Source: Bilabrum cf. latius (lineage: Eukaryota). Taken from it: a stretch of 64,000 nt of DNA. The translations under genes and the position numbers were made by a program. Each line of letters begins with the position of its first letter. The stretch's first letter is position 1. This document shows, in pieces, positions 1 to 64,000 of the stretch. Where the stretch lies: assembly GCA_965178125.1 (NCBI GenBank), contig OZ237745.1, positions 1,178,001 to 1,242,000 on the forward strand, in the 5' to 3' direction. The notes beneath the pieces were generated by a model that did no database searches, was not told the DNA's origin, and saw nothing but the letters and a program-made list of their open reading frames with translations.

Positions 1-2
1 GA

Positions 3-1664
3 TCCCTGCCTGGATTCGTGAACGCGACCTGGGCGGGCGGTCAGGGCCGGGGGCGGCGCTCCCCGTACGAGGGTAAGGTGGTGGTGGCTCGGCGGGGCAA
101 GTGCACGATGGTGGACAAGGCGCGCCGGGCTCAGGCCGCGGGGGCGGTGGGGCTGATCCTGGTGGACGGGGAGGCAGGAGACGTCGGCCTGGCGGGACTG
201 GCGCGAGCGCTGGAAGAGGTGCGGGAGGGGGATGACGGTGGGGATGGCAGTAGGGGTGGGGATGCTGCCACTACTGCGGGCTCCGCGCGGTGCGGCGGTG
301 AAGACGACCCCATGGCTGCATCGGGGCAGCACTCTGCGGCACTGGCGCTCGCCAGGAAGGACACCGCGGTCCTGGGCACCGTCGGGAGGCTGCCGCTGGA
401 AGGGGTCGGTCTGCCCCGGCCGGCGTACGATGACGTCGCCGACTTTGACGCGCAGGTGCACATTCCCGTGGCGGTGTTGTCTGGGCGGGCGGGGGATGCA
501 CTCCTAGCAGCTGGCACGCGAGGTGCGAGCGGGGCCTCGGTGCACATGCGGCCGGCCGATGGCTCGAGCAGCGCCCAATGGGACGAGGTCAGGGGACTCG
601 TGGCTGGCGCGCTGAGGCCCGAAGCCCTGCGCGCTGAGACGGAGACGGAAGCGGAAGCTGGGACGGAGGGCCAGGAGGGTGGGGGGAACACCCGGGGGCA
701 CCACGCCGCCCCGCTGCCTTTCAGGCTGCTCCGCATGCCGCTGCACCCTCGCGCCCTGAGGCGGCGAGCGGTCGGCCTCGTGAGGACACACCACCCGAGC
801 AGCGCCCGGGGAGACGCGGAGCGATGGGTCGCCGTGCAGCGGGCCGCCGTGCTCTGGGGCCCGTGCGCCGAAGATGCCCTGGAGGACGCCGAGCGCGAGC
901 TGCAGTTCGGGCCGGACGGGCGGGACGGCGGGCACCCGGAGGTTGACGCGGAGCTGGCGCAGATGGGCCGACGGGCCGTGCGTCGAGGGATGCACTCCGG
1001 CGACCCCGTGACTGCGTTTGCGTCTGCGGCCCTGCGGCCGGAGCAGCTGCCTCTGGCCCGCAGGTCTGCAGTCGGGCTGCAGGTAGGCGGCTCGGGCAGC
1101 GGGGGAAGTGCGCTTCTAGCGGTGGAGGACGGGAGAGGGGACTCGGCTGCGGCGGCGGGGCATGCTTTCTAGGGAACAAGCGACCCCTTCCGGTGCCGCA
1201 GCGAGAGCCTGACCATGCCGGTAGCGCTGCCGTCGTTTGACCGGAGCAGCAGCTTCCCGTTGGCCAAGCGGCTGCCCGCCCTCCTGCGGCAGCACGTGTG
1301 CCTGGAGCGGGCCCTCATGCACAGCGCCTCTGTGATCGGGGCGTACCTGCATGCGCAGCGGGAGGAGGAGGGGGGCGGCGGCAACGGTGTCGCGGGGAAT
1401 GGTGCGGGCGCGGGTGGGTTCAACGTGGAGGCAGATGGGGGCGCGGTGGAGGACCCGGGCGGCTAGGGCGCCATCGCTGCCGCAGAGGGCCCGGGCAGGC
1501 GCGCCCTGGTGCAGGCGGCTCGCAGGATGCTCGGGCTGGGGACTCAAGAGGCGCGGCGCGTGCTGGAGGGCTTCGAGCTGAGCTACGACTTGCTGGCGAG
1601 GAGTCCCAGGGAGGGGGCTTCCACGGCGGCAGAGCTGCTCCGCGGGGAGGAGGAGAGCGGTTGA
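3..1664 (+). CDS. PA (protease-associated) domain protein, 5'-truncated by the window; possibly the C-terminus of an EDEM/GH47-type protein
   Basis: PA motif GKVVVARRGKCTMVDKARRAQAAGAVGLILVD. ORFs 18..1172 and 1215..1466 are in one frame, joined through TAGs at 1170 and 1464, and end at TGA 1662-1664. Confidence 0.7.
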
Positions 1665-1863
1665 TCGCCGAGGCGGGCTGTTGTACTGAGATGCAAGCGC
1701 TTCTATTGTTCTAATTAGCCTGTGACTACTGGTTGGATCTCGGTGCTTCGGAGACGCCCGCAGTCCCGGAGACAGACGCTCAACAGACCGCATCACGAAG
1801 TGAGACCCCCTTCGTAGGCCTCAGGCCTGAACCGGGCTTGGGCTTGCCTCGCACACTCTTCTT

Positions 1864-5424
<3,561 letters not shown>

Positions 5425-5721
5425 GTAACCCCTGGTTACTCTGTCCCCACGAATCTTGTTTTGGAATGGCTAGCCACCGGCGGCGGCGCCGCGTGCCACC
5501 GTGACGTGATGAGTCCGACGAACGAGACGCGGACGACCGTTTGGCGAACTGATTCGTCCCTGTGGTCCGGCGAGTGGCTGCCTGCTAGTAGTGATTGTTT
5601 GCCAGTGGCGTACAGCCTGCCTACTGGAGGATGCTTTGCTAGCGAGAAGACAGCACATCGTGCAAGCCCGGCCAAACCACTCTTGTGCATCCCTGCCACT
5701 ACCAGTGGTGGTACTAGCACA

Positions 5722-8566
5722 TCACAGATCCACGCCCCGCTTGGAGGCCGCCTCCTCGTCCAGCCTCCTAAACCTCCTCTCCACCTGCTTGAGGTCCTCG
5801 TACAGGCTCTTTATCTTCCTCTCCCGCTGCATCCTCGTTCTCTGCGAGGCGCTGCGGCAGGGATTCACCGTCCTCGTGTGGTTGTCTTTGTACACGCGCC
5901 CAACGTGCTCGAAAAACTCTCCAAAGGTCTTCCGGATGTCCTCGAATCCGCCGCTCGCGTACTGCGCCGCCTCGCTGCCGACCGCAGCCAGCGCCGCGTC
6001 CACGCCCCCTGCCCCATCCGAGCCGAACCCCTGCTCGGCGATCGTGTCAAGGAAACCCCTGCCGAAGCCAAGCAGCAGCTTGTGCTGGAAGCTGGCGCAT
6101 CCCTCGTTGTCCGCCGCTCGCACGTACCCGCACAGCTCGTCGATCTCATCCGGCGTGAAGGTGACCTCGTACAGCAGCCGCCCGTTGCCCGCAGTGGCCA
6201 GATAGAGCATCAGGTTGAAGTCCCTGCAGCGCTGCAGCATCGAGTCTCGCATCAGGCCCATGGCCCCGCCCTCCCCAGTCACGGCCGCCTCGTCTTCCAG
6301 CCCCGAGCTGCCCTGCCGTCGCATCCACAGCGTCTGCAGGTTGCCTGCCACCCGGTGGTTCCTGTCGTCGATGGGGAACACGCGCCTCCTGCACTGCTGG
6401 ATGGAGGGCACCGCCTCCACCCCGTCCTCGTCCCGCCTGCTCATCACGGGGAAGTAGGACCGCAGCATGCGCTCGTAGGGCATGAGCTCCTTGATGCCCA
6501 CGGGGGTCACCAGGTACGCGCAGTCGAACAGCTGCGTGGTCAGCACGCGGTTCGCAAGGTCACCAGGCTTGGTGGCCACCACGGGCTTCTCGGATCGGAT
6601 CATGAACGGGTTCCTCGACTCGGCGGTGGCTGTCTTGGGCAGGCCGAGGTGACCTGCCCTCTGCAGCTGCATGCCCTGGTCGGATATCTAAAAGGCTTGC
6701 GTGGATCGGTACGTCTTGGTCACCTCCCCGCTCGAGTTGCGCAGCGTCTCGACCATGAACACGAGCGTGGTGAAGAACGGCCTCTCCGCCTGCTGCCTGG
6801 CAGCGAAGCACACCTCCGAGGCCGTCAGTGGGCTGGTGCCCTCCTCCCTGTAGGGCGCTGACATGAGGCAGCCCACCAGCTCCAGGCCCAGGTTGCCCGC
6901 GATCCTGTCCGCCCACCGCTGCTGCTCCTTCGAGTCGTCGTCCTGGAGGAGCAGCAGCCGCTGCTCAAACCCGAGCTGCCTGGGCTCGTACACGACCTCC
7001 ACCTGCACCAGGTCAGGACGCTTGCGATCGCCCACCACCGTGCCGTACAGCCACGCAAACCTCCTCTTGTGCAGCGGCTGGTCCAGGAACGACTGCAGGC
7101 TCACCTTCACGACCCTGGTGTGCCCGATCCTCTGGAAGCCAAGCGCCACTTGGTGCTTCTGCATCCACTCGCGCAGCTCACCCATCGTGCGGATGCTGGG
7201 AGGGGGGCGGTCCGCATCCGGGAGGTCCAGCTGCGCGGGATCCACGGGTGCATCGTCGCTGGCCGTGCCGTCATCGACCATGCCCTCCCCGCCCGCACTG
7301 CCCCCGCCTGTACCACCCTCGTCCTCCTAACCACTACCACCGTCGCCGTCGTAAACTCCACCCTTGCCGCCCCCGGGAGGAGTAGAGGAAGGGCCAGACC
7401 CACGAGCGGCGCCCGCTGCACCGCCGCTGGTGCCGCTACTGGCAGCAGCGCCTAGCCCCACTCCTTTGCCACTATCTGCACCCCCACCCCAGCTCCCGCT
7501 CCCACCAGCGCCCGCCGAGTCCCCTGCCCTAGCCCTAGCCCCCCCCGCCGCTGCCCCGCCGGCCGCCGCCTCCGTCGATTGCGCCGCCCGGGGCGGCAGC
7601 ACCTCTACGTCCAGCTCTGTGTTGAGCCTGTTATTCTCCAGCTCAAGCTGCGGCCCTCCCAGGTCCCCAGTGAGGGGCCTCTCTGGGTGTCTCCACCGGT
7701 CCAGGTCTGCCCTCCCGATCCCCCTCGGAGTGAGCTCGATCTGTTCCCCGGTGGGCCGGTGGCTGGCCTTGAACATGCCCCGCCACTTGACCGCCACTCT
7801 CTCCTGGAGCTGACCCACCGTCTCCGTCTCTGGCACCTCGAAGCGGTAGTCCGATTTGGGCGGGTCGAGGGCCGCGCGGGGCGTGAGGCCTTTGGTCCCC
7901 ATCGGGGGCGGGTGCAGCACGAAGGACACGATGCCGCGCGCCTTGCAGTCGTCCAGCTGCTCTTGGATCGTTCTGCGATGCGAACGACTCGCAAGAGGAC
8001 TAGACCTAGTGTGGAGGGCGCCCTGGTGCAAGCGGCGAACCGTTTTGCGACCAGCAAGCAGCCGGCAAAATGGCTCGGCACAACGGCACCATGTCGATAA
8101 ACAGGTGTAATATTGACAACTCACTTTGGTCGCGAAGCACCAGTTGCGCTTGGGGCCGGTGCAGGGGCAGCGGCTGGTGCCGGCGCGTCTGCTCGACTGG
8201 TCACCTCCTGGGGATGGCATATGTACACAAACGCCCCTTTCTGCGAAATTCCAGAAGCAAACCTCGAAAAAGAATCTGGTCAAATTAAATGGAGGCAGTA
8301 CCCTTGCAGATCCAACATAAATGGCTCACGCGAGGCGAAAAAGTTGCGAGCGGTTGGTTCTCATCCTCGGGCAGATCCACCGCAGGATCGACGTCATCGA
8401 CGGATTTATTATGAAGATTGTCGTTTGATAACGATGCAAATACGCGAGTTGGTGGATACGGCAGCTCCAACAGACTTTTGGCAGTGTTAAGAGTGTCCTT
8501 CGCCAGGTCCACCTTGATGCGCTGGATTGAGCCGTTTGAGAGCTTGCATCGAAGCACGTGTGACAT
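5722..8566 (-). CDS. NPL4: Nuclear protein localization 4 homolog (Cdc48/p97 cofactor); 3 exons: 8566-8330, 8240-8125, 7972-5722
   Basis: N-terminal UBL-like segment (MSHVLRCKLSNGSIQRI). MPN-like core with RFAWLYG, VEVVYEPRQ, LGLELVG, LTASEVCFAARQQ and AF(TAG)ISDQGMQL. Two GT-AG introns restore the frame. In-frame TAGs at 7327 and 6688; ends at TGA 5722. Confidence 0.88.
7973..8124 (-). other. Spliceosomal intron 2 of NPL4 (152 nt, phase 2)
   Basis: GTGAGT donor and CATCGCAG acceptor; splicing gives ...RPK|TIQEQ in frame. Confidence 0.75.
8241..8329 (-). other. Spliceosomal intron 1 of NPL4 (89 nt, phase 0)
   Basis: GTGAGC donor and TTTCGCAG acceptor; removes the TAA at 8285 and joins LATFSPR|KGAFVYI. 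Confidence 0.75.
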
Positions 8567-8778
8567 CAACACGCAGAAATTGTACGGCTCTCAGAATTTA
8601 CCGCAACTTGACGACGTTATACCAGCAGATACACGCTTATTTTTGCGTATTCTAGCCCGGAACACGATCTCCAGCATGTGGTTCCGCACGTATGCGCGGC
8701 GCCTATGTGGTTGCAACCAGTAGCTGTTTAGTTGGCCCTGCATCTCTTCGCTGCCTTTTTGCGGGCCAGGCCGGCCCG

Positions 8779-11433
8779 ATGGCCGGCCATGATTCAAAAT
8801 CATCAAAATTGTTACTGTGTGGAGACGTGTGTGGAAGATTTGAGCAGTTTAGGGATAGGATGAACAAGTTGAACGCCTCAAAGAACGGTCCATTTGACGC
8901 AGTGCTCTGTACCGGCAATTTCTTGTCAGCAACGGAAGATGCAAAAAGCTCCATGGAGCGCTTGGCGCATGTAGCAGATTCGATTGCTCTACCGGTGTAC
9001 TTTGTGGCTGGCGCTGAAAAAGGGAACTCTGAGTACAGAAAACTCTTGGTTCATGGCGGTGGTGAAGTTGCCCCAGGTATTCATTATCTCGGTAATTCAG
9101 GAATATCTGAGGTGGCAGGCATGGTGGTGGCATACGTTAGTGGCGAGGAGCACCCGATGCAACCGGTTGCAAGCAGTGATAAGGCAGCTTTGGCGGCAGC
9201 AGTTGCCAGCTCGGATGGCGAGATGCCAGGCGATGCCAATGGTGAAAGCGCCGTTGCGAAGCTGCCCAGGCTGCCAGTATCACTGGGATCCGCTGAGCAC
9301 GATGCCTGCGTGAGCGCGCTGGCTGGCAGGATGGAACGAGCAGCAGACGAGGCCGCTCGCTCCCCCGCGGCAGGGACCGCCAGCGAAGCCGCTGGCAGCC
9401 GCCCATGGCGGCGCCCCGCCCAGCCGGTAGACATCCTAATCACGTCGGAGTGGCCCGCGGGCTTCCACCTAGGGGTGCCCAGCGATGGCCTCCCATCCGC
9501 CAGCGACCTAGGGCTGGGCCAGCACCAGCACGCTGAACCTGCCTCGATCGCCGACCTCGGACCGCTGCCCCCCTCCATCGCGCCGGCTGCTGCGACTGCA
9601 GATCCCTCACTGGGTCCTTCACTTGGAGCTGCAGGCACTCCGGCGGCCACGGCTGCCGCTGCATCGGACGACTCGCCGGCAGTTGCAGCACTATCAGGTG
9701 CACCCGCATCGGGTGCAGCCTCGTCCTCTTCCTCGTCCTCTTCCTCGTCATCTTCCTCTTCCTCATCAGCGCCCAGTGACGGCACGGGTGACCCCAGCCA
9801 GAACGGCAGCAAGGCCGCACCTCCCGTGCTGCCTCCCGTGCTGCCTCCCGTGCTGCCTCCCGTGCTGCCTCCCGCCCTCGCGTCACTGCGGGCTTGCGAG
9901 CGGGTCGGCTCCGCGCGCGTGGCCAGCCTGGTGAGGGCTCTCAGGCCGCGGTACCACCTGTGCGGCGGGGGCGTGGACCTGCACTACCAGCGGGCGCCCT
10001 TCGTGCACGCAGGGAGCGCCAGCTCGCAGGATGCAGCCGTCTCGGGCTATTGCCGCATGATCGCCATGGCGGCAGTGCCCGAGCCGCAGCCCGTTGCGCC
10101 TGCCGCTGCTGATGGCGCAGCAGCAGCAGGGGCACTTGCCAGACCCAAGAGGGGGAAGAAGGGCCGCTGGGTGCACGCCCTCAAGCTGACCAGCTGCGCG
10201 GACGAGCCGGCCGGAAGCGTCAAGGCCCCGGCTGGGTGCACGCCCTCCCCCTTTGTTCCCCAGGTGCTCATGATCCCAGGGCTGGGCCCCTTGCTGCCGA
10301 CTCGGCCGTCGATGGCAGCTGCGATGAGCAGGGACCAGCGAGGGGGTCCGGACCTACCGGGGGCTGGAAGCGCCAGCTGGGAGGAAGGGGGCCGCGGGCA
10401 TGTGCCTGCGGACGAGCTGGCGAGCCGTCCCGGGGCGGGGCAGTTCTTCTTCCAGCAGGGGAACAAGGGGGGGAGGAAGCGGCCCAGAGAGGACGGCCGC
10501 GGCGGGGGCAGTAGCGGCGTCTTCGGCTAGGACGGCTAGGACGGAGAGAACGGGCGCGACGGGGCCGGCAAGCGTCCTCGGGTGGACGCCGCGATGATCG
10601 CTGGGATCGCCGGTGTCAGGATGGAGGGGAAGGGCCTTGCTGCGAGCGGGAGGAGGAGACTGCCCCCCGGGGCCGTGTCCGACTGCTGGTTCTGCACGTC
10701 CTCGCCCTCGTTCCAGGCCAGGCTCGTGTGCAGCATCGGGGAAGAGGCGCTTCTTACGCTGCCCAGAGGCCCCATCAGCGACACGCACTGCCTGGTTGTG
10801 CCGGTGCCGCACGTGGTGTCCGTGGCGGCGGCTCCCAGCGCGGTGGTGCAGGAAATGCGGGAGTACATGGCATGTCTGCGCAGGTGGCACCGGTCGCAGG
10901 GCAGGCGGCTCGTGTGCTTTGAGAGGGTCGTGCAGACCGTCGGCTCGCACCACGCGCACGTCCAGACCGTTGGGGTGCCTCTACAGGCGGCGAGAGGCGC
11001 GGTGGAGCTGTTCGAGTCCCGGGGCGGAGCCCTGGGGCTGGGCTTCGTGAGGCTGTCCGCGGGGCAGTCGCTGGCCCACGCTGCGGGGAGAGACCAGTAC
11101 ATGTGCGTGGAGGTGGACGGAGGGGAGGAGGACGGCGATGGGGGCGCGCTGGTGCCCATGACCCGCCTGTTCTACAAGGTGTAGAGCGGGGTGAAGCTGC
11201 CCTACCAGTTCGGGAGGGAGGTCTGCTGCGAGCTGCTCAAGGTCCCTGGCCGCAGGCACTGGAAAGACTGCCTGCAGAGCGAGGAGGAGGAAGAGGCGGC
11301 TGCGGGAGCCTTCAGGGACTCGTTCGAGCCGTTCGACTTTACCGTGCAAGAGGAGGAAGAGGAGGAGTTGGGCGGGGGCCAGGAAGGGGCGGAGGGTGGC
11401 CACTCTGCTGTGGCTGCCTCAGAAGAGGGCTGA
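8779..11433 (+). CDS. CWF19L1: CWF19-like protein 1 (Drn1 family: degenerate metallophosphatase plus CwfJ/HIT-like C-terminal domains)
   Basis: KLLLCGDVCGRF, KNGPFDAVLCTGNF, VDILITSEWP, LRPRYH, CWFCTSSP, LPRGPISDTHCLVVPVPH, HAHVQTVGVP and LPYQFGREV..LL. In-frame TAGs at 10528, 10537 and 11182; ends at TGA 11431. Confidence 0.9.
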
Positions 11434-11530
11434 TCCGATAGCTGGCGAGCGGCGGTTGAATTGACTTCCTGTACAGGCACACTCATTCAAATGACTTTGT
11501 CTTTTGTGTACCCAACTGCTCTCAATCGGA

Positions 11531-13522
11531 TCAGTCCAACCCCGCGGCATCCGTGGGGTAGAAGCTGCCAGCGGGGGTCGCGGTCTCAGCAGCCCCAGAT
11601 GCATCGCCCCCGGCTTTGTCGTCTTCGTCCGACTCATCCCAGTCCATGGTATCCAGCATGTCGTCCAGCATGTCGGAACCCTCCGAGTCCTCGGTTTGAC
11701 CCTCGCCCCGCGTCCCCTGGCCACCGGACCCAGCCGGGCAATCCACGGCTACCTGGGTTGGCGCTGCGGATCTCGACGACGACGTACCTGCCTGCTCCTG
11801 TGCGTCGGGGCAGCCACCCGGAGCCGCTGTTGTCTCATCGTCGCTTTGCCCTGGCTCGCCCAAGCTGTCCAGCAGATCGTCCAAGCCAGTATAGGCATCA
11901 GCAACACTCGCCCCCCCGGACCCGGACCCGGACCCGGACCCAGACCCAGCGGTGCAGCTGCCACCACCCTTCCCACCATCCGCTGTTGCCAGCGAAGATC
12001 CCGCCTCGCTGCCGCCCTGTGCCTCCCCCTCGTCCTGACTGTCCTGCTGCCCCCCCTGTGCCCCGTCTCTTCCCCACCGACCCAGGTCCTCCAACTCGGG
12101 ACCCCGTGGGCCCCCCACCAGCCGCATGAGCCGCTCAAGCGCAGGCCTCGGCCTCCCGTCCGACCCCGGCCCGTCGACTGCCCCGGCCCGCTTAGCCCTC
12201 TGGTACTCTGCCGCGACGAACCTCGCCAGGGCAGCCGCCCCCGCCCTCCGCACCGAGGGCAGCCCGCTGGCAGCCGCCGCCCGCCCCTCGAGGTCTCTCC
12301 TGGCCTAGTCCTCTCCGGACCGGATCGCCTCTTCCCGCTCTATCTAAGCACCGGGGCCCACCCCTGCCCCCGCACCCGCCCCCCGCCTCGCCCTGAGTTC
12401 TTCAAGATCTGGCCGCCCCGCCCGCTTCCGCTCCTTTGCCACCACCTTGCGACCAGCGTGCGCCGCCGCCTGCCGCAGCACCGCGGACACGATCTCCCCC
12501 GCCCCCGCCCCCGTGAAGCCGCCCCTCCCACTCCTCGCCAGCACCGCCCCCGCCGCCGCCGCCGCCCTCGCCTCGTGCAGCCGTCTCGAGAGCATCGCGC
12601 CCCCGCCCTGCCGCAGGGCCGCCACGCTGTGGCCTCTCGTTGCCAGGGACATGCCGGGGATGGGCACCTAATCGCAGCCCTCGGGGCCCTCGCACCACGC
12701 CTGCGGCCCAGCAGAGGCCAGTCGCGCGAGCTCGTCATCGTCATCGCCTCCTTTGCTCCTCGTCGTCGAAGAGGTCGCCTCGCTCGGCTGCTCGCGCGCC
12801 CCTCGCTGCATCGCGGACGACCCCATGTGCCCCAAGCTCCAGTCTCCCTCGATGCCAACTTCTCCAACGAACTTGGCGACGGCGGTGGCAGTGCTGCCCC
12901 CGGAGGATGCGCCCGCGGCCATTGCTCGCTCCAGGGCACCCGCGCCCCCGTCCAGCTCTGTAGAGAAGCAAGGATCCACAGAAATCCCGCTGATGAACGA
13001 ACGACTCAGGTAATTATTGAGCTGGCCATTTTGGGCATAAAACGCTTTGTTCCGCCTCATGTCAGCTTCAAGGCGAGCTGACGCAGTGGCCACGAGGTAC
13101 CGGCTCGCACGAAGCGCCGTCGAGGCAGCAGCCGAGTCGGCCGGCTTTAGTCGTGCAGCAGCACTGGATTGCCGTGCGTCTGCATGATCGAGCTGACCGC
13201 GCCATGTGAACGAGGGCGCGGAGCTGGGGAACGGGTGCCGGAAGAGTGGTTTCGAAGCCGCAGCGCGTGCCGCCTTCGCCGACAGAGAATCACTTGGCTG
13301 CACTACCGTGGGGATTGTAGGCTTATCATTGCTTGGAGATGGATTCGATGGCTTGCACCCCTTCGGCGCGTTTGGTTTGGGTGTCCTGCTGCTCGCAGCT
13401 GCTTTGCGCCAAGCAGCTGCGCTCGCTAGCGCTCGACGGGTCTCCCAGTCTGCGACCTGGTGCAGAAGCCATAGCGTGCAAGCAAGGCCAATCACAGCTG
13501 CGAGCGTAACTTCAAAAATCAT
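11531..13522 (-). CDS. Hypothetical protein with N-terminal hydrophobic anchor and acidic C-terminus
   Basis: ATG 13522 (MIFEVTLAAVIGLACTLWLL). Three same-frame ORFs joined by TAGs at 12668, 12344 and 12305; ends at TGA 11531. Confidence 0.65.
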
Positions 13523-13704
13523 CGTGTCTATGCACAAACTAGGGTCGGCGGTCGCCGTGCCCTTGGGCGGCTCCGGATTCAAGCCCAACCAGCGGCTGCG
13601 TGCGTGTGCCCAAGATCTACTGGGGAGAGAGTTCTTGCAACAACTGCGAGGAAGGCTCGACGCGACACAACCAAAACAAGGCATCCCGGTTTTCTTCAAT
13701 CACG

Positions 13705-16700
13705 TCACCTCCAGCCTCCGTCCGGACTGCGGGCCCCGGCCTCGCGATCGACAGGCTCGTCAGCCCATGCTACGGCCCCATCATCCACCCCTGCCTCTGC
13801 CACTCTCTCCCCCCAGTCGCCCCAGTCCCCACCCGACGCCACCGCCTCTCCTGCAGCTTCCTCCCATGAAGTGCCACCACTGGCACCGGCAGCTGCTGGA
13901 GCCTCTTCCTCCAAGTCCAGGCCCGTCCGCTCTCGCGTCAATCGAACGCGTGGGACGTAGATGCCCCCGCTGCTGCCACCTGCCGCCCCCGGCCCCGAGC
14001 CCCGCACTGATCCGATCCGGATCGCTCCACCCGGGCGCTCTGCAGCAGAGAACGCGCTCGCGCCCCCACTGGTCGCACGTCCTGGCCAACCACTGCCACT
14101 GCCGCTGCCACTGCCACTGCCACTGCCAGCCCCAGGTCCCGCAGCCCCCCCCGAGTGCCCTCCTCCCAAGAACGTGACCCCCCTGCTGGCCGACATGCGC
14201 GCGTTGGTCGTGTCATCCGCGTCGATGTCCACGCATTCTGCGATGGCGAACCTCAGCTTGTCAGCCAGCAGCTCCGTGGATGGGTAGTTGGGCAGGTCCA
14301 GGCGGTTGAAGCACGTGTAGGCCTTGGGCAGGGGGAAGCGCGTCTTGAGGTGCTGCTGTGCCTTGCGCCGCTTGGCCCCAGGGAGCGCCATCACCCTGTC
14401 CCATTCGCGCTTCAGGGCAGGCGGGATGGCAACGACGTTCACCGTGTGCAGCAGACCAGCGTACGCGCGCCGAGAACCCCCCGAGGAGGAGGAGGACCCG
14501 GCGGCGCCCGCAGCACCCCCAGCAGCGGACGCAGCGGCCCCCAGCAGAGGCCCGCCCCCGGCCCCGCCTCCCTCCTGGATCTCCCCGCCCGCCGTGCCAG
14601 CCGCCATGGAGGACTGAGGGGCCGCCAGCCGGGACCGGCCCCACACGAAGCGGAGGTATGCGCTCCTCTCCTTGGGCGAGAACTCCTGCAGCGCCTTCCA
14701 CAGCGCCAGCACGGCCTGCCTGCCCTCGCTCTCGGGCTTGCGGCTGCCACTGCCCGACCCCAAGCTGCCCTGGTTGCCCGCCAGCCCGCCGTACACGGTG
14801 CACCCCTGCAGCGCCTCGATGTCCACGTCTGCCTCGCCCGCCACGCCGTCCTCCAGCTCCTGCCGCCCGAACAGCCGCAGCAGAGGCAGCGGCACCTGGG
14901 ACCGCATCCCCCTCGCCATCGCGTGCACTGAGGCGTCCCAGCCGCCCAGCGCAACCGCCGCCGCGGCGGGCTGCAGCAGCCTCGCAGAGGTGGGGCCCAG
15001 GCACGCCGCCGGTCTCCGAAGGGCGCGCGGGGCGGCCGCCGCGCGCCGGCTGCCATCCAGCGCCGCCGCGAGACCCGCGGGCAGCGCCGGGGCAGCCGAG
15101 GCCAGCACGGCGGCGTGCGCCCTGGCGTCCACCGCCGCCAGCATGGAGAGGGCAGAGGCGGCCGCCAGCTCGCCGCCTTGAGGGCCCAGCCCCGAGGCGT
15201 GGGAGGCACCCGCCGCGGCGGCGCGCAGCACCAGCGTGCCGCCAGCGGAGGAGGACGCCAGGGCCGCGCCCGCCGATGCGATGGCCCAGGGCGCGGGGGC
15301 CCAGGGGCTCCGGTGCCCGTCCACGGCAAGCGTCAACGACCCGCCCGCGTCCGCCCCGGCGCACGCCCCCGCGAGCCTGGCCCAAAGCGCGGGCGCCAGC
15401 CTCAGCCCCAGGGGCGCCCCCGTCCGCAGCGCGATGCCGGCCATGATCCCAAGGAACTCGTAGCCCTGCTCGAGGGTGCGAGCCGCCGCGTCCAGGGGGG
15501 GCGCACCCGCCAAGGGCCAGGGTCTCCATGCCGCATCCACCAGCTCACCGCTGGCCTCCTCGTACGTGGTGGCGGCCCCGTCCTTGTGGACAGCCAAAGC
15601 TTCGAGGCACCTGTCGCTAAGCTCCGGGCCAACCGCGCCCGTCGACTGCTGCGGGAGCTGCCTGAAGTGCAGGAGAGCTCGGGCGGCCCCGCTGCCCCCG
15701 TGCCCCCACTGCAGAGCCAGAGGAGCCACGCCCTGGGAGCCCATGCTCACGGCCAGCAGGGCCACGGCGGCCTGCGTGTCCTGCGAGGGAACAAGGGAGC
15801 CGCGCATGCAGTCCCCATTCACGCTCAAGCCCTCCGTGATGGCGTCTCCAGTGGCCGACGTGACCACGCCGCCGAGGGCCCGTGCCCGCCCCTGCGCCGT
15901 CCTGCGCTGCGCCTCCCGCTGCAGCGCCTCCCGCCAGGAGCGCGCGGGCAGCGGCACGCAGGCGTCCATGGTGCCCAGTGCCTGCGCCTCCTCGGCGCCC
16001 GCCCCGGCGCCCGCGGCACCGCCTCCTGCCACCCCGGTCTGCGCGTTGGGGGTGGGTCGCAGGAGAGGCAGCACCGCACCCTCCGCGCCCGCGTCCTCCA
16101 GCCCGTGGGTGCCCATAGTGCTGGCCAGCGCAGACACGAGCGAGCCCGAAGCACCGCTGCCCACGGCCGCCTTGGCGCCCGCGCCGGTCACCGCGCCCGC
16201 CGTGCCCTCCTGCCCCTCCTCGGGCTGCACCTCCCCCTCGATCGCGGCCATGATCTCGCGATACGGACCCCCGTAGTCGTCCGCGTGTTCCCCGGACAGC
16301 TCCACGAAGAACGCCCGCTCGTCGTTCCTTAGCCTCCATGGACTGACCTTGCGCAGGGACTGGAACGCCTGCGCCGCCACGGAGCCCCGCCCCAGGCATG
16401 TCGCCAGCCGCCGCGCGTCGTCGAGCAGGTCTCTGGGCCTCTGCAGGAGCATCTGGAGGGCGGCCTGCTCCGAGCCGTGGGTGCACGCCGAGGGACGCTG
16501 CACGCTCGAGCCCCCTGGGACGAGCACTGGCCATAGGCCGCTGGGCGGCTGCGACAGCTCTCGCCAGCCCCCCGCCCTCCTCGCCGCCGCGAGCCCCGCC
16601 TCCCTCGCCGCCTTGCCACCGCTGAGCAGCCCCTCGTGCCAGCGGTCTGGGCCCATCGTGCGCGCGCGCCGCTCCTGCACTTTCAGAAGCATGTCCTTGG

Positions 16701-19700
16701 CAAGCTGCAGCGCGCTCTTGCTGTTGTCCTCGGTCAGCCGGGCCAGCCGACGGTCCACCTACAGCTTGGGGTCCTACTTGCCGTTCTGCCAGCGGGCCCC
16801 GCAGGAGACGGCGGAGCCGGCCTCCCTCGCTCGGGCGGTCAGGGCCAGCGCCTCTGCCCACAGGAAGGCGCGGACGGGGGGCGGCAGCATGGCCCGAGCA
16901 TCGCGCGAGGAGAGATCGGCCATGGCGCGCGAGACGTCGCTCCCGGCCGACAGGTCCAGCAGAGGGGCAGAGCCGCCCACCGCGGTGGCCCAGGACCGGA
17001 TCAGGAGCCAGCGGGCCTGGGCCCGCAGCAGCCGCGCGTGTGTGGCCGCGCCCTTGGCCATGGCGTGCAGCTCCAGGGCCCGACCCTCTCTGTTCTTGCC
17101 GCGCGCGTGCGCTGCCGTGGCCAGCGCCTCGCTCTCGGCGGCCGATTGCGCCGCCCTGTCGAGGCCGAGCTCTCCCGCGAGCGGGTCCTTCTCCATGCAG
17201 ACTGCCTGCCTGGCCATGGGCCCGCCCCGCTGGTGAGAGACCGAGTAGCCCCGGAAGTAGCTCTCTCCCGACGACGCGTCGCCCGAGGGACGCACCACCC
17301 CCGGGGTCAGCTGCAGCGCGGCGGCCGCCACCACAGCCGCTGAAGTCGTCTGCGCCGAGGGCACGGGGGGCGCGGGCAGCACGGCCAGCGTGGCCCGCTT
17401 GAGCTGGGGGCCCACGGACCTCCCCTGCAGCACGTCGGCGCCCAGCGCGGCCCCTCGCTTGCGGGCCGCCTCCGAGGCACCGCACTCGTCACAGCTCCGG
17501 TGCGCCATCTCGGCCACGGCCCGCGTGGTGGGGCCTCCCCACGGAAGCCCTGCCAGCTTGCGAGCCTCCGCCGCGGCCTGCCTGCCCCCGCCAACAGCGG
17601 CCGCGCCCGCTCCAGAGACGGGAGTCGCACCGGTGAGGGCCCCGGTCGCCGCAGTTGCCGCTGCCGCCGCCTTGCGCGCCGTCGTTTCCACCGCCGCCGC
17701 AGCGGGGGCAGTTCCGTCTACCGTTCGCAGGGCCCCCGCGGCGGCACCAAGCGCCAGGGCTCCCAGACGCAGCGCCGCGCCCCGCAGGCGGCTCGCCCTC
17801 CAGGGCTCCAGCATGGACCGCTGCAGCTCAGATTCGGAATCAAAAGTGGCCCCGTCGCCCAGCACCCCCGCCAGGTCCGTCTGGTTCTGCAGCCACCGCA
17901 GCACGGCCTGCCTGCCTCTGCTGGTCAGGTGGTCCGTGGCGTCCGCCGACAGCACTCGCATCTCGCCCGACGCGCCGGCCCCTTTGGCCGCGTCCCCCCC
18001 CCGCACGTAGGCCAGCCACCAGCCCCGGGGCCCCTTCTGCGCAAGGACGTCCCGCATCCCTCGCTTGCCCTTGGCTGCCTCTGCCGCCGCCTCTTCCACC
18101 TCCCTCACCGCCGGGACGGCCCCGAGAGCCGAGGCCGCCGAGGTGCCCGCGCCGGAGCCACCCCCTGCGAGTTGTTCCCTGGCCTCCTTGTCCCCCGCCG
18201 CGCCGCTGGCCACCAGGGACTGCAGGGCATCGAAGTGCCCCCTGGAGGACTCGCGGCAGTCCACGGCCGCCACGTCAAACCAGCGAGAGTCCAGCTGCAT
18301 CCGAGTCGCGTCGCCCTCTACCGCCTTGCGCCGCCGCCGCTCCTGATCCCTGGCCGCGAGCGTGTCCGCGTTCTGCAGCAGCCACTCCACGGCCAGCTCG
18401 CTCTGGTCCCCCGTGTGCAGCAGGGCATCCACGCACCACCGCAGGGAGAAGCCCATGCCCTGCATGTTCTCAGCGGCGCGGCGGCGGCCCGCGGGCACCC
18501 TCGACGGGTCGAAGTCGTCGTCCGGCGATGTACCGGCCTGCAGGAGACCGGCGGCAGTCTGCTCCCCCTGGAGAGCGACCTAGCGTCCTTTCGCCTGTGC
18601 GCGCAGCGAGGCGTTGAAGGCCAGCCGGGCGGCGTCCTCCTCCGACACGTCCTCCAGGCCCGAGTCCTCTGCAGCACCCACCGCGGTGGACCGCGCGGCA
18701 GCTCCCCGACCGCTGTATAGGGCCCCAGAGGGGGCCAGGGCACCTGGTGCCACGCCCACGCCGCACTCCAGCGCAGCCGCCTGTGCCGCCTCCGTGGGCG
18801 GCGCTTCGTAGTCCATCCACATCTGCACCGCGTCCCCGGGGTCGTACATGGAGAGCGCGGGGGCCAGCTCCAGACCGTGCGGGATGGCGCACTGTGGGAG
18901 GTGCTGCCTCAGGCCGAACCCGCACACCGTGGAGCCCTCCCTGCCCGCCACGCCGAGCCGTGCCTGCTCCTCCTCCTGAAGCCCGAACCGCTCACATGCG
19001 CCCAGGTCCGAGACCCACAGGCCCCTCCTTTCCCTGGGCTTGGGGTGCTGCAGGATGCACAGCTGCCCAGAGGCCACGTCCAGGTAAAGCGTCAGCAGGT
19101 CGCCCGTCTGCGCCCTCCGCCCGGCAGACTTCTGCTTCTTGTTGTTCGTCCAGAGAGCCCCGTTGAGGATGAAGCCCCACCCAAAGCTGTCCGAGCCGAT
19201 GAACTTGGCCCCGGAGGCCTCCCTGGACTGCACCCCCACGAAAACGTTGGAGCGCTTCACAAACTTCTCGATGTAGACGTGCCACTTGAGCACGTGCCGC
19301 CCGCGCGAGCGCTCCAGATTCGCCAGCCGCGCGGCGAAATCCGGCCCCGACTGGGTCGAAGCGCCCGCCCACTTGCTGCCAGCGTCCTCTGGGGGGGTGC
19401 CGGTGGGTGGCGCCACGGTGGGCGGGAGCGGCGTGCCGACCACCACGGAGGGGCGGGAGCACCTCGAGGAGGCCCACTACTTCTTGCCCACCATCTCCAC
19501 GCGGCAGGCCGGCGCGCCGAGAGCGACGGGCGTCCCATCCGCCGTGGTGGCTAGGATACCCGTGTCGACGCTGGCGGGGGGCGCGCCCGATCCCGAACCC
19601 CCCGACCGGAGGGCAGCCGTCACGCCCCGGGTGCTCTATAGGCCAAGGGCCTCCCCGGGGTGGCGCACTGGCCATGCGAGCACGAGTCTGCTGCCCTGCA

Positions 19701-22700
19701 CCTTGCACCGCATGCCGCCCACGGACCCGGACAGCAGGTACTCGATCCGCGATGGCTTTCGCAGCCTCCCACCAGCAGCGGCGGCGGTTCTGCCCCTCGC
19801 CAGCGCGGCCTCGGCGTCCTCCATTGACTTGAACACGCCGATGGGCTGGTGTGCGGGGACGTGGGACCCCGCTGCCAGCTCCACCGACACGGAAGATGCC
19901 CCGGGCACCTCCACCAGCCGCACGGTCCGCTGTAGCTTTGGCGCTTCCTCCGAGCCGGGAGCCGCGCCGGGGGCCTCCGCGGGCTGCGGGGTGTACTCGC
20001 ACCGCACAGCCTGCTCGGAGGCGCGCAGGGCGAGGGGTCCCAGCGAGGCCGTGCCCAGCACCAGAGCAGCGGGGAGGGCCGCGGGAGGCAGGGCGCCCAG
20101 GAGCGCCCGGCTGCCCTGCACCGCTGCGGCCAGCCGCACCAGCCACGGCGCGATGGAGCCAAGCCGACCCAGCAGCCGCGCGGCCGCGTCCCTCCTGCGG
20201 AACCTCGCGGCCAGCGCCGTGCATGCCACTGAGACGAATGCGCCCTCGCACGCGGCACGGGAAGCCTCAGGCGCGCCCATGGCGGCGTGGGCCGCTGCCG
20301 TCAGCGCCAGCTCGTCGCTGTCCAGCGGAGCGGCAGCCTCCCGGCCCGTGCCGGACACGCGATCCAGCAGAGCGGCGGCTTCCTGTTCCTCGGCTGCTCC
20401 TGCGGCCGAAGTAGGCTCTGCCGCGCCAGCACCCGACGCGGCCGCGCCGCCGCCGCGTGACGTACCCGCCGCGGCACCCTCCGCCGCGGCCAGGGCCTCG
20501 CTGGCAGCGTAGTCCGCCAGCGCGCCTGCCGGGTCCCGGGCCGCCTCGGAGGCCTGCCCCAGCGGCCGCCCGGTGGCCGATGCCACCACGGCCCAGGCTG
20601 CCATCGCCTCCGCTCCTGCCTCGCAGAGGGCCTGCACCAGCGGAGACAAGGCCCCGGGGGGGGGCCTCCAGCGGGAGTCGATCACCTGCCCGGAGCCCTG
20701 CGCGCTCTCCTGCGCGGCCACCCTGTCCCGGCGGTACCGAAGCTCGGCCCCGCGGAGAACCACTGCCAGCAGACGAGCCGCGTCCATGGACCGCGCCCGG
20801 CCCCGGAGGGAGGTCGCGCGCCACTGGGCGCGGACTGCCGCGGCGCTGCCGTCGGTCGGCTGGGCGGCCATGGCGGCGGCCCTCCCTTGTTCCTTGGACT
20901 CCACCACCGCGGATGGATCCACGCTCCGGACGTGAAGCCCGCCCACGCCCCGCACACCCGAGCTGCCGAAGCGGCAGTCAGGGTCCAGCACCAGCGCCTG
21001 TGCTGCCCCTGCCAGGGTGGGAGGACCCTGAGCGTCCAGGTCACCTGAGTGACCGTCCGATGCACCTGCCCCGGACATGGCCGCGCTGGCAGCGGAGGCA
21101 GGCGCGGCGGGCGACTCGTCTGCACCCACGTCGCATGCCACCTCTGGGCTCAGCCGCAGCAGAGCCGCGATCAAGCGAAGAGCGAGTCCAGGCCAGCCAG
21201 CCCACCCCGGCGCCCGCGCGGACGATTGCGTTAGCACGTCTGCGGAACAGGCGCCGCGCCCCAGGATCCGCAGCGCGTGCGGCACCTTTGGCTGGGAAGC
21301 GGGCTGGGCCGCGTACAGCTCCAGCGGGTCCTGTGCCCAGCCGTCCGGCGACTCCACCAGCGCGATGCGTGCGGGCCACGCGGCCGAGGCGGTAGCAGCA
21401 GCTGTGCCTCTCGGGTCGAAGTGGCCCCCGTCGTCCAGCAGGGATTGCGTGGGCTGGTCTGTGCTAAGCAGCGGGGCGCTTCCGTGCTGCCTGCAGTCCT
21501 CCGGCCACTTGGCCACGTCTCTCACGGCCAGCTGCACCAGGGCCGGCACCAGGGCACGCGGCATGCGAGGAGCCGCAGGCAGCGGCCCGGCGGTGCTAGG
21601 GCTCGGGTTGCTAGCCGCCGCCGCGATGAGGATCGCGCGGGAGGCTCTGGATGCCTGCGCCGCGGCCTCCATGCAGTCGATGGCGAAGCGCAGCACAGCC
21701 CTGGATGGGGGAGAGCACAGCCACAGGGAACAACGGCGAGACAGTGTGGCGGCGAGGACGGGGTGGACAGGGGCGCGCCCGCCCGCGGATGCAGCGCCAC
21801 CGGCCCCGCTGGATGCACCGCCCTGCACGGCGGCATCTCGCTGCGCATCAAAGGCGGGTCCAGCCGCGCACCCCCCGATCGACAGGGACACCAAGCAGCC
21901 CGATGGGGTGTCGTCGCTGGTGCAAGAGGACGCAGCGACTTCGGTTGCGATGCCTGGCAGAGTCGCCGCGTGCAGCTGCAATGGCGCTGCGGACAAGGCG
22001 GCGGCATCCTCCGCACCTGTACCAGCGGATGGCGTTGCCACTGAACCGGTGGCCGCCAGCTGCAGGCAGTTCGGGCGACTCCCGATGCCCCCGGGCCTGG
22101 CCACGACCACTGCCAACGCAGCGGATCCCTCGGGCGCCGAGGGGCGCAGGTCGCTGGCAGTGGACGCGCCACGCAGGGAGCTGCCCTCGCCCATGGGGCC
22201 AGAGCCACCGGCCGTTGGCAGCTGCGCGAACTGCGGAACCGCGATGCGCGGCGCCACCGCATCGGGCGAGTCGACGGGCGGGGTCTAAGTGGCAAGCATC
22301 GCCGCGGAATGGTGCGGGCCCGCCCTCCACTGGCCCTCCTGCCGCGCCTCCCTTGTGAGAGGCGTGCCCGCCGCGCCTGCCGCGTCAGGCAGCACGGCGT
22401 CGTGGGCGGGGCACCAGGCGGCTGCAGGCGGGGCCTCTCCTCCGCTCGTGGCTGCCGCTGCGGCCAGCAGGGCAAGCGTCCCCGCCGGAGCTCGCTCCGC
22501 CCGCCAGGCCAACGCACCGCGCGAAACCATCCGAAACCCGGCCCCCGCCACACCCGCGGCGTCGGCCGGGTGCAGCGTGGCCAGCACCTGCGTTCCCACG
22601 GAGCAGTCTGTCAGCCCGGCGTGGCTCCAAGTGGAGCCCCATAGGGTCTGTCCCGCCGTGTGGCGGCCTCCCTGCAGCCAGTCGCCGCTGGAGCGCCCGT

Positions 22701-25700
22701 GTTCTGCACCACCCGCCCCTTCCGCCCCTGCCCCATCGCTGGTCTTGCCCTTGGCCTTGGCCTTGCCGGCCTTCTTGGCCTGGGCAACGCGAGCATCCAC
22801 CCACGACTTGGCCTCTTCCTCCATCGCCTTGCGGGGAGCCGCGCAGCCCACGTGTCGCTGGCGCGCCGCGGTGGCGTGCTGCACGCTGGCCTCGCCCTCG
22901 GTGGCAGAGGCGAGAACCACTGGCGCCCGACGGCACACGGCCACCACGCCAAGGGAACTCGACGGGCCAGAGAGAGAGGTGGCGACGGCCGTGTCGGCCA
23001 CCGCCCCCGCTGCCAGCTCGCAGGCCTGCTAGCTCGCGATCGCCGCCAGGCGCTCCCACGCTGCACCGCCCGCTGCCGCCTCCGCCGACAGCCGAGCCTG
23101 CAGGCCTGCGAGCCTCATCTGCGCAGCCGTGGCCTCCAGACGCCCGGCCCCAGCGGCGGGCACGCCCTCCCCGCCGCTCAGTGCGAGAAGCGCAGCGGCA
23201 GCAGTGCGGTCCCACAGCCCACGCGCCGCGTCATCGATGGGACCCACGGGTGAAGGAGAGCTCTCCGTGGTGCTCTTCGTTTCGCCGCGAGGTCGAAGCA
23301 GGCAGGCCCATAGGTCGGCGCCCTCCGTCGCCGCCGCGTTCTCCGCGTCGCCTATTCGGAGGGCAGCCTCGGCCCCGGCTGCTCGCAGCAGGGCGCGGGC
23401 GCAGGCAGCGGCCGCGGCCGCGTTTGCGTCGCACGCTGTGGCAGCGTCCAGGGCCGCCCGCGCCGCCTGTGCGCCAGCGGACATGGCCGCGGCGCGCTGC
23501 TTTGCCTCAGCGTAGGACATGCGAGCGCCGGCGCCCGCGCTGGATGCCGCTGTTGTTCCCTGGGTGCCGGAGGCGCCTCTGGCCGCGGTGGATGCCGCGC
23601 CACGGAGAAACGCGCGACCAGCCGGCTGCAGTGCGACATCTTGGCGCTGCTACTCTGCTGGTTTGGGCTGGATCTCAACGAAGCGCCTGTTCCTGTCGCC
23701 AACCGCCTGGGACGTGCGGGCAGCGGGAGACATGTGGGCGCCAGAGGCCGTCCCCCCGCTGCCACTCGCAGCAGCCCCCGTCCCCGCCACTGCAGCCTGC
23801 TCGTCGGACGGCAGGGAGCTCTGCCGCTGGAGCTGGGCGATGTCGCCGGGGGCATCGGGGGAGGCCAGCATGAGCGCCCTCCCGTCGTCGTCGCAGCGGA
23901 AGGAAGGGTGCGGGGCCGTCCACACCGTGCTAGCACCAGTGACGCTCTCGGCCCCCTTGGTCGCCGAGCACTGGCCGCCCGTGCCAGCGGCGCTCGCGCC
24001 AGACGCAAGCATTGCAGCGGCGGCGCCGCTGCCGCTCGCCGGGCCCAGAGATACCGCCAGCACTGGGTCGGACAGCGCCTCCTCGGACTGTTCCCCGGTG
24101 GCCAGCACGACCGCGGCGCACCCGTCCGAGTGGTCGAGCGCCGGCGACCACTTGTGCCCGAGCGCAGCATACCTGGACCTGCCATCGGAGCCGGCTGCCG
24201 ACCTCCGCATACCCGGCAGGATCTCGAGATCGTAGGCGCCTTCGAAGCCCCAGCGGTGCACCTCGATGTTCCCTGTGCGTCTCCACCGGACCTTGATGCC
24301 CGCACCCGCAGCCGCGTGCCAGTCCGTCACGTCGGTCACGTCCCCCAGCCCGCCCTCACCGCCGTCTGCCGAGCCCCACTGCCACGAGGGCCCGCGCCGC
24401 ACCACGTCCCCCCTCTGGATCTCCACGCCCGGCCCCGTGCGAGCCCCCACGCCGCTGAAGTCCCCGCCCTCCGCCTCCCCAGGCCACTCCTCCTGCGTGG
24501 CAGAGAGCCTGCCCAGCCAGTCCGCCGACTCGCTCCAGTCTCCCTCGGAGGACCCTGGGGGTGGAGGTCCGCTCAAGGCTGATTGCGTCTCATCCGCAAG
24601 CACCTGGCGCGTGAGGGCAGCCCTCCTGGCCAGGGGGTCCATCTGGAGCCAGCCAGCTCCAGAGGCACCAGACTTGGATACGATCGACTACAGGCGAGCG
24701 AATGCAGCCGCGCGACGAGCAGAGAGCTCCTTGTCCACTGCGTTACCCGTGCCGAACGCAGAGGTGGGCAGCCCCGCCCTCGTCTGCATCTGCTGCCACG
24801 CCTCCATCGCACTGGGCGAGGCTTCATCGGGCGAGAAGAGCGGGGCGAGCGCGAGTGCATCGCCTGCCACGGCCGCCAGCAGCGCCCCCTCTTCCACCGC
24901 AGCACCCACTAGGCCGTGGCGAGCCCGTCGCTCGCCGGCTGCCGGCGCATCGCGACCAGCGGCAGCCGTCGAGGGTGCCCAGACGGGCACCGAGGCGGCC
25001 TCCTTGGCGAACTGGTCGGCGAGCACAGAGCTGCTAGCCGCTGCTTCGAGCAAGGCCACCCTGCCCGCAGCGCACGTCTTCTTGGCGGCATCGTCGGTCT
25101 TGGTCCAGGCCTTGCCTGGGACCGGACCCTCGATCTGCTCCATGCTCTCCAGCCCGTCCGAGCCGCCGACTACCCCTGCACACGCGACGAGAGCCCCGGC
25201 CAGCGCTGACTACAGCACCGTGGGATGCACCTGGCTGGTCGACAGCGAGGTCGCCTCCGCTCGACGGATCGCCCTCGATTTGGCGCTCTGGAAGTCGCCA
25301 GCCAGCGCCGAGTCGGCGTAGTCCTGACCGGACCGAGAGCACTGCGCCACCGCTTGACGAAGGGCACAAGCCTGCGCGGCCCACGCTCCAGCGGCAGCGG
25401 CCCACCACCTGCGCGCCGCCCGCAGCGCGGCGATCCGCGAGGAGGTGCACGGCACAGAAGCGAGGTCACTAGCCTGCTCCGCGCCCCCGGCTGCGTCCCT
25501 GGCACCGGGCCACGCGGAGGGCGCGGCCTGCAGACAGGCAGCCAGCCGAGCGTCTGAGGGGTATGCGCCGGCCAACAGACCCCCGAAGTCGCCTGTGTGC
25601 GCGTGCGGGGACGCCGCACCCAACGTCGATACCGGTGAGAACGAGGTCGAGGTCGAGGGGATGGGGGAGCTGCCTGATGGCGGCGTGCTCCCATCCTGTG

Positions 25701-28700
25701 ACCCCTCCGCGGCCACCGCTCCGAAGCAGCTGGCCGCCGCCTGCATCTCGAGGGCCTCGTCCGAGAGAGAGGCTCCCACGCTGGCAGCCCCCTCCTCGCC
25801 CTCCCCCACGCTCGGCGGCATGGGCAGGAAGCCGGGGTGCTTGTCGCTCCACGCAGCCTCCATCAGCTTGCCCTCGAGTGCCGCGGCCCGCATCTCAGTT
25901 AGCCTCGGCTCAAGCCGTCGCATCTCCACCAACGCCCGCTCCGCGATGGCAGACGCACTGCCGGCAGCACCCGGGCCGCCGTCCACCGCCTGCACCGTCA
26001 GCGCGAACCTGCATCCCACCACCAGCTCGGGGGACAGGAGCAGAGGGCGGTCGGAGCTCGCCGCCACACCCTCTCGCAGGGCTGCCCGCCCCCACACCTG
26101 AAGACCACCCGAGGCAGCGCGCACCAGGGTCTCCATCGGAACCAGTGCGGCCGGCCAGCAGGGCTCCGGCACAGCTGCAGACAGAGCCTCGGTGCCTTCT
26201 TGGTCCGCGGGCAGCAGGCCGGCCTGCAGAGCCTCCGAGACGCCGCGCTGGCCCATGAGAGCCAGCACCGAGTCGAGACAGTCCAGTGCACACGAGTCGT
26301 CCGGAGCTACCGTCCAGAAGTCGGGAGAGGAAAGGAGCGCCAAGGCGCCGGCACCTGCGTCGAAAACAGCCCCGCCTTTCGTTTCCTTCTCTTTCTCCTC
26401 ATCGGCAGCAAGGGAATGCTCCGCGAGGGATCGCACAGCCTCCGACACGGCCGCCCAAATGGCAGCGCGCCAGGCAGGGGCGTGTCCCCGGAGCACTGCC
26501 ATGCCCGGCTCCTCCCCCTCATCCATGAGCTCGTCATCGTCGGGCGCCTGGCCGTCAGGCAGCGACCCGTCCAGGGACGTGATCGGCGCCTCGGCCACAG
26601 ACCCGGCCATCGCGCGCACCGCGGCCAGCCTCGGCTCCAGCTGGGCCGAGGACCACCCGTCCGCGGTGCCGACAGCCAGCCCCAGCATCAGCGAGGCGGC
26701 CTGCCGGGAGGGCGACTCATCGGCACGATCGTCGCCTAGCGCCGGGTGTGCAACCACACCGCCGGGCGCAGCCGAGGGGTCGCTTGCAGCAGCCGCAGCA
26801 CGCAGGAGCGTCCTACCACCTGCCGCTAGGAGGCGATCCACGCTCTCGCCCCCTTCGGTCCGCGCGGCGCCTGAGCCCGGTGCCACCTGCCAGGCAGCGC
26901 CTTTCTCTGCAGACGAGAGGCTGGCCACGGCTCGCAACCCTGCGGCAGGCACGGCTAACAGCGTGCGGGCCGCAGACCCGCTCGCGTGACGCAGGAGACG
27001 GAGTCCAACCTTCCCGCTGGTGTCGCATGCAATCCCAAGCAGCACGTCAGAGGCACTGGATCCTACAGCCGCGGACGAGGCTCCACCAGCTGCGTCCTCG
27101 CCCTCGCCGCTCTTGGATTCCTCGTGCCCGCCGCCATCCTCGGAGTCAGAGCCGGCATCCATGTCAAGCTCGAGCTCTGTCCCGCCCCACTGCCCTCGGT
27201 CTTCGTCCTCTTCCTTGCTTTCCCTCCCTTCCTGTCGGGCTTCCATCAGCTCGTATGTGAGGGCGCTGCCCAGCACAGAGACAGAGGGATCGCCAGCCAC
27301 CACCCGGTCCAGCGCCAGGTCATCTAGGGCGGGCACCACGGCCAGCGCGTGGCACAAGCTCGCTTCTGCACGCGCAACAAATCCCTGGCTGTCCGGAGCA
27401 GGGCCAATTCCAGGCGTGCTGCCGCTGTTCGGAGCCCTCCGGACGTAAGCCAAGCAGTCGGCCACAAAGCTCACCACCGCCACCACGGCATGCGCGGCTT
27501 GCTCCGCTGACAGGGCAGGTGCCCGGGAGCCGAGTGCTCGGACGGACTCGAGCGTCCCGTTGCCATCTCTGCCGCTGGCCTCGGCGCGGATCGAGCGGAA
27601 GCACTGCATTGCAGCGCCCGCGCACGTCATGACCGCGGTCAGGGCACGACGCCCCTAAGTCGCATCCCCGGTTCCCCGCGCCAGCACACGTGACGCCGCC
27701 CTGCACATGGAGCGGAGGGAGCCCCGGCCACGAGCCCGCACCAGAGGGCCCAAGTGATCCCATCGGATCGATGGCGCGCGGGACGAGAGCGGGCACACCA
27801 GGCCAGAGATCTTCGGCACGACTGCGCTTCTCAGCACCACGCCCTCTACTGACGCGAGGGCCCGCACGATGCGGCCCATGCTGGCAGACAGGGCGGGGGG
27901 AAGCACACCCGCGCCGATGGAGGCGTCGGTGCTGTTCCGCAGCAGCCGGCCAGGGCGCACCTCGGTTGCGGCATGCAGCGGCGCAAGGCTTGACTGCCAC
28001 ACGGCCTGAGCCCCGGGCAGCTGCTCGCCCGCCTTCGCGTCCTCCTCTGCTGCGCGACCGACCGTGTCGGCAAGGTCTGCCAACAGACCCGACAGAATGG
28101 CCGCCTGCGCCGCAGATGCCGTCCGTGCCAGCGTGACGGCGTGTGAGAGCACCACCAGCAGAGAGGCAAGGGTGCTCTGGGAGCCAGCCAGACGACACAG
28201 CCGCATCAGCAGCCGGGTAACTACGGGCCCGAACGCAGACAGGGTCGTGCCGAGTGCCTTTGCGCCCCCGGCGGCAGCGGCGCCAGCTACCGTCGAGGCA
28301 GACTCATCGAGCACCGGCACCGGCACAGTTGATGATACAACCACCACAGCCTCCGCAGAGGCGGCTACGCACTTGGCCAGCTCGCCCAGAGACGGAGCCC
28401 CGCCGGGCTGCTTGCTCTCACTGAGCTGGGCAAGGGTGGTGACCACCGAGGGAACAGCGAGCACCACGCCCTCGGCGACGAGTTCCCTGGCCGCCTTTCC
28501 GTACTTGCCGTCGGGACGGGGCTCTACGCCCTCCGCAGCACCCGTGGCGTGCAGTACCGCAGCCACGGCGCAACGCGCCGCCAGACGCACCCACATCTTG
28601 GCTGAGGCCTTCTGCTTCCCCTTGGGCTTGCCGCTGCTGCTGCGGCCCCCGGAAGACTTGCTGCCCTCTGTCACGGGCGCCACTCGGCGAGCCGTGCGAG

Positions 28701-31700
28701 AGTCCAGCGACTGCAGGCCCTTGCTGAACGCCGCCAGCGCGCCGGCCTCACCCGACAGCAGGCCACGCACGAGGGGCGACATGGGGCGCCACGTGGCCCT
28801 CGGCACCAACCGGGGCCCGCTCGCACTCGCGCGCGCCCCAAATCCAACCAGGCTCGCCAGCCGGGCCACAGCGGGCAGCGGCTGCATCTCCATGGGAGGC
28901 GAGGGCACCGCCTCGGTTGTGGTCATGTCCTTCTGCCACTCGCCCAGCCCGTCGCGCTCGCCCACCTGCACCGTGCGCAAGGCGCCCTCCGCAACCCCCC
29001 TCGGTCCCTTGGGGAACAATCGCCCGCCGAGGTACCGACACACCGCGCCTCGCGAGGCCGCCGACAGCAGCTCAGCGCTGCCCTGCACGATCTCCCCGAG
29101 AAGGGAGGCCTGGCCCCCGTCAGCAATCACGCCAGCGGGCTTGGAGGAGGCCGCCCAGCCGGCCCCGCTGCGCCGGAGTCCGACCGCCAGGCGAGCAATT
29201 TCGAGCACGCGAGGCAGCAGAGGACGGAAGGCCGGGCGCGTCGCACCGACCCCGGCCCAGCGCACAGTCTGCCTGCCCAGCTCCACGCGGCATGCCCCGC
29301 TGTGCACACACGACAGGGTTGCAAGAGACATGGCGTAACCGCCCGCAGACTGTGCCAGGCGCACTGCTGCCACGCTGGCGCCGTCAGCGGGCTCACCGGT
29401 GCCGCCCGCCCGCCGCAGGGCGTCGGCCAAGGCCTCCAGGCACGTCCCCGCCACCAGCTCCACGCTCGCGTTGGCTGCCATCGCGGCCCCAAATTCTTTC
29501 GAGGAGCGGACGCCCCTCCAGACCACCTCGGCCTCGTACCACCGCAGCAGCGCCACCACATCGTCACCCGTGATCTCGTCCCCGTGCCCGCGCACTGCCT
29601 GCATGAGAGCACCGGTGCCTACCTGGCAGCTCGTTCGGGCGGAGCGGATGAGGCTCTTCGGCCCCCTGGGTGTGAGGTCCATGCCGTCAGCGGCATCTGC
29701 AGTGACCTTGGACTTGCGCGTCTGCAGCCAGCGGGCGCGCATGGGCAGGCTGTCCGCCTCTGATGCAGGAGCGGCTGACTGTGCGGTAGCAGCGGCGGCG
29801 GCGGCCGCACGAGCGGCTGCCCCACCAGTCTCAGCTTCTGCCACGGCGGGCAGCGACTCGGCAACGGGGGCGGTCCCGGCGCGAATCTCGAGTCCCTCCT
29901 TGCCAGGCGTGAGGAGGGACCCGTGCAGCCGGCACGACGCCGCCACGGCACCGGAAAGAGCTGCCCGAAGAGATGTCGCGGCCAGCGAGGCCGGGGACGA
30001 GCCTGTCGACCCGCGCTATTTCTCGCCAGCCGCAGTCTTGCTCGCTGCGGGCGTCTCAGGCACGTCCGCGTCTGTCGCCGCGCCTACCGCGGCAGCTAGG
30101 CTCTTGACGATGGTTGCCACTTCCGTGCACGGCAACTTGGTTCTGCAGGCTGCGAGCGCCTGGTCTCCGTCGGCGGGTGTTTCGATGGTCTCCTATCCAG
30201 CAGCCCCATCTGCCGCGCTCGCGCTGTCCTCTGCTGACTGCGCGATGGCAGCCGCCCACCACTCTGGGCTGGCAATCGTGGACTGCACCGAAGGCCGCAC
30301 CACCAGCTCCCAGGTGGTTGACGAGGAGGAGGAAGAGGCGGCCGAGTGCCCAGGTGCCGCCTCGCTGCCTGCGCCTGACCCATCACGGGCGGCGCACGAC
30401 CGCAGCTTGTCGGCCAGGACCCTTGCCCTGCTCAGGGGAGAAGGATACACCATGGATCCGAGGCTGGCCAAACAATCGGCCGCCGATCGACCGGCGTCGG
30501 AGCGCGGCCCCTGCGCCTGGTCGTCGCCTGTTCCCTGGGCCGAGGACCCCGCCGCCACGATGGACTCGAGCGATTCCAGAGTGGACGCAAGTACAGCCTC
30601 GCCGCCCACATCTGCACCTCCGCTACCTGCACCCCCTGCCGGGGCCTCCCCAGCTCGGCTGAGGCTCACAAGCAGCTGTGCCCTGGCCTGTTCAAGCCCC
30701 TCGGCCAGCGGTGGCACGATGGCCGTGGGGCCACCGTCCTCCACGGCGTCCTCTCCGCTCGACTCGGAGCCGACGCGGGCCGCAGTCGCTAGCCCCTCCA
30801 CGCACTGCATGGCCTCTTTCGCCAGAACCCACTGGTACCCATCGGCATCGGCACCGGCACCGCTGCCGCCGCTTGCAAGCGACAGGCCGCTCACGATTCG
30901 CCGCAGCAGCATGATGGACCTGGCCAGCGCCTCGAAGACAGAGTAACCACCCCCAGCGGCGCTGGCTTGCTGCCCTGATGGAAGAGCATTGGACCGCGGC
31001 CAACTCTTGCTGCTCGCCGCACTCGTGGACCGCGATTGCGCGGGAGGGCCACCAAAGCCCCCGCCGCCGTCCTCGTCCTCGTCGTCAAACGCAGCCGCCG
31101 CATCTGCGCTGGCACTCTCCCGCGCAGAAAGGGACGACAGAACCGCGCCTGCCGCAAGTCCAGACACACCACCTGCAGCACCATCGCCGTTGTCACCGCC
31201 TGCCGCAGCCCTAACGCCGCCTGCAGTAGCACCCCCCGACCGCCGTGCGGCCTGCTCCTGCATCAGCCCTGCCAGCGCCCGGGCGCCTCTCCCCGCCACT
31301 GCCAGCGCAACCCTCACAGCTGCGAGTGAACTCGGCATCTCGGCAGCCTGCAGCGCATGCGCAGCCTCCCCACCCAGCCCCCGCTCCGCTGCCCCGTGCA
31401 GCGCAGGATGGAGCTGACTACTGCCTGCGGTGGCCGCCTGGCCGTCTGCCGCTCCTCCTCTTGCTGCTTTAACCAGCGCCGCGGCTAGCTCCACCACTGC
31501 CAGCAAGTCCCCCGAGGCCCGGGCCGCGTCTAGGGCCACGGACGCGCAGCACGCGACGGCCTCCGAGGAGGCCCCTGCTCCTGCTCCTGCTCCATCAGCG
31601 GCCTCCCGGATGGCATCCACGGCCCCTCGGCACAGCACCCTCGCGCCCACCCGAGCAGCTGCGCCCGAGAGCAAAATCGCGTCTGCGTCGTGCGCAGATG

Positions 31701-31995
31701 CAGCGGCGGTGCCCCAACCTGCCGCGTCTGCGTCGCTGGAGCGCGAGGCCTCGTTGATCTCCTCGGCTGCCCCCCTCGCCAGGCGGCTCGCGAGAGCTGC
31801 GGGGGCCTCCCCCTTCCTCTTGCTGAGGTCTACGAATGCGTCTGGGAGTCCAGCAGCGTGGCGAGCTGCTTGCTACCCCAGTTCAATGGACTTCTCGCCC
31901 GACTAGACGGCCGCTCTAACTGCTGATGCCGCAATGTGAGCAAGAGATACCGCCGAATCAACACTCGTGCCTGATACGCCCGGGGAGTGCTTCAT
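13705..31995 (-). CDS. Giant HECT E3 ubiquitin ligase (~6100 aa) with MIB/HERC2, SPRY and UBA domains
   Basis: About 12 listed ORFs in one frame separated only by at least 14 TAGs; ends at TGA 13705. HECT motifs FFVELSGEHADDYGGPYRE, YLRFVWGRSRL and LPKAYTCFNRLDLPNY (Cys codon 14311-14313). MIB/HERC2 VRRGPSWQWGSADGG..KVRW (~24230-24420), SPRY (~19080-19300), UBA MGFSLRWCVDAL..AVEWLL (~18370-18470). The start codon is uncertain. Confidence 0.85.
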
Positions 31996-32920
31996 GGGGC
32001 TCAGCTGCCCCCCCAAGTACTTGCCTGATCTAGACGTTGGGGTGGCTTCGCTGACGGTTGTACTGCCGAACAAATTTACGGACAATGCCTGCGATGCATG
32101 CGATGGCTTGGTTGGTGGCGTGGGTGGAATCGAAATGCACTGGAACACGACCGCGCTACCATAGGTAGATGGCCAGAAAATTGGAGATATTGTGGGACGT
32201 AGCGGTGCAAAGCGCTTGTATGGGTTCGGTACGACCAGCGACGTGTTGGGATCCTCGCAGCAACCATGAGCACAGTGTGATGCAATACTGCTTGATCAGG
32301 CACAGGCACAAGTCGGACCTCACCTTTTTGATGACATTTCGTATATCATGAATGGATATGCCGGGTGTCACACCAGACATTGCAACTCAAGGTCGAATTC
32401 AAGGTTGCCAAGAACAATGATCGGTGTCGCGATCGATCCCTGGCGCAGCAATCAGGATGTACTGCTTCTGGATCAGTAAGGAAGACTAACAAGAATATGC
32501 TAGTCTTACACGCTGGTGCTACGAGACGCGACAAGCCGAGTGCTACGACGCGAGAACGTCAGCTTCGAAAACTGGATTTGATTTTCCGGTATGAGCACGG
32601 TACAAACAGATGACGCCAACTTGCTGAACTGCATTTTTAAGCCCCACCTGGAATCACACGACAAAAACAGCTTGCTAGCTGGATTCTAGGTATTCCTATG
32701 GCATTGTGACCTCTCTGGTGAAGCGCAAGCTGCCATACCACGCCTCTACGAGGCCTCCAGCGAGACGCCGGTAGCCTGGCCTCTGTGCTCAGCTTTTCGA
32801 TGAAAAAGCAGAGAGGAGGTGCGATGCGGCCGCCATTGCCTTGGGGTTGCCAAGTGACTTACATTTGCCTTGCAGCATCCAGCTGCTGCCACTGGACCGG
32901 GCACTCTGTGAGGCATGCGC

Positions 32921-33020
32921 TGCCCCCGGCCCTGCCCCCGGCCCTGGCCCCGGCCCTGGCCCTGCCCCCGGCCCTGGCCCTGGCCCTGGCCCTGGCCCTG
33001 GCAATTCAATTCAATTCAAC
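32921..33020 (+). repeat. Degenerate (GCCCTG/GGCCCC)n hexamer repeat followed by a short (CAATT)n run
   Basis: Visible tandem repeats immediately 3' of the minus-strand stop at 33016. Confidence 0.85.
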
Positions 33021-34578
33021 GGCTGCCCCTGGCCCTGGTGCTCCGCCTCGTGGCCCGGCTGCTCCTGCGTGACACAGGCTCAGGTTCGGCTGAGTCCTGC
33101 CCGCTGCCGCCCACAGCTACGTCCCTGTCCTCACCCTCCTGCCCAGCCGGCCCGGCTGCTGCACCTGTGCCCACTACTGTATCTTGACTGGCATGGGCTG
33201 CTCCAGCGGTACCTTTGCGCTTGCTCTTGCTCTTGCTCCTGCTCTTGCTCTTGCTCTTGCCAGTGTCCATGCTGGTGCTCAGTGCCTCGTGGGTGGGGGA
33301 CTCGGAGGAGCGGGAGGGGGAGGCGGTCACTGGGCTCACGGGTGCACCCGCGCGGGGCTCAACGGCAACGTTGGTCGAGTTGGACCGGGTGCTCGGGCTG
33401 GACGCAGAGTTAGATCTGGATCTGGATCCGGATCTTGATCGGGAGCGGCTAGGCGAGCGGGAGCGGGGAGAGCGGAGCCCCCCGGCAGGCCGGGACAGCT
33501 TCCTGCCAAGCTCGCCCGTGTCTGCCCTCTCGTCCCGCTGCCAGTCGGGCGGTTCCTCGTCCTTGGGAGCTGTCATGACCGCCTACCAGGGAGGAATGGT
33601 CCCGTCATCATCATCATCGTCCTCCTCGGGCTCCTCTCCCACCTATGCTTCGGCGGCGCCCCACGACCCCGCACCGGACAGGTCAGCAGCAGACGAAGAT
33701 GTGGCAGCGTCTGCACCCTGTGATGGCACGGCAAGCTAGGATGCCGGTGCAGAGGAGGAAGTGGCCCAGGCTGACTCTGAATCGTCACTTTGACCATTCG
33801 TCTGCTGCTGTTCCATCTGCTGCTGCTGCTGGTGCAGAAGCTGCTGCTGCTGCTGCTGCTGCTGTGCCTGCCTCCTGGTGAACTCCATTTCTTGCTTGCT
33901 CCACCCAAGCACGGCCAGGATGCGCATCCCCTGGTCCAGCATGTCATCGTCCGCCTCCGCGCTTTCGGTGGTCAGAGCCGTCGTGCTGCTGCTGCTGCTG
34001 CTGCTGCCTGTGGCGGACGAGGGATCGACCTCAGCGGCGGGAGTGCCGACTAGCTTGGTGAACGCCTTCTTCGCCTCCTCTTCTGCTTTCTTGTCCGCCT
34101 CTGACCTGGCCTGGTTCCAGTCCTTGTGCGCCTTGTCCGGAGCAGTGTCTCGCAGCAGCTGCTCCTGCTATCGCTTCTACTCTTTCTTGCGCTCGGCAAA
34201 CGTGCGAGGGCCAGAGACCTATTGAGCGTTGTCGAGTGCTGCCTTGATTTTGTCTATGAAAGGGTTCAGCTGCTCGATTCTGCCGAGCTCTGCGAGCACT
34301 CTGGGGTGTGTGTGCTTTGGGAGCGCCTGAATGGCTGGAGGCAACACAGTCTAGTCCACCTCCGCTGATCTCTACCAACGCCTTGGTTCTCTAGGCTCCG
34401 GTATTGCTCCATCCTAGTCCTTTGGGCCGCGCGATAATGTCCCAATACGACTATTTCCACCGATACGGACCCTCTTCGCCACGTGTCCAGACACTTCGGC
34501 GTCCGCTGAAGGCCGCTGGGTGCCGTGCACGCGTGATAATCCAAAACTTTCTGCTAATTCCGCACCTTGCTGTTCCAT
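33016..34578 (-). CDS. Hypothetical low-complexity protein (poly-Q, RS/SK-rich)
   Basis: ATG 34578 to TGA 33016 with 9 in-frame TAGs and no internal TAA/TGA; TAGs sit in Q-rich context (KKE*KR*QEQLL). Confidence 0.6.
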
Positions 34579-35244
34579 AGTAGACCTACTCCGCTTTGAT
34601 GCTCGTCGTTGCTACCGATCAACGAGGTCGCCGTTCTAGTTACGCAGACCACCTGAGCTATAGCTCGGATTGGTTATACTGCCACCGCTACCTCCTAAAC
34701 TATCTTGAACTTGGCTTCCGTCACTGTGGTGCTGTTTGGCGCCCCTTCGGTCGCGCTTGCCGGCATCCTAGCGTACTGCTACTGCGTGCGTTTTTATTCG
34801 CGGCATCTTGATGTGATACACGGACACAAGAAAAAATGATTAAATAACGAAAATCATTGACACTAGCAACAACTTCGAAAAGCCTTCGCCGCGATTGAAT
34901 GGCTATTTACTACAGAAAAATGCGCGCAGGAAACCGCGAAACCGAACCGCCTTGCGGCCTCGTGGCTTCTGAATAAGTACTCGCAACAGACCAAATAAGA
35001 TTTTTTTATCGTGCCTGCTAGTATTTTGACTGACTTTCGAAGTGAGACTATCGCACAACGGTATGCATGTCCTTGTGATCTGCATAATTATTGGAGCGCT
35101 AGCCAGACAAGGTGCGAGTGCTTTGCATGAATAGCCCGACTCGAGTATTTGTTGCCTCAAGCTTCCGTGTATACCTCTCAGGATTTTGCAGTTGTTTGCC
35201 GAAGAAAAAGTTGCCTCGACTTGATTAGATTAACCGCAAGCACT

Positions 35245-37538
35245 ATGCGTCGGGCAGCACTGATTTCGGCTGTTGTAGCGCTCTTGCTAGCATCACAGAC
35301 AGCCGGCAACTCAGCTCAGCAGGTTGAAAAGCGGACCGCACTTGGTCGTGAGCTGCACGCGACTGGAAATGGTCCAGTGTAGATACATGATGCCTCTGCA
35401 AGGCGCGCTTTCAACAGTAGGCAGATGAAAGGAAGACCAGGCTCCAGTGGACAGCCTGCAGCTCCTGGACCCCACAAGTCCTGTCATTGTTATTTGCAAG
35501 AGAAGGACAACAGGAGATTCGTCTCGTGGATTTACACATACTTTAGCGATTGCGTCTATACCGATCAAGAGATCGCGGCGTTCTTCATTGGGATGAGCAG
35601 CATGGTGTTCTGGTAAGCTTGCGCAGTGAATCCATGCATTGCGAAAACCATAGTAGATTCTACCGCACGAGCTTCACAACCAATGAGATCGATGCATGCG
35701 TGTGCGCAGGTTGGTGTGCCAAGCACCCCAGATGATTAAGAACTGCCAGCGAGGCACAGCCGAGGCCCTGTCCCTGTGCTTCCTGGCCGAGTGGCTGCTC
35801 GGCGACATTGGCAACTTTGCCGGCTGCCTGCTCACCGGTGAGGAGAGAGGGGGGAAAAAAAGTTCACTCAACGATGGGTGCGTGCTGCCCCTGCCCTATT
35901 ACACCCACTGCCCGTCCATGAGCATGGTCTGAGCTGGCTGATGGTAGCTGTCTGCAACGGTCGCCCCGCCCCTTCCTCTCCAAGAGAACCCCTAACCCCG
36001 CAGGCATGGTCCCCACGCAGCTCTACCTGGCGGGCTGGTTCGTGTGCATGGACGTGGCCATCCTGGGCCAGTACGGCTACCTGTGGGCAAAGAACAGCGG
36101 CAAGATTCCCATTGAGGAGGACCAGGGGGAGGACGAGGACCAGGACGAGGAAGAAGACGAATACGGCGAGGAAGGGGGCAGCGACGGGGCCTTCGGGTCA
36201 TCGCAGGGGGCTCTAGAGGGCGGGGAACACAAGGGAGGAGCAAGGGCCAGGGGCTCCAGCGAGCTGGCCCGCGCGGGCGGTCGCACGGGGTACACGCCGC
36301 CGTCCCCCACGGCCCAGGGAACAAGGGCGGGGTCTGACGGATGCGTGGCCACTGGGTCCATGACGACGATGGGCGTGGTGTCTCTGGCTGCGACTGCGTG
36401 CCTCACGGCTCCGGTGGCCATCGCCAGCATTTGGAGGTAGGGGGGCAGCGAGTCCGTGGCGGGGACTGCTGACTCCTCGGAGACCGAGAGCAGGCGGCTT
36501 GCGGGTGGTGGTGGTGGTGGTGGTGGTGGTGGTGCGCCGGGCTTTGAGGCCGGGCTAGGCGCAGGCGTCTTCGGGGACGAGGCTTGGTTCGAGCTGGACG
36601 TGGACGCGGGCCCGTCGGGCTCTCGGTGGCAGCGGCAGCCCCCTTTCTGGTCGGCGGGCCTGGCGGAGCATGTGCTCGCGGACCAGGACAGGTGGGAAGA
36701 GGGGAAGGAGCAGGGCGGCGTGCTGCAGGGTGAGGGTGAGGGTGAGGGTGAGGGAGATGCCCTCGGCCTCGAGCTCGACCTCGCGTGGGAGGCAGAGAGG
36801 AACGGGACAGTGGGCCCTGCTTGGGCGGGGAGGAGGCTGGTGCTGAGCCCGTGCATCCCCAACGGCAACAAGACCAAGAGCAAGGCCCGTGACATCGCCG
36901 GCATCGTGGTGGGCTCCATCAGCTCCTTTTTGTACCTCAACAGCCGCCTCCCCCAGATCTGGAAGAACTGCTCCTCGAGGAGCGTGGAGGGCCTCTCGTG
37001 GATCATGTTCGCGATGGCATTCATGGGCAACCTGACGAGCGTGACGGCGATCTTCCTGCGGATCGGGGGCAAGACGGACTGGATCGCGGAGGCGCCTTTT
37101 TTGCCTGGCATGGCGGGCACTCTGTTCTTCGACATGACCATCATGGTGCAGTACTTTATCTTCTCAGGGGAGGCCACGCAGCGCAGGGACAGGCGCAAGA
37201 GGCTCCGAGAAGAGGCCCGCAGGAGGCACATGCTGCCAGAGGGCAAGGGCGGGGCGAGTGCGCCGGGTGGTGTGGGGCGGGGGGGCTCCTCCTCGGAGGG
37301 AGCTCCTCTCCTGCTGGACGCGCAAGGAGGGGGCGCAGGGGGGCAGCCAGGCAGCATCAACCGTGACGGCAACGACCTTGAGGCGCTGCTGCAGGACACT
37401 CCCGCCATGGTTCCATCGCAGGCTAGGCGCGGGGTCCACGATTTGCTGGAGTCTCCGGAAACTTGGGGCGTGGATGCGCAAGAGCGCGAGAACCGGCTGG
37501 CCCGCGCGGAGATGGCCTTGCGGGGCGACGGCAATTGA
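35245..37538 (+). CDS. PQ-loop repeat membrane protein (PQLC2/LAAT1/YPQ-like cationic amino-acid transporter); exons 35245-35612, 35710-35837, 36004-37538
   Basis: First PQ loop FWLVCQAPQMIKN..ALSLCFLAEWLLGD; second PQ loop YLNSRLPQIWKNCSSRSVEGLS. GT-AG introns 35613-35709 and 35838-36003 restore the frame. TAGs at 35380 and 36438; ends at TGA 37536. Confidence 0.88.
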
Positions 37539-37794
37539 GCAGCATGCGCTCGGCACTTCTTCAAGGTCGGTCGTGCGTCTTGTGAGCGCCACGGTGTTTC
37601 GAGATGTAAGCACGCTGCGCTTCACGGCGAGCATGCCTCGCGGCCCCTGTCAACAGTCAATGCAGGTAGGGGCATTGGCCCCAGGCCGGGCTTGCACCAT
37701 TGGTTGAAGCTTGCACTGCATGAACGTAGCAACACACTATCCAAGCTCATACAAATCGCGCAAAAATACAAGGAACTCAAAAAACGAGCGAGCA

Positions 37795-40700
37795 TCAGGT
37801 GCCCGAGCCCTAGTCGCTGGACATTGACCGGTGATGCAGCCGCGGTGGCAGCTGCATCTGCGCCGAGGTCGCCAAGACGCTGCGGCTGGAATTTGCCCGA
37901 GTATCCGAGCTTGTCCTGCGAACAAACGGCGGCATGGGTCCTTGCGAGGATTGAGACGAGCCCCGCTGCGTGGCCGCCGGGCCGAGCGTCTCTTCGTCAC
38001 CGGCGGAGTCCTGCACTCGCCGCTTGGCAGCTGGTGGCTCGGCCGTCTGCTGGCGATCGCGATCGGTTCCATGCTCATCTTCCCTTGGTCTCTTGCTTCC
38101 CAGCCGGTGGTTCTAACCCTGCTTTTGCTAGAGATCAGGCTCAAGGCTCTCGGTGCTGCATTGCCTCCCCCGGATGGACGACACCAGCACACCAGAGCCC
38201 AAGGTAGGAGCCGCACCCGCACCCGCACCCGCACCCGCACCCCCCGCGCTGGAAGGGGGTCCTGCCTGCTCACCTCCACGCAAACCTCCGTGCAAGCCCC
38301 CTGCACCGCTCCCCGCCGATAGGACCGTCAGATCGTCGTCCCGGGCAGCGGCCCCGCTGCCCAGCAGAACCGCAGACCGCTGGTCCGCACTACCGTCCCC
38401 AGGTCGGTCTCCTTGTCCACCCCCTTGCTTTTCCTAGCCCCCAACCCCAGCCCCAACCCCAGGTCTGGACCTCGTCTGGGATCCGGTGGATCCGGTGCTG
38501 CCGCCCCCCGCTGGCCTTCCGGACCCAGACCCTGACCCCGCGGACAGGGGAGAGCCCTCGGGCCCTCCTGCGCTGTCCATGCCACTGGCACTACCACTGC
38601 CACTGCTATTGTTGTCTGCCTGCCCCTCTGCGATCTTGGCAGCCTCGTCCAGCCGATCGGCCCGTGCCTCTGCCTCCTCCAGCTGAGCGTCTATGCCAGT
38701 GGCTTGCTCTGCGGTGTCACGGCGCACGGAGGCACCCGACATCACGTGAGTGGGGGCACGCCCCGCCTAGGACGAGGAATATGAAGCCGAGGAGGAAGAC
38801 GGGTGCAGTGACGGGCCTGCGGAACCGGCGCGACTCGCTGCACCTGCTCGCCGCGGCATGGCCGGGGGTACAGACCCGGAACTTCTGCTGCCGGAGCTGC
38901 TGCTGGCTTTGCGCGCGATAGCCCCAGACACGCTGGCATACGCCCCCCCTGCGCTGTCACTGTCCATCCGCACAGCCAGCTGCCTCTCGATGCCCGTCTC
39001 GCTGCCCACCTGCACGCCCTCCATGCCTCTGCTGTCCATGTGCCCATGCAGCTGGCCCGTCCCGCCGGCCCCCTGCACCACGGAGGACGGCAGCACGGCA
39101 CTCTGGCGTGAGTCCCGGGAGGACGAGGAGGACCGGTGGCGGACAGCGCCGCCTCCCGTCGTGGACTGGCTCCGACTCCGATCGGCGCGGTCCGGTGTGA
39201 CACCGGAGACGTCCCCGCTCGAGTTGGGCCCCCGTTGTTGAGACATCCCGGCAGCCATGGAGGTGTTTGCTGACCGAGGCTGCGCGCCATCTCCGCTCTC
39301 TCCCGCGTCCCCCACGAGCCCCTGCTCCAGCCGGTACGTGTCGTCCTCGGGCTCGTGGCCCTCTCGCACACCTTGCCCCCTGCCCAAGCCCACGCCCACG
39401 CCGGCCGGCCCCTCGTGCTCCCGACCGGTGGGACGGAGGGCAGACCGGTCTCTCTTGTCCGGCATCACGATCGCAGACACTCCCGAGTCGGCCCGCTGCA
39501 CGAAACCGGGTAGACCGGGGGGCAGATCAGCGGTGGATCGGTCCGTCGAGTCGCCCCCCACGGACATGGCGCCATTCCTGCGCCGCGCCAGGGCGCCCAG
39601 CCCATCCATGCTGTGGTCGCCCCCAGTCCCGCCGAGACTGCTGCCGTCGCTCCCTCCACCGACGCTCCCAGCCGACAGGAGTCCTCTCCTATCATCAACC
39701 CTTGCATTCCCCGCCCCGCTCGCGCTCGCGAGCTGCATCTCAACCAGGTGCCTGCCGCCAGGCGGCACCTCTCCGTGTGCGTCCATGCCGCTGCCCTGCT
39801 CCATCGTTGCGCGGGCACCTGACGGACCAAGGCCGGGGCTGTCGCTAACCATGCTTACCGAAGGAGACCCCCCGCGACCCGGTGTGCGAAGGTCCGTTGA
39901 TCTTCCATCGATGTTCTCAGACGCCGCATCCACGGTGAACGAACTGCTCTTCACCGCCGAATCACCGTGAGGTCCCGTGGTCCCGGGGCCTTGCGCCCCT
40001 GCTCTCGACAGGCGCGACCTGGGGCCCTCCCTGGACACATCGGAGAGACCTCTCCCTCTCTGCTGCCCGCCGCCCGCCCCTCGACTGCTCCTGCCAGAGC
40101 TCTGCACAGAGTCGAACGAGACCTCCCGCTGCCCCTCGATCAGCCTTGGGGGTACCTTGGCGGGCTTCAGCTGCACCATGGGGATGGAACCGACGGGCAG
40201 CTGGTGCGAGGCATCGTCGATAGGAGGGGAGGGCGGTGCCGGCTGGAGCAGCCCCGACTGGCCCGGACTATCCACGCTGCTAGGGGGCCGGCCGGTGAGG
40301 GACAGCTGGCTGCTGCTGCGACCCCGGGCTCCAGCATTGTTGTTCTACTCGGCATGGCTGGCAGCCATGCCTGCACTGTGTCCAGTCATCGTGGAGGAGT
40401 CCACCAGTGCGCCCTGGCTGCTGCCAGCTGGCGGCGGAAGCATCCCCGCGGCACTGCTGCTGCTGCTGCTGCTGCTTTGTCCCTCGCTACCCACCCGGGT
40501 TGGGGGCGGCATCATCATACCTGACAGGCCAGATTCGTTGGATGGCAGGTGCCTCGCTGCGCTGAATTCGTCCGTGGGAGATGGCCCGGGACGGTGTTGC
40601 TGGAGATACGATGCCTGCGCCTGAGCCAGCGGTGGTACGGACAGCCAGCTGGCTCGGGTGTCGCTCCGGCCTGCCACCATGCCGCCCTGATCGTGTCCCA

Positions 40701-43071
40701 GACCACCGACGCTGCTTTGGTAGGCGGATTGCGTCCCACTAAACGAGCGGCGCCATCGCACTTGCTGCCCCCCTACGCCAAGCAAGGTCCCTGCCGCGGG
40801 GGGGTGCGTGCTTCCGTCCCATGCTTGACCCATGGGGTCAATCGCTGGGTGATGCAGCGAGAAGGAGCCCGAGCTGCCCGTGAGAGACGACTCGCTGGTT
40901 GGCACACTGTGGGCCATGCCGTGCAGCGCTGGCGTTGTCGCGCCCTTGTACATGTCTGGAGTCAGCCCGGCGATCTATGAGCCGCCACTGCCGCTGCTCA
41001 TGCGACCGCGAGGCTGAGCTACCTGGACCGCAGGCACCACTTGTTCTTGCAACCTCCTCCATTCGTCATCTCCGCCTTCCGTGCTCATGTTGGACAGGGC
41101 TTCGGCGGCGAACTGCGTGTTCGGAGTACTCCCACCGCTCCCCGGGCCCTGGTCGTAGTCGTACTCGTGCTCGTGGTCGTGGTCGTGGTCGTGATGCTCC
41201 CCAGCGCCCATGGCAGCGCTCGCAGCAGCGGCCCCGAATCCGATCTGGGCCTGGCTTCCGTTGCTTGCTGTCTTCGTCGGGTTCCCGCCTTTGCCACCGC
41301 TGTGCTCCGTCCCTTCAGTGCTCGGCACCGGCACCCCGCCGCTCCCAAACACCTTGCTGGAGGCCATCTAGTGAGGCGCCATGGTCACGTAGGTGCGCAG
41401 CCTATGCTGGCTCATCAACTGCTGCTGCTGCTACTAGTAGAGCCCCCCGGCGGGGAGAGAGCCAGGTTCCTCTCCAAACCCCGGGCCATGTCCCCCAATT
41501 GGGGTCACCTGGGGCATGCCCACCCCCACCACGTCTCTCTCCAGCCCGCTGGGGTCACGCACGTGGATACTGCCCCCGAACGCGCCGCCGAGGGACCGCA
41601 CGAGTCCAAGGTCGGGCTGCGCGCCCGGCATCAAAAGCCCGTGGTGCTGAGGATGCCCCAGGCTCTGGCCCTGGCTGTGTCCCTGGCTGGGAGCAAGCAT
41701 CTCGGGTACGCCGAGCCCGGGCCCACCGTACTAGGGCATGTGGCTGGGCAGCCCGGCGCTGTGATACATGGGGCACGACATCGAAAGCAATGCTGCATGG
41801 CCCGAGGAGGGCAGGGCGAGGGTTGAGTAGGTGGATGCTGCCCTCTGGCTGCTGCCTTTCCCTTTCCCCTTTCCCTTCCCTTTGCCTTTGCCTTTACCCT
41901 TGCCTCGACCAGCGCTGCGGCCAGCAGCGTGTCCAGTGCTGCTGGATGGCGGCAGCGGCAGTAGCAGTGACGGTGCTGCCCCTGCCCCTGCTGCCCCTGC
42001 TACGGAGCCCCCGATGAGCGGGGGCGCGGGACACGGCGCAGCAGGGGCGCCGGGCTTCTAGCGCATGTCCATGAGGATGTGCCTCGGGATGGTGTCTCCG
42101 GAGGGGTCCTCCAGGAAGCAGAGCACCAGTAGAGCGAGGGTGTTGTTGTCGAAGTTGAGCACGCGGCGGGCCGTGAGACCTACAGACCGCCGCACGATGT
42201 CGACCACAGCCGCCACGCGGACGGCGCTCACAGTCAGCTCCTCGTCTACCACTGGGCCAGAGCCTGCAGAGGAGCGGTACCGCCCTGACGAAGAAGAGGA
42301 GGAGGAGGACGAGGACGAGAGGCTCCGCGCCTGGTGTTTGCCCGGCTGCAGCCTGTACACAAGCTTTGGGCACATCTCGGACGGCAGCTGCAGCCCAAGC
42401 GCCTCTGCTGCTCGCCTTGCCGATCCCAAGTTGCCGCGACCGCCGCCCCTTGCCTTGCCAGGCTTCTTTTTCTTGCTGTCTGCTGCTTCGGTGGGTACAG
42501 TCCCGTCTCCAACGACCGGGGCGACGTGTGCAAGCTATTTCTGAAACAGCAAGTCCTCCGCCTAAAACGCCTTCTTCTGCCCGTTCCACACGACTCCATG
42601 CAAGTAGGCGCTGGCCAAGCCTTCGTTGCCAGTCGATCGAGGCGCCTAGAAGTGCCCGTGGGGGGGCTTAACGTCTGCTGTTTGCCTTCCCTCGCCAAGA
42701 GCTAGCAAAAGCAACTGCTGGCAAGCATCCAGTGTTTCACCGAATCCTGCCTGTCTGAGCGTGCCAACCGACGGGTCTTGCGGAGAAAATGCACCCCAAG
42801 GAGAAAATGCACCCTCTAGCACACGCACTAGCTTTTCAGATGTCGATAAGTTAGCACACTATTGGATAAAGGCTGCTGCGAACGAAGGCAAGAAGCTGCG
42901 AACGTTAATGAATCCGTCGACGGAGCATGCCTCGTTAGACGCGTCCAGTCGCCTCCAGCATCGAATGGCTTCGAAGAACATAGGCGTTTCGGTGAAGCCG
43001 CTGGTGTCCACGTCGCCGAGTTTTCCCCCGCTGCCGGCAATTTTCCCCAACACGTCGCCAGGAGATGCCAT
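37795..43071 (-). CDS. Large low-complexity protein (~1760 aa) with a split AP2-like DNA-binding domain
   Basis: One frame from ATG 43071 to TGA 37795 with about 16 in-frame TAGs. YLHGVVWNGQKKAF(TAG)A ... VAAVVDIVRRSVGLTARRVLNFDN resembles AP2 strands plus helix and the LNF motif. Confidence 0.6.
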
Positions 43072-43411
43072 GGCTGTTTCTTGGCTGCGGGCGAGCACTT
43101 GTGCAACTCAATATGAAGACAATTTCACAAAACCAAAATGTTCTAATGAAGGGGAAACTGGTAGCAGCGAGACGGGTGGCACCGGGGTAGATAGCCAGCG
43201 GTTAGCAGACTCAGGCCGCACGGCCGTGATCGGCTTGGTTCCGCACGGAAACTTGAATCGGCGCCACGCATTCTAGCCTGGTCGAGTGTGCTCGAAAGAG
43301 CTGTAAACTGGCCACATTGCTATCAAATGCACCAGACCCCCGACGCAATGGCGCCAAACTGGCCCCGCCAACCCCGCCAACCCCGCCGCCCCGCCCTCAC
43401 ACACTCTACGC

Positions 43412-46400
43412 TCACCCGACTGGCTGCTTTTCTCCGAGTCCCTTGAGGCCCTTGGGCTGAGGTGGCTGCACGCAGAGCCATGGGCGCGGGTCTGGCACGA
43501 GGCCAGCATACCCAAAGCGCCTCACCGCTGCAACGGCTAGGCATTCTTCTTGTACCCCTGTGCCCACACCAGAGCCCGCCCCCCGCCCCCCTCCCTCCGC
43601 CTCCGCCTCATGGGCCCCCTCTCCTTTGGCAGCGGCCCCCGCCGGCACAGGCATAGGCATGAACTCGCTGGGCTTGCACACGCCGGCAAAGTCCCCCCTC
43701 CTCCCTCCCAGGTCGTGCAAGCTCACGCACTGGAAGTGAAGGTGGGGGGGCCAGCCCCCGTTCACTGCCTCCTCTCCAACCCATCCCACCAGCTGCCCGC
43801 GGGCCACCGACTAGCCCACGCGCAGCACGGCCATGGACCCCAGGCCAAGGTGCCCGTAGAGCGTGTACACCACAGTGCCGCCACTGCCCCCGCCACTGCC
43901 CCCAACAGCATCCTCACACTCACCTTGAAGGCGATGCTCAAGCACGACGCAGGGCCCGTAGTCCAGCGCGGCATCGTCGTGTCCTATCGAATGCACCGTT
44001 CCGTCGAAAGGTGCGAACACAGGGCTGCCCGCCGGGGCGAACACGTCTACCCCCAGGTGGAGCGACCGCGACTCGGAGCCGGAAGAGGACTCGGAGCCGG
44101 AAGCAGCCCCGAGGAACAGCGGGGACTGGTACAGGATGCGGTCTTCGCCCCAGTTCCCTAGCACGCAGCTCGTGCCACGCCCGGCCGCCTGTTCCCTGGC
44201 CCAAAACGAAAAGCGCCGCAGTGCTGCCGGGTCCGTGCCCACCAGCGCCAGCAGCTTTGACCTGGCCCCTTGTTCCCTGGGCCCCAGGTCCAGCCAGGGG
44301 TCCCCTGCCCCGAACACCCCGCAGCTGCCAGGCGGAAGGTATGCCCCTTCACGATCCGTCCCTTCGGCGTCTGCGGGGTGCTCTACCCCCGCCCCCAGAT
44401 TCATCATGGCCCACGGCGTCTCAATGCCGTGGCAAGCACCCACCATCACAGGGTGCGGAAGCTCGCCCCTCTGAGCAGGCGACTCCAGTGCCCCGGCCGC
44501 GGCTGCTGCAGCAGTCTACTCCTTCTCCTTCTCCCCCGCGTTCAGCCTCAGCACCTCTTCAGCCAGAGCACCAACCGCCCGGTCACTGCTTTTCCTAAAG
44601 GCAGCCAGAGCCGCTCCCGTCCTCTCTAGCACGTCTTCCTTGCTTGCCTTTCGGCTATCCTCTTCCTCTCCGTCCATGGAAGGCCCGTGGGGTGCCCCCG
44701 GCTCTGGCATGGCCGCAGCCAGGGCCTCCAGCGTGCACGTGGCCGGCTGCAGCCCGAGGCAGTGGGCCAGGAACTCCGCCATTCCGCGAGAGGACATGGG
44801 GCGCAGCAACCACAGCAGGGCAGCGGCGGGCCGCGCATGCACCCCCCACTCTTTCGACTCGCTGGCGCTGCCACTCTCTTCCCTGCGGGCGCTGGCGGCC
44901 GCATTGTTGGCCAGGGACAGCGACAGACGGGCCCGCAGCAGAGGCAGCACCAGGGCGAGGTCGGCTCGCCCCAGCCCCCTGGCCTCGTGGAAGCCCCTTG
45001 CAGCGGCGGCCAGGAACAGTGGCAGCGAGCTGGGGCGCGGCTCCAGCGGCGTGCCACGGGTGGAAAGGGGTGCTTTCTCTCCGCTTGCGCTATCGCCTGC
45101 GTCAGCGCCGCCGCTTCCTCTGTGTGTCGGCGCCCGGCAGGCGCACGGCAGCAGCAAGTAGGCGAGCAGGATGGCAAGCTCGGCAGCGACGGGGCCGATG
45201 CAAGCGTCATCGAAGTCCAGCCAAGTGAACTGGCGACGGGGCCTCGGGGCGGGGCTGCTAGTGTCTGCAGCTGCCGTTGACTTGCCCTCAGCGCCCGGTG
45301 CACCCGACGATGCAGCATCCTTCTCCTCTAAAGCGTCACCGTGAGATTTCCCCCGGAAGCTAGCGCCAGGCAAGCCACCCACGACCACATTGGCCTCGTT
45401 CATGTCACCATGCAGCCACTGCCACTGGACCTCATCTTCATCTTCACCCTTGCCCTTGCTTCTGCTGCCTGCTCTCTCGCGCCCAGCATGCGCGGCCCAT
45501 GTCCCAGCCCCGGCCCACGATCGGCGCTCCCACGCCGCCTGCATCGCTGCCTCGCCCTCCCGGAGTCCCTCCAGCACGGCCCGCCGCAGCGCTCGCTGCG
45601 GGATGCGTCCCGCGTTTGCCGTCGCCGCCGCACTCCTGCAGCTGCGCATGTCCCAGGCGTGTGACGACTACATCCACACCGCACTGTCTGAACCGGTGCT
45701 GCTGCTGCATTGGACGCTGCCTGTGCCCACCCTCTCGGTCCCACGCCTGCTGCTGGCAGCCCCGCTGGCCTCTAGATCACGGAGACCCGCAGACAGTGCT
45801 CCCGCTGAGTACCCCAAATCCTCACAGAACTCGCAGTCCAACCGGATGGTGGCCGCTGCAGCAGCACCAGTCCCTCCCAGCGCTCCTTCCTCATCGTCCT
45901 TGCCTCCTCGAGCACCTGCTGCAGGGACCCCCCGCGGCTCCGAGTCGGAGCTTGAACCTGGTAGCATGCCGCCTAGTTCCCCCGTCACTGATGCAGGGGG
46001 CCACCTCCGGCGCGCCATCACTGATGGCATCGTCATCGTCTTGGCAGTGGTGGCGGTGGTGGCGGTGGTGGCAGTGGGGCAGGGCTTTGGACTTCTCCCC
46101 GCTCCGCTGGCCGAGCTCCCGTCGGATGGCACGGTTGTCCACTGTGCTCCCAGTGAGCCTGCCGGCAGAGGGACCGGCTGCAGCAGCGGGGGCGAAGCGA
46201 GGGCTCGGTGGGCCCTGTGGCGGAGAGCAGGAGCTTCCGGTCCGGTGGAAGCGACCGTGCTACTGGCTGCTGGAGGCGTGGGCGCAAAGGCGAGCGGACC
46301 GGCTGAAGCCCACTCAAAGTAGTGGCTTGTACCGTTTCCTGCCACACTAGAATTAACGCTGGTACTTGGCAATGATGATGCCTCGCTCGACGGCGAAGCA

Positions 46401-46834
46401 CCCGCCGTCAACCACCTCAGGCTCGCTGCCGTCGGGCCTGTCACAAGCTCGCTTGCCGTGATCGCAGCCACTCGGGCGTTATCTGTAGTCCTTTCCAAAA
46501 AGGTCAGCAGCGGCTCCACAGAATCTCTTGCCAATCGAAGCGAGCTCTCTGGCCCCAAAGCAGCAGTTTGCTCGAAATTAGCCGAGATCTGTTGTGGCAC
46601 TGGTGCCCCCGTGCGGAAGCACCGCGCCTAAATTCGGACGCACTATCTGCTTTGATCCATCCAGTGGCTGCCGTCCCGTCTGTGCTTGACCTTAAGCACA
46701 ACAAATCGTGCCGTCTGAAGCTCAAAAAGTGCATTGCAGTCTTCAAAAGAGTCAAACGTGCGAACCAAGCGCACTGATGCCTTCGAAAGCGACCAGTATG
46801 CGCATGCAATGCTACATATGGTATCTTTGTCCAT
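43412..46834 (-). CDS. APH/hydroxylysine-kinase-like phosphotransferase fused to a C-terminal peptidase M23 domain
   Basis: Kinase motifs VVLKV, LHGDMNEANVVV and WLDFDDA. M23 motifs HLGVDVFAPAGSPVFAPFDGTV, DYGPCVVLEH, YTLYGHL and GGWPPHLHFQ. TAGs at 46643, 46628, 45668, 44516 and 43811; ends at TGA 43412. Confidence 0.85.
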
Positions 46835-46951
46835 GTAAACCGGGTAGAATGGCTCGAATATTGGCCAAGAGGCACTCTGGGGATTCAGGTTCCGCAAGCT
46901 TCATCATCAGCCACACAACTAGCTAGACCTCCGCCACAGAGAATAACTCGG

Positions 46952-48637
46952 ATGAATTCGGGCTTGGCGATAGTAGCATATTCATGTGCCCCAGTCGTTG
47001 TGGCGTTGGCAGCCTTCCTGGCTAGGTCTTGGGTCACTTATGGCTTGGCGTGCGGCCTTGCCCTGTTGCCGTACTTGGCAGCCAACAGCGGTCTCCTAGC
47101 GATGGATGGGGTGACAGGCTAGCTAGCTACATTGATAGTTGGTTGTTTTGCGGCTGCACTTCTAGTAATTGACGCATCTCGGTCTTCTTCGAAGGGGTCC
47201 GAGCAACAGCGGGCCGCCGAGCTGGCCCGCAGAGCTGCCAAGCACGAAACGACGGTAAGCGCCGCGGATCTGGGAGCAGCGCAGGGCGCAGAAGATGCTG
47301 CAATCGCACTCTACAGAGCATCGACCGTAGCTCTGGCCTCTAGCCAGGCCGCCGGAGGCTCGTCGTCCGCTTCGCGTCGCTCGACTGGGCAGGGAGCTGC
47401 CGGCTAGGACGCACCGCGCACGCCTGCCGGGGGCAGAGAGCTTGCATCGCTAGCTTCTGTCCAGAAACGCGCTCCACCTTCTGGTATTGTCACGAAACAA
47501 GCCGCCCCTGAGCCCAAGGTGCCCCGGTGCGGCCCCGACGGCGCCCCTTTGGTGCCCCCGACCCTACCCGCGGCGCTGGAGGCGTGCGCGCTGCCCAAGA
47601 CGGACCTGCCCGAGGGCAAGCACTGCTGGTGCCCCATGGACAGCCGCGTCTTCAAGCTGCGCGGCCGCACGTACGTCAAGGACCGCGTGAAGATCCCGGC
47701 CATGCCGCCTCTCTTCGATCTCGTGAGGGTGGAGACCTTCCGCCACTCGGAGCCACTCTACGACGTGGCGGGGCAAAAGGGGTCTTTCTTGCGGGCCGCG
47801 AGGGCGGCAGGAGACATACGCAAGTACCTGGTGGTGGTGTATTAGACCCCGGCCAAGGATGTGCACATGGTGCTCTACTTCGCGGTGCCCACGGATGCGT
47901 TCGAACCGGACGCTGTCCGCGACCGGATCGGATGGTGGAGGGAGCGGGCGAGGGGGCTGGAGGGCGGATCCGATCCCAAGGTGGAGGGCGAGACGGATGA
48001 GCTGCTGAGTGCCGCTGGGGCGCTGGAGCAGCGGCTGGCGGGGGCGAAGCGCGCCTGGGAGCGGTTCTGGTCAGATGACGTGGAGGGCAGCCCCTACCGC
48101 AAGGAGAGGTGGAAGGTCATCCCCAAGATCGCAGAGGGGTCCTGGTTCGTGAGGAACTCGGTGGGGACCACGCCCGCGCTGCTGGCCCGCAAGATCGAGC
48201 ACTCGTGGTCCAAGGGGACCGGGCCTGTCCCTGCTGGAGCTGGGGCTGGGGCTGGGGCTGCCTCTGCCTCTGCCTCTGCCAGTGGATCCGGTGCTGACAC
48301 TGCTGCAGGTGCCGGTGCTGATTCCAAGGGAACTCAGAGCCGCCGGGTGAAGAGCGAGGAGATGGGCTACCTAGAGATCGACTGCAACGTGTTCTCGAGC
48401 CAGATCGCCATGTACCTGGTGAGCCTGATCGATAGCGCGAGCGAGTCTCTGGTGATCGACCTGGCCTTCACAATCGAGGGGCGGGCCGAGGATGAGCTGC
48501 CCGAGGCAATCTTGGGGGCTGTGAGCCTGCGGTACATCCACCTGCCCAAGTGCAAGCTCATCGAGCCCGGTGATTACGGAGTGACGTGGCAGAGGAGCAT
48601 GCCGGAAGGGGCGCGGGGAGGTGGCAAGGCCTTCTGA
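46952..48637 (+). CDS. EDR2 C-terminal (DUF1336) domain protein with N-terminal hydrophobic segments
   Basis: FKLRGRTYVKDRVKIPA, VVVY(TAG)TP..MVLYF, RWKVIPKIAEGSWFVRNSVGTTPALL, YLEIDCNV and IDLAFTIEGRAEDELPEAILG. TAGs at 47120, 47405 and 47843; ends at TGA 48635. Confidence 0.88.
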
Positions 48638-48926
48638 AGGAGCATGCCGGAGGGGGCGAAGGGAGGCGCCGGGAGGAATCGGACTTCTTAAAGAAGCCAA
48701 TGTTTCGCGCCGGATTCTTTTGATTCGCTTCGACTTCTGGGCTGCTGCCAAGTTGTGCTCGGCAACAACGCGCTGGCTGGCTTCCGATTCCTCCACCTGG
48801 CGGAACCGGAATCGGGAGCTGCGCGTCACGCGCGAGGATCCACCTCGAACACCTGCGGCCGTGATTGATCCATCCAAATCTACTCGTACCCTCTCGTGTG
48901 CCAGAACTCGCCACACGAAACTTGAA

Positions 48927-51671
48927 ATGCCCTTGGGCCGCGCGTTTGCTGCCATCGCGGTGCTCCTGGCCAGCTCGCAGTTTCATCGAGCGGAAGCGTA
49001 CCCTGTCAGTTTCAACGCCGATGATGATAATACAGGCATCCATGTGAATATATTGAGGAACGCAAGGCCGTGGGGCACGCCAGGCACGCCTTGGGAGGGC
49101 AGCATTGATGTCGATTCGACCAGTGGATTCCCGGCAGAGGATGCCGGCGTCACGATCGATGTCCTGGTTTACAACTCCAGTCAGTCGTACTTGGATTCCA
49201 ACCCAGCGATTTAGTTTGCTCGTCCAGATGTGGCACAAAGGGCGCAGTTAGAGTACGGATACTAGCTGCGCGCGATGTGCACCCCAAAGGCAGACCCGCC
49301 GGTGGTCAACGTGCAGCCGCACAACTCCGGGGAGTCGTACAACACGACGTGGGACCCAGCAACGGGACTACTTACGAGTAGGATCGTCCCATCATCGGAC
49401 CGCACTTCCCTCATGCTCTCGTTCACGAACACGAGCCGCGGGTGCCGCGACATCGTGCTGGTGATGCCGGGCTTCGACCCCATCAAGGACGCGGCGGCGA
49501 TCAACCCCCAGTACCTCAGCAACATCGAGATGTTCAGCAAGTCCGCAGGAGCAGCCACGGGCGAGGTGTGGATGCGGACGATGGGCCTGCGCGCCACGAA
49601 CGGCAACCCCGAGGAGGACTGGGCCGACCGCCCGCTGCTCTCCTGGCCCTCGTTCCGGTGGGGGGTCCCAGTTGATCCCAAAGGGCCCCCGGGGTCGGAC
49701 TGCTCCAACTCGTCCTACCGAGGCACCTGTTTCACGGGCAAGCCGAACAAGGCGCACCCTTTGTTCGGAGGCGGTAAGGTGCTCGCCCACGGGTGGCCGT
49801 GGGAGGCAGTCGTCGACCTCGCCAATAAAGCAGGTCTCAGCCTCTGGATCAACGTGCCTGCCATGGCCACTGACGACTACATCGAAAATCTAGTGCGGTT
49901 AGTGGACGGGAGGCTGCACCCTGACCTGAACGTGATGGTGGAGTACTCCAACGAAGTGTGGAACGTGAGTCACTGAACGGACGATGACCGCCTGCCTGCA
50001 TGTGCTGGAGCTGCCGGCCCGCAACCGCGACCCCCATCATCCCCCCATGTCTCCCCCCCTCTTCCCCCCACCGTTTCTGCCGTCGGGGTTCGCCTTCTGC
50101 GGCCTGTCACGATCACCCACCTTGTGCGGCCTGTTACGATTACCCACCTTGTGCGGCCTGCTACGATTACCCACCTTGTGCGGCCTGTCACGATCACCCA
50201 CCTTGTGCGGCCTGTCACGATCACCCACCTTGTGCGGCCTGTCACGATCACCCACCTTGTGCGGCCTGTCACGATCACCCACCTTGTGCGGCCTGTCACG
50301 ATCACCCACCTTGTGCGGCCTGCTACGATCACCCACCTTGTGCGGCCTGTTACGATCATACCTTGTGCGGCCTGCTACGATCACCCACCGCCCCAGTGCT
50401 ACATCCATAGCCCTCTTCTTCCGCAGATGGAGTTTTCCCAGGCGCACTACCAGCTCTACATGGCCAACGCCTCCGTGGCAGTGCAGGGCGACCCCCTCGG
50501 CCTCAACTACACCACCCCCAATGGGGATGGGGGCGAAGGACCCATCCAGTGGGCGTACCGCCGCACGGCGTATGATATCGTCCGAGTCCAGGGGGTTATC
50601 GAGAGCACGCGGGGGGCTGGGGCACCACGGCCCGGCCCCAATGGGAGGTGGAGGCCTGTTCTGGCAGGACAGCTCATGGGCACACCTCAGCTGGAGGGAC
50701 TCAGGTACCTCTGGGAGTCTCGTGGGATCGAACCCGACAGCAAGCTGCATGCCACGGCCAATGCGCCCTACTTTGCCGTGTGGCCAGCCAAGTCTGCGAG
50801 CCGGGATAGCAGGAACTGCTGGTCCAACCTGACTGAGGACGCCGTGCTTGAGGGTCTTTCGACCTCTGTGGAGAGGAGGTTTGACCCGGCCTTGCCTCCG
50901 CGGGGAGACCACAAGCAGTTCATCACCTACGCCAGGCTGTTCAACCTGTCCGTGTTCTCATATGAGGGCGGCCCCGACACGTCCTGCTTCTTCAACCACA
51001 ACTCGAGTACAGAAGCAAAGAACGCAGCCAACCTGAACCCCAAGATGCAGCCCATCATCCAGCAGTACCTGCAGCACCTGCGTGCCATGGGGGAGTACAC
51101 GCTCTCGTACTTCACCTGCTGCACGGGGGCATGGAGCATGTACGGCTAGTGGACGCTGGCACCGAACCAGACCACCTACGCTGACGCACCCAAGCGGATC
51201 GGGGTCGAGGCGGAGCTCGGGGCCAGCGAACCTTCGCAGGGGTTCGGCGCGGCCCTGCCGGGCACTGTGGACGCCACGCTCGGGGCGGTGGATGCAGACG
51301 ACGAGGATCCCCCTTCCTCAGGGCCCTGGTACCACCCCTCCGTGGGCAAGTCGAGGTACTATCCCCTGCGGCCGGTTAGGTGGGGGCAAGGGGGGGCCAC
51401 CATGCAGCTGAGGCTCAACGTGAGCGTGCAGACGGGACCGGGGACCGTCAACGTGACCACGTCCGGCGACCCCTCCTCCTGGCAGTCGGTGAGGGTGCCT
51501 CTCGGGGAACAAGGGGGGTGGGCGCTCACAGACCCGGTGTCCATCGAAGTGCGGCCCCCTTTCACCACGCTGCAGGTCAGGATCGCGCCCCAGGAGCCGG
51601 GGCGGGCGGGGATGGCGGGGTAGGCTGGGAACGTGACGATCGGCGGGTTGGTGTTTGGGAGCAGCGTGTGA
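48927..51671 (+). CDS. Secreted clan GH-A glycoside hydrolase-like protein (possibly GH51-related); exons 48927-49964 and 50427-51671
   Basis: Signal peptide MPLGRAFAAIAVLLASS..AEA. WINVPAMATDDYI, VEYSNEVWN|MEFSQ (candidate acid/base Glu) and YEGGPD (candidate nucleophile). Intron 49965-50426 (GTGAGT..CCGCAG). TAGs at 49212, 49263, 51147 and 51621; ends at TGA 51669. Confidence 0.75.
50094..50389 (+). repeat. 27-bp tandem minisatellite (~11 copies, consensus CCTTGTGCGGCCTGTCACGATCACCCA) inside an intron
   Basis: Head-to-tail copies with few substitutions and no unique spacers. Confidence 0.95.
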
Positions 51672-51918
51672 TGGCAGTGAAGGATGGGGAGGAGACGAGG
51701 TGGTTGGATATGACAACTGCAATGCAATGCACACTGTGCGTCTGCCGCTAAATTCCCGTTTTCAATTCGGTGTGCAATCGCGCGTGGTATGCCATGCCAC
51801 GCCTTCCCGCCCCGCACGCTTCGCTCCAGCCATTCCCTCTGCTGTGGCGCCCCTCACTCCTCTCTCGCCTAGTCTTTATGTCTTTGCAATCCCGCTCATT
51901 CTACGTTTTTTTGTTTCT

Positions 51919-53289
51919 TTAGTGCGCCGCGGACTCCACCACCGGCAGGGGCGGCAGCTCCACCGCCGCGTCCCCCAAGGAGGGGAGGATGTTCCTGCCG
52001 AGTGCGCTGCCCACCAGTTCCACCGCCGCATCAGCTGTCCTGTCACCGTCCTCCTCCGAGTCTGCAAGCTGCGGGTTCACCTCAACCATGTCCATGGAGC
52101 CCAGCAGGCCCGTCTCGAACAGCGACTCGCACACGTAGTGCGCCTCGCGGTAGCTCAGGCCCCCGGGGACCCTCGTCCCCGTGCTGGGGGCAACCGAGGG
52201 GTCGCACGCGTCGATGTCGAAGCTGAGGTGCAGCGGGCGAGGAGAGCTGCCCCCCGGCCCCGTCAGGTGCTCCACCGCCCTCCTCATCACCTCCCCGATG
52301 CCCAGCCTGTCCACGTCCGTCATAGTGTAGGCCCGGATGCCCAGCTGCGGGATCACCTTGCGCTCGTGGTCGTCTACGTCGTTGAGCCCGATGTACACGA
52401 TGCGGCTGGGGTGCAGCGCGGGCCACGCCCCGAGCTTGCTGATGCGGGGCAGCAGCGGGGCGGGCACGTGGCCCGACTGCAGCACCTGCCTGGCCACCTG
52501 CGCTGCCTTGCTGTTGCCTGCCTTGTCGGCCTTGTCCGCTGCCCTCTGGGCCTGCTCCAAGACGAACTTCTTCCACTCCGCCTCGTCCCACGGGGCGCTC
52601 TCTTCCCCCTCGCACATCCACTCGAGCCCGGGCATGGCCCTGGGGTCCGCCAGCCTCGAGGCGAAGGCAACCGGCATGCCGTGCATGTTGCCGCTGGGGC
52701 TCGCGCTCGGCGTGTTGATGTCCGCATGGGCGTCCACCCAGATGACGCCGGCGTCGGGGCGCGCGGCAAGGATGCCTGCCAAGGTGCCCATCCCGATGCT
52801 GTGGTCCCCTCCGAGCGTCAGCACGAAGTTGCCGTCCTCGGCGGATTCCTTGACTGCGTGAGCAATCCGTTCGCTTGTCTTTCCGACCGCCACAGAGTTG
52901 CGGCCACCCTCGGCGCTTGCGTCACCACGTCCCGGACGAACCGGATCAACGTCTCCCTAGTCAACGAGACGCCAGCCAAGACTTGTCACTGCGTTCCGCA
53001 GCCCACGTTGGCGTATCAGCTTCGGCCCTCGGTCCACTCCGTCTAGTGGCTAACCGAAGCTGAAAGGAGCCCCAACGACATGCACTGTCGAAGGTGCTTT
53101 CACACCGCTTTCGTCTTTGACCTACTCAGAGGGGACAAACGGCGCATCGCTGAAACTTCGGGATTGGCCGCCGCAGTTGCACATAGGAGTGTTCCGAAAC
53201 ACAGAATCTTTGCCTCTGGGCAACGTATGTGCGGACACTCTTCTGCTAAGACCTCGTACAGACCTGTACGATACTAGTCTAGAAAACAT
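51919..53289 (-). CDS. Arginase with probable mitochondrial presequence
   Basis: VVGAPFSFG(TAG)PLDGVDRGP, LGGDHSIG, WVDAHADINTP, SGNMHGMP, HLSFDIDACDP, TGTRVPGGLSYRE and DMVEVNP. Arg/Ser-rich N-terminus MFSRLVSYRSVRGLSRR. TAGs at 53122, 53050 and 52957; ends at TAA 51919. Confidence 0.95.
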
Positions 53290-53516
53290 ATCTCAACAAT
53301 GCGTTCAAGCTATTGACTAGATGTCAATTGTGAGCCTCGACATTTTCGTTCCGGTTCGTAGCAGAAAACTGCACGGTACAAAAAAGCAAACCGCTATTAT
53401 CAACATTCGAGAACTCTGCTCGATATTGGAGCGCAAGACGAGCATCCTGTTTATTTGTCATCTTTTTTCGGTACATAGTTCGCATGTTCAGCGGTGGAAT
53501 TGTGAATTTGACCGAA

Positions 53517-55468
53517 ATGGCCGATGGCTATGGAGATAGTGCGGTGAGCTGGTCATGACAAGCAATGTATGCCATGTACTCTCTGCTTGCGGATAGTGCA
53601 GCAGCGGTAGTACGTCTGTATGATGTCATTCGAGACTGTTTATTCCTTCTGCCGCGTCTCTTGAATTGCCCCGCAGTAGACGAGCGCGGACAAGCAGCTG
53701 AGATTTTCAGATTCCGGGGCCGGCGTCGACCTCGGCGGTAGCATGGGACCAGGTGGTCGGTCTCCCGGCGAAATCCCCAAGTCTATTCTTCGATCATATG
53801 TTCAACTTAATGGTCCGCACAGGGGGTCGCCAAGCTCCTTCGGTCGGGCTAGCTCGAGCCGAGACTCCCCTGACGCTGTTCGGCAGAGAAGGAAAGCGGC
53901 TGGCCAGGCCGCTTTGCACGCAATTGGAACACACAAGACGCCACCGCGTAGAAATCACGTGCCGCCAATGCTGCCCGACGCATTGACGCGTTCTTCTTTC
54001 TCGTCGTCTGCAGAGCGCTAGTCGGGTGCAGCCGAACCCCCATCGGGAGACCACGGGCAGGGCCCGCAGTCGCAGCTGCCGGCAGGCAAGCACAGCTCAA
54101 AAGACACCCCCATGGAGCATGTGAGGTAGGCGTACGACCCGCCGGGGAGTGCGACCATCTCGCTCTCCTCCTCGCCGCAGGGCGCCAGCAGCGGCAGAGA
54201 GAGAGAAGTGGCCAGGGCTGGACCCGGTGCACTGCACGACAGCGCCGTCCCGGGCTCTCCGAGCGGTCTCCGGTCTCCCCACGCCCCCCGACAGGAGCCT
54301 TCATCTTCCTTGCTGGCCTCTGGCGGCGGGAGCTCGCGCGGGGGATAGGCGGCGTAGCCCGAGTCGCCCGAGCCCGCCACCGGCCTGCGAGCTAGCGCGC
54401 ACGATGGATTGCGCTCGTCACACCTTGCGAGTGGACCCTCTGTTGGGGTCAGAGCCGGCGGAGGCATGGGTCCGGGGGGTCCTGGCGGCCTGCGCCTCTC
54501 AAATGGAGGCCTCGGATTCGGAATTGGAGCTGGGAAGGGGGTCGCAAGGGGGTGGCGGCACCAGGGCACGGCTGCAGGTCCAGGGGAGGAGCCCGCTGTG
54601 CAGCGGTCGCTGGGTCCCGGGGGTAGGCAGCCTTCCGTTGGTGGCCTGGGGTCGCAGGGTGCACTGCACGGCAGCGGCGCCAGTCGTGGTCCCGGCGCGT
54701 TGTGGCGGGCTAGGCGGGGCAAGGGCAGGGAGCTCGCTGCGAGGCGGGCGGGTGCATCGCACGGTGGTGCAGGCGGCGGGCAGCTGCCTGCACCGGCGAA
54801 AACGGGCGGGGATTCCAAGCCTAGGGCCCTGGGTGCCAGTGCCAGTGCCAGTGCCAGTGTCAGTGCCAGTGGCCGGGACATGGGCATGGGAAAGGGCATG
54901 GGCCGCGACTAGGACTAGCACTACAAAGATAATTAGGCGGGGATGCGTGGTAGGAGTAGTAGGGAGGCAGGTAGTGTGGAAAGAGGGAGAGGGGAAGGGT
55001 TGGATGCTTCGCTGCTGGATGCGGTGCTTGGACCGGAGGCGGGGGGGCATGCACCGCCACAAGCACCAGCAGCCCGTGAGCATGCAGGAGCTGCAGCACC
55101 CGCTAGAGCATCGTCCTAGGACCAGGCAATGCAGCGATTGGCAGGAAGAGGAGCAAGAGGGGAAGGTGCCCAGGGCGTGGGAGGGAGGAACAGCGCGGGT
55201 GCATGCGAGGACGAGAGCAATTAGAAGAGAAGGGATGACGATGAGGAGGAGGAGGGCGAGGATGGGGGCGAAGGGGACGGTGGGAGGGCCAGCGGCAGCG
55301 CTTCATCTCCTGCTCCTCCTCCTGCTCCTGCTGCTGCTGCTGGCGGGGCGATCCGGCACGGCTGGGTGAAGAGCCCTGGAGAGGGGCCTACTGGCAGCGG
55401 GAATGGTGGCTGGGTGCGGGCCTCGGCTCTTTGGAGGGACGGGCAGGGACCAGGAGAGGGGCAAGGGC

Positions 55469-55518
<50 letters not shown>

Positions 55519-55842
55519 CCTGGGCAAGACGTGGCGGTGTGCGACTCGGAGTCGAAAGTGCCACCGAGGCGTGTGACTGCCGCTTCTGGAGCCCACCACA
55601 CCGTCTCGGCCCCAGATGCCTCACGTGCTGCTGGGAGATCGGGCGATGCGGCAACGGACGAGGCAGCCATCGCGTCCGCCCGTTAGATGCACGAATTCCT
55701 GTGCGCCGCGACGCAGGAGCTGGCTGAGCGGCTGCAGACAGCTCTCGAGCGGGCGGAACGGGCAGAACGAGAGCTCGCAAGGAGTGAGAGGGCGCGGGAG
55801 TACTGGCGCGGGGAGGCTGTGCGGTTGAGAGACGAGCAGTAA
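53517..55842 (+). CDS. Hypothetical low-complexity protein with C-terminal coiled coil; probable exon 1 at 53517-53543 and intron 53544-53676
   Basis: One frame from 53677 to TAA 55840 with about 10 in-frame TAGs. GTGAGC donor and CCGCAG acceptor give a phase-0 join. Contains a (CAG)n tract at ~55471-55515. Confidence 0.6.
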
Positions 55843-56427
55843 GCGAGCCGATGGCATTGGCAGCCCGAGCGTGGCAGCAGCTACTAGTAGGTGGGGGCGG
55901 AGAGGAGTCCAGGAGAATATAATGGGCTGAATAAATGAATGATTAGCATATTGTATGTTGCAGTGTATGCAGTATGGTCATCCGGAAGGGGTGCGAGTCA
56001 ATTCCGATTTTCTTTGCCATTCTAGTAAGGTGCAGTTTCGTGCCTCCGGCTCCAGGAACAAGACGGGGAGTCATCTGGTCTGAGAGGCCGGAGGACCTGC
56101 GCTTCATAGCTGGATTTCGTATCGCTACATAGTCTTGACTAAAGAAAAGACATATAGGCAGGAATCTTGCCACTTTCGAGTGAGGCAAAGGTGTTTAGAC
56201 TCGAGTCCGCAATTTTGAGGTGCACGGTCTCTATCCGTCATTATCGACTGCACCCTAACGCGTCTATGTATGCTACACCATAGATTAATGCACTATTTTT
56301 GTGTCCGACATCGCGCAGACTCTGATAAACGGCGCATTTGGGGGCAGTTTTTGCTCGTCGCTTCGCTGCCTGCATTGTGCGTTCTTTCAAGGCATCTGAC
56401 ATAGCCAGCGGCAAAGCCTTTGGAGGG

Positions 56428-58174
56428 ATGCAAGCTTCCAGGCTACCAGACGGTTACGTTCCACTTTCAAGAGATTCATGGGACACTGCCGTTTTGTACC
56501 GCTTTCCTAGCAGTCTGAGTGTCCGGGACGAGCAAATCGATGTGGCGACGTTGCCGCTGCATCGCCTGTCATTTTGGCGCGCCTTTGGTCACAAAGGGGC
56601 ACCCCCAGCGTAGCAAGCGTATGATAGTAGAGAATCAAGAGAACCAGCGAGGTTTCACGATGTAAAACCGGAAGGCAACGATACCCTCGGCTTCGTTGGC
56701 GTCGAGGCAGAGATTGCAGGAACGACGGCATCATTTCACGCTACAGTCCCCATTACCGATGATCCTGCGTGGCCTCATGGGTATCATTATAAACATCAAC
56801 TGTAGGATAATGGTAGTATGGCTTCCCCGTTGATTGCTGCCCTCGCATACGACATCGAGATTCGGCATCGTGGGCTCAAGCGCGTTCGCCGACTAAACTT
56901 TGATAACTAGTTGTGGCTGAGTCTATGGACAGCAGTGCGGAACAATCAAGGCATACACATCGGCATTTTGGACGTCCTGAGGCATAAGGTATGCCCTGCT
57001 TGGTTCAGCCGGATCGCCAAGCTGCACGGGCCGCCGAGAGTTTCCGCAGCTGGGAACCGTGGTTCGCAGGAAGGCGACAAAGGGCCAGATCAGAAGTAGG
57101 CATCGCGTTTAGGATCAATAATTAGTGGATATAGCCCAGCATCAGCCGGGCCAGCGCTGTCTGCGTCTGGGCCCAGACCGAGCGCATATGACGCGGCGCG
57201 CGCTCACTCCGGTTTCCAAGCTGGCCGGGGGGCAGCCCAAGGGCCAGCTTCAGCAGGTGAGCAGCAGCCTTTGATGTCTTAGTTCGGGTCCACGGCTGCG
57301 GAAGCAGCATCGGACCCGTGGCAGTGGCTCACCGACGGCGACGTGCAGGAGGGCCGGACACAGGGTCATGTCCAGGGGATTTTGAGCAGCTCCTCGCGGG
57401 CTGCGATTGGCGACACGGGGCATCCTCAGTCATCCAGCAGCAGTGGGACTCATAACGCACCATCTTCCTCTTCTTCTTCCTCTTCCTCCCATGCCTCGGC
57501 AGGAGGAGGCGCTGGCGATGGTAAAGCACCGGCTGGTACCCCGGCTGGTGCCGCTGATGACGCCGCCGCTGGGCTGCAGCTGCTCAGCCAGCTGGCTGAC
57601 ACGGATGTTGGCCCAAGCAGCGGAATGGTGGCTAGTCCCGTGCAGCAGGGCATGGAAGGCAGCCCGCGCGGGGGGCAGCTGGCTCTGCATCACGCAGGGC
57701 CGGCCATGGGGCAGGGGCAGCCGTCCCCGCCCATCGGGCCTCATAGTGGTATTGCAATGCACCCACAAGCAGGCTCAGCAATGGGGAACGCGGTGATGCG
57801 GAGCAGCATGGGCACTGGCCCGGGGATGCATGGTGACCCGCGGCAGATGCAGATGCAGATGCCGTGGGGCCGGCCCCAGCTGGAGGAGGCGGAGCTGCAG
57901 GCGAGGCACGCGAGACTGCTGCAGATGCGGCGGTGGCAGCACCAGCAGATGTTCTGGCAGCAGCAGTAGCAGCAGCAGTTGCACGCACAGGAGAAGATGC
58001 TGTGGCAGAGGCAGATGCACCTGCAGGCCGTGGCCAGGGAACAGCAGCGCATGGAGGAGGAGCTGTAGCGGCGGGGGCAGGAGCTGAACAACAGGCGGCA
58101 GGCGCTCGCGGAGGACTCCTCCCGGCCACGGAACGACTCAACGACCGATGCACAGCACGGTAGAAGTGACAAAG

Positions 58175-58210
<36 letters not shown>

Positions 58211-60780
58211 TTTCTTCCGGTGATGCAACGGCAAGCAAGGCGGAATCCGACGCCGGTGTGTCGTCCTGGTCCAAGCGGCTCCTGCAGAACCAGGGAGGAG
58301 GAGGAGCGGGGCAACGCACCGACGGGACTGCGGATGCAGGCGCGAGCGATGGACAGCAGCGGCCCGCACCGGGACCCGGAGCCGAAAACCGGCCCCCTCG
58401 CACTGCAGCCGAGCTGGACGCGATGGTCCAACGACTCGAGCTCCCGGTGGCGGAGTGCAGGCCAGACGAGGCCCCACCCTCGGAGCATGGTGTGGTGCCC
58501 CAGGTGCAGGGCACGCAGTCCAGGCGCATCGTCGCGCCCGTGAGGCTGGTGGAGCTTCCAGGGAACAGCGGCACGGCGTACCCTCGGGTCATCCCGCAGG
58601 TGGACTGCGTGCGCATCCTGTCCCAGGCCTAGACACCCACGGGCACCCCCATGGCTGGGACTCCCATGGGGCTGCCGAGGGGGGACTCTGGCTCCGGGAC
58701 TGCAGCGACAGCGACAGGGGCAGGGGCAGCGACAGGGGCAGGGGCAGGGGCAGCGACAGGGGCAGGGGTATCTTCCTCCGCCTCCCCTCATGTAGGGCCA
58801 GGCGCCGAGGTTCCCGGACCCCGGCAGTGGGGCGCGAGCGTGGAGCCCGGGCTCCGTGGCTCGGCAGCGTGCATGGAGGCCATGCTCCTGTGCGCGCCCT
58901 GGAGCTCGCACGAAGACGCCATGGACCGGGCCAGGGCCGTCGCGCAGCAGGCCAAATCCCATGGGGATAGTCCGGGCTCCTCGGGCCCCGTGGAGGCAGA
59001 GGGCCCCCTGACGTGGAGCATGTCTGGGGGCAGGAAGGTGGTCCTGGTCCTCGTCAGGGGACCCGAGGCTGCCGAGGGGCTGCGGCTGCTGGAGGACATC
59101 GGGCCCGCGCTCCTTGAGAGGCAGAGCCTGAGATCGGGGGCGGCAGGGAACAGTGGGAGCGGGGAAGACGCGTCTTCGGCCGCTGCGGTTCTCCAGCGAC
59201 AGGTGGATCGGACCGGGGAGCAGCAGGGGCAGGGACGTGGACAGGGACAGAGAGGCCAGCATGAGGTGGCTGGCCTCCTCCGGCCCGGCACTGCCACTGC
59301 CCCAGGCGCAGGCACAGGAGCAGGCACTTCTGACGGAGACGCCTCCAAGACCCCCACGGGTGTGCCCCCCAGCGCCGTGCCATTCCTACCCGACTCGGGT
59401 CTCAGCGTGACCGACGGGTCAGCCCCGGCGCCGGGGGCCCCGTCCGCGGACAGGACTGCCCAGCCCGACCGGGCGCAGGGGCCCAGCCGGGGCACCCCCG
59501 CAGACCGCAGCGGCTCCGCTGCTCTGAGCCACTCACCAGCGGGATCCGGCGGCCTGTCGTCCCCCTCAGGGCTGGGGCAGCCTGAGGGCACCGCCCCGCC
59601 GGCTTTCGCAGAGGTGTCCAAGGCAGGCAGCTGCGGCAGCAGTGGCGGGGCCGGATCCCGGGCCCTGGCTGCAAGCTCGGCCAGCAACGGCGAAAGCGAG
59701 GAGCGGGGCAGTACGGAGTCTCCCAAGAGTCCTAAGTCGGTGACTGGAAGCAAGGTGGAGGGTGCATCGCATGGCAGCGCTGAGGTGTCTGAGTCCGCGT
59801 CTGCGTCTTCGAAGGGCACCGGCCTGCTGGACGCAGTCGGCGCCTCGTCCTCGTCCGCTTCTTCGTCGGCCAGCAGCCACCCGCAGGAGGGCGATGGCGG
59901 CCGCGGCAACGAGAAGGGGGCTTCCGGTGTGGGCATGGGCAGCCGGCTGCGGAGGCGGGTGCCCAAGCTGATCCGCGGGCTCTCCGTGGAGGTGGATGGG
60001 GACGAGAATGGAGGTGTGTATAGGGGCGACGGATAGAAACAGGATGGCAGCGAGGCGGGAACCAACGGCCATGCAGGTGATCTCGACGATGTGGGCACAT
60101 ACACAGCCGGTGCCGGCAGCCGTCCGACCGTGTGGCTCGTGGTGCTGCGGCTGGGGGCCGTGCACTTCAGGCACAGCCGAGGGTGGGTGCGGCTGGGCGG
60201 CCCACGGCTCGGGGAAGCCCCCCCGGTGATTGTTCCCAGAGGCATCGCAGCACTGGCCCAGGCCCAGGCACAGGGGCGAGGGCGAGGGCAGGCGATCCCG
60301 CCATTCATGCCGCAGCACTTGATGCACGCGCAGTCGCAGCAAATGCAGGCAGGCGCGGCCGGGTCTCCTGGCATGGGGCAGGGACATGGGCATGTGCAAG
60401 GCCATGGTCACTGGCAAGGACGGGTGGTGGCCCGGGGCCCAAGTCCCAGCAAGGTGCTGCCTGGGGGGGCGGGGCCTAGTGGAGCGCAGGGATACCCCCA
60501 GTACGGGGGCGGGTGGGGCGTGGGCGCCGGGGCGCCGCCACTGGCTCTCGGGGCTCAAGGGAGCGACATGCCTCCCGTACACGGCAGGCAGCAGCGGACC
60601 GTGCCCCAGACAATGGTGCTTGACGCGCTCCGGCGGGCCGTGCAGCCGCACGAGCTGCAGGCCCTCGCGGCCAGAGCGCGGGAAGCGAATCAGGGGGCGG
60701 CGCATGCGGGCCTCGGCGACAAGCGCGTGAGGGAACACCCTGATTCGGAACAGGCACAGGGCAAGCGGAGGAGGTTATGA
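56428..60780 (+). CDS. AP2-like domain protein (~1450 aa), Gln-rich and low complexity; putative transcription factor
   Basis: ATG 56428 to TGA 60778 with 9 in-frame TAGs. GFVGVEAEIAG..FHATV..IAALAYDIEIRHRGLKRVRRLNFDN matches the AP2 pattern (GV..A, AA.AYD, G..LNF). Confidence 0.68.
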
Positions 60781-60980
60781 AATGATTTTGATTGCTTTCG
60801 TGTGAACAGAATTGCATCTGTTATAAAAATGATTCGTAGTTGTAAGCATCCGAATGCGGTATCGATTTAGAGGTGGAGACATCCACTTTCCTAGAACTTG
60901 TTATGTTGCCGAATCCCAGACTGCGATCGCGAAGAACGACGCTAATGAGTAAGTCCCGGTATGAAGCAGCTCAGTAGGAG

Positions 60981-61147
60981 TATTCTCGGCTCTTAGTGGC
61001 AATGGGCGCATTGAATCGCACCCACGCCGTGGATTCCGAGACCTAGGTAGCCGGTTGATGTCGGTGACTATCCCAGGCTTGGGTCGATCTTGCCCGCAGG
61101 GAACGAGGGGAAGCCTGTCTAAGGCAGGCAGCCCCTAGCAATTAAGC
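60981..61147. repeat. 167-bp direct repeat, copy 1
   Basis: Identical by eye to 61298-61464 (offset 317 bp). Confidence 0.95.
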
Positions 61148-61297
61148 GGGCCGAAACACAGCCCAACGTTCTCACGAAATGTCTAGTCATTGAAGCCGAA
61201 GCAGTGCAGTTGCCGCTCGAACTCGATGAGCTCGTACCTGTACAGAGAGACGTATCACAAAAGAGGGGAAACATACAGATGATGCATGAGTCGGGAT

Positions 61298-61464
61298 TAT
61301 TCTCGGCTCTTAGTGGCAATGGGCGCATTGAATCGCACCCACGCCGTGGATTCCGAGACCTAGGTAGCCGGTTGATGTCGGTGACTATCCCAGGCTTGGG
61401 TCGATCTTGCCCGCAGGGAACGAGGGGAAGCCTGTCTAAGGCAGGCAGCCCCTAGCAATTAAGC
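61298..61464. repeat. 167-bp direct repeat, copy 2
   Basis: Identical by eye to 60981-61147. Confidence 0.95.
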
Positions 61465-63165
61465 AGGCCTTCTTAAAAAGACGAGCACACACATTCTCAC
61501 GGATAGTGGTGCATGCAGTCCACCCGACGTGACAGCCCATCGAATACTAATCGAGATACCTGCAAGAAGAGAGTGTTCCGCGAGACAGGTCACCAAGGGT
61601 GGTAAAAAGGCCTCCAATGGTGGTATTAATGCGGTTACGGCCAAATTAGGTTAAAAGGACGGCGACTCTTCGTCGAGAGTGGCACCCGGCCGCCCGTGAC
61701 AAGCGGCAGGCCGAGCACGCCTCATCTTCCCGACGGTGTGGGCAAGCAAGCGCCGCAGCTGCTGAAGAGCACCGCGACGCGCAAGCAAGCAATCATGAAA
61801 CAACACCAGCGCTACAGGTGCGCAGCTAGGCTGCTTTCTTCTCACATGTAATACAGGCGTCTCTCGGATCGGGTCGCTGTAACGTCTGCCGCTTGCTTGC
61901 GTGAGATCACGACAAAGCTGCTGCAAAGACCGAAATCAAGCAAGAGCATGCAATCGTACGCGATTGAAGCACATGGAACTCGATTGGATCGATGCGAATG
62001 TCGCACAGCTTTCCCAGGATACGGTCATGCCCCGCGGCCCGTCCGAGCGGCCCCGCCTTCTCAGGAGGAGCCAGACAGGCCAGAAATGGAGTCCCGCAGC
62101 CAGTATGACTGAGCGCCGGAGCCGCCTCCGACAGCGGCAAATTCCCTGATCTCGCAGTGGCGCGAATGCGACGGTACCCTCGGGATGGGGGCCCTCCGCT
62201 GACGTGTGGCCACTGCTTGTTAGCACGTGTTGATACATGCGGTCCGGCAAAGCGGCGCCGAAGCCAAAACTTACAGGTTTGCAGCAGACGAAACCTTGAG
62301 TGCGTAGTTATCGGACGGGATGTCACAACTGCCTGTGCCAGAAGAAAGGAAGCAGCATACCGTTGTAAAGAACGAATGGCGCAAGTAGCCACTGAAGCCG
62401 GCAATAGCTTCCAGGCAAGTGGAAAGTGTCGAGGTCCAGATTAGTGGGTCGGGTGCTATAGTGCCCCGCCCAACACCCGAGGACCCCGCTCGTTGGTCTA
62501 TCTTGGATCGCCCATGCCGCAGTACTTGCACCTAGGTTTGGCGCAGTCCCGCACGGAGAAGGGGCGTCCGAATGTGGCATTTCCACGCAATGCAAGGACT
62601 GAAACCTCTCACACGTTGGTCCGATGTATAAAGTGTGGTGATATGCCCTGCTTGACGCAAAAGCACTCGCAAGGAACACCAGCCGTCTCGCAGCCGCACA
62701 TTTCGTCGTCTGCAAGAAGATAGAAGTGTACACCCGCGCGTAGACCGAGACAGTGGGTGGTGCGGCTAGGTCGATAACGAGTGATGCATAAAAATGCACT
62801 ACTGTCGGCGCCAGTTAGCGCCGCTCTTGCCTTAGGGATAATTTAGGCAGAACAGCGACTCTAGATCTGAGGCCTTCTTTTTATCCATACGAAGGATCTT
62901 ACACTTGCATCCAGTCCACACAATCATAAAATTATTCCATGTTTATCTAACCGGAGAGGCTAGACAAGCATTCAGATGCTTCAGTCGAACATTTGGGACG
63001 AGAGAAGTGCGTCCTGTGCTTCAAACTTGCTGTCCGCTTTTATTGAAACAGAACGCAACAAATTCTCAAGCGAAGGTTCGGCGATCTCGCGGACCGGTCC
63101 GGTCACCACCGGACTCACCGGTGCATGCAATCCTCGTGGCGACAGAGCGCCGAGTCCGCTTATTC

Positions 63166-64000
63166 TCAGTCAGAATATGTCCATGAGGCAAGTCCCATGC
63201 CTTCCAGCTCCTCCCAGAACGACTCCGGGATCTCCTGGCCCTCCTTGAACACCGCCGAGTTCTCCTGCGCCATGGCCGCGCTGTCCGCCCCTGGGATCAC
63301 CGAGGCAACGCGAGAGTGCCGCAGCGGGAACGCTAGCGCGGCTGCCTTCAGCGACACTCCCCGCGCCTCGCACACGGCCGCAAGCTCAGCCGCCCGCTGC
63401 AGAGCGTACTGCGGTGCATCGGCGTAGTCCAGCTTGAGCTGGAAGGTCCCGTCCTCCCCTTGTTCCCTGGCCCGGCCCTTCTCCAGCAGCGACTTCCAGG
63501 CATCCGCCACCGAAGGATCAGCCCCCGCTGGTGGATCCCCTCCTCCTCCTCCTCCTCCCGCCCCCTGCTGCGCCCCCACAGCCGCAGCCACCAGCACCTC
63601 AGCCGGGGCAGCCAGCAGCCCGCTGTTGTAGGCGCCCCCCACCAGCACCCCCACGCTGTGGCTGTCAGTCTCCCGCTCGTCCAGCAGCTGCAAGAACCCC
63701 CTGCGCCCCTCCCACCTGGTCCTCGCCTCCTCCCCCCCCTGCAGTGAGGCATCGATCGGAGCAGCGTTCTCCATGAGGCTCATGCGCCCCGCCACCAGGA
63801 AGAAATCGAGCAGCGGGGACCCGTCCTCCTCCTTCAGGTCCAGGAACCGCGCCGTCCGGGCCGGGTCCAGCTCGTTCTGCCCTGCGCCCACGGCCTCCAC
63901 GCCCTCACCCTTGCCGCCGCGCATCCGCCCGAGGGCCGCCGCACCGCCCCCCTCGGTCAGCTCGGCGAAATGCTTCTCCGTGCTCTCCGGGGTCTGGTGC
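63166..64000 (-). CDS. Aldo-keto reductase (AKR15A / D-threo-aldose 1-dehydrogenase-like), 5'-truncated by the window
   Basis: DFFLVAGRMSLME, VGGAYNSGLLA, DYADAP, AVCEARGVSLKAAALAFPLRHSRVASVIPG and IPESFWEEL; ends at TGA 63166. Confidence 0.85.
   Translation of the reverse strand, partial: HQTPESTEKHFAELTEGGGAAALGRMRGGKGEGVEAVGAGQNELDPARTARFLDLKEEDGSPLLDFFLVAGRMSLMENAAPIDASLQGGEEARTRWEGRRGFLQLLDERETDSHSVGVLVGGAYNSGLLAAPAEVLVAAAVGAQQGAGGGGGGGDPPAGADPSVADAWKSLLEKGRAREQGEDGTFQLKLDYADAPQYALQRAAELAAVCEARGVSLKAAALAFPLRHSRVASVIPGADSAAMAQENSAVFKEGQEIPESFWEELEGMGLASWTYSD

What the first reader, a model, noticed from the sequence alone, without database searches (positions are those of the whole stretch)
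1..64000. Non-standard nuclear genetic code: UAG reassigned to glutamine
Seen: in 15 of 16 genes the reading frame runs through TAG (about 90 cases by manual count) into more of the same recognisable protein. No internal TAA or TGA was found once introns were removed. Independent conserved-Gln positions and poly-Gln runs point to Gln. Established: this equals NCBI table 15. UAG-only reassignment is rare in nuclear genomes and is known to me mainly from the fornicate Iotanema and a few ciliates, all unlike this GC-rich genome. Inference: this may be an undescribed independent code change, possibly in a stramenopile-like flagellate.
Basis: partly seen in the sequence, partly recalled or inferred. 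Interest (0 to 1): 0.97.

Follow-up and report, generated by a model that had tools for sequence, protein, structure and literature searches.

The report
Protist nuclear genome reads TAG as glutamine
This GC-rich stretch of a protist's nuclear genome, probably a relative of the marine flagellate Cafeteria, uses the stop codon TAG as an ordinary codon for glutamine while TGA and TAA still end genes, a rare kind of genetic-code change that I did not find reported for this branch of life.

Summary
Read from first ATG to stop, the 16 genes (18,735 codons) carry 98 in-frame TAG, 0 TAA and 0 TGA. The two off-frames carry 91-99 TAG, 20-39 TAA and 222-242 TGA. Fifteen of the 16 genes contain TAG; 13 end in TGA and 3 in TAA.

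The TAGs are not assembly or editing artefacts. A DNA-like run covers 34 of 34 TAG sites in a laid 20-kb stretch. Three RNA-like runs, which splice out three GT..AG introns, cover 24 of 34 without a changed letter.

The amino acid is glutamine. A syntenic metagenome contig from a related organism (L001, itself with 23 in-frame TAGs) gives 17 reliably aligned TAG sites. Fifteen pair with CAG/CAA in the other organism, one with CTG and one with GAG. Solved arginase and NPL4 chains also carry Q at two TAG sites.

The nearest named homologues of two proteins are from the stramenopile Cafeteria roenbergensis.

This is NCBI table 15 in a lineage where ten literature searches found no nuclear code change. 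The tRNA-Gln(CUA), eRF1 and 18S could not be examined because no genome is held.

The parts
3..1664 (+). PA-domain protein, 5' end off the window; 2 in-frame TAG; ends TGA
   Evidence: Pfam PA 5e-11; TAG list
1864..5721 (-). Protein with TRAF-type zinc fingers; 10 in-frame TAG in the stop-to-stop frame; ends TAA
   Evidence: zf-TRAF at E 5e-4, below Pfam's cut-off; TAG list
5722..8325 (-). NPL4-like protein; 2 in-frame TAG; ends TGA. Codon 546 (TAG) aligns with Q of a solved NPL4-like chain and with CAA in L001
8518..11433 (+). CWF19L1 orthologue (CwfJ_C_1 and CwfJ_C_2 domains); 4 TAG in the frame; ends TGA. Codon 889 (TAG) pairs with CAG in L001
   Evidence: Pfam 6.4e-24; PDB 8ro2_L1 2.2e-49
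11531..13699 (-). Frame of unknown function; 3 TAG; ends TGA; no Pfam match
13705..32295 (-). Giant HECT ubiquitin ligase without introns (MIB_HERC2, SPRY, UBA, HECT); 6,196-codon frame with 15 TAG; ends TGA
33016..34839 (-). Gln-, Ser- and Lys-rich protein of unknown function; 12 TAG; ends TGA
35922..37538 (+). PQ-loop membrane protein; 1 TAG; ends TGA
   Evidence: Pfam PQ-loop 1.6e-13
37795..43107 (-). Low-complexity protein (g9); 16 TAG, two of them inside a poly-Gln run; ends TGA
43412..46900 (-). Protein with a peptidase M23 domain and a weak APH match; 5 TAG; ends TGA; covered by RNA-like contigs
46778..48637 (+). EDR2_C-domain protein; 3 TAG; ends TGA. Nearest homologue is from Cafeteria roenbergensis, which has Q at TAG codon 356
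   Evidence: Pfam 3.4e-45
48585..51671 (+). Two-exon gene of unknown family; 4 TAG; ends TGA. Inferred intron 49965-50426 (GTGAGT..CAG) holds a 27-bp x 11 tandem repeat
   Evidence: the intron is not confirmed by RNA
51919..53292 (-). Arginase; 3 TAG; ends TAA. Codon 81 (TAG) aligns with the Q of 'GAPFSQGQ' in human arginase-2. Full-length RNA-like contigs in 3 runs show no changed letter
53665..55842 (+). Low-complexity protein with a poly-Gln run (g14); 11 TAG in the frame; ends TAA
56329..60780 (+). Gln-rich protein (g15); 9 TAG, one inside a poly-Gln run; ends TGA. A 139-nt GT..AG intron (56180-56318) just upstream is spliced out in 3 RNA-like runs
63166..63999 (-). Aldo-keto reductase, 5' end off the window; no TAG; ends TGA
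   Evidence: Pfam 3.9e-07
62332..62902 (-). Two GT..AG introns (62332-62611 and 62710-62902) removed in the RNA-like runs only; they lie downstream of the reductase stop

Best explanation
The window is nuclear DNA of a GC-rich, intron-poor eukaryote, most likely a heterotrophic stramenopile whose nearest named relative is Cafeteria. Its cytoplasmic translation reads UAG as glutamine and ends proteins at UGA (mostly) and UAA, which is NCBI table 15.

Shown here:
- UAG is an in-frame sense codon in mature mRNA.
- It corresponds to Gln.
- UAA and UGA are kept out of reading frames and close them.
- At least one related organism (L001) shares the trait, so the change is older than this species.

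Inferred from what is established for other UAG-only lineages (passages of PMC5304391):
- UAG is decoded by a tRNA-Gln with anticodon CUA, one base away from the ordinary CUG. Such a tRNA pairs with UAG but not with UAA.
- eRF1 has lost or weakened recognition of the G in the third position while keeping UAA and UGA.
- TAG codons then arose mostly from CAG by C-to-T changes. They are commoner where G+C is lower: 12% of Gln codons in the window overall, 4% (window) against 25% (L001) in the two shared genes.
For: Frame statistics: 98 TAG, 0 TAA and 0 TGA in 18,735 in-frame codons, against 91-99, 20-39 and 222-242 in the off-frames. A single frame runs 6,196 codons with 15 TAG.

RNA and DNA:
- Run X1 has even depth and covers 34 of 34 TAG sites in 44001-64000.
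- X5, X6 and X7 have depth over gene bodies only and are the only runs that skip three GT..AG introns.
- Their listed contig pieces cover 24, 18 and 13 of the 34 sites with 0 other letters.
- The 8 differing places in the table all lie at 50963-51092, away from any TAG.

Amino acid, from the syntenic orthologue L001 (59% G+C; the NPL4-like and CWF19L1 genes lie in the same divergent arrangement):
- There are 29 TAG sites in either sequence; 5 are unaligned and 24 aligned, of which 15 pair with CAG/CAA.
- Among the 17 sites with at least 55% local identity: 13 CAG, 2 CAA, 1 CTG, 1 GAG. That is 88%, against 70% conservation for ordinary Gln in the same 1,094 columns. The binomial p is about 6e-17 at a 6% chance rate.
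- Example: L001 reads 'KLPY-TAG-FGREV' where the window has CAG and human CWF19L1 has 'PLQFGREV'.

Amino acid, from other homologues:
- Arginase TAG-81 aligns with Q in human arginase-2 (E 7e-76).
- NPL4 TAG-546 aligns with Q in 9m3z_G.
- EDR2_C TAG-356 is Q in the nearest homologue.

Standard-code gene calls of relatives stop exactly at such sites: P0014, P0163 and P0164 end at 'KLPY', and P0066 ends at 'FYKV'.

Stops: 13 genes end in TGA and 3 in TAA. CWF19L1 of L001 ends in TAA.

Lineage:
- The top EDR2_C hit is Cafeteria roenbergensis (E 8.7e-57).
- After the near relatives, CWF19L1 hits a cluster that holds Cafeteria proteins, then Chrysoparadoxa, then a cluster with a MAST-4 protein.
- In the quick tree, window+L001 (support 100) sit in an 8-row clade (95) with Cafeteria.
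Against: No tRNA gene lies in the window or in L001 and no genome is held. The decoding tRNA and eRF1 are therefore unseen, and there is no protein-level evidence.

The zero count of in-frame TAA and TGA is partly circular, because the frames were delimited by those codons.

Two of the 17 reliable orthologue sites pair with Leu or Glu codons. The 7 sites in poorly aligned, low-complexity stretches pair with ATT, GAA, GAG, GCT, GAT, GGT and GGG.

Several TAG sites align with residues other than Q in distant solved homologues: F (arginase codon 112), K and M (CWF19L1 codon 889), S and D (M23). In 7 of the 8 EDR2_C homologues the aligned residue is V.

A neighbour-composition likelihood test did not pick Gln; Lys scored best.

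The sequencing-run tool labels the RNA nature of X5-X7 a guess and calls X5 'probably DNA'.

The lineage rests on two proteins at 39-49% identity and one quick single-gene tree. Lower CWF19L1 hits are a moss and a fish.

Whether UAG also terminates some genes cannot be told from these data.
Confidence: 0.9

Rival explanations
1. UAG has a double meaning: glutamine inside genes, but still a terminator near some 3' ends. Context-dependent codes of this kind are described for some ciliates, and for UAA in Blastocrithidia nonstop.
For: My frames read through every TAG by construction, so a terminal TAG would be hidden. Two genes have a TAG a few codons before the TGA or TAA that I took as the stop: g9 codon 1766, five codons before TGA, and L001 CWF19L1 'FTM-TAG-CAA-GAA-TAA'.
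Against: At the L001 site the window has CAA (Gln) and its protein goes on for about 30 more residues, so a sense reading fits. TAG occurs at the off-frame rate all along the genes. In the published UAG-only cases no dual use was found (passages of PMC5304391 and PMC11687900).
Confidence: 0.07
2. Both UAG and UAA are reassigned to glutamine (table 6, the commonest variant). Under this reading UAA is simply too rare in this GC-rich genome to be seen in frame.
For: TAA is rare in every frame: 20 and 39 in the two off-frames of 18,735 codons. My frames were cut at TAA by definition.
Against: There are 0 in-frame TAA where 20-39 would be expected without constraint. Three window genes and L001's CWF19L1 end at TAA. 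The arginase TAA lies about 20 residues beyond the end of the alignment to solved arginases, with about 210 nt of transcript after it.
Confidence: 0.03
3. UAG is a sense codon but stands for another amino acid (Glu, Leu, Lys, Tyr or Ser), as in other UAG-only lineages.
For: Three of the 24 aligned orthologue sites pair with Glu codons (only one of them reliably aligned) and one with CTG. The neighbour-composition test favoured Lys. UAG=Leu and UAG=Ser lineages exist (passage of PMC11687900).
Against: Fifteen of the 17 reliably aligned sites pair with CAG/CAA; the other two pair with one Leu and one Glu codon. Solved homologues carry Q at arginase codon 81 and NPL4 codon 546. TAG sits inside CAG/CAA runs.
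Confidence: 0.02
4. The in-frame TAGs are artefacts: assembly or sequencing errors, RNA editing back to CAG, unspliced mini-introns, or decaying pseudogenes.
For: None found. The only formal weakness is that the RNA nature of runs X5-X7 is a guess of the tool.
Against: The same letters stand in contigs of four runs from three studies, with no difference at any TAG. Three real introns are removed in X5-X7 while the TAGs stay. The frames stay open for up to 6,196 codons. An independent metagenome contig of a relative has 23 more in-frame TAGs in the same two genes.
Confidence: 0.01

Closest known systems
NCBI table 15 as used by the fornicate Iotanema spirale (PMC5304391; abstract and passages read)
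   Same: UAG encodes Gln while UAA and UGA stay terminators. UAG is a minority Gln codon: about 8% there, 12% here (98 of 823). A tRNA-Gln(CUA) is the predicted decoder in both.
   Different: The lineages are unrelated: an anaerobic metamonad against a probable stramenopile. Iotanema ends genes mainly with UAA (104 of 119 complete transcripts), whereas here TGA ends 13 of 16 genes. The Iotanema evidence came from transcripts, with an eRF1 T32G change noted; here eRF1 could not be seen.
UAG-to-Gln in the ciliates Hartmannula sinica, Trochilia petrani and Protocruzia tuzeti (PMC11687900; passages read)
   Same: The same codon, the same amino acid and UAA retained as a stop. These are independent recent origins, and most genes are affected.
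   Different: They are ciliates. The window shows long multi-gene DNA with genes of up to 18.6 kb and 66% G+C, and its nearest named homologues are not ciliate.
UAR-to-Gln codes (table 6) of many ciliates, hexamitin diplomonads, ulvophyte algae, Streblomastix and Amoeboaphelidium (listed in a passage of PMC11687900)
   Same: A stop-to-Gln change through a one-base change in the tRNA-Gln anticodon.
   Different: There UAA is reassigned too. Here TAA is absent from 18,735 in-frame codons and closes 3 of 16 genes.
UAG-only changes to other residues: Leu in the rhizarian exLh and in TARA phyllopharyngean MAGs, Ser in Scotinosphaera (passage of PMC11687900)
   Same: UAG is decoupled from UAA.
   Different: The amino acid differs. 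Here 15 of 17 reliable sites are Gln and only 1 is Leu.
Cafeteria roenbergensis (bicosoecid stramenopile), the nearest named relative by protein similarity
   Same: It gives the best named hit for EDR2_C (E 8.7e-57; 49% identity over the aligned part) and for CWF19L1 (43%). It groups with the window in a single-gene tree. That its genome is also very GC-rich and intron-poor is my recollection, not a result of any call.
   Different: It is distant, at under 50% identity. Its CWF19 gene models read Q in 'PLQFGR' and reach the natural C-terminus under the standard code. I did not test its code.
Giant-virus genomes that read TAG as Gln
   Same: The same code (TAG=Gln; TAA and TGA stop) in viruses of eukaryotes whose hosts are unknown.
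   Different: Those are viral genomes. No sequence link to this window was sought or found.

Membership tests
NCBI translation table 15 (UAG = Gln; UAA and UGA = stop) | UAG occurs in frame inside real protein-coding genes at the rate of a sense codon | tested here: met
   98 in-frame TAG in 18,735 codons, against 91 and 99 in the off-frames; 15 of 16 genes have at least one
NCBI translation table 15 (UAG = Gln; UAA and UGA = stop) | UAG is present in the mature mRNA (not edited, not spliced out) | tested here: met
   24 of 34 TAG sites in 44001-64000 lie in contig pieces of intron-spliced, gene-limited runs X5-X7 with 0 other letters; the other 10 sites are not covered by the listed pieces. 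That these runs are RNA is inferred from splicing and the depth pattern.
NCBI translation table 15 (UAG = Gln; UAA and UGA = stop) | UAG sites correspond to glutamine in homologues | tested here: met
   15 of 17 reliably aligned sites pair with CAG/CAA in orthologue L001. Q at arginase codon 81 and NPL4 codon 546 in solved chains. Other distant homologues show variable residues.
NCBI translation table 15 (UAG = Gln; UAA and UGA = stop) | UGA remains a terminator | tested here: met
   0 in-frame TGA against 222 and 242 in the off-frames; 13 of 16 genes end in TGA
NCBI translation table 15 (UAG = Gln; UAA and UGA = stop) | UAA remains a terminator | tested here: met
   0 in-frame TAA against 20 and 39 in the off-frames; 3 of 16 genes and L001's CWF19L1 end in TAA; the arginase TAA sits at the expected C-terminus. 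Numbers are small because TAA is rare at 66% G+C.
NCBI translation table 15 (UAG = Gln; UAA and UGA = stop) | UAG is never used as a terminator | tested here: inconclusive
   The frames read through TAG by construction. Two genes have a TAG 2-5 codons before the assumed stop.
NCBI translation table 15 (UAG = Gln; UAA and UGA = stop) | A tRNA-Gln with anticodon CUA is encoded | not testable with these tools
   No tRNA gene in the window or in L001; no whole genome is held
NCBI translation table 15 (UAG = Gln; UAA and UGA = stop) | eRF1 N-domain altered at the positions that read the third stop-codon base | not testable with these tools
   eRF1 is not in the window and no genome is held
Stramenopiles (heterotrophic lineages near bicosoecids and MAST groups) | Nearest homologues of conserved proteins are stramenopile | tested here: met
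   2 of 2 proteins tested: the EDR2_C top hit is Cafeteria. CWF19L1 hits a Cafeteria cluster, then Chrysoparadoxa, then a MAST-4 cluster, ahead of Cyanophora, a moss and a fish. Tree clade with Cafeteria, SH-aLRT 95.
Stramenopiles (heterotrophic lineages near bicosoecids and MAST groups) | 18S rRNA or multi-gene phylogeny places it there | not testable with these tools
   No rRNA or other Rfam family in the window; no genome is held

The most novel reading that the evidence does not exclude
A whole, so far undescribed clade of GC-rich heterotrophic stramenopiles reads UAG as glutamine. At least three sequence-distinct members are visible: the window organism, the organism of L001 at 64-71% protein identity, and the source of P0066. 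This would be the first nuclear genetic-code change in stramenopiles. It would also be an origin in a high-GC genome where TGA is the main stop. Flagellates like Cafeteria are known hosts of giant viruses (recalled, not from a call). Such a clade would therefore be a concrete candidate host for the TAG=Gln giant viruses seen elsewhere in this scan.
Probability: 0.45. Interest if true: 0.85.

Novelty: new member of a known kind. Interest (0 to 1): 0.74.

Why it matters
Nuclear code changes are rare, and cases where UAG and UAA are decoupled are rarer. The passages I read name Iotanema, four ciliate lineages, one rhizarian and Scotinosphaera.

A further independent origin in a different supergroup and in a GC-rich genome would help in three ways:
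- It adds a data point for testing how stop codons are captured: the role of stop-codon usage bias, of tRNA-Gln(CUG) gene copies and of eRF1 changes.
- It seems to come from organisms that are in culture or at least repeatedly sequenced. DNA-like and RNA-like runs from three studies hold it, so the tRNA, eRF1, proteome and termination could be studied directly.
- It supplies a plausible kind of host for giant viruses that use the same code.

There is also a practical consequence. Standard-code gene callers truncate this clade's proteins in public collections. P0014, P0163, P0164 and P0066 end exactly at TAG sites.

Tried and rejected
Searches and look-ups that gave nothing:
- No whole genome is held, so genome-wide codon inference and searches for tRNA, eRF1 and 18S were impossible.
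- ARAGORN found no tRNA in the window or in L001.
- Rfam found nothing in the window.
- Word-based protein searches with the giant ligase (residues 1197-6196) and with the NPL4-like protein returned no hit, probably because low-complexity words swamped them.
- A metagenome scan with the ligase C-terminus found no relative.
- A scan of prokaryote genome contigs with the CWF19L1 alignment found none.
- The two exons of the unknown-family gene had no solved relatives.
- This scan held no earlier notes on this genome or on look-alikes.

Results that were uninformative or inconclusive:
- The protein atlas returned only generic CwfJ clusters, useless for lineage.
- A likelihood test on the residues flanking TAG was inconclusive. 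Lys scored best. The Gln share of TAG neighbours is 6.1%, against a 3.9% background and 8.7% around ordinary Gln.
- Paralogy of g9 and g15 is marginal, a 36-residue match at E 0.005, so it was not used.

Sequencing runs: no RNA holder is listed on record. I read X5-X7 as RNA only from splicing and the depth pattern.

Considered and rejected:
- Green alga or plant: the arginase is of the animal/fungal type (E 7e-76 to arginase-2, against 1.9e-9 for chain 6vss_A). That 6vss is a plant arginase is my recollection.
- Kinetoplastid: cis-spliced GT..AG introns are present.
- Ciliate: the DNA carries long multi-gene stretches at 66% G+C.

Papers: ten searches and passages of five papers gave no report of a nuclear code change in a stramenopile. 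Supplementary tables of these papers were not consulted and may list further taxa.

Full report
**What is in the window**

The 64-kb window is 66% G+C (57-74% per 4-kb bin) and is eukaryotic nuclear DNA. It holds 16 protein genes:
- a PA-domain protein;
- a protein with a weak TRAF-type zinc-finger match, below Pfam's cut-off;
- a weakly matching NPL4-like protein, also below Pfam's cut-off;
- a CWF19L1 orthologue;
- a 6,196-codon HECT ligase with MIB_HERC2, SPRY and UBA domains;
- a PQ-loop transporter;
- an M23-peptidase protein;
- an EDR2_C protein;
- an arginase;
- an aldo-keto reductase;
- six proteins without a family.

Introns are few and conventional. Three GT..AG introns of 139, 280 and 193 nt are documented by spliced contigs. 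One more of 462 nt is inferred from sequence. There is no tRNA and no Rfam family.

**The observation**

Under the standard stops the ligase gene breaks into pieces of at most 1,017 aa. With TAG read through it is one frame of 6,196 aa.

Over all 16 genes, from first ATG to stop, there are 18,735 codons. Frame 0 holds 98 TAG, 0 TAA and 0 TGA. Frames +1 and +2 hold 91 and 99 TAG, 20 and 39 TAA, and 222 and 242 TGA. TAG is thus as common in frame as out of frame, while the other two stops are excluded.

The exclusion is partly built into how I delimited frames. The frame lengths are not. In the ligase gene each off-frame holds 54 TGA+TAA over 6,096 codons.

Fifteen of the 16 genes contain TAG, with 100 in the stop-to-stop frames. 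Thirteen genes end in TGA and three in TAA.

**Not an artefact**

One search of public runs found four runs of one sample holding all sampled words of the query stretch (14000-22000). Three further runs from two other studies held 53-98%.

I laid four runs on 44001-64000:
- X1 behaves as DNA: even depth, everything covered, no splicing.
- X5, X6 and X7 behave as RNA. Depth is up to 98 over the arginase and g15 genes and near zero between genes.
- X5-X7 alone skip three GT..AG introns.

The tool itself calls their RNA nature a guess, and calls X5 'probably DNA'. My reading rests on the splicing and the depth pattern.

Of the 34 in-frame TAG sites in that stretch, X1's listed pieces cover 34. 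X5 covers 24, X6 18 and X7 13, and at least one of those three covers 24. Every piece has 0 other letters. The only differing places in the table (8, at 50963-51092) touch no TAG.

So transcripts carry UAG. Editing, mis-assembly and hidden mini-introns are excluded for the 24 sites covered by the RNA-like runs; the other 10 have only DNA-like cover.

**Which amino acid**

Distant solved homologues gave a mixed picture:
- Q at arginase codon 81 ('GAPFSQGQ' of human arginase-2, E 7e-76);
- Q at NPL4 codon 546 ('EAFQMSD');
- F, K, M, S or D at more variable positions.

The nearest EDR2_C homologue has Q at the TAG site, and seven others have V. A flank-composition test was inconclusive.

The decisive evidence came from relatives. 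An exhaustive HMMER search with CWF19L1 returned fragments at 88%, 80% and 64% identity (P0013, P0014, P0066). P0014 led to a 5,552-nt metagenome contig, L001. L001 carries the same divergent NPL4-like/CWF19L1 gene pair, is 59% G+C, and has 14 and 9 in-frame TAGs in the two genes.

A codon-by-codon comparison of the two organisms covers 29 TAG sites:
- 5 are unaligned.
- Of the 24 aligned, 15 face CAG or CAA.
- At the 17 sites with at least 55% local identity the partners are 13 CAG, 2 CAA, 1 CTG and 1 GAG.

That is 88% agreement. Ordinary Gln is conserved at 70% in the same 1,094 columns.

One example: L001 reads K-L-P-Y-TAG-F-G-R-E-V where the window has CAG and human CWF19L1 has Q.

Standard-code gene calls of the relatives end exactly at such sites. 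TAG also sits inside CAG/CAA runs.

I put glutamine at about 95% given that TAG is sense.

**TAA and TGA**

Both are absent in frame and both close genes. The arginase ends at TAA about 20 residues past the end of the alignment to solved arginases, with about 210 nt of transcript after it. L001's CWF19L1 ends at TAA. This makes the code table 15, not table 6.

Whether UAG also terminates somewhere cannot be settled here. Two genes have a TAG just before the assumed stop.

**Mechanism (inferred)**

As argued for Iotanema and the rhizarian exLh (passages of PMC5304391), only a CUA anticodon reads UAG while ignoring UAA. A one-base change of a tRNA-Gln(CUG) gene copy is the likely source. eRF1 is expected to have weakened recognition of UAG.

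TAG then accumulates from CAG. It makes up 12% of Gln codons in the window (98 of 823). In the two shared genes it makes up 4% in the window against 25% in the less GC-rich L001. None of these components could be inspected.

**Lineage**

- The best EDR2_C hit is Cafeteria roenbergensis (E 8.7e-57; 49% identity over the aligned part).
- For CWF19L1, the hits after the near relatives are a cluster holding Cafeteria proteins (43%), Chrysoparadoxa australica and a cluster with a MAST-4 protein. Cyanophora, a moss and a fish come after them.
- A quick single-gene tree joins window and L001 (support 100) inside an 8-row clade (95) with Cafeteria, next to the MAST-4 group.

This points to a heterotrophic stramenopile. 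I give that about 65%. It is not a placement.

**Known or new**

The code itself is known. UAG-only-to-Gln is reported for Iotanema spirale, Protocruzia tuzeti, Hartmannula sinica and Trochilia petrani (passages).

Ten full-text searches and a 2024 stramenopile review (its only hit is a reference on mitochondrial codes) gave no nuclear code change in stramenopiles. The library lacks most subscription journals, and I did not see supplements. An existing description cannot be excluded, since several studies have sequenced this organism.

I file the finding as a new member of a known kind, with high interest.

**Link to earlier notes of this scan**

Three earlier notes (e1-5306704, e1-5483556, e1-5483507) report giant viruses that read TAG as Gln and have unknown hosts. 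A giant-virus catalogue paper states that all confirmed giant-virus isolates came from hosts with the standard code (passage of PMC13524828). A stramenopile clade with table 15 would be a candidate host type. This was not tested.

Noticed in passing
window 13705-32295 (-): A single uninterrupted 18.6-kb reading frame encodes a HECT ligase of about 6,100-6,200 residues with MIB_HERC2, SPRY and UBA domains. Most of it is Ala/Gly/Ser-rich low-complexity sequence. No relative of comparable length was found by the word-based search.
   Followed up: partly
window 50093-50389: A 27-bp unit is repeated 11 times (93% matches). It lies inside the inferred 462-nt intron (49965-50426) of the two-exon gene of unknown family.
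   Followed up: partly
window 2485-2588: A perfect hexamer repeat (TGTGCC x 17) lies inside the coding frame of the TRAF-zinc-finger gene, where it encodes a run of Gly-Thr dipeptides.
   Followed up: no
window 62332-62902 (-): Two spliced GT..AG introns lie downstream of the aldo-keto reductase stop codon. No open frame crosses them, so they belong to a spliced 3' UTR or to a separate non-coding transcript.
   Followed up: partly
window 54673-55339 and 58675-59341: Summed contig depth jumps in all four runs (to 482 in the DNA-like run), with many false 'joints' between 54.7, 58.0, 58.7 and 63.5 kb. These are short GC-rich low-complexity coding repeats shared with many other places in the genome.
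   Followed up: no
window 41908-43107 (-) and 56329-57400 (+): The N-terminal parts of two otherwise unrelated Gln-rich proteins (g9, g15) share a short motif ending in 'R-x-LNFDN' (36 residues, E 0.005). This may be a small lineage-specific domain.
   Followed up: partly
L001 1-5552 versus window 5722-11433: The divergent NPL4-like/CWF19L1 gene pair with its short shared upstream region is conserved between two organisms that differ by about 30-35% in protein sequence and 5-7 points of G+C.
   Followed up: partly
window 32300-35900: This is the lowest-GC part of the window (57% in the 32-36 kb bin). It holds the gene with the densest TAG use, 12 in about 600 codons.
   Followed up: no

Follow-up and report, generated by a model that had tools for sequence, protein, structure and literature searches.

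The NPL4-like gene and its in-frame TAG codons

The window (the whole stretch of 64,000 nucleotides that was analysed) carries on its minus strand a gene for an NPL4-like protein, with a spliced coding sequence of 867 codons in total. Both of its introns (7973-8124 and 8241-8329) are skipped in RNA-derived contigs of the runs X5 and X6, which come from two studies, and the intron ends, CT..AC on the plus strand, correspond to GT..AG on the strand of the gene. The ATG at 8566-8564, which is the first ATG past the in-frame stop of the spliced frame, is the probable start. The features of the gene are the following:

8330..8566, minus strand: coding part of exon 1, 79 codons from the ATG at 8566-8564, with an in-frame TGA 9 codons upstream
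8241..8329, minus strand: intron A, 89 nt, GTGAGC...CAG, skipped in X5 and X6 contigs
8125..8240, minus strand: exon 2, 116 nt, boundaries from spliced contigs
7973..8124, minus strand: intron B, 152 nt, GTGAGT...CAG, skipped in X5 and X6 contigs
5722..7972, minus strand: exon 3, the last exon (about 2.25 kb), including the TGA stop at 5722-5724
6469..7071, minus strand: NPL4-type MPN core, about residues 419-619, the confidently modelled part, containing TAG codon 546
6690..6688, minus strand: in-frame TAG, codon 546, at a Gln that is invariant in the family, motif A(F/W)Q(x)S(D/E)Q
7329..7327, minus strand: second in-frame TAG, codon 333, in the Gly/Ala/Ser-rich linker

On the minus strand, positions 6705..6660 read T Q A F TAG I S D Q G M Q L; this TAG lies in a frame that runs uninterrupted down to the TGA at 5724..5722. 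The NPL4-like frame contains neither TGA nor TAA; with 15 and 9 TGA in the other two frames of the same stretch, it is open to an extent beyond chance. The sequence-only reading had placed the TAG at a conserved Gln, and the alignment agrees: in a 14-sequence NPL4-family alignment, the column of codon 546 is Gln in all 13 other sequences, and the fragment P0002, which is 98% identical to the window protein, reads AFQVSDQGMQL, with Q at this codon. The second TAG lies in a low-complexity, poorly conserved stretch, where the relative P0018 has Val.

It had also been proposed that no intron spans the TAG, and the spliced contigs, which read through codon 546, confirm this. The X5 contig spans 5600-7470 and the X6 contig 6290-7275, both with 0 differences. 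Contigs that cover position 6688 come from X1, X5 and X6, with no other letter in the codon; as codon 546 is identical in contigs from three studies, errors of reading or assembly do not explain it. Since the spliced contigs carry the TAG unchanged, it is exonic and, in these contigs, unedited. An intron, contig-visible editing and an assembly error at codon 546 are thus excluded by the intact spliced contigs. Codon 333 is covered by X5 record 2 and X7 record 10, again with 0 differences, and the uncovered positions (7471-7553 in X5, 7276-7584 in X6) fall in both cases within the low-complexity linker. Run X5 is flagged as 'RNA? (probably DNA)', and its RNA origin was deduced from its spliced contigs. 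No run is listed on record as RNA for this stretch, and that the NPL4-like gene is expressed we infer solely from the splicing seen in the X5 and X6 contigs; a silent gene, which would have spoken against the sequence-only reading, is not what these two studies point to.

The assignment to the NPL4 family is based on both sequence and predicted fold. A word-based homologue search with the C-terminal 498 residues of the protein gave no match, and the NPL4-family homologues came from an exhaustive HMMER search. A subfamily profile, built from the NPL4-like protein and five orthologues, matched 11 NPL4 sequences in the PDB (E 7e-30 to 6e-8), with chain 9m3z_G of Arabidopsis NPL4-like protein 2 at E 7e-30 and human NPL4 at about 1e-25. 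In the predicted model, whose mean pLDDT is only 57.9, the MPN core has values mostly of 70-88, except for a loop at residues 82-94 of the modelled piece, and in a Foldseek search the first 15 matches listed were NPL4 chains throughout (E 3e-16 to 3e-12). Codon 546 lies in a strand of the modelled MPN core, in blocks with pLDDT of about 82-87, and within the stretch aligned to 9m3z_G; a true stop at this position would, as previously suggested, cut the MPN core.

The gene had been named as the essential gene NPL4. Its place in the NPL4 family stands, whereas neither its identity with canonical NPL4 nor its being essential is supported: the protein alone scores 19.7 bits with Pfam PF05021, under the gathering cut-off of 24, which is cleared by the orthologues P0003-P0006 and P0009 (31.9-72 bits), and searches of the full ORF, of exon 1 and of the N-terminal part of exon 3 gave neither zf-NPL4 nor UN_NPL4. 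Among the more distant canonical homologues, UN_NPL4 was found in P0012, P0014, P0017 and P0019, the last of which also gave a weak match to zf-NPL4. Judged by its sequence, the window gene is a member of a divergent NPL4-like subfamily, probably a paralogue, apart from the canonical UN_NPL4-bearing NPL4s. It shares with NPL4, a cofactor of Cdc48/p97, and with the plant NPL4-like proteins the fold of the MPN and C-terminal domains and the motif A(F/W)Q.S(D/E)Q, but differs from NPL4 in a long low-complexity linker and in a C-terminal extension common only to its own subfamily (P0003-P0006, P0009).

TAG, TAA and TGA in the long reading frames

The idea that the TAG is an oddity of a single gene was not upheld, as all of the window's long genes contain TAG as a sense codon, and at the density of one. 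The 13 long ORFs, which amount to 17,115 codons, contain in frame 93 TAG, 0 TAA and 0 TGA; their two off-frames combined contain 183 TAG, 56 TAA and 417 TGA. The in-frame TAG density (93 per 17,115 codons) equals the off-frame density, which means that TAG is not avoided within coding sequence. Two of these genes are listed here:

13705..32295, minus strand: giant HECT ubiquitin-ligase ORF, 6,196 codons, 15 TAG, 0 TAA, 0 TGA in frame, ends with TGA
51919..53292, minus strand: arginase gene, three in-frame TAGs, ends with TAA (PF00491, E 1.5e-68)

The HECT ORF, with domain matches to HECT, MIB_HERC2, SPRY and UBA_7, provides the strongest internal evidence for TAG as a sense codon, for its off-frames contain 52 TGA each (e^-52 ~ 3e-23). 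The arginase is of the animal/fungal/bacterial type, and its best PDB matches are to human ARG2.

Ten of the 13 ORFs end with TGA and three with TAA, the ends being defined by TAA and TGA. In-frame TAA is absent, where the CAA:CAG ratio would predict about 17, an argument that is partly circular because the ORFs themselves are delimited by TAA and TGA. The case for TAA as a stop is based on the loss of coding signal past the few TAA-bounded ends, in few genes. The arginase TAA lies 24 residues past the end of the PDB alignment, and the composition changes after it; the ORF 53665-55842 ends at TAA, and coding composition is lost beyond; likewise, coding-type GC3 is lost beyond TAA at the 3' end of g53665 and at the 5' end of g33019. 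Within the limits set by few genes and by TAA/TGA-delimited ORFs, UAA still terminates and is not a sense codon. A code of the table 6 type, in which UAA would also be Gln and TGA the sole stop, does not agree with 0 TAA in 17,115 codons and an arginase gene that ends with TAA; these same two observations point to a code of the table 15 type.

The GC content of the window is 54-75% per 2 kb. Its genes are long, Ala/Gly/Ser-rich and intron-poor, with GT..AG introns; microsatellites of the (GT)n or hexamer type also occur. The window contains no marker gene that would serve for taxonomic placement. A tRNA scan of the 64-kb window gave 0 genes and Rfam at the gathering threshold gave 0 matches; two TAG-free standard-code pieces of window proteins gave no useful lead to a taxon or a family.

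Residues opposite TAG

In order to identify the amino acid that corresponds to TAG, 30 residues aligned to TAGs were collected from close relatives, from a metagenome relative of 62% identity and from outgroup families. Gln accounts for 13 of them, against a background Q frequency of 4%, followed by E (three), K (three) and S (one). The BLOSUM62 sums over the same residues are 63 for Q, 29 for E, 21 for K and -7 for S, with Q as the best. Additionally, TAG occupies conserved Gln positions in two families: the NPL4 column (13/13) and, in the arginase, codon 81, opposite which both of the distinct PDB arginases displayed (human ARG2 and 5ynl) have the Q of GAPFSxGQ. The order of the Gln codons in the window is CAG > CAA > TAG, and TAGs are found within poly-Q runs, e.g. 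LYqqQQQQL and WQQQqQQQL.

Among the close relatives (92-98% identity), Q is found at four of seven window TAG sites, and V, K and S at the rest. In the metagenome relative, which is 62-63% identical, Q stands opposite two of six window TAGs; the non-Q residues opposite TAG are R, E, K and A. Conversely, four of the 11 aligned TAGs of this relative face a Q of the window. The remaining TAG sites show V in 3/3 homologues (EDR2_C), K and M in homologues (CWF19L1), Q in one PDB chain and S in another (M23), and F in the homologue at arginase codon 112. These four sets of sites lie in variable columns and are uninformative on the identity of the amino acid; the non-Q residues of the close relatives and of the metagenome relative are likewise at variable positions and lend Gln no support.

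The in-frame TAG signature recurs in the relatives: at the metagenome loci L001 and L002, eight and four TAG, respectively, stand in frame, with 0 TAA and 0 TGA over 1,391 and 1,338 codons.

UAG as a probable Gln codon in a GC-rich lineage

We consider it very probable that UAG has been reassigned from stop to Gln in the nuclear genome, with UGA (mainly) and UAA still acting as stops, i.e. that the code is of the NCBI table 15 type. The window would then stem from a microbial eukaryote whose nuclear genome is GC-rich and poor in introns, and the codon-546 TAG would simply specify Gln in the spliced mRNA of an expressed gene, whose product is a divergent member of the NPL4 family with an MPN domain. 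By analogy with other lineages with the table 15 code, UAG would be decoded by a dedicated tRNA-Gln with the anticodon CUA, and eRF1 would no longer recognise UAG.

Ambiguous stop/sense codes are known from Condylostoma, karyorelictids and Blastocrithidia. A context-dependent code of this kind, in which UAG is Gln inside genes and a stop near some 3' ends, or near-cognate read-through without a dedicated tRNA, is an improbable explanation here. Termination at TAG would be compatible with the window, given that the ORF ends are defined by TAA and TGA, and in the ORF 37798-43107 a TAG indeed precedes the terminal TGA by four codons; however, the chance of at least one TAG within five codons of the end among 13 genes is about 0.3 (estimated from the TAG density). 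Moreover, all 13 ends are accounted for by TGA and TAA, TAG is as dense in frame as off frame, and the base following TAG (A.23, C.25, G.35, T.17) gives no read-through context. Still less probable is a local defect at codon 546, although nonsense mutation, pseudogene formation, sequencing error, a hidden intron or RNA editing is the usual cause of a lone in-frame stop in one gene: the codon is identical in the contigs of three studies and kept in spliced ones, with no joint or letter change at it, the relatives have the same pattern, and the 13 ORFs hold 93 in-frame TAG without TGA, TAA or frameshift. We regard this explanation as negligible, and the pseudogene reading of the NPL4-like TAG was rejected.

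The possibility that UAG is a sense codon for another amino acid, namely Glu, Lys or Ser, is very unlikely. It has a precedent in one green alga, Scotinosphaera, in which UAG is Ser according to Li et al. 2021 (PMC8271138), and the 30 aligned residues do include three E, three K and one S. Against it, Q is the commonest residue and has the highest sum, the two family-invariant columns that carry TAG (NPL4 and the arginase GQ) are Q, and TAGs occur inside poly-Q runs. UAG=Ser was rejected, with S opposite TAG at only one of 30 positions and a BLOSUM62 sum of -7. Selenocysteine- or pyrrolysine-type insertion at TAG was likewise rejected.

Nuclear genetic codes seldom change, and cases in which UAG was reassigned but UAA was not are fewer still: a recent survey (PMC11687900) lists one fornicate and a few ciliates with UAG=Gln. 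Lineages of this kind, in which UAA is kept as a stop, are the fornicate Iotanema spirale and the ciliates Protocruzia tuzeti, Hartmannula sinica and Trochilia petrani (PMC11687900, PMC5304391). The window resembles the lineages of the table 15 type in that TAG is a sense codon that corresponds to Gln, TAA is absent as a sense codon and closes at least one conserved gene, and UGA is a stop. In contrast, UAA is given as the main stop of the ciliates with this code (PMC11687900), whereas TGA ends 10 of the 13 window ORFs; and the table 15 lineages are a metamonad and ciliates, whereas the window has its high GC content and long Ala/Gly/Ser-rich, intron-poor genes.

Reassignment of both UAA and UAG to Gln (table 6 type) is known from ulvophycean green algae (Dasycladales, Cladophorales, Trentepohliales, Blastophysa), diplomonads, oxymonads, many ciliates and the aphelid Amoeboaphelidium. 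Such systems share with the window TAG as Gln, the order CAG > CAA > TAG and TGA as the main stop (PMC2984419), but in them TAA is also Gln and TGA the sole stop, unlike in the window with its missing TAA codons and TAA-ended arginase. Amoeboaphelidium was ruled out as the source, since its genomes have about 40% GC according to Table 1 of PMC10608142, versus the GC-rich window. Scotinosphaera is alike in that UAG alone was reassigned and TAA kept as a stop (PMC8271138), and differs in the amino acid, Ser instead of Gln.

Searches of the literature outside subscription journals gave no GC-rich alga or protist for which UAG=Gln is described. We tentatively suggest, as a possibility somewhat short of an even chance, that a GC-rich (about 65%), intron-poor clade independently reassigned UAG alone to Gln, outside all reported lineages with such a code. 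Its proposed members are the window organism, the close relatives (78-98% protein identity) and the metagenome relative (about 62%). If this were true, the UAG-only change to Gln would exist outside ciliates and metamonads and would have arisen in a genome in which TAG should be preferred to TAA owing to the GC bias, contrary to the predictions of 'codon capture' under AT pressure. A GC-rich lineage with UAG=Gln would provide an independent case for testing stop-codon capture, with the origin of tRNA-Gln(CUA), the change in eRF1 and the role of base composition as the questions.

It is also important for annotation that the standard code breaks the genes of this genome and its relatives at every TAG; gene models, orthology tables and pseudogene calls for the clade should be redone with table 15. 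Truncated fragments are already in public protein collections (P0002, P0007, P0018, P0048, P0060 and P0061). Standard-code ORF fragments of the relatives end exactly where the window has Q: ...ALGF|Q for P0018 and P0048, ...ATKQ|Q for P0007 and ...AAQAF|Q for P0060. The alignment of P0061 stops three residues short of the window TAG codon 2882, with two unaligned residues remaining, and this fragment thus probably ends at, or one codon ahead of, that TAG.

An in-frame TAG in a divergent NPL4-like gene

The in-frame TAG at 6688-6690 was confirmed. On the minus strand, 6705..6660 translates as T-Q-A-F-TAG-I-S-D-Q-G-M-Q-L, with the TAG at 6690..6688, and the frame runs from 8325 to its TGA stop at 5724..5722, interrupted solely by this TAG and another at 7329..7327. 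As the other two minus-strand frames over this stretch hold 15 and 9 TGA, the high GC content (54-75% per 2 kb in the window) does not account for the open frame.

Contigs from four public sequencing runs were aligned to 5600-8400. The contig of run X1, probably the assembly source, spans this region in one piece and is unspliced; runs X5 and X6, from two other studies, gave one contig each that lacks two stretches whose ends read CT..AC on the plus strand and GT..AG on the gene strand. These two contigs therefore derive from spliced RNA. Neither run is recorded as RNA, and X5 is marked as probably DNA; the RNA origin rests on the splicing. The following features were deduced.

7973-8124, minus strand: intron of 152 nt, GTGAGT...CAG, skipped in the X5 and X6 contigs
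8241-8329, minus strand: intron of 89 nt, GTGAGC...CAG, skipped in the X5 and X6 contigs
ATG at 8566-8564, minus strand: start of the NPL4-like coding sequence, 867 codons after splicing, preceded by an in-frame stop

Splicing joins the upstream exons in frame with the long NPL4-like exon. X5 record 2 (5600-7470) and X6 record 6 (6290-7275) contain no differing letters, indels or joints, and thus the TAG is exonic and present, with no visible editing, in RNA-derived contigs of two studies. The spliced contigs pass 6688-6690 without a joint, which bears out the claim of the sequence-only reading that no intron lies across the codon.

The protein alone matches Pfam NPL4 (PF05021) weakly (E 6e-4, 19.7 bits, under the 24-bit cut-off), and no Pfam match to UN_NPL4 or zf-NPL4 was found in any part of it. 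An exhaustive HMMER search gave 55 relatives; the nearest full-length ones (P0003-P0006 and P0009 of a public protein collection, 28-40% identity) exceed the Pfam NPL4 cut-off, lack UN_NPL4 and zf-NPL4 like the window protein, and have a C-terminal extension in common with it, whereas the canonical NPL4s carry UN_NPL4 and are more distant homologues. In the match to PDB chain 9m3z_G, Arabidopsis NPL4-like protein 2 (E 3e-7), the TAG lies opposite the Q of AFQMSD. A profile of the window protein and five orthologues matches 11 PDB NPL4 sequences, with same-subfamily profile E-values of 7e-30 for 9m3z_G, ~1e-25 for human NPL4, 6e-12 for Chaetomium and 4e-8 for yeast. The AlphaFold model has a mean pLDDT of 57.9 (mostly 70-88 in the MPN core), and in a Foldseek search with it NPL4 chains fill all of the first 15 rows, followed by other MPN proteins. 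Based on the sub-cut-off Pfam score, the subfamily profile, the Foldseek rows and the missing UN_NPL4 and zf-NPL4, the gene encodes an MPN protein that belongs to a divergent branch of the NPL4 family, and calling it the "essential gene NPL4" was over-naming.

The NPL4-like gene and a CWF19L1-like gene on the plus strand stand head to head at 8330-8800. Candidate ATGs of the latter lie near 8692 and 8779, ~130-210 bp from the NPL4-like start, and an RNA contig of the NPL4-like gene appears to extend to ~8639. With this arrangement, the two genes may share a bidirectional promoter or overlap at their 5' ends.

TAG, TAA and TGA in the open reading frames

ORFs were bounded by TAA and TGA alone, with TAG counted as sense. 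The longest, the HECT ORF at 13705-32295, has 6,196 codons, followed by 1,770, 1,483, 1,285 and 1,162. In frame, 13 ORFs (17,115 codons) contain 93 TAG, 0 TAA and 0 TGA, compared with 183 TAG, 56 TAA and 417 TGA in their two off-frames summed; TAG thus occurs equally often in and out of frame, whereas in-frame TGA and TAA are excluded. At the off-frame rate, the HECT ORF by itself would lack TGA with a probability of ~3e-23. The 93 TAG also show that the sequence-only reading, whose placement of a TAG at a conserved Gln without an intron is upheld by alignment and spliced contigs, was too narrow in treating one gene. Of the 13 ORFs, 7 have a Pfam match that reaches or exceeds the curated cut-off.

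13705-32295, minus strand: HECT ligase (HECT, 1e-23)
51919-53292, minus strand: arginase (1.5e-68)
CWF19L1-like protein (CwfJ_C_1, 6e-24)
EDR2_C protein (3e-45)
M23 peptidase (1e-12)
PQ-loop protein (2e-13)
PA-domain protein (5e-11)

The HECT ORF is one uninterrupted frame of 18.6 kb with 15 TAG and no introns; MIB_HERC2 and HECT score over the Pfam cut-off, SPRY and UBA_7 under it. The HECT match is followed by a tail of ~175 Ala/Gly/Ser-rich residues. The arginase, whose best PDB matches are human ARG2 (E 7e-76), has a ~55-residue insertion separating two conserved halves, three in-frame TAGs and a terminal TAA.

If TAA encoded Gln at the CAA:CAG ratio, ~17 would be expected in frame. Because the ORFs were themselves delimited by TAA and TGA, the TAA-bounded ends were checked separately. 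The arginase TAA lies 24 residues past the end of the PDB alignment, and GC1/2/3 changes from 0.67/0.50/0.79 inside the ORF to 0.47/0.58/0.63 beyond it. Two further TAA-bounded ends, 3' of ORF 53665-55842 and 5' of ORF 33019-34839, likewise show a drop in GC3 to ~0.5 past the TAA; the one at 1864-1866 is ambiguous. TGA terminates 10 of the 13 ORFs. Since in-frame TAA is absent, composition changes past TAA ends and TGA closes most ORFs, the code resembles, at the sequence level, one in which UAG specifies Gln and both UAA and UGA terminate. In one ORF a TAG stands four codons ahead of the TGA, which is compatible with chance, and no read-through-type context was found in the base after the TAG codons of the 13 ORFs.

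Several repeats were also noticed. A 27-bp tandem repeat (50093-50389, 11 copies, 93% identity) lies between the plus-strand ORF pieces 48585-49973 and 49977-51668, which look like portions of one secreted carbohydrate-active-enzyme-like gene with no Pfam match; it may be intronic or code for the 9-residue repeat VTITHLVRP. Microsatellites with hexamer and trinucleotide units, perfect or nearly so, occur in or beside coding frames at 2485-2588, 32920-33002, 55470-55519 and 58702-58768, for example (TGTGCC)17, which gives (Gly-Thr)n within ORF 1864-5721, and (GCA)17, which gives poly-Gln.

The amino acid corresponding to TAG

In a 14-sequence alignment of NPL4 homologues, all 13 other sequences have Gln in the TAG column, in agreement with the Gln proposed from the NPL4 pattern. 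Among them, the fragment P0002, 98% identical to the window protein, reads AFQVSDQGMQL, with Gln at NPL4-like codon 546. Among the PDB matches displayed, the two distinct arginases (human ARG2 and 5ynl) both place the Q of their GAPFSxGQ motif opposite arginase TAG-81. HECT TAG codons 4273, 4572, 5174 and 5179 correspond to Q, K, Q and S in P0060 (95% identity), P0061 (92% identity) has Q at HECT codon 2536, and P0018 has V at NPL4-like codon 333; these close relatives, with P0002, thus show Q at 4 of 7 TAG sites (binomial P 8e-5 at 4% Q). In L001 and L002, metagenome loci of a relative at ~62% protein identity, Q is opposite 2 of the 6 window TAGs in the aligned span (the others are R, E, K and A), and the window has Q opposite 4 of their 11 aligned TAGs (the others are E, E, P, A, L, Y and R).

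With each site contributing one residue per lineage (n=30), the pooled counts were Q 13, K 3, E 3, V 2, R 2 and A 2, with S, P, L, Y and F once each; BLOSUM62 sums over the pooled sites are 63 for Q, 29 for E, 21 for K and -7 for S. Uninformative or contrary sites include EDR2_C (V in 3 of 3 homologues), CWF19L1 (K and M), arginase codon 112 (F in a homologue) and M23 (Q in one chain, S in another). TAGs also occur within poly-Q runs, such as LYqqQQQQL and WQQQqQQQL. In sequence derived from mRNA, UAG behaves as sense and matches Gln; read as Gln, TAG would make up 12% of Gln codons (CAG 570, CAA 103, TAG 93). Over the 13 ORFs, the preceding base is G for 62% of CAG but 31% of TAG codons, and C for 40% of TAG codons (P ~2e-7); this difference may stem from the surroundings of CAG repeats or from a C-to-T mutation bias that depends on context.

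Known recoded lineages and relatives

By analogy with systems described in PMC2984419 and PMC11687900, UAG would be decoded by a tRNA-Gln with anticodon CUA, whose base pairing would exclude UAA, and eRF1 would lack UAG recognition. A tRNA scan found no tRNA genes in the 64-kb window.

Earlier reports describe UAG-only reassignment to Gln in Iotanema spirale, Protocruzia tuzeti, Hartmannula sinica and Trochilia petrani (PMC11687900, PMC5304391), UAR to Gln in several ulvophycean orders, diplomonads, oxymonads, many ciliates and Amoeboaphelidium (PMC11687900, PMC5304391, PMC2984419), and UAG to Ser in Scotinosphaera (PMC8271138). Unlike in the ulvophyte UAR=Gln code, TAA is not sense in the window, which therefore does not fit that code as described. 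Amoeboaphelidium is excluded as the source by its GC content of ~40% (PMC10608142, Table 1). No report of a GC-rich lineage with UAG=Gln and UAA/UGA stops was found in the literature, most subscription journals being outside the coverage. The code itself is of an already known kind and the lineage probably new to it, which is relevant to genetic-code evolution and to correct annotation of this clade.

In public protein collections the close relatives appear as truncated ORF fragments only (P0002, P0007, P0018, P0048, P0060 and P0061). P0018 and P0048 end at ...ALGF|Q, P0007 at ...ATKQ|Q and P0060 at ...AAQAF|Q, each exactly where the window protein has Q, and these four were evidently predicted as ORFs with the standard code. 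The aligned part of P0061 stops three residues short of window TAG 2882, with two unaligned residues remaining, so that its end is probably at that TAG or one codon earlier. Judged from the protein ends, the relatives would have a terminating TAG at these positions, consistent with TAG and CAG interchange among them. Since the fragments end where the window's genes have Gln or TAG, standard-code calling breaks this clade's genes.

L001 and L002 (GC 65-67%) contain 8 and 4 in-frame TAG, with 0 TAA and 0 TGA, over 1,391 and 1,338 codons, and their off-frames contain 12-22 TGA. This shared TAG signature places the recoded clade in at least one environmental metagenome. In this environmental relative the giant HECT gene is also present and carries 12 in-frame TAGs.

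Follow-up and report, generated by a model that had tools for sequence, protein, structure and literature searches.

The organism from which this 64-kb stretch of DNA (the window, 64,000 nucleotides in full) derives appears to decode UAG as glutamine across its nuclear genes, terminating them at UGA (in most genes) and UAA, which corresponds to NCBI translation table 15; we put the probability of this reading at roughly 92%. The genome is that of a GC-rich eukaryote (54-75% GC per 2 kb across the window), intron-poor and with TGA as its main stop. In-frame TAGs are present in every well-supported gene of the window, and the evidence begins with an arginase gene on the minus strand, one of whose TAGs occupies a deeply conserved glutamine position. 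Coordinates are collected in Table 1.

Table 1. Features of the window discussed in the text. TAG codons are written as Q where read under table 15; A1 is the alignment of the arginase with 12 homologs, and the relative is the metagenomic organism represented by contigs L001 and L002.
Feature	Position	Strand	Remarks
ORF P0007	5722..8325	-	2 TAG; codon 546 at a conserved Q column
CwfJ/CWF19-like gene	8518..11433	+	4 TAG
Giant ORF, 6,196 codons	13705..32295	-	MIB_HERC2, SPRY, UBA and HECT domains; 15 TAG, 0 TGA, 0 TAA
ORF P0003	37795..43107	-	16 TAG, two just before QQQQ (Y-TAG-TAG-QQQQ)
EDR2_C-domain gene	46778..48637	+	3 TAG
Conserved neighbour gene	48585..51671	+	two same-frame ORFs, no Pfam match; 4 TAG, 3/4 opposite Q in the relative
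Probable transcript of arginase	51706..53322	-	extent of contigs X5-X7; ~33 nt before the ATG, no earlier ATG
Arginase CDS	51919..53289	-	456 codons plus TAA stop; three in-frame TAG
TAA stop of arginase	51919..51921	-	same alignment column as the TGA stop of the relative
SFDIDACDP metal-site motif	52198..52224	-	residues 356-364; S356, D358, I359, D360, D363, P364 invariant in A1
DAHADIN metal-site motif	52714..52734	-	residues 186-192; D186, A187, H188, A189, D190, N192 invariant in A1
GGDHS metal-site motif	52798..52812	-	residues 160-164; G160, G161, D162, H163 invariant in A1
TAG codon 111	52957..52959	-	LVD-Q-GD, variable column; AAG (K) in the relative
TAG codon 80	53050..53052	-	in GAPFSFG-Q-PLDG; Q in 12/12 homologs; CAG in relative contig L002
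TAG codon 56	53122..53124	-	N-terminal extension, VPSE-Q-VKDESG; CAA (Q) in relative contig L002
ORF P0006	56329..60780	+	9 TAG, one in poly-Q (WQQQ-TAG-QQQ); ortholog of a 1,963-codon ORF of L002

The preliminary description had reported a TAG at 53052..53050, within the minus-strand reading VVGAPFSFG-TAG-PLDGVDRGP, and had assigned it to the conserved glutamine of an arginase. The letters bear this out (codons around the site: GTC GTT GGG GCT CCT TTC AGC TTC GGT TAG CCA CTA GAC GGA GTG GAC CGA GGG CCG), as does the alignment, in which the column, far from being variable or occupied by another residue, holds Q in all 12 homologs. These homologs were picked by rank and named status from 120 listed (5,210 scored). 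When TAG is translated as X the frame stays open for 456 residues, from an ATG at 53289-53287 to a TAA at 51921-51919, and its product matches the Pfam Arginase family (PF00491) over profile positions 2-277 of 280 (E=4.7e-68; 230.1 bits, the cut-off being 22). Among PDB entries it matches human arginase-2 best (E=7e-76), with the TAG of codon 80 opposite the second Q of GAPFSQGQ; the same search places the protein closer to arginases than to agmatinases (arginase-2, E=7e-76; arginase-1, 1.5e-72; agmatinases, 1e-11 or weaker). Two additional in-frame TAGs, at codons 56 and 111, had been missed in the preliminary description, and translation under table 15 yields Q56, Q80 and Q111.

Sequence tests mark the protein as an ordinary mitochondrial-type arginase. 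Its likeness to the human mitochondrial-type enzyme ARG2 (PDB 8rgf, 1pq3) takes in the full-domain match at the E-value given above and every metal-site motif, in which H163, D186, H188, D190, D358 and D360 are what we take to be the His and Asp ligands of the two-manganese site (GGDHS, DAHxD, SxDxDxxDP). It differs from ARG2 in an insertion of ~60-75 residues (~226-288), otherwise found within A1 only in the metagenomic relative, and in reading GLNDVD where both ARG2 and the A1 majority consensus read GLRDVD. The Arg/Ser-rich N-terminal extension is likely a mitochondrial presequence. On the preferred reading the gene is intact and its product, probably mitochondrial, has glutamines written TAG at codons 56, 80 and 111.

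The view that the arginase is a pseudogene, or that sequencing or assembly errors created its TAGs, and that these are true stops, could appeal to the crowding of three such codons into 111 codons in a lower-GC part of the gene. That location is what would be expected of a low-GC glutamine codon, however, and the rest of the gene is sound: no TGA, TAA or frameshift occurs across the 456 codons, TAG alone interrupts the frame, and all metal-site motifs are intact. All other supported genes in the window, and those of a second organism, show the same pattern, and contigs of four runs from three studies carry identical letters (see below). We regard decay or error as having next to no chance of being correct, and the earlier judgement that this is not a pseudogene holds. 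A TAG at a conserved glutamine in a gene that is not a pseudogene implies that TAG is read as glutamine, a step left implicit in the preliminary description.

A search of public runs located independent copies of the sequence in 11 of them, drawn from 6 studies; these runs date from 2025, and a description of the organism may already exist or be in preparation. Contigs of four runs (X1, X5, X6 and X7, from three studies) were compared over positions 50000-56000, with the small-share runs X8-X11 left out. The X1 contig (51555-55298) shows no differences. The other three are gene-sized (X5, 51706-53322; X6, 51746-53314; X7, 51908-53321) and show 0 other letters, 0 gaps and no joint in the gene. 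These last come from two studies other than that of X1, and their RNA nature is guessed (X5 was also called 'probably DNA', and no run is recorded as RNA); the contigs are therefore used only for what they cover and bridge, and depth is not used as a measure of expression. Their upstream ends agree within 8 bases (53314-53322) at a place where the DNA-like X1 continues past both ends, a weak hint that a transcript starts ~33 nt before the ATG. One X5 contig also joins 53542 to 53676 over a GT..AG stretch in the neighbouring gene, which suggests spliced RNA and indicates that introns exist but are few.

That joint is the one observation in favor of a standard code in which the TAGs are removed from the mRNA by splicing or altered by U-to-C editing. 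In the arginase, though, the alignment to homologs runs through each TAG and leaves no room for an intron, and the X5-X7 contigs, whose library types are guessed, span the gene (51706-53322) with its TAGs in place, so that no spliced form skipping the codon appears among them. Nor do these contigs, with the same reservation about library type, carry any differing letter at the arginase TAGs of the kind that editing would leave. Editing of 68 sites in 10 genes to a single product would moreover seem to be without nuclear precedent, and we consider removal or alteration in the mRNA scarcely credible.

The extent of the pattern across the window, and its presence in a second organism, were absent from the preliminary description. 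Ten ORFs bounded by TGA or TAA were considered: the arginase, a HECT ligase, a CwfJ/CWF19-like gene, EDR2_C, PQ-loop and M23-peptidase-domain genes, and P0003, P0004, P0006 and P0007. Pfam matches that reach the curated cut-off were obtained for six of these. Homologs support P0007, and an ortholog in the relative supports P0006; for P0004 there is only a subthreshold match to a TRAF zinc finger, and P0003 is without outside support. Together these ORFs contain 68 in-frame TAGs in 15,347 codons, compared with 74 and 80 in the off frames, and this match shows that TAG is not avoided in frame; all but one of the TAGs (67/68) are located 3' of the first ATG. Zero in-frame TAA or TGA across the ten follows from the way the ORFs are defined.

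Treating TAG as sense, with TAA and TGA as the only stops, extends the window's longest ORF from 1,017 codons to 6,196. The other two frames of the strand bearing this giant ORF contain 52 TGAs each, plus 4 and 2 TAAs, and the Poisson chance of encountering zero TGA or TAA where ~54 are expected is 3.5e-24. Alignments of its HECT region to PDB entries covered no TAG. We dropped ORF-length counts alone as evidence, because treating TGA as sense also inflates ORFs in GC-rich DNA (52 ORFs of 500 aa or more with TGA as sense, 34 with TAG as sense). Since such counts do not discriminate, weight is placed on the ORFs with outside support.

The best match to the arginase, P0008, is 75% identical and is split between two contigs of metagenomic origin, its N-terminal part on L002 and its C-terminal part on L001. 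Gene order on these contigs is that of the window over five genes: EDR2_C, the gene at 48585-51671, the arginase, the ORF at 53665-55842, and P0006. The longest ORF of L002, 279 codons under the standard code, reaches 1,963 when TAG is made sense, as against 326 for TGA, and is unchanged at 279 for TAA; that of L001 lengthens from 293 to 647 codons with TAG as sense. A GC-rich control locus (L003, 72% GC, with an arginase 46% identical) keeps its longest ORF at 770 when TAG is made sense. Judged by its contigs, this relative uses the same code as the window organism. Database matches to P0007 of 49, 55, 161 and 281 residues, at 78-98% identity, look like proteins cut by gene callers.

Pairs of orthologs from the window and the relative provide 56 positions with TAG on one side, and 15 of these are well aligned, meaning that 7 or more of the 12 neighbouring residues are identical. 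At 10 of the 15, Q stands opposite TAG; E, L, T, K and R do so once each. The frequency of Q is 2.6% among well-aligned residues and 3.8% in the ten ORFs, and with q=0.06 the binomial probability of 10 or more Q in 15 comes to 1.4e-9. Among the 41 positions that align poorly there are 2 Q, 10 gaps and a mixed remainder; for the relative's own TAGs, the window has Q opposite in 2 of 5 well-aligned cases. Outside this comparison, codon 546 of P0007 is Q in all four homologs that cover it (7 of 41 matches aligned), and TAGs lie inside or adjoining the poly-Q runs of P0006 and P0003.

UAG is known elsewhere to mean Glu, Lys, Leu or Tyr, and a different amino acid might be proposed here because some TAGs stand opposite K, E, L, T, R or V in relatives. 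Across the 12 homologs the residues aligned with arginase codon 111 are K, L, T, C, L, T, R, H, M, C, N and M, with Q in 0/12, and an aromatic residue occupies the column in both human enzymes (F in ARG2, from the PDB match, and Y in ARG1). An EDR2_C-domain TAG faces V in 3/3 homologs (37-39% identical, the search having given 3 matches); CwfJ codon 889 faces K and M in a variable column (2 matches in the homolog search); the M23 TAG is mixed, facing S, Q and D; and at P0007 codon 333, in a Gly-rich low-complexity stretch, a 92% identical protein has V. EDR2_C apart, these sites are variable or of low complexity, and no one alternative residue recurs between genes. Against any such residue stand the predominance of Q at the well-aligned ortholog positions, where each other residue appears once at most, the two deeply conserved Q columns written TAG (12/12 and 4/4), the occurrence of TAG within poly-Q, and its interchange with CAA and CAG from one organism to the other. 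A meaning other than glutamine is thus very improbable.

The distribution of the codon agrees with this assignment. TAG lies in DNA of lower local GC than CAG (0.638 against 0.687, p=7e-7), close to CAA (0.646), and it supplies a larger share of the glutamine-type codons within the first 200 ORF codons (19/82) than beyond them (49/569; p=3e-4). Lower GC and enrichment near 5' ends account for the position of all three arginase TAGs in the lower-GC 5' third of that gene. In short, TAG behaves as a low-GC synonymous glutamine codon, one transition from CAG.

Termination was considered separately. The 20 boundaries of the ten ORFs comprise 17 TGA and 3 TAA, and at their 3' ends TGA accounts for 8 of 10 and TAA for 2. 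The arginase TAA coincides exactly with the alignment column of the relative's C-terminus, where the stop codon is TGA, and an A-rich, lower-GC stretch follows. Were this TAA sense, translation would run on to a TGA at 51577-51579, past the ends of the X5-X7 contigs. These observations indicate a code of the table 15 type and not of table 6. Making TAA sense also barely extends the longest ORF (1,017 to 1,135). Accordingly, we rejected a code in which both UAR codons mean glutamine (NCBI table 6), since no supported ORF has to read through a TAA and TAA marks a conserved C-terminus. That TAA terminates and is not glutamine seems the proper reading of these few genes, with 2 of the 10 ORFs ending at TAA.

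Stop codons of dual meaning occur in Condylostoma, karyorelict ciliates and Blastocrithidia, and TAG could likewise mean glutamine inside genes and act as a context-dependent terminator near some 3' ends. Two sites invite this interpretation, a TAG in P0003 five codons ahead of its TGA and another six codons beyond the arginase TAA, the next such in-frame triplet; ten genes are also too few to argue against termination at some TAGs. None of the ten ORFs requires TAG as a terminator, however: eight end at TGA and two at TAA, the arginase TAA sits precisely at the relative's TGA end, and TAGs are spread along the ORFs with enrichment near 5' and not 3' ends. We consider a dual role unlikely, and glutamine throughout, with UGA and UAA as terminators, remains the preferred reading.

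By analogy with other lineages that have such a code, UAG would be decoded by a tRNA-Gln bearing the anticodon CUA and would no longer be recognised efficiently by the release factor eRF1. Scans for tRNA genes, both in the window and in L001/L002, returned none, an Rfam scan of the window at the gathering threshold returned no match, and an eRF1 gene is absent from the 64-kb window.

The closest named arginase among the matches listed is that of Cafeteria roenbergensis (54% identical in A1). In an arginase tree of 33 sequences, chosen for rank and names from the 120 listed, the window sequence and its relative join at 100/100 and are sister (99/95) to a group of two Cafeteria and three unnamed sequences. 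This single gene tree suggests that the organism is a relative of the bicosoecid stramenopiles. Cafeteria roenbergensis resembles it in being GC-rich (~70% in its genome), as well as in providing the closest named arginase among the matches listed and in its place in the sister clade. As to the code, the accessible part of the C. roenbergensis genome description names a non-standard one for the mitochondrion only (10.1101/751586).

Changes to the nuclear genetic code are rare, and codes in which UAG and UAA differ in meaning are rarer still. In the accessible part of one account, UAG and UAA have different meanings in about eight lineages, in four or five of which UAG is glutamine; UAG has also moved to Leu in a rhizarian and to Ser in Scotinosphaera (PMC11687900). 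The combination of UAG as glutamine with UAA as stop is described, as far as the available portions of the sources go, for the fornicate Iotanema spirale, the ciliate Protocruzia tuzeti and two phyllopharyngean ciliate lineages (PMC11687900; PMC5304391). The kind of code is thus already known from Iotanema and some ciliates, and the window organism is a further member. Likeness to these lineages, so far as they are described there, consists in in-frame TAG opposite glutamine, termination at both TAA and TGA, and uncoupled meanings of UAA and UAG; the window organism differs from them in an arginase that groups with Cafeteria, a GC-rich genome and TGA as main stop. That it belongs to one of them was set aside on the arginase tree (one gene), the GC content and the mitochondrial-type presequence. 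The code in which both UAR codons specify glutamine (table 6) is listed in the same accessible text for many ciliates, ulvophycean green algae, Hexamita, Streblomastix and Amoeboaphelidium (PMC11687900); those lineages share TAG as glutamine with the window organism, in which TAA is not sense.

Our literature search, which left most subscription journals outside its reach, found no nuclear UAG reassignment for stramenopiles or bicosoecids. An independent and so far unreported origin of the code with UAG as glutamine and UAA as stop, in a GC-rich, intron-poor lineage related to bicosoecids and with at least two members (the window organism and that of L001/L002), is accordingly a tentative proposal, to which we give somewhat less than even odds.

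The practical consequence of the code is that no gene model, protein count or homology search made under the standard table is right for this organism and its relatives. The 6,196-codon ligase is then fragmented, with no piece longer than 1,017 codons, and metagenomic gene callers would cut proteins in the same way. As a GC-rich lineage outside the ciliates and metamonads, the window organism provides an independent data point on the capture of UAG with UAA kept as a stop. If the proposed origin is correct, stramenopiles would gain their first case of nuclear stop-codon reassignment, and a genome dominated by TGA stops would offer a natural setting in which to weigh codon-capture models against tRNA-driven ones under GC pressure.

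In the ten ORFs of the window, TAG follows the pattern of a low-GC glutamine codon, accounting for about 10% of the glutamine-type codons (68 TAG, against 493 CAG and 90 CAA), lying in a local GC of 0.638 versus 0.687 for CAG, and appearing at threefold enrichment within the first 200 codons. Public protein collections hold several fragments matching P0007, an ORF with two in-frame TAG codons (5722-8325, minus strand). These fragments (P0131, P0132, P0137, P0140) are 49-281 residues long and 78-98% identical to it, some start or finish near TAG sites of the window, and P0132, at 98% identity, carries Q opposite a window TAG. They look like proteins of this lineage that gene callers truncated at TAG.

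The arginase contains a charged, Ala-rich insertion (EWKKFVLEQAQRAADKADKAGNSKAAQ...) between metal-site motifs 2 and 3, which is common to the 75% identical relative and missing in the other 11 aligned arginases. Comparison of window positions 46778-60780 with the two metagenome contigs of that relative (L001, L002) reveals five genes conserved in order and orientation, the relative having a GC of 57-58%, below the ~62-66% of the window. Protein identity between window and relative is only 26-33% for two low-complexity genes of this block.

Another gene with an ortholog in the relative (48585-51671, plus strand) contains an in-frame TGA at 49974-49976, followed by a tandem repeat (50093-50389; 11 copies of a 27-bp unit whose translation is VRPVTITHL, over and over). 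In the relative, the ortholog can be aligned to either flank, lacks the stretch bearing the TGA and the repeat, and has its own stop at another position; the stretch is probably an intron or an insertion carrying the tandem repeat. A different type of repeat, the hexamer GTGCCA, reaches a summed depth of 23,874 in sequencing run X1, and is a short repeat widespread across the genome or samples.

Features of the window and their coordinates
Feature	Position	Strand	Description
Giant HECT ubiquitin ligase ORF	13705-32295	-	6,196 codons, one unbroken ORF
TGA and tandem-repeat stretch	49974-50400	+	inside gene 48585-51671
Arginase insertion, residues about 226-288	52426-52614	-	~60-75 residues
Skipped GT..AG stretch	53543-53675	+	133 nt, bypassed by a single contig (run X5)
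GTGCCA hexamer repeat, 6.5 copies	54833-54871		draws very many contigs, all four runs

The giant HECT ligase has MIB_HERC2, SPRY and UBA domains, and no introns are indicated within its ORF. Its protein is strongly Ala/Gly-rich. The skipped GT..AG stretch probably represents an intron in the gene that lies upstream of arginase, which makes the genome intron-poor, not intron-free.
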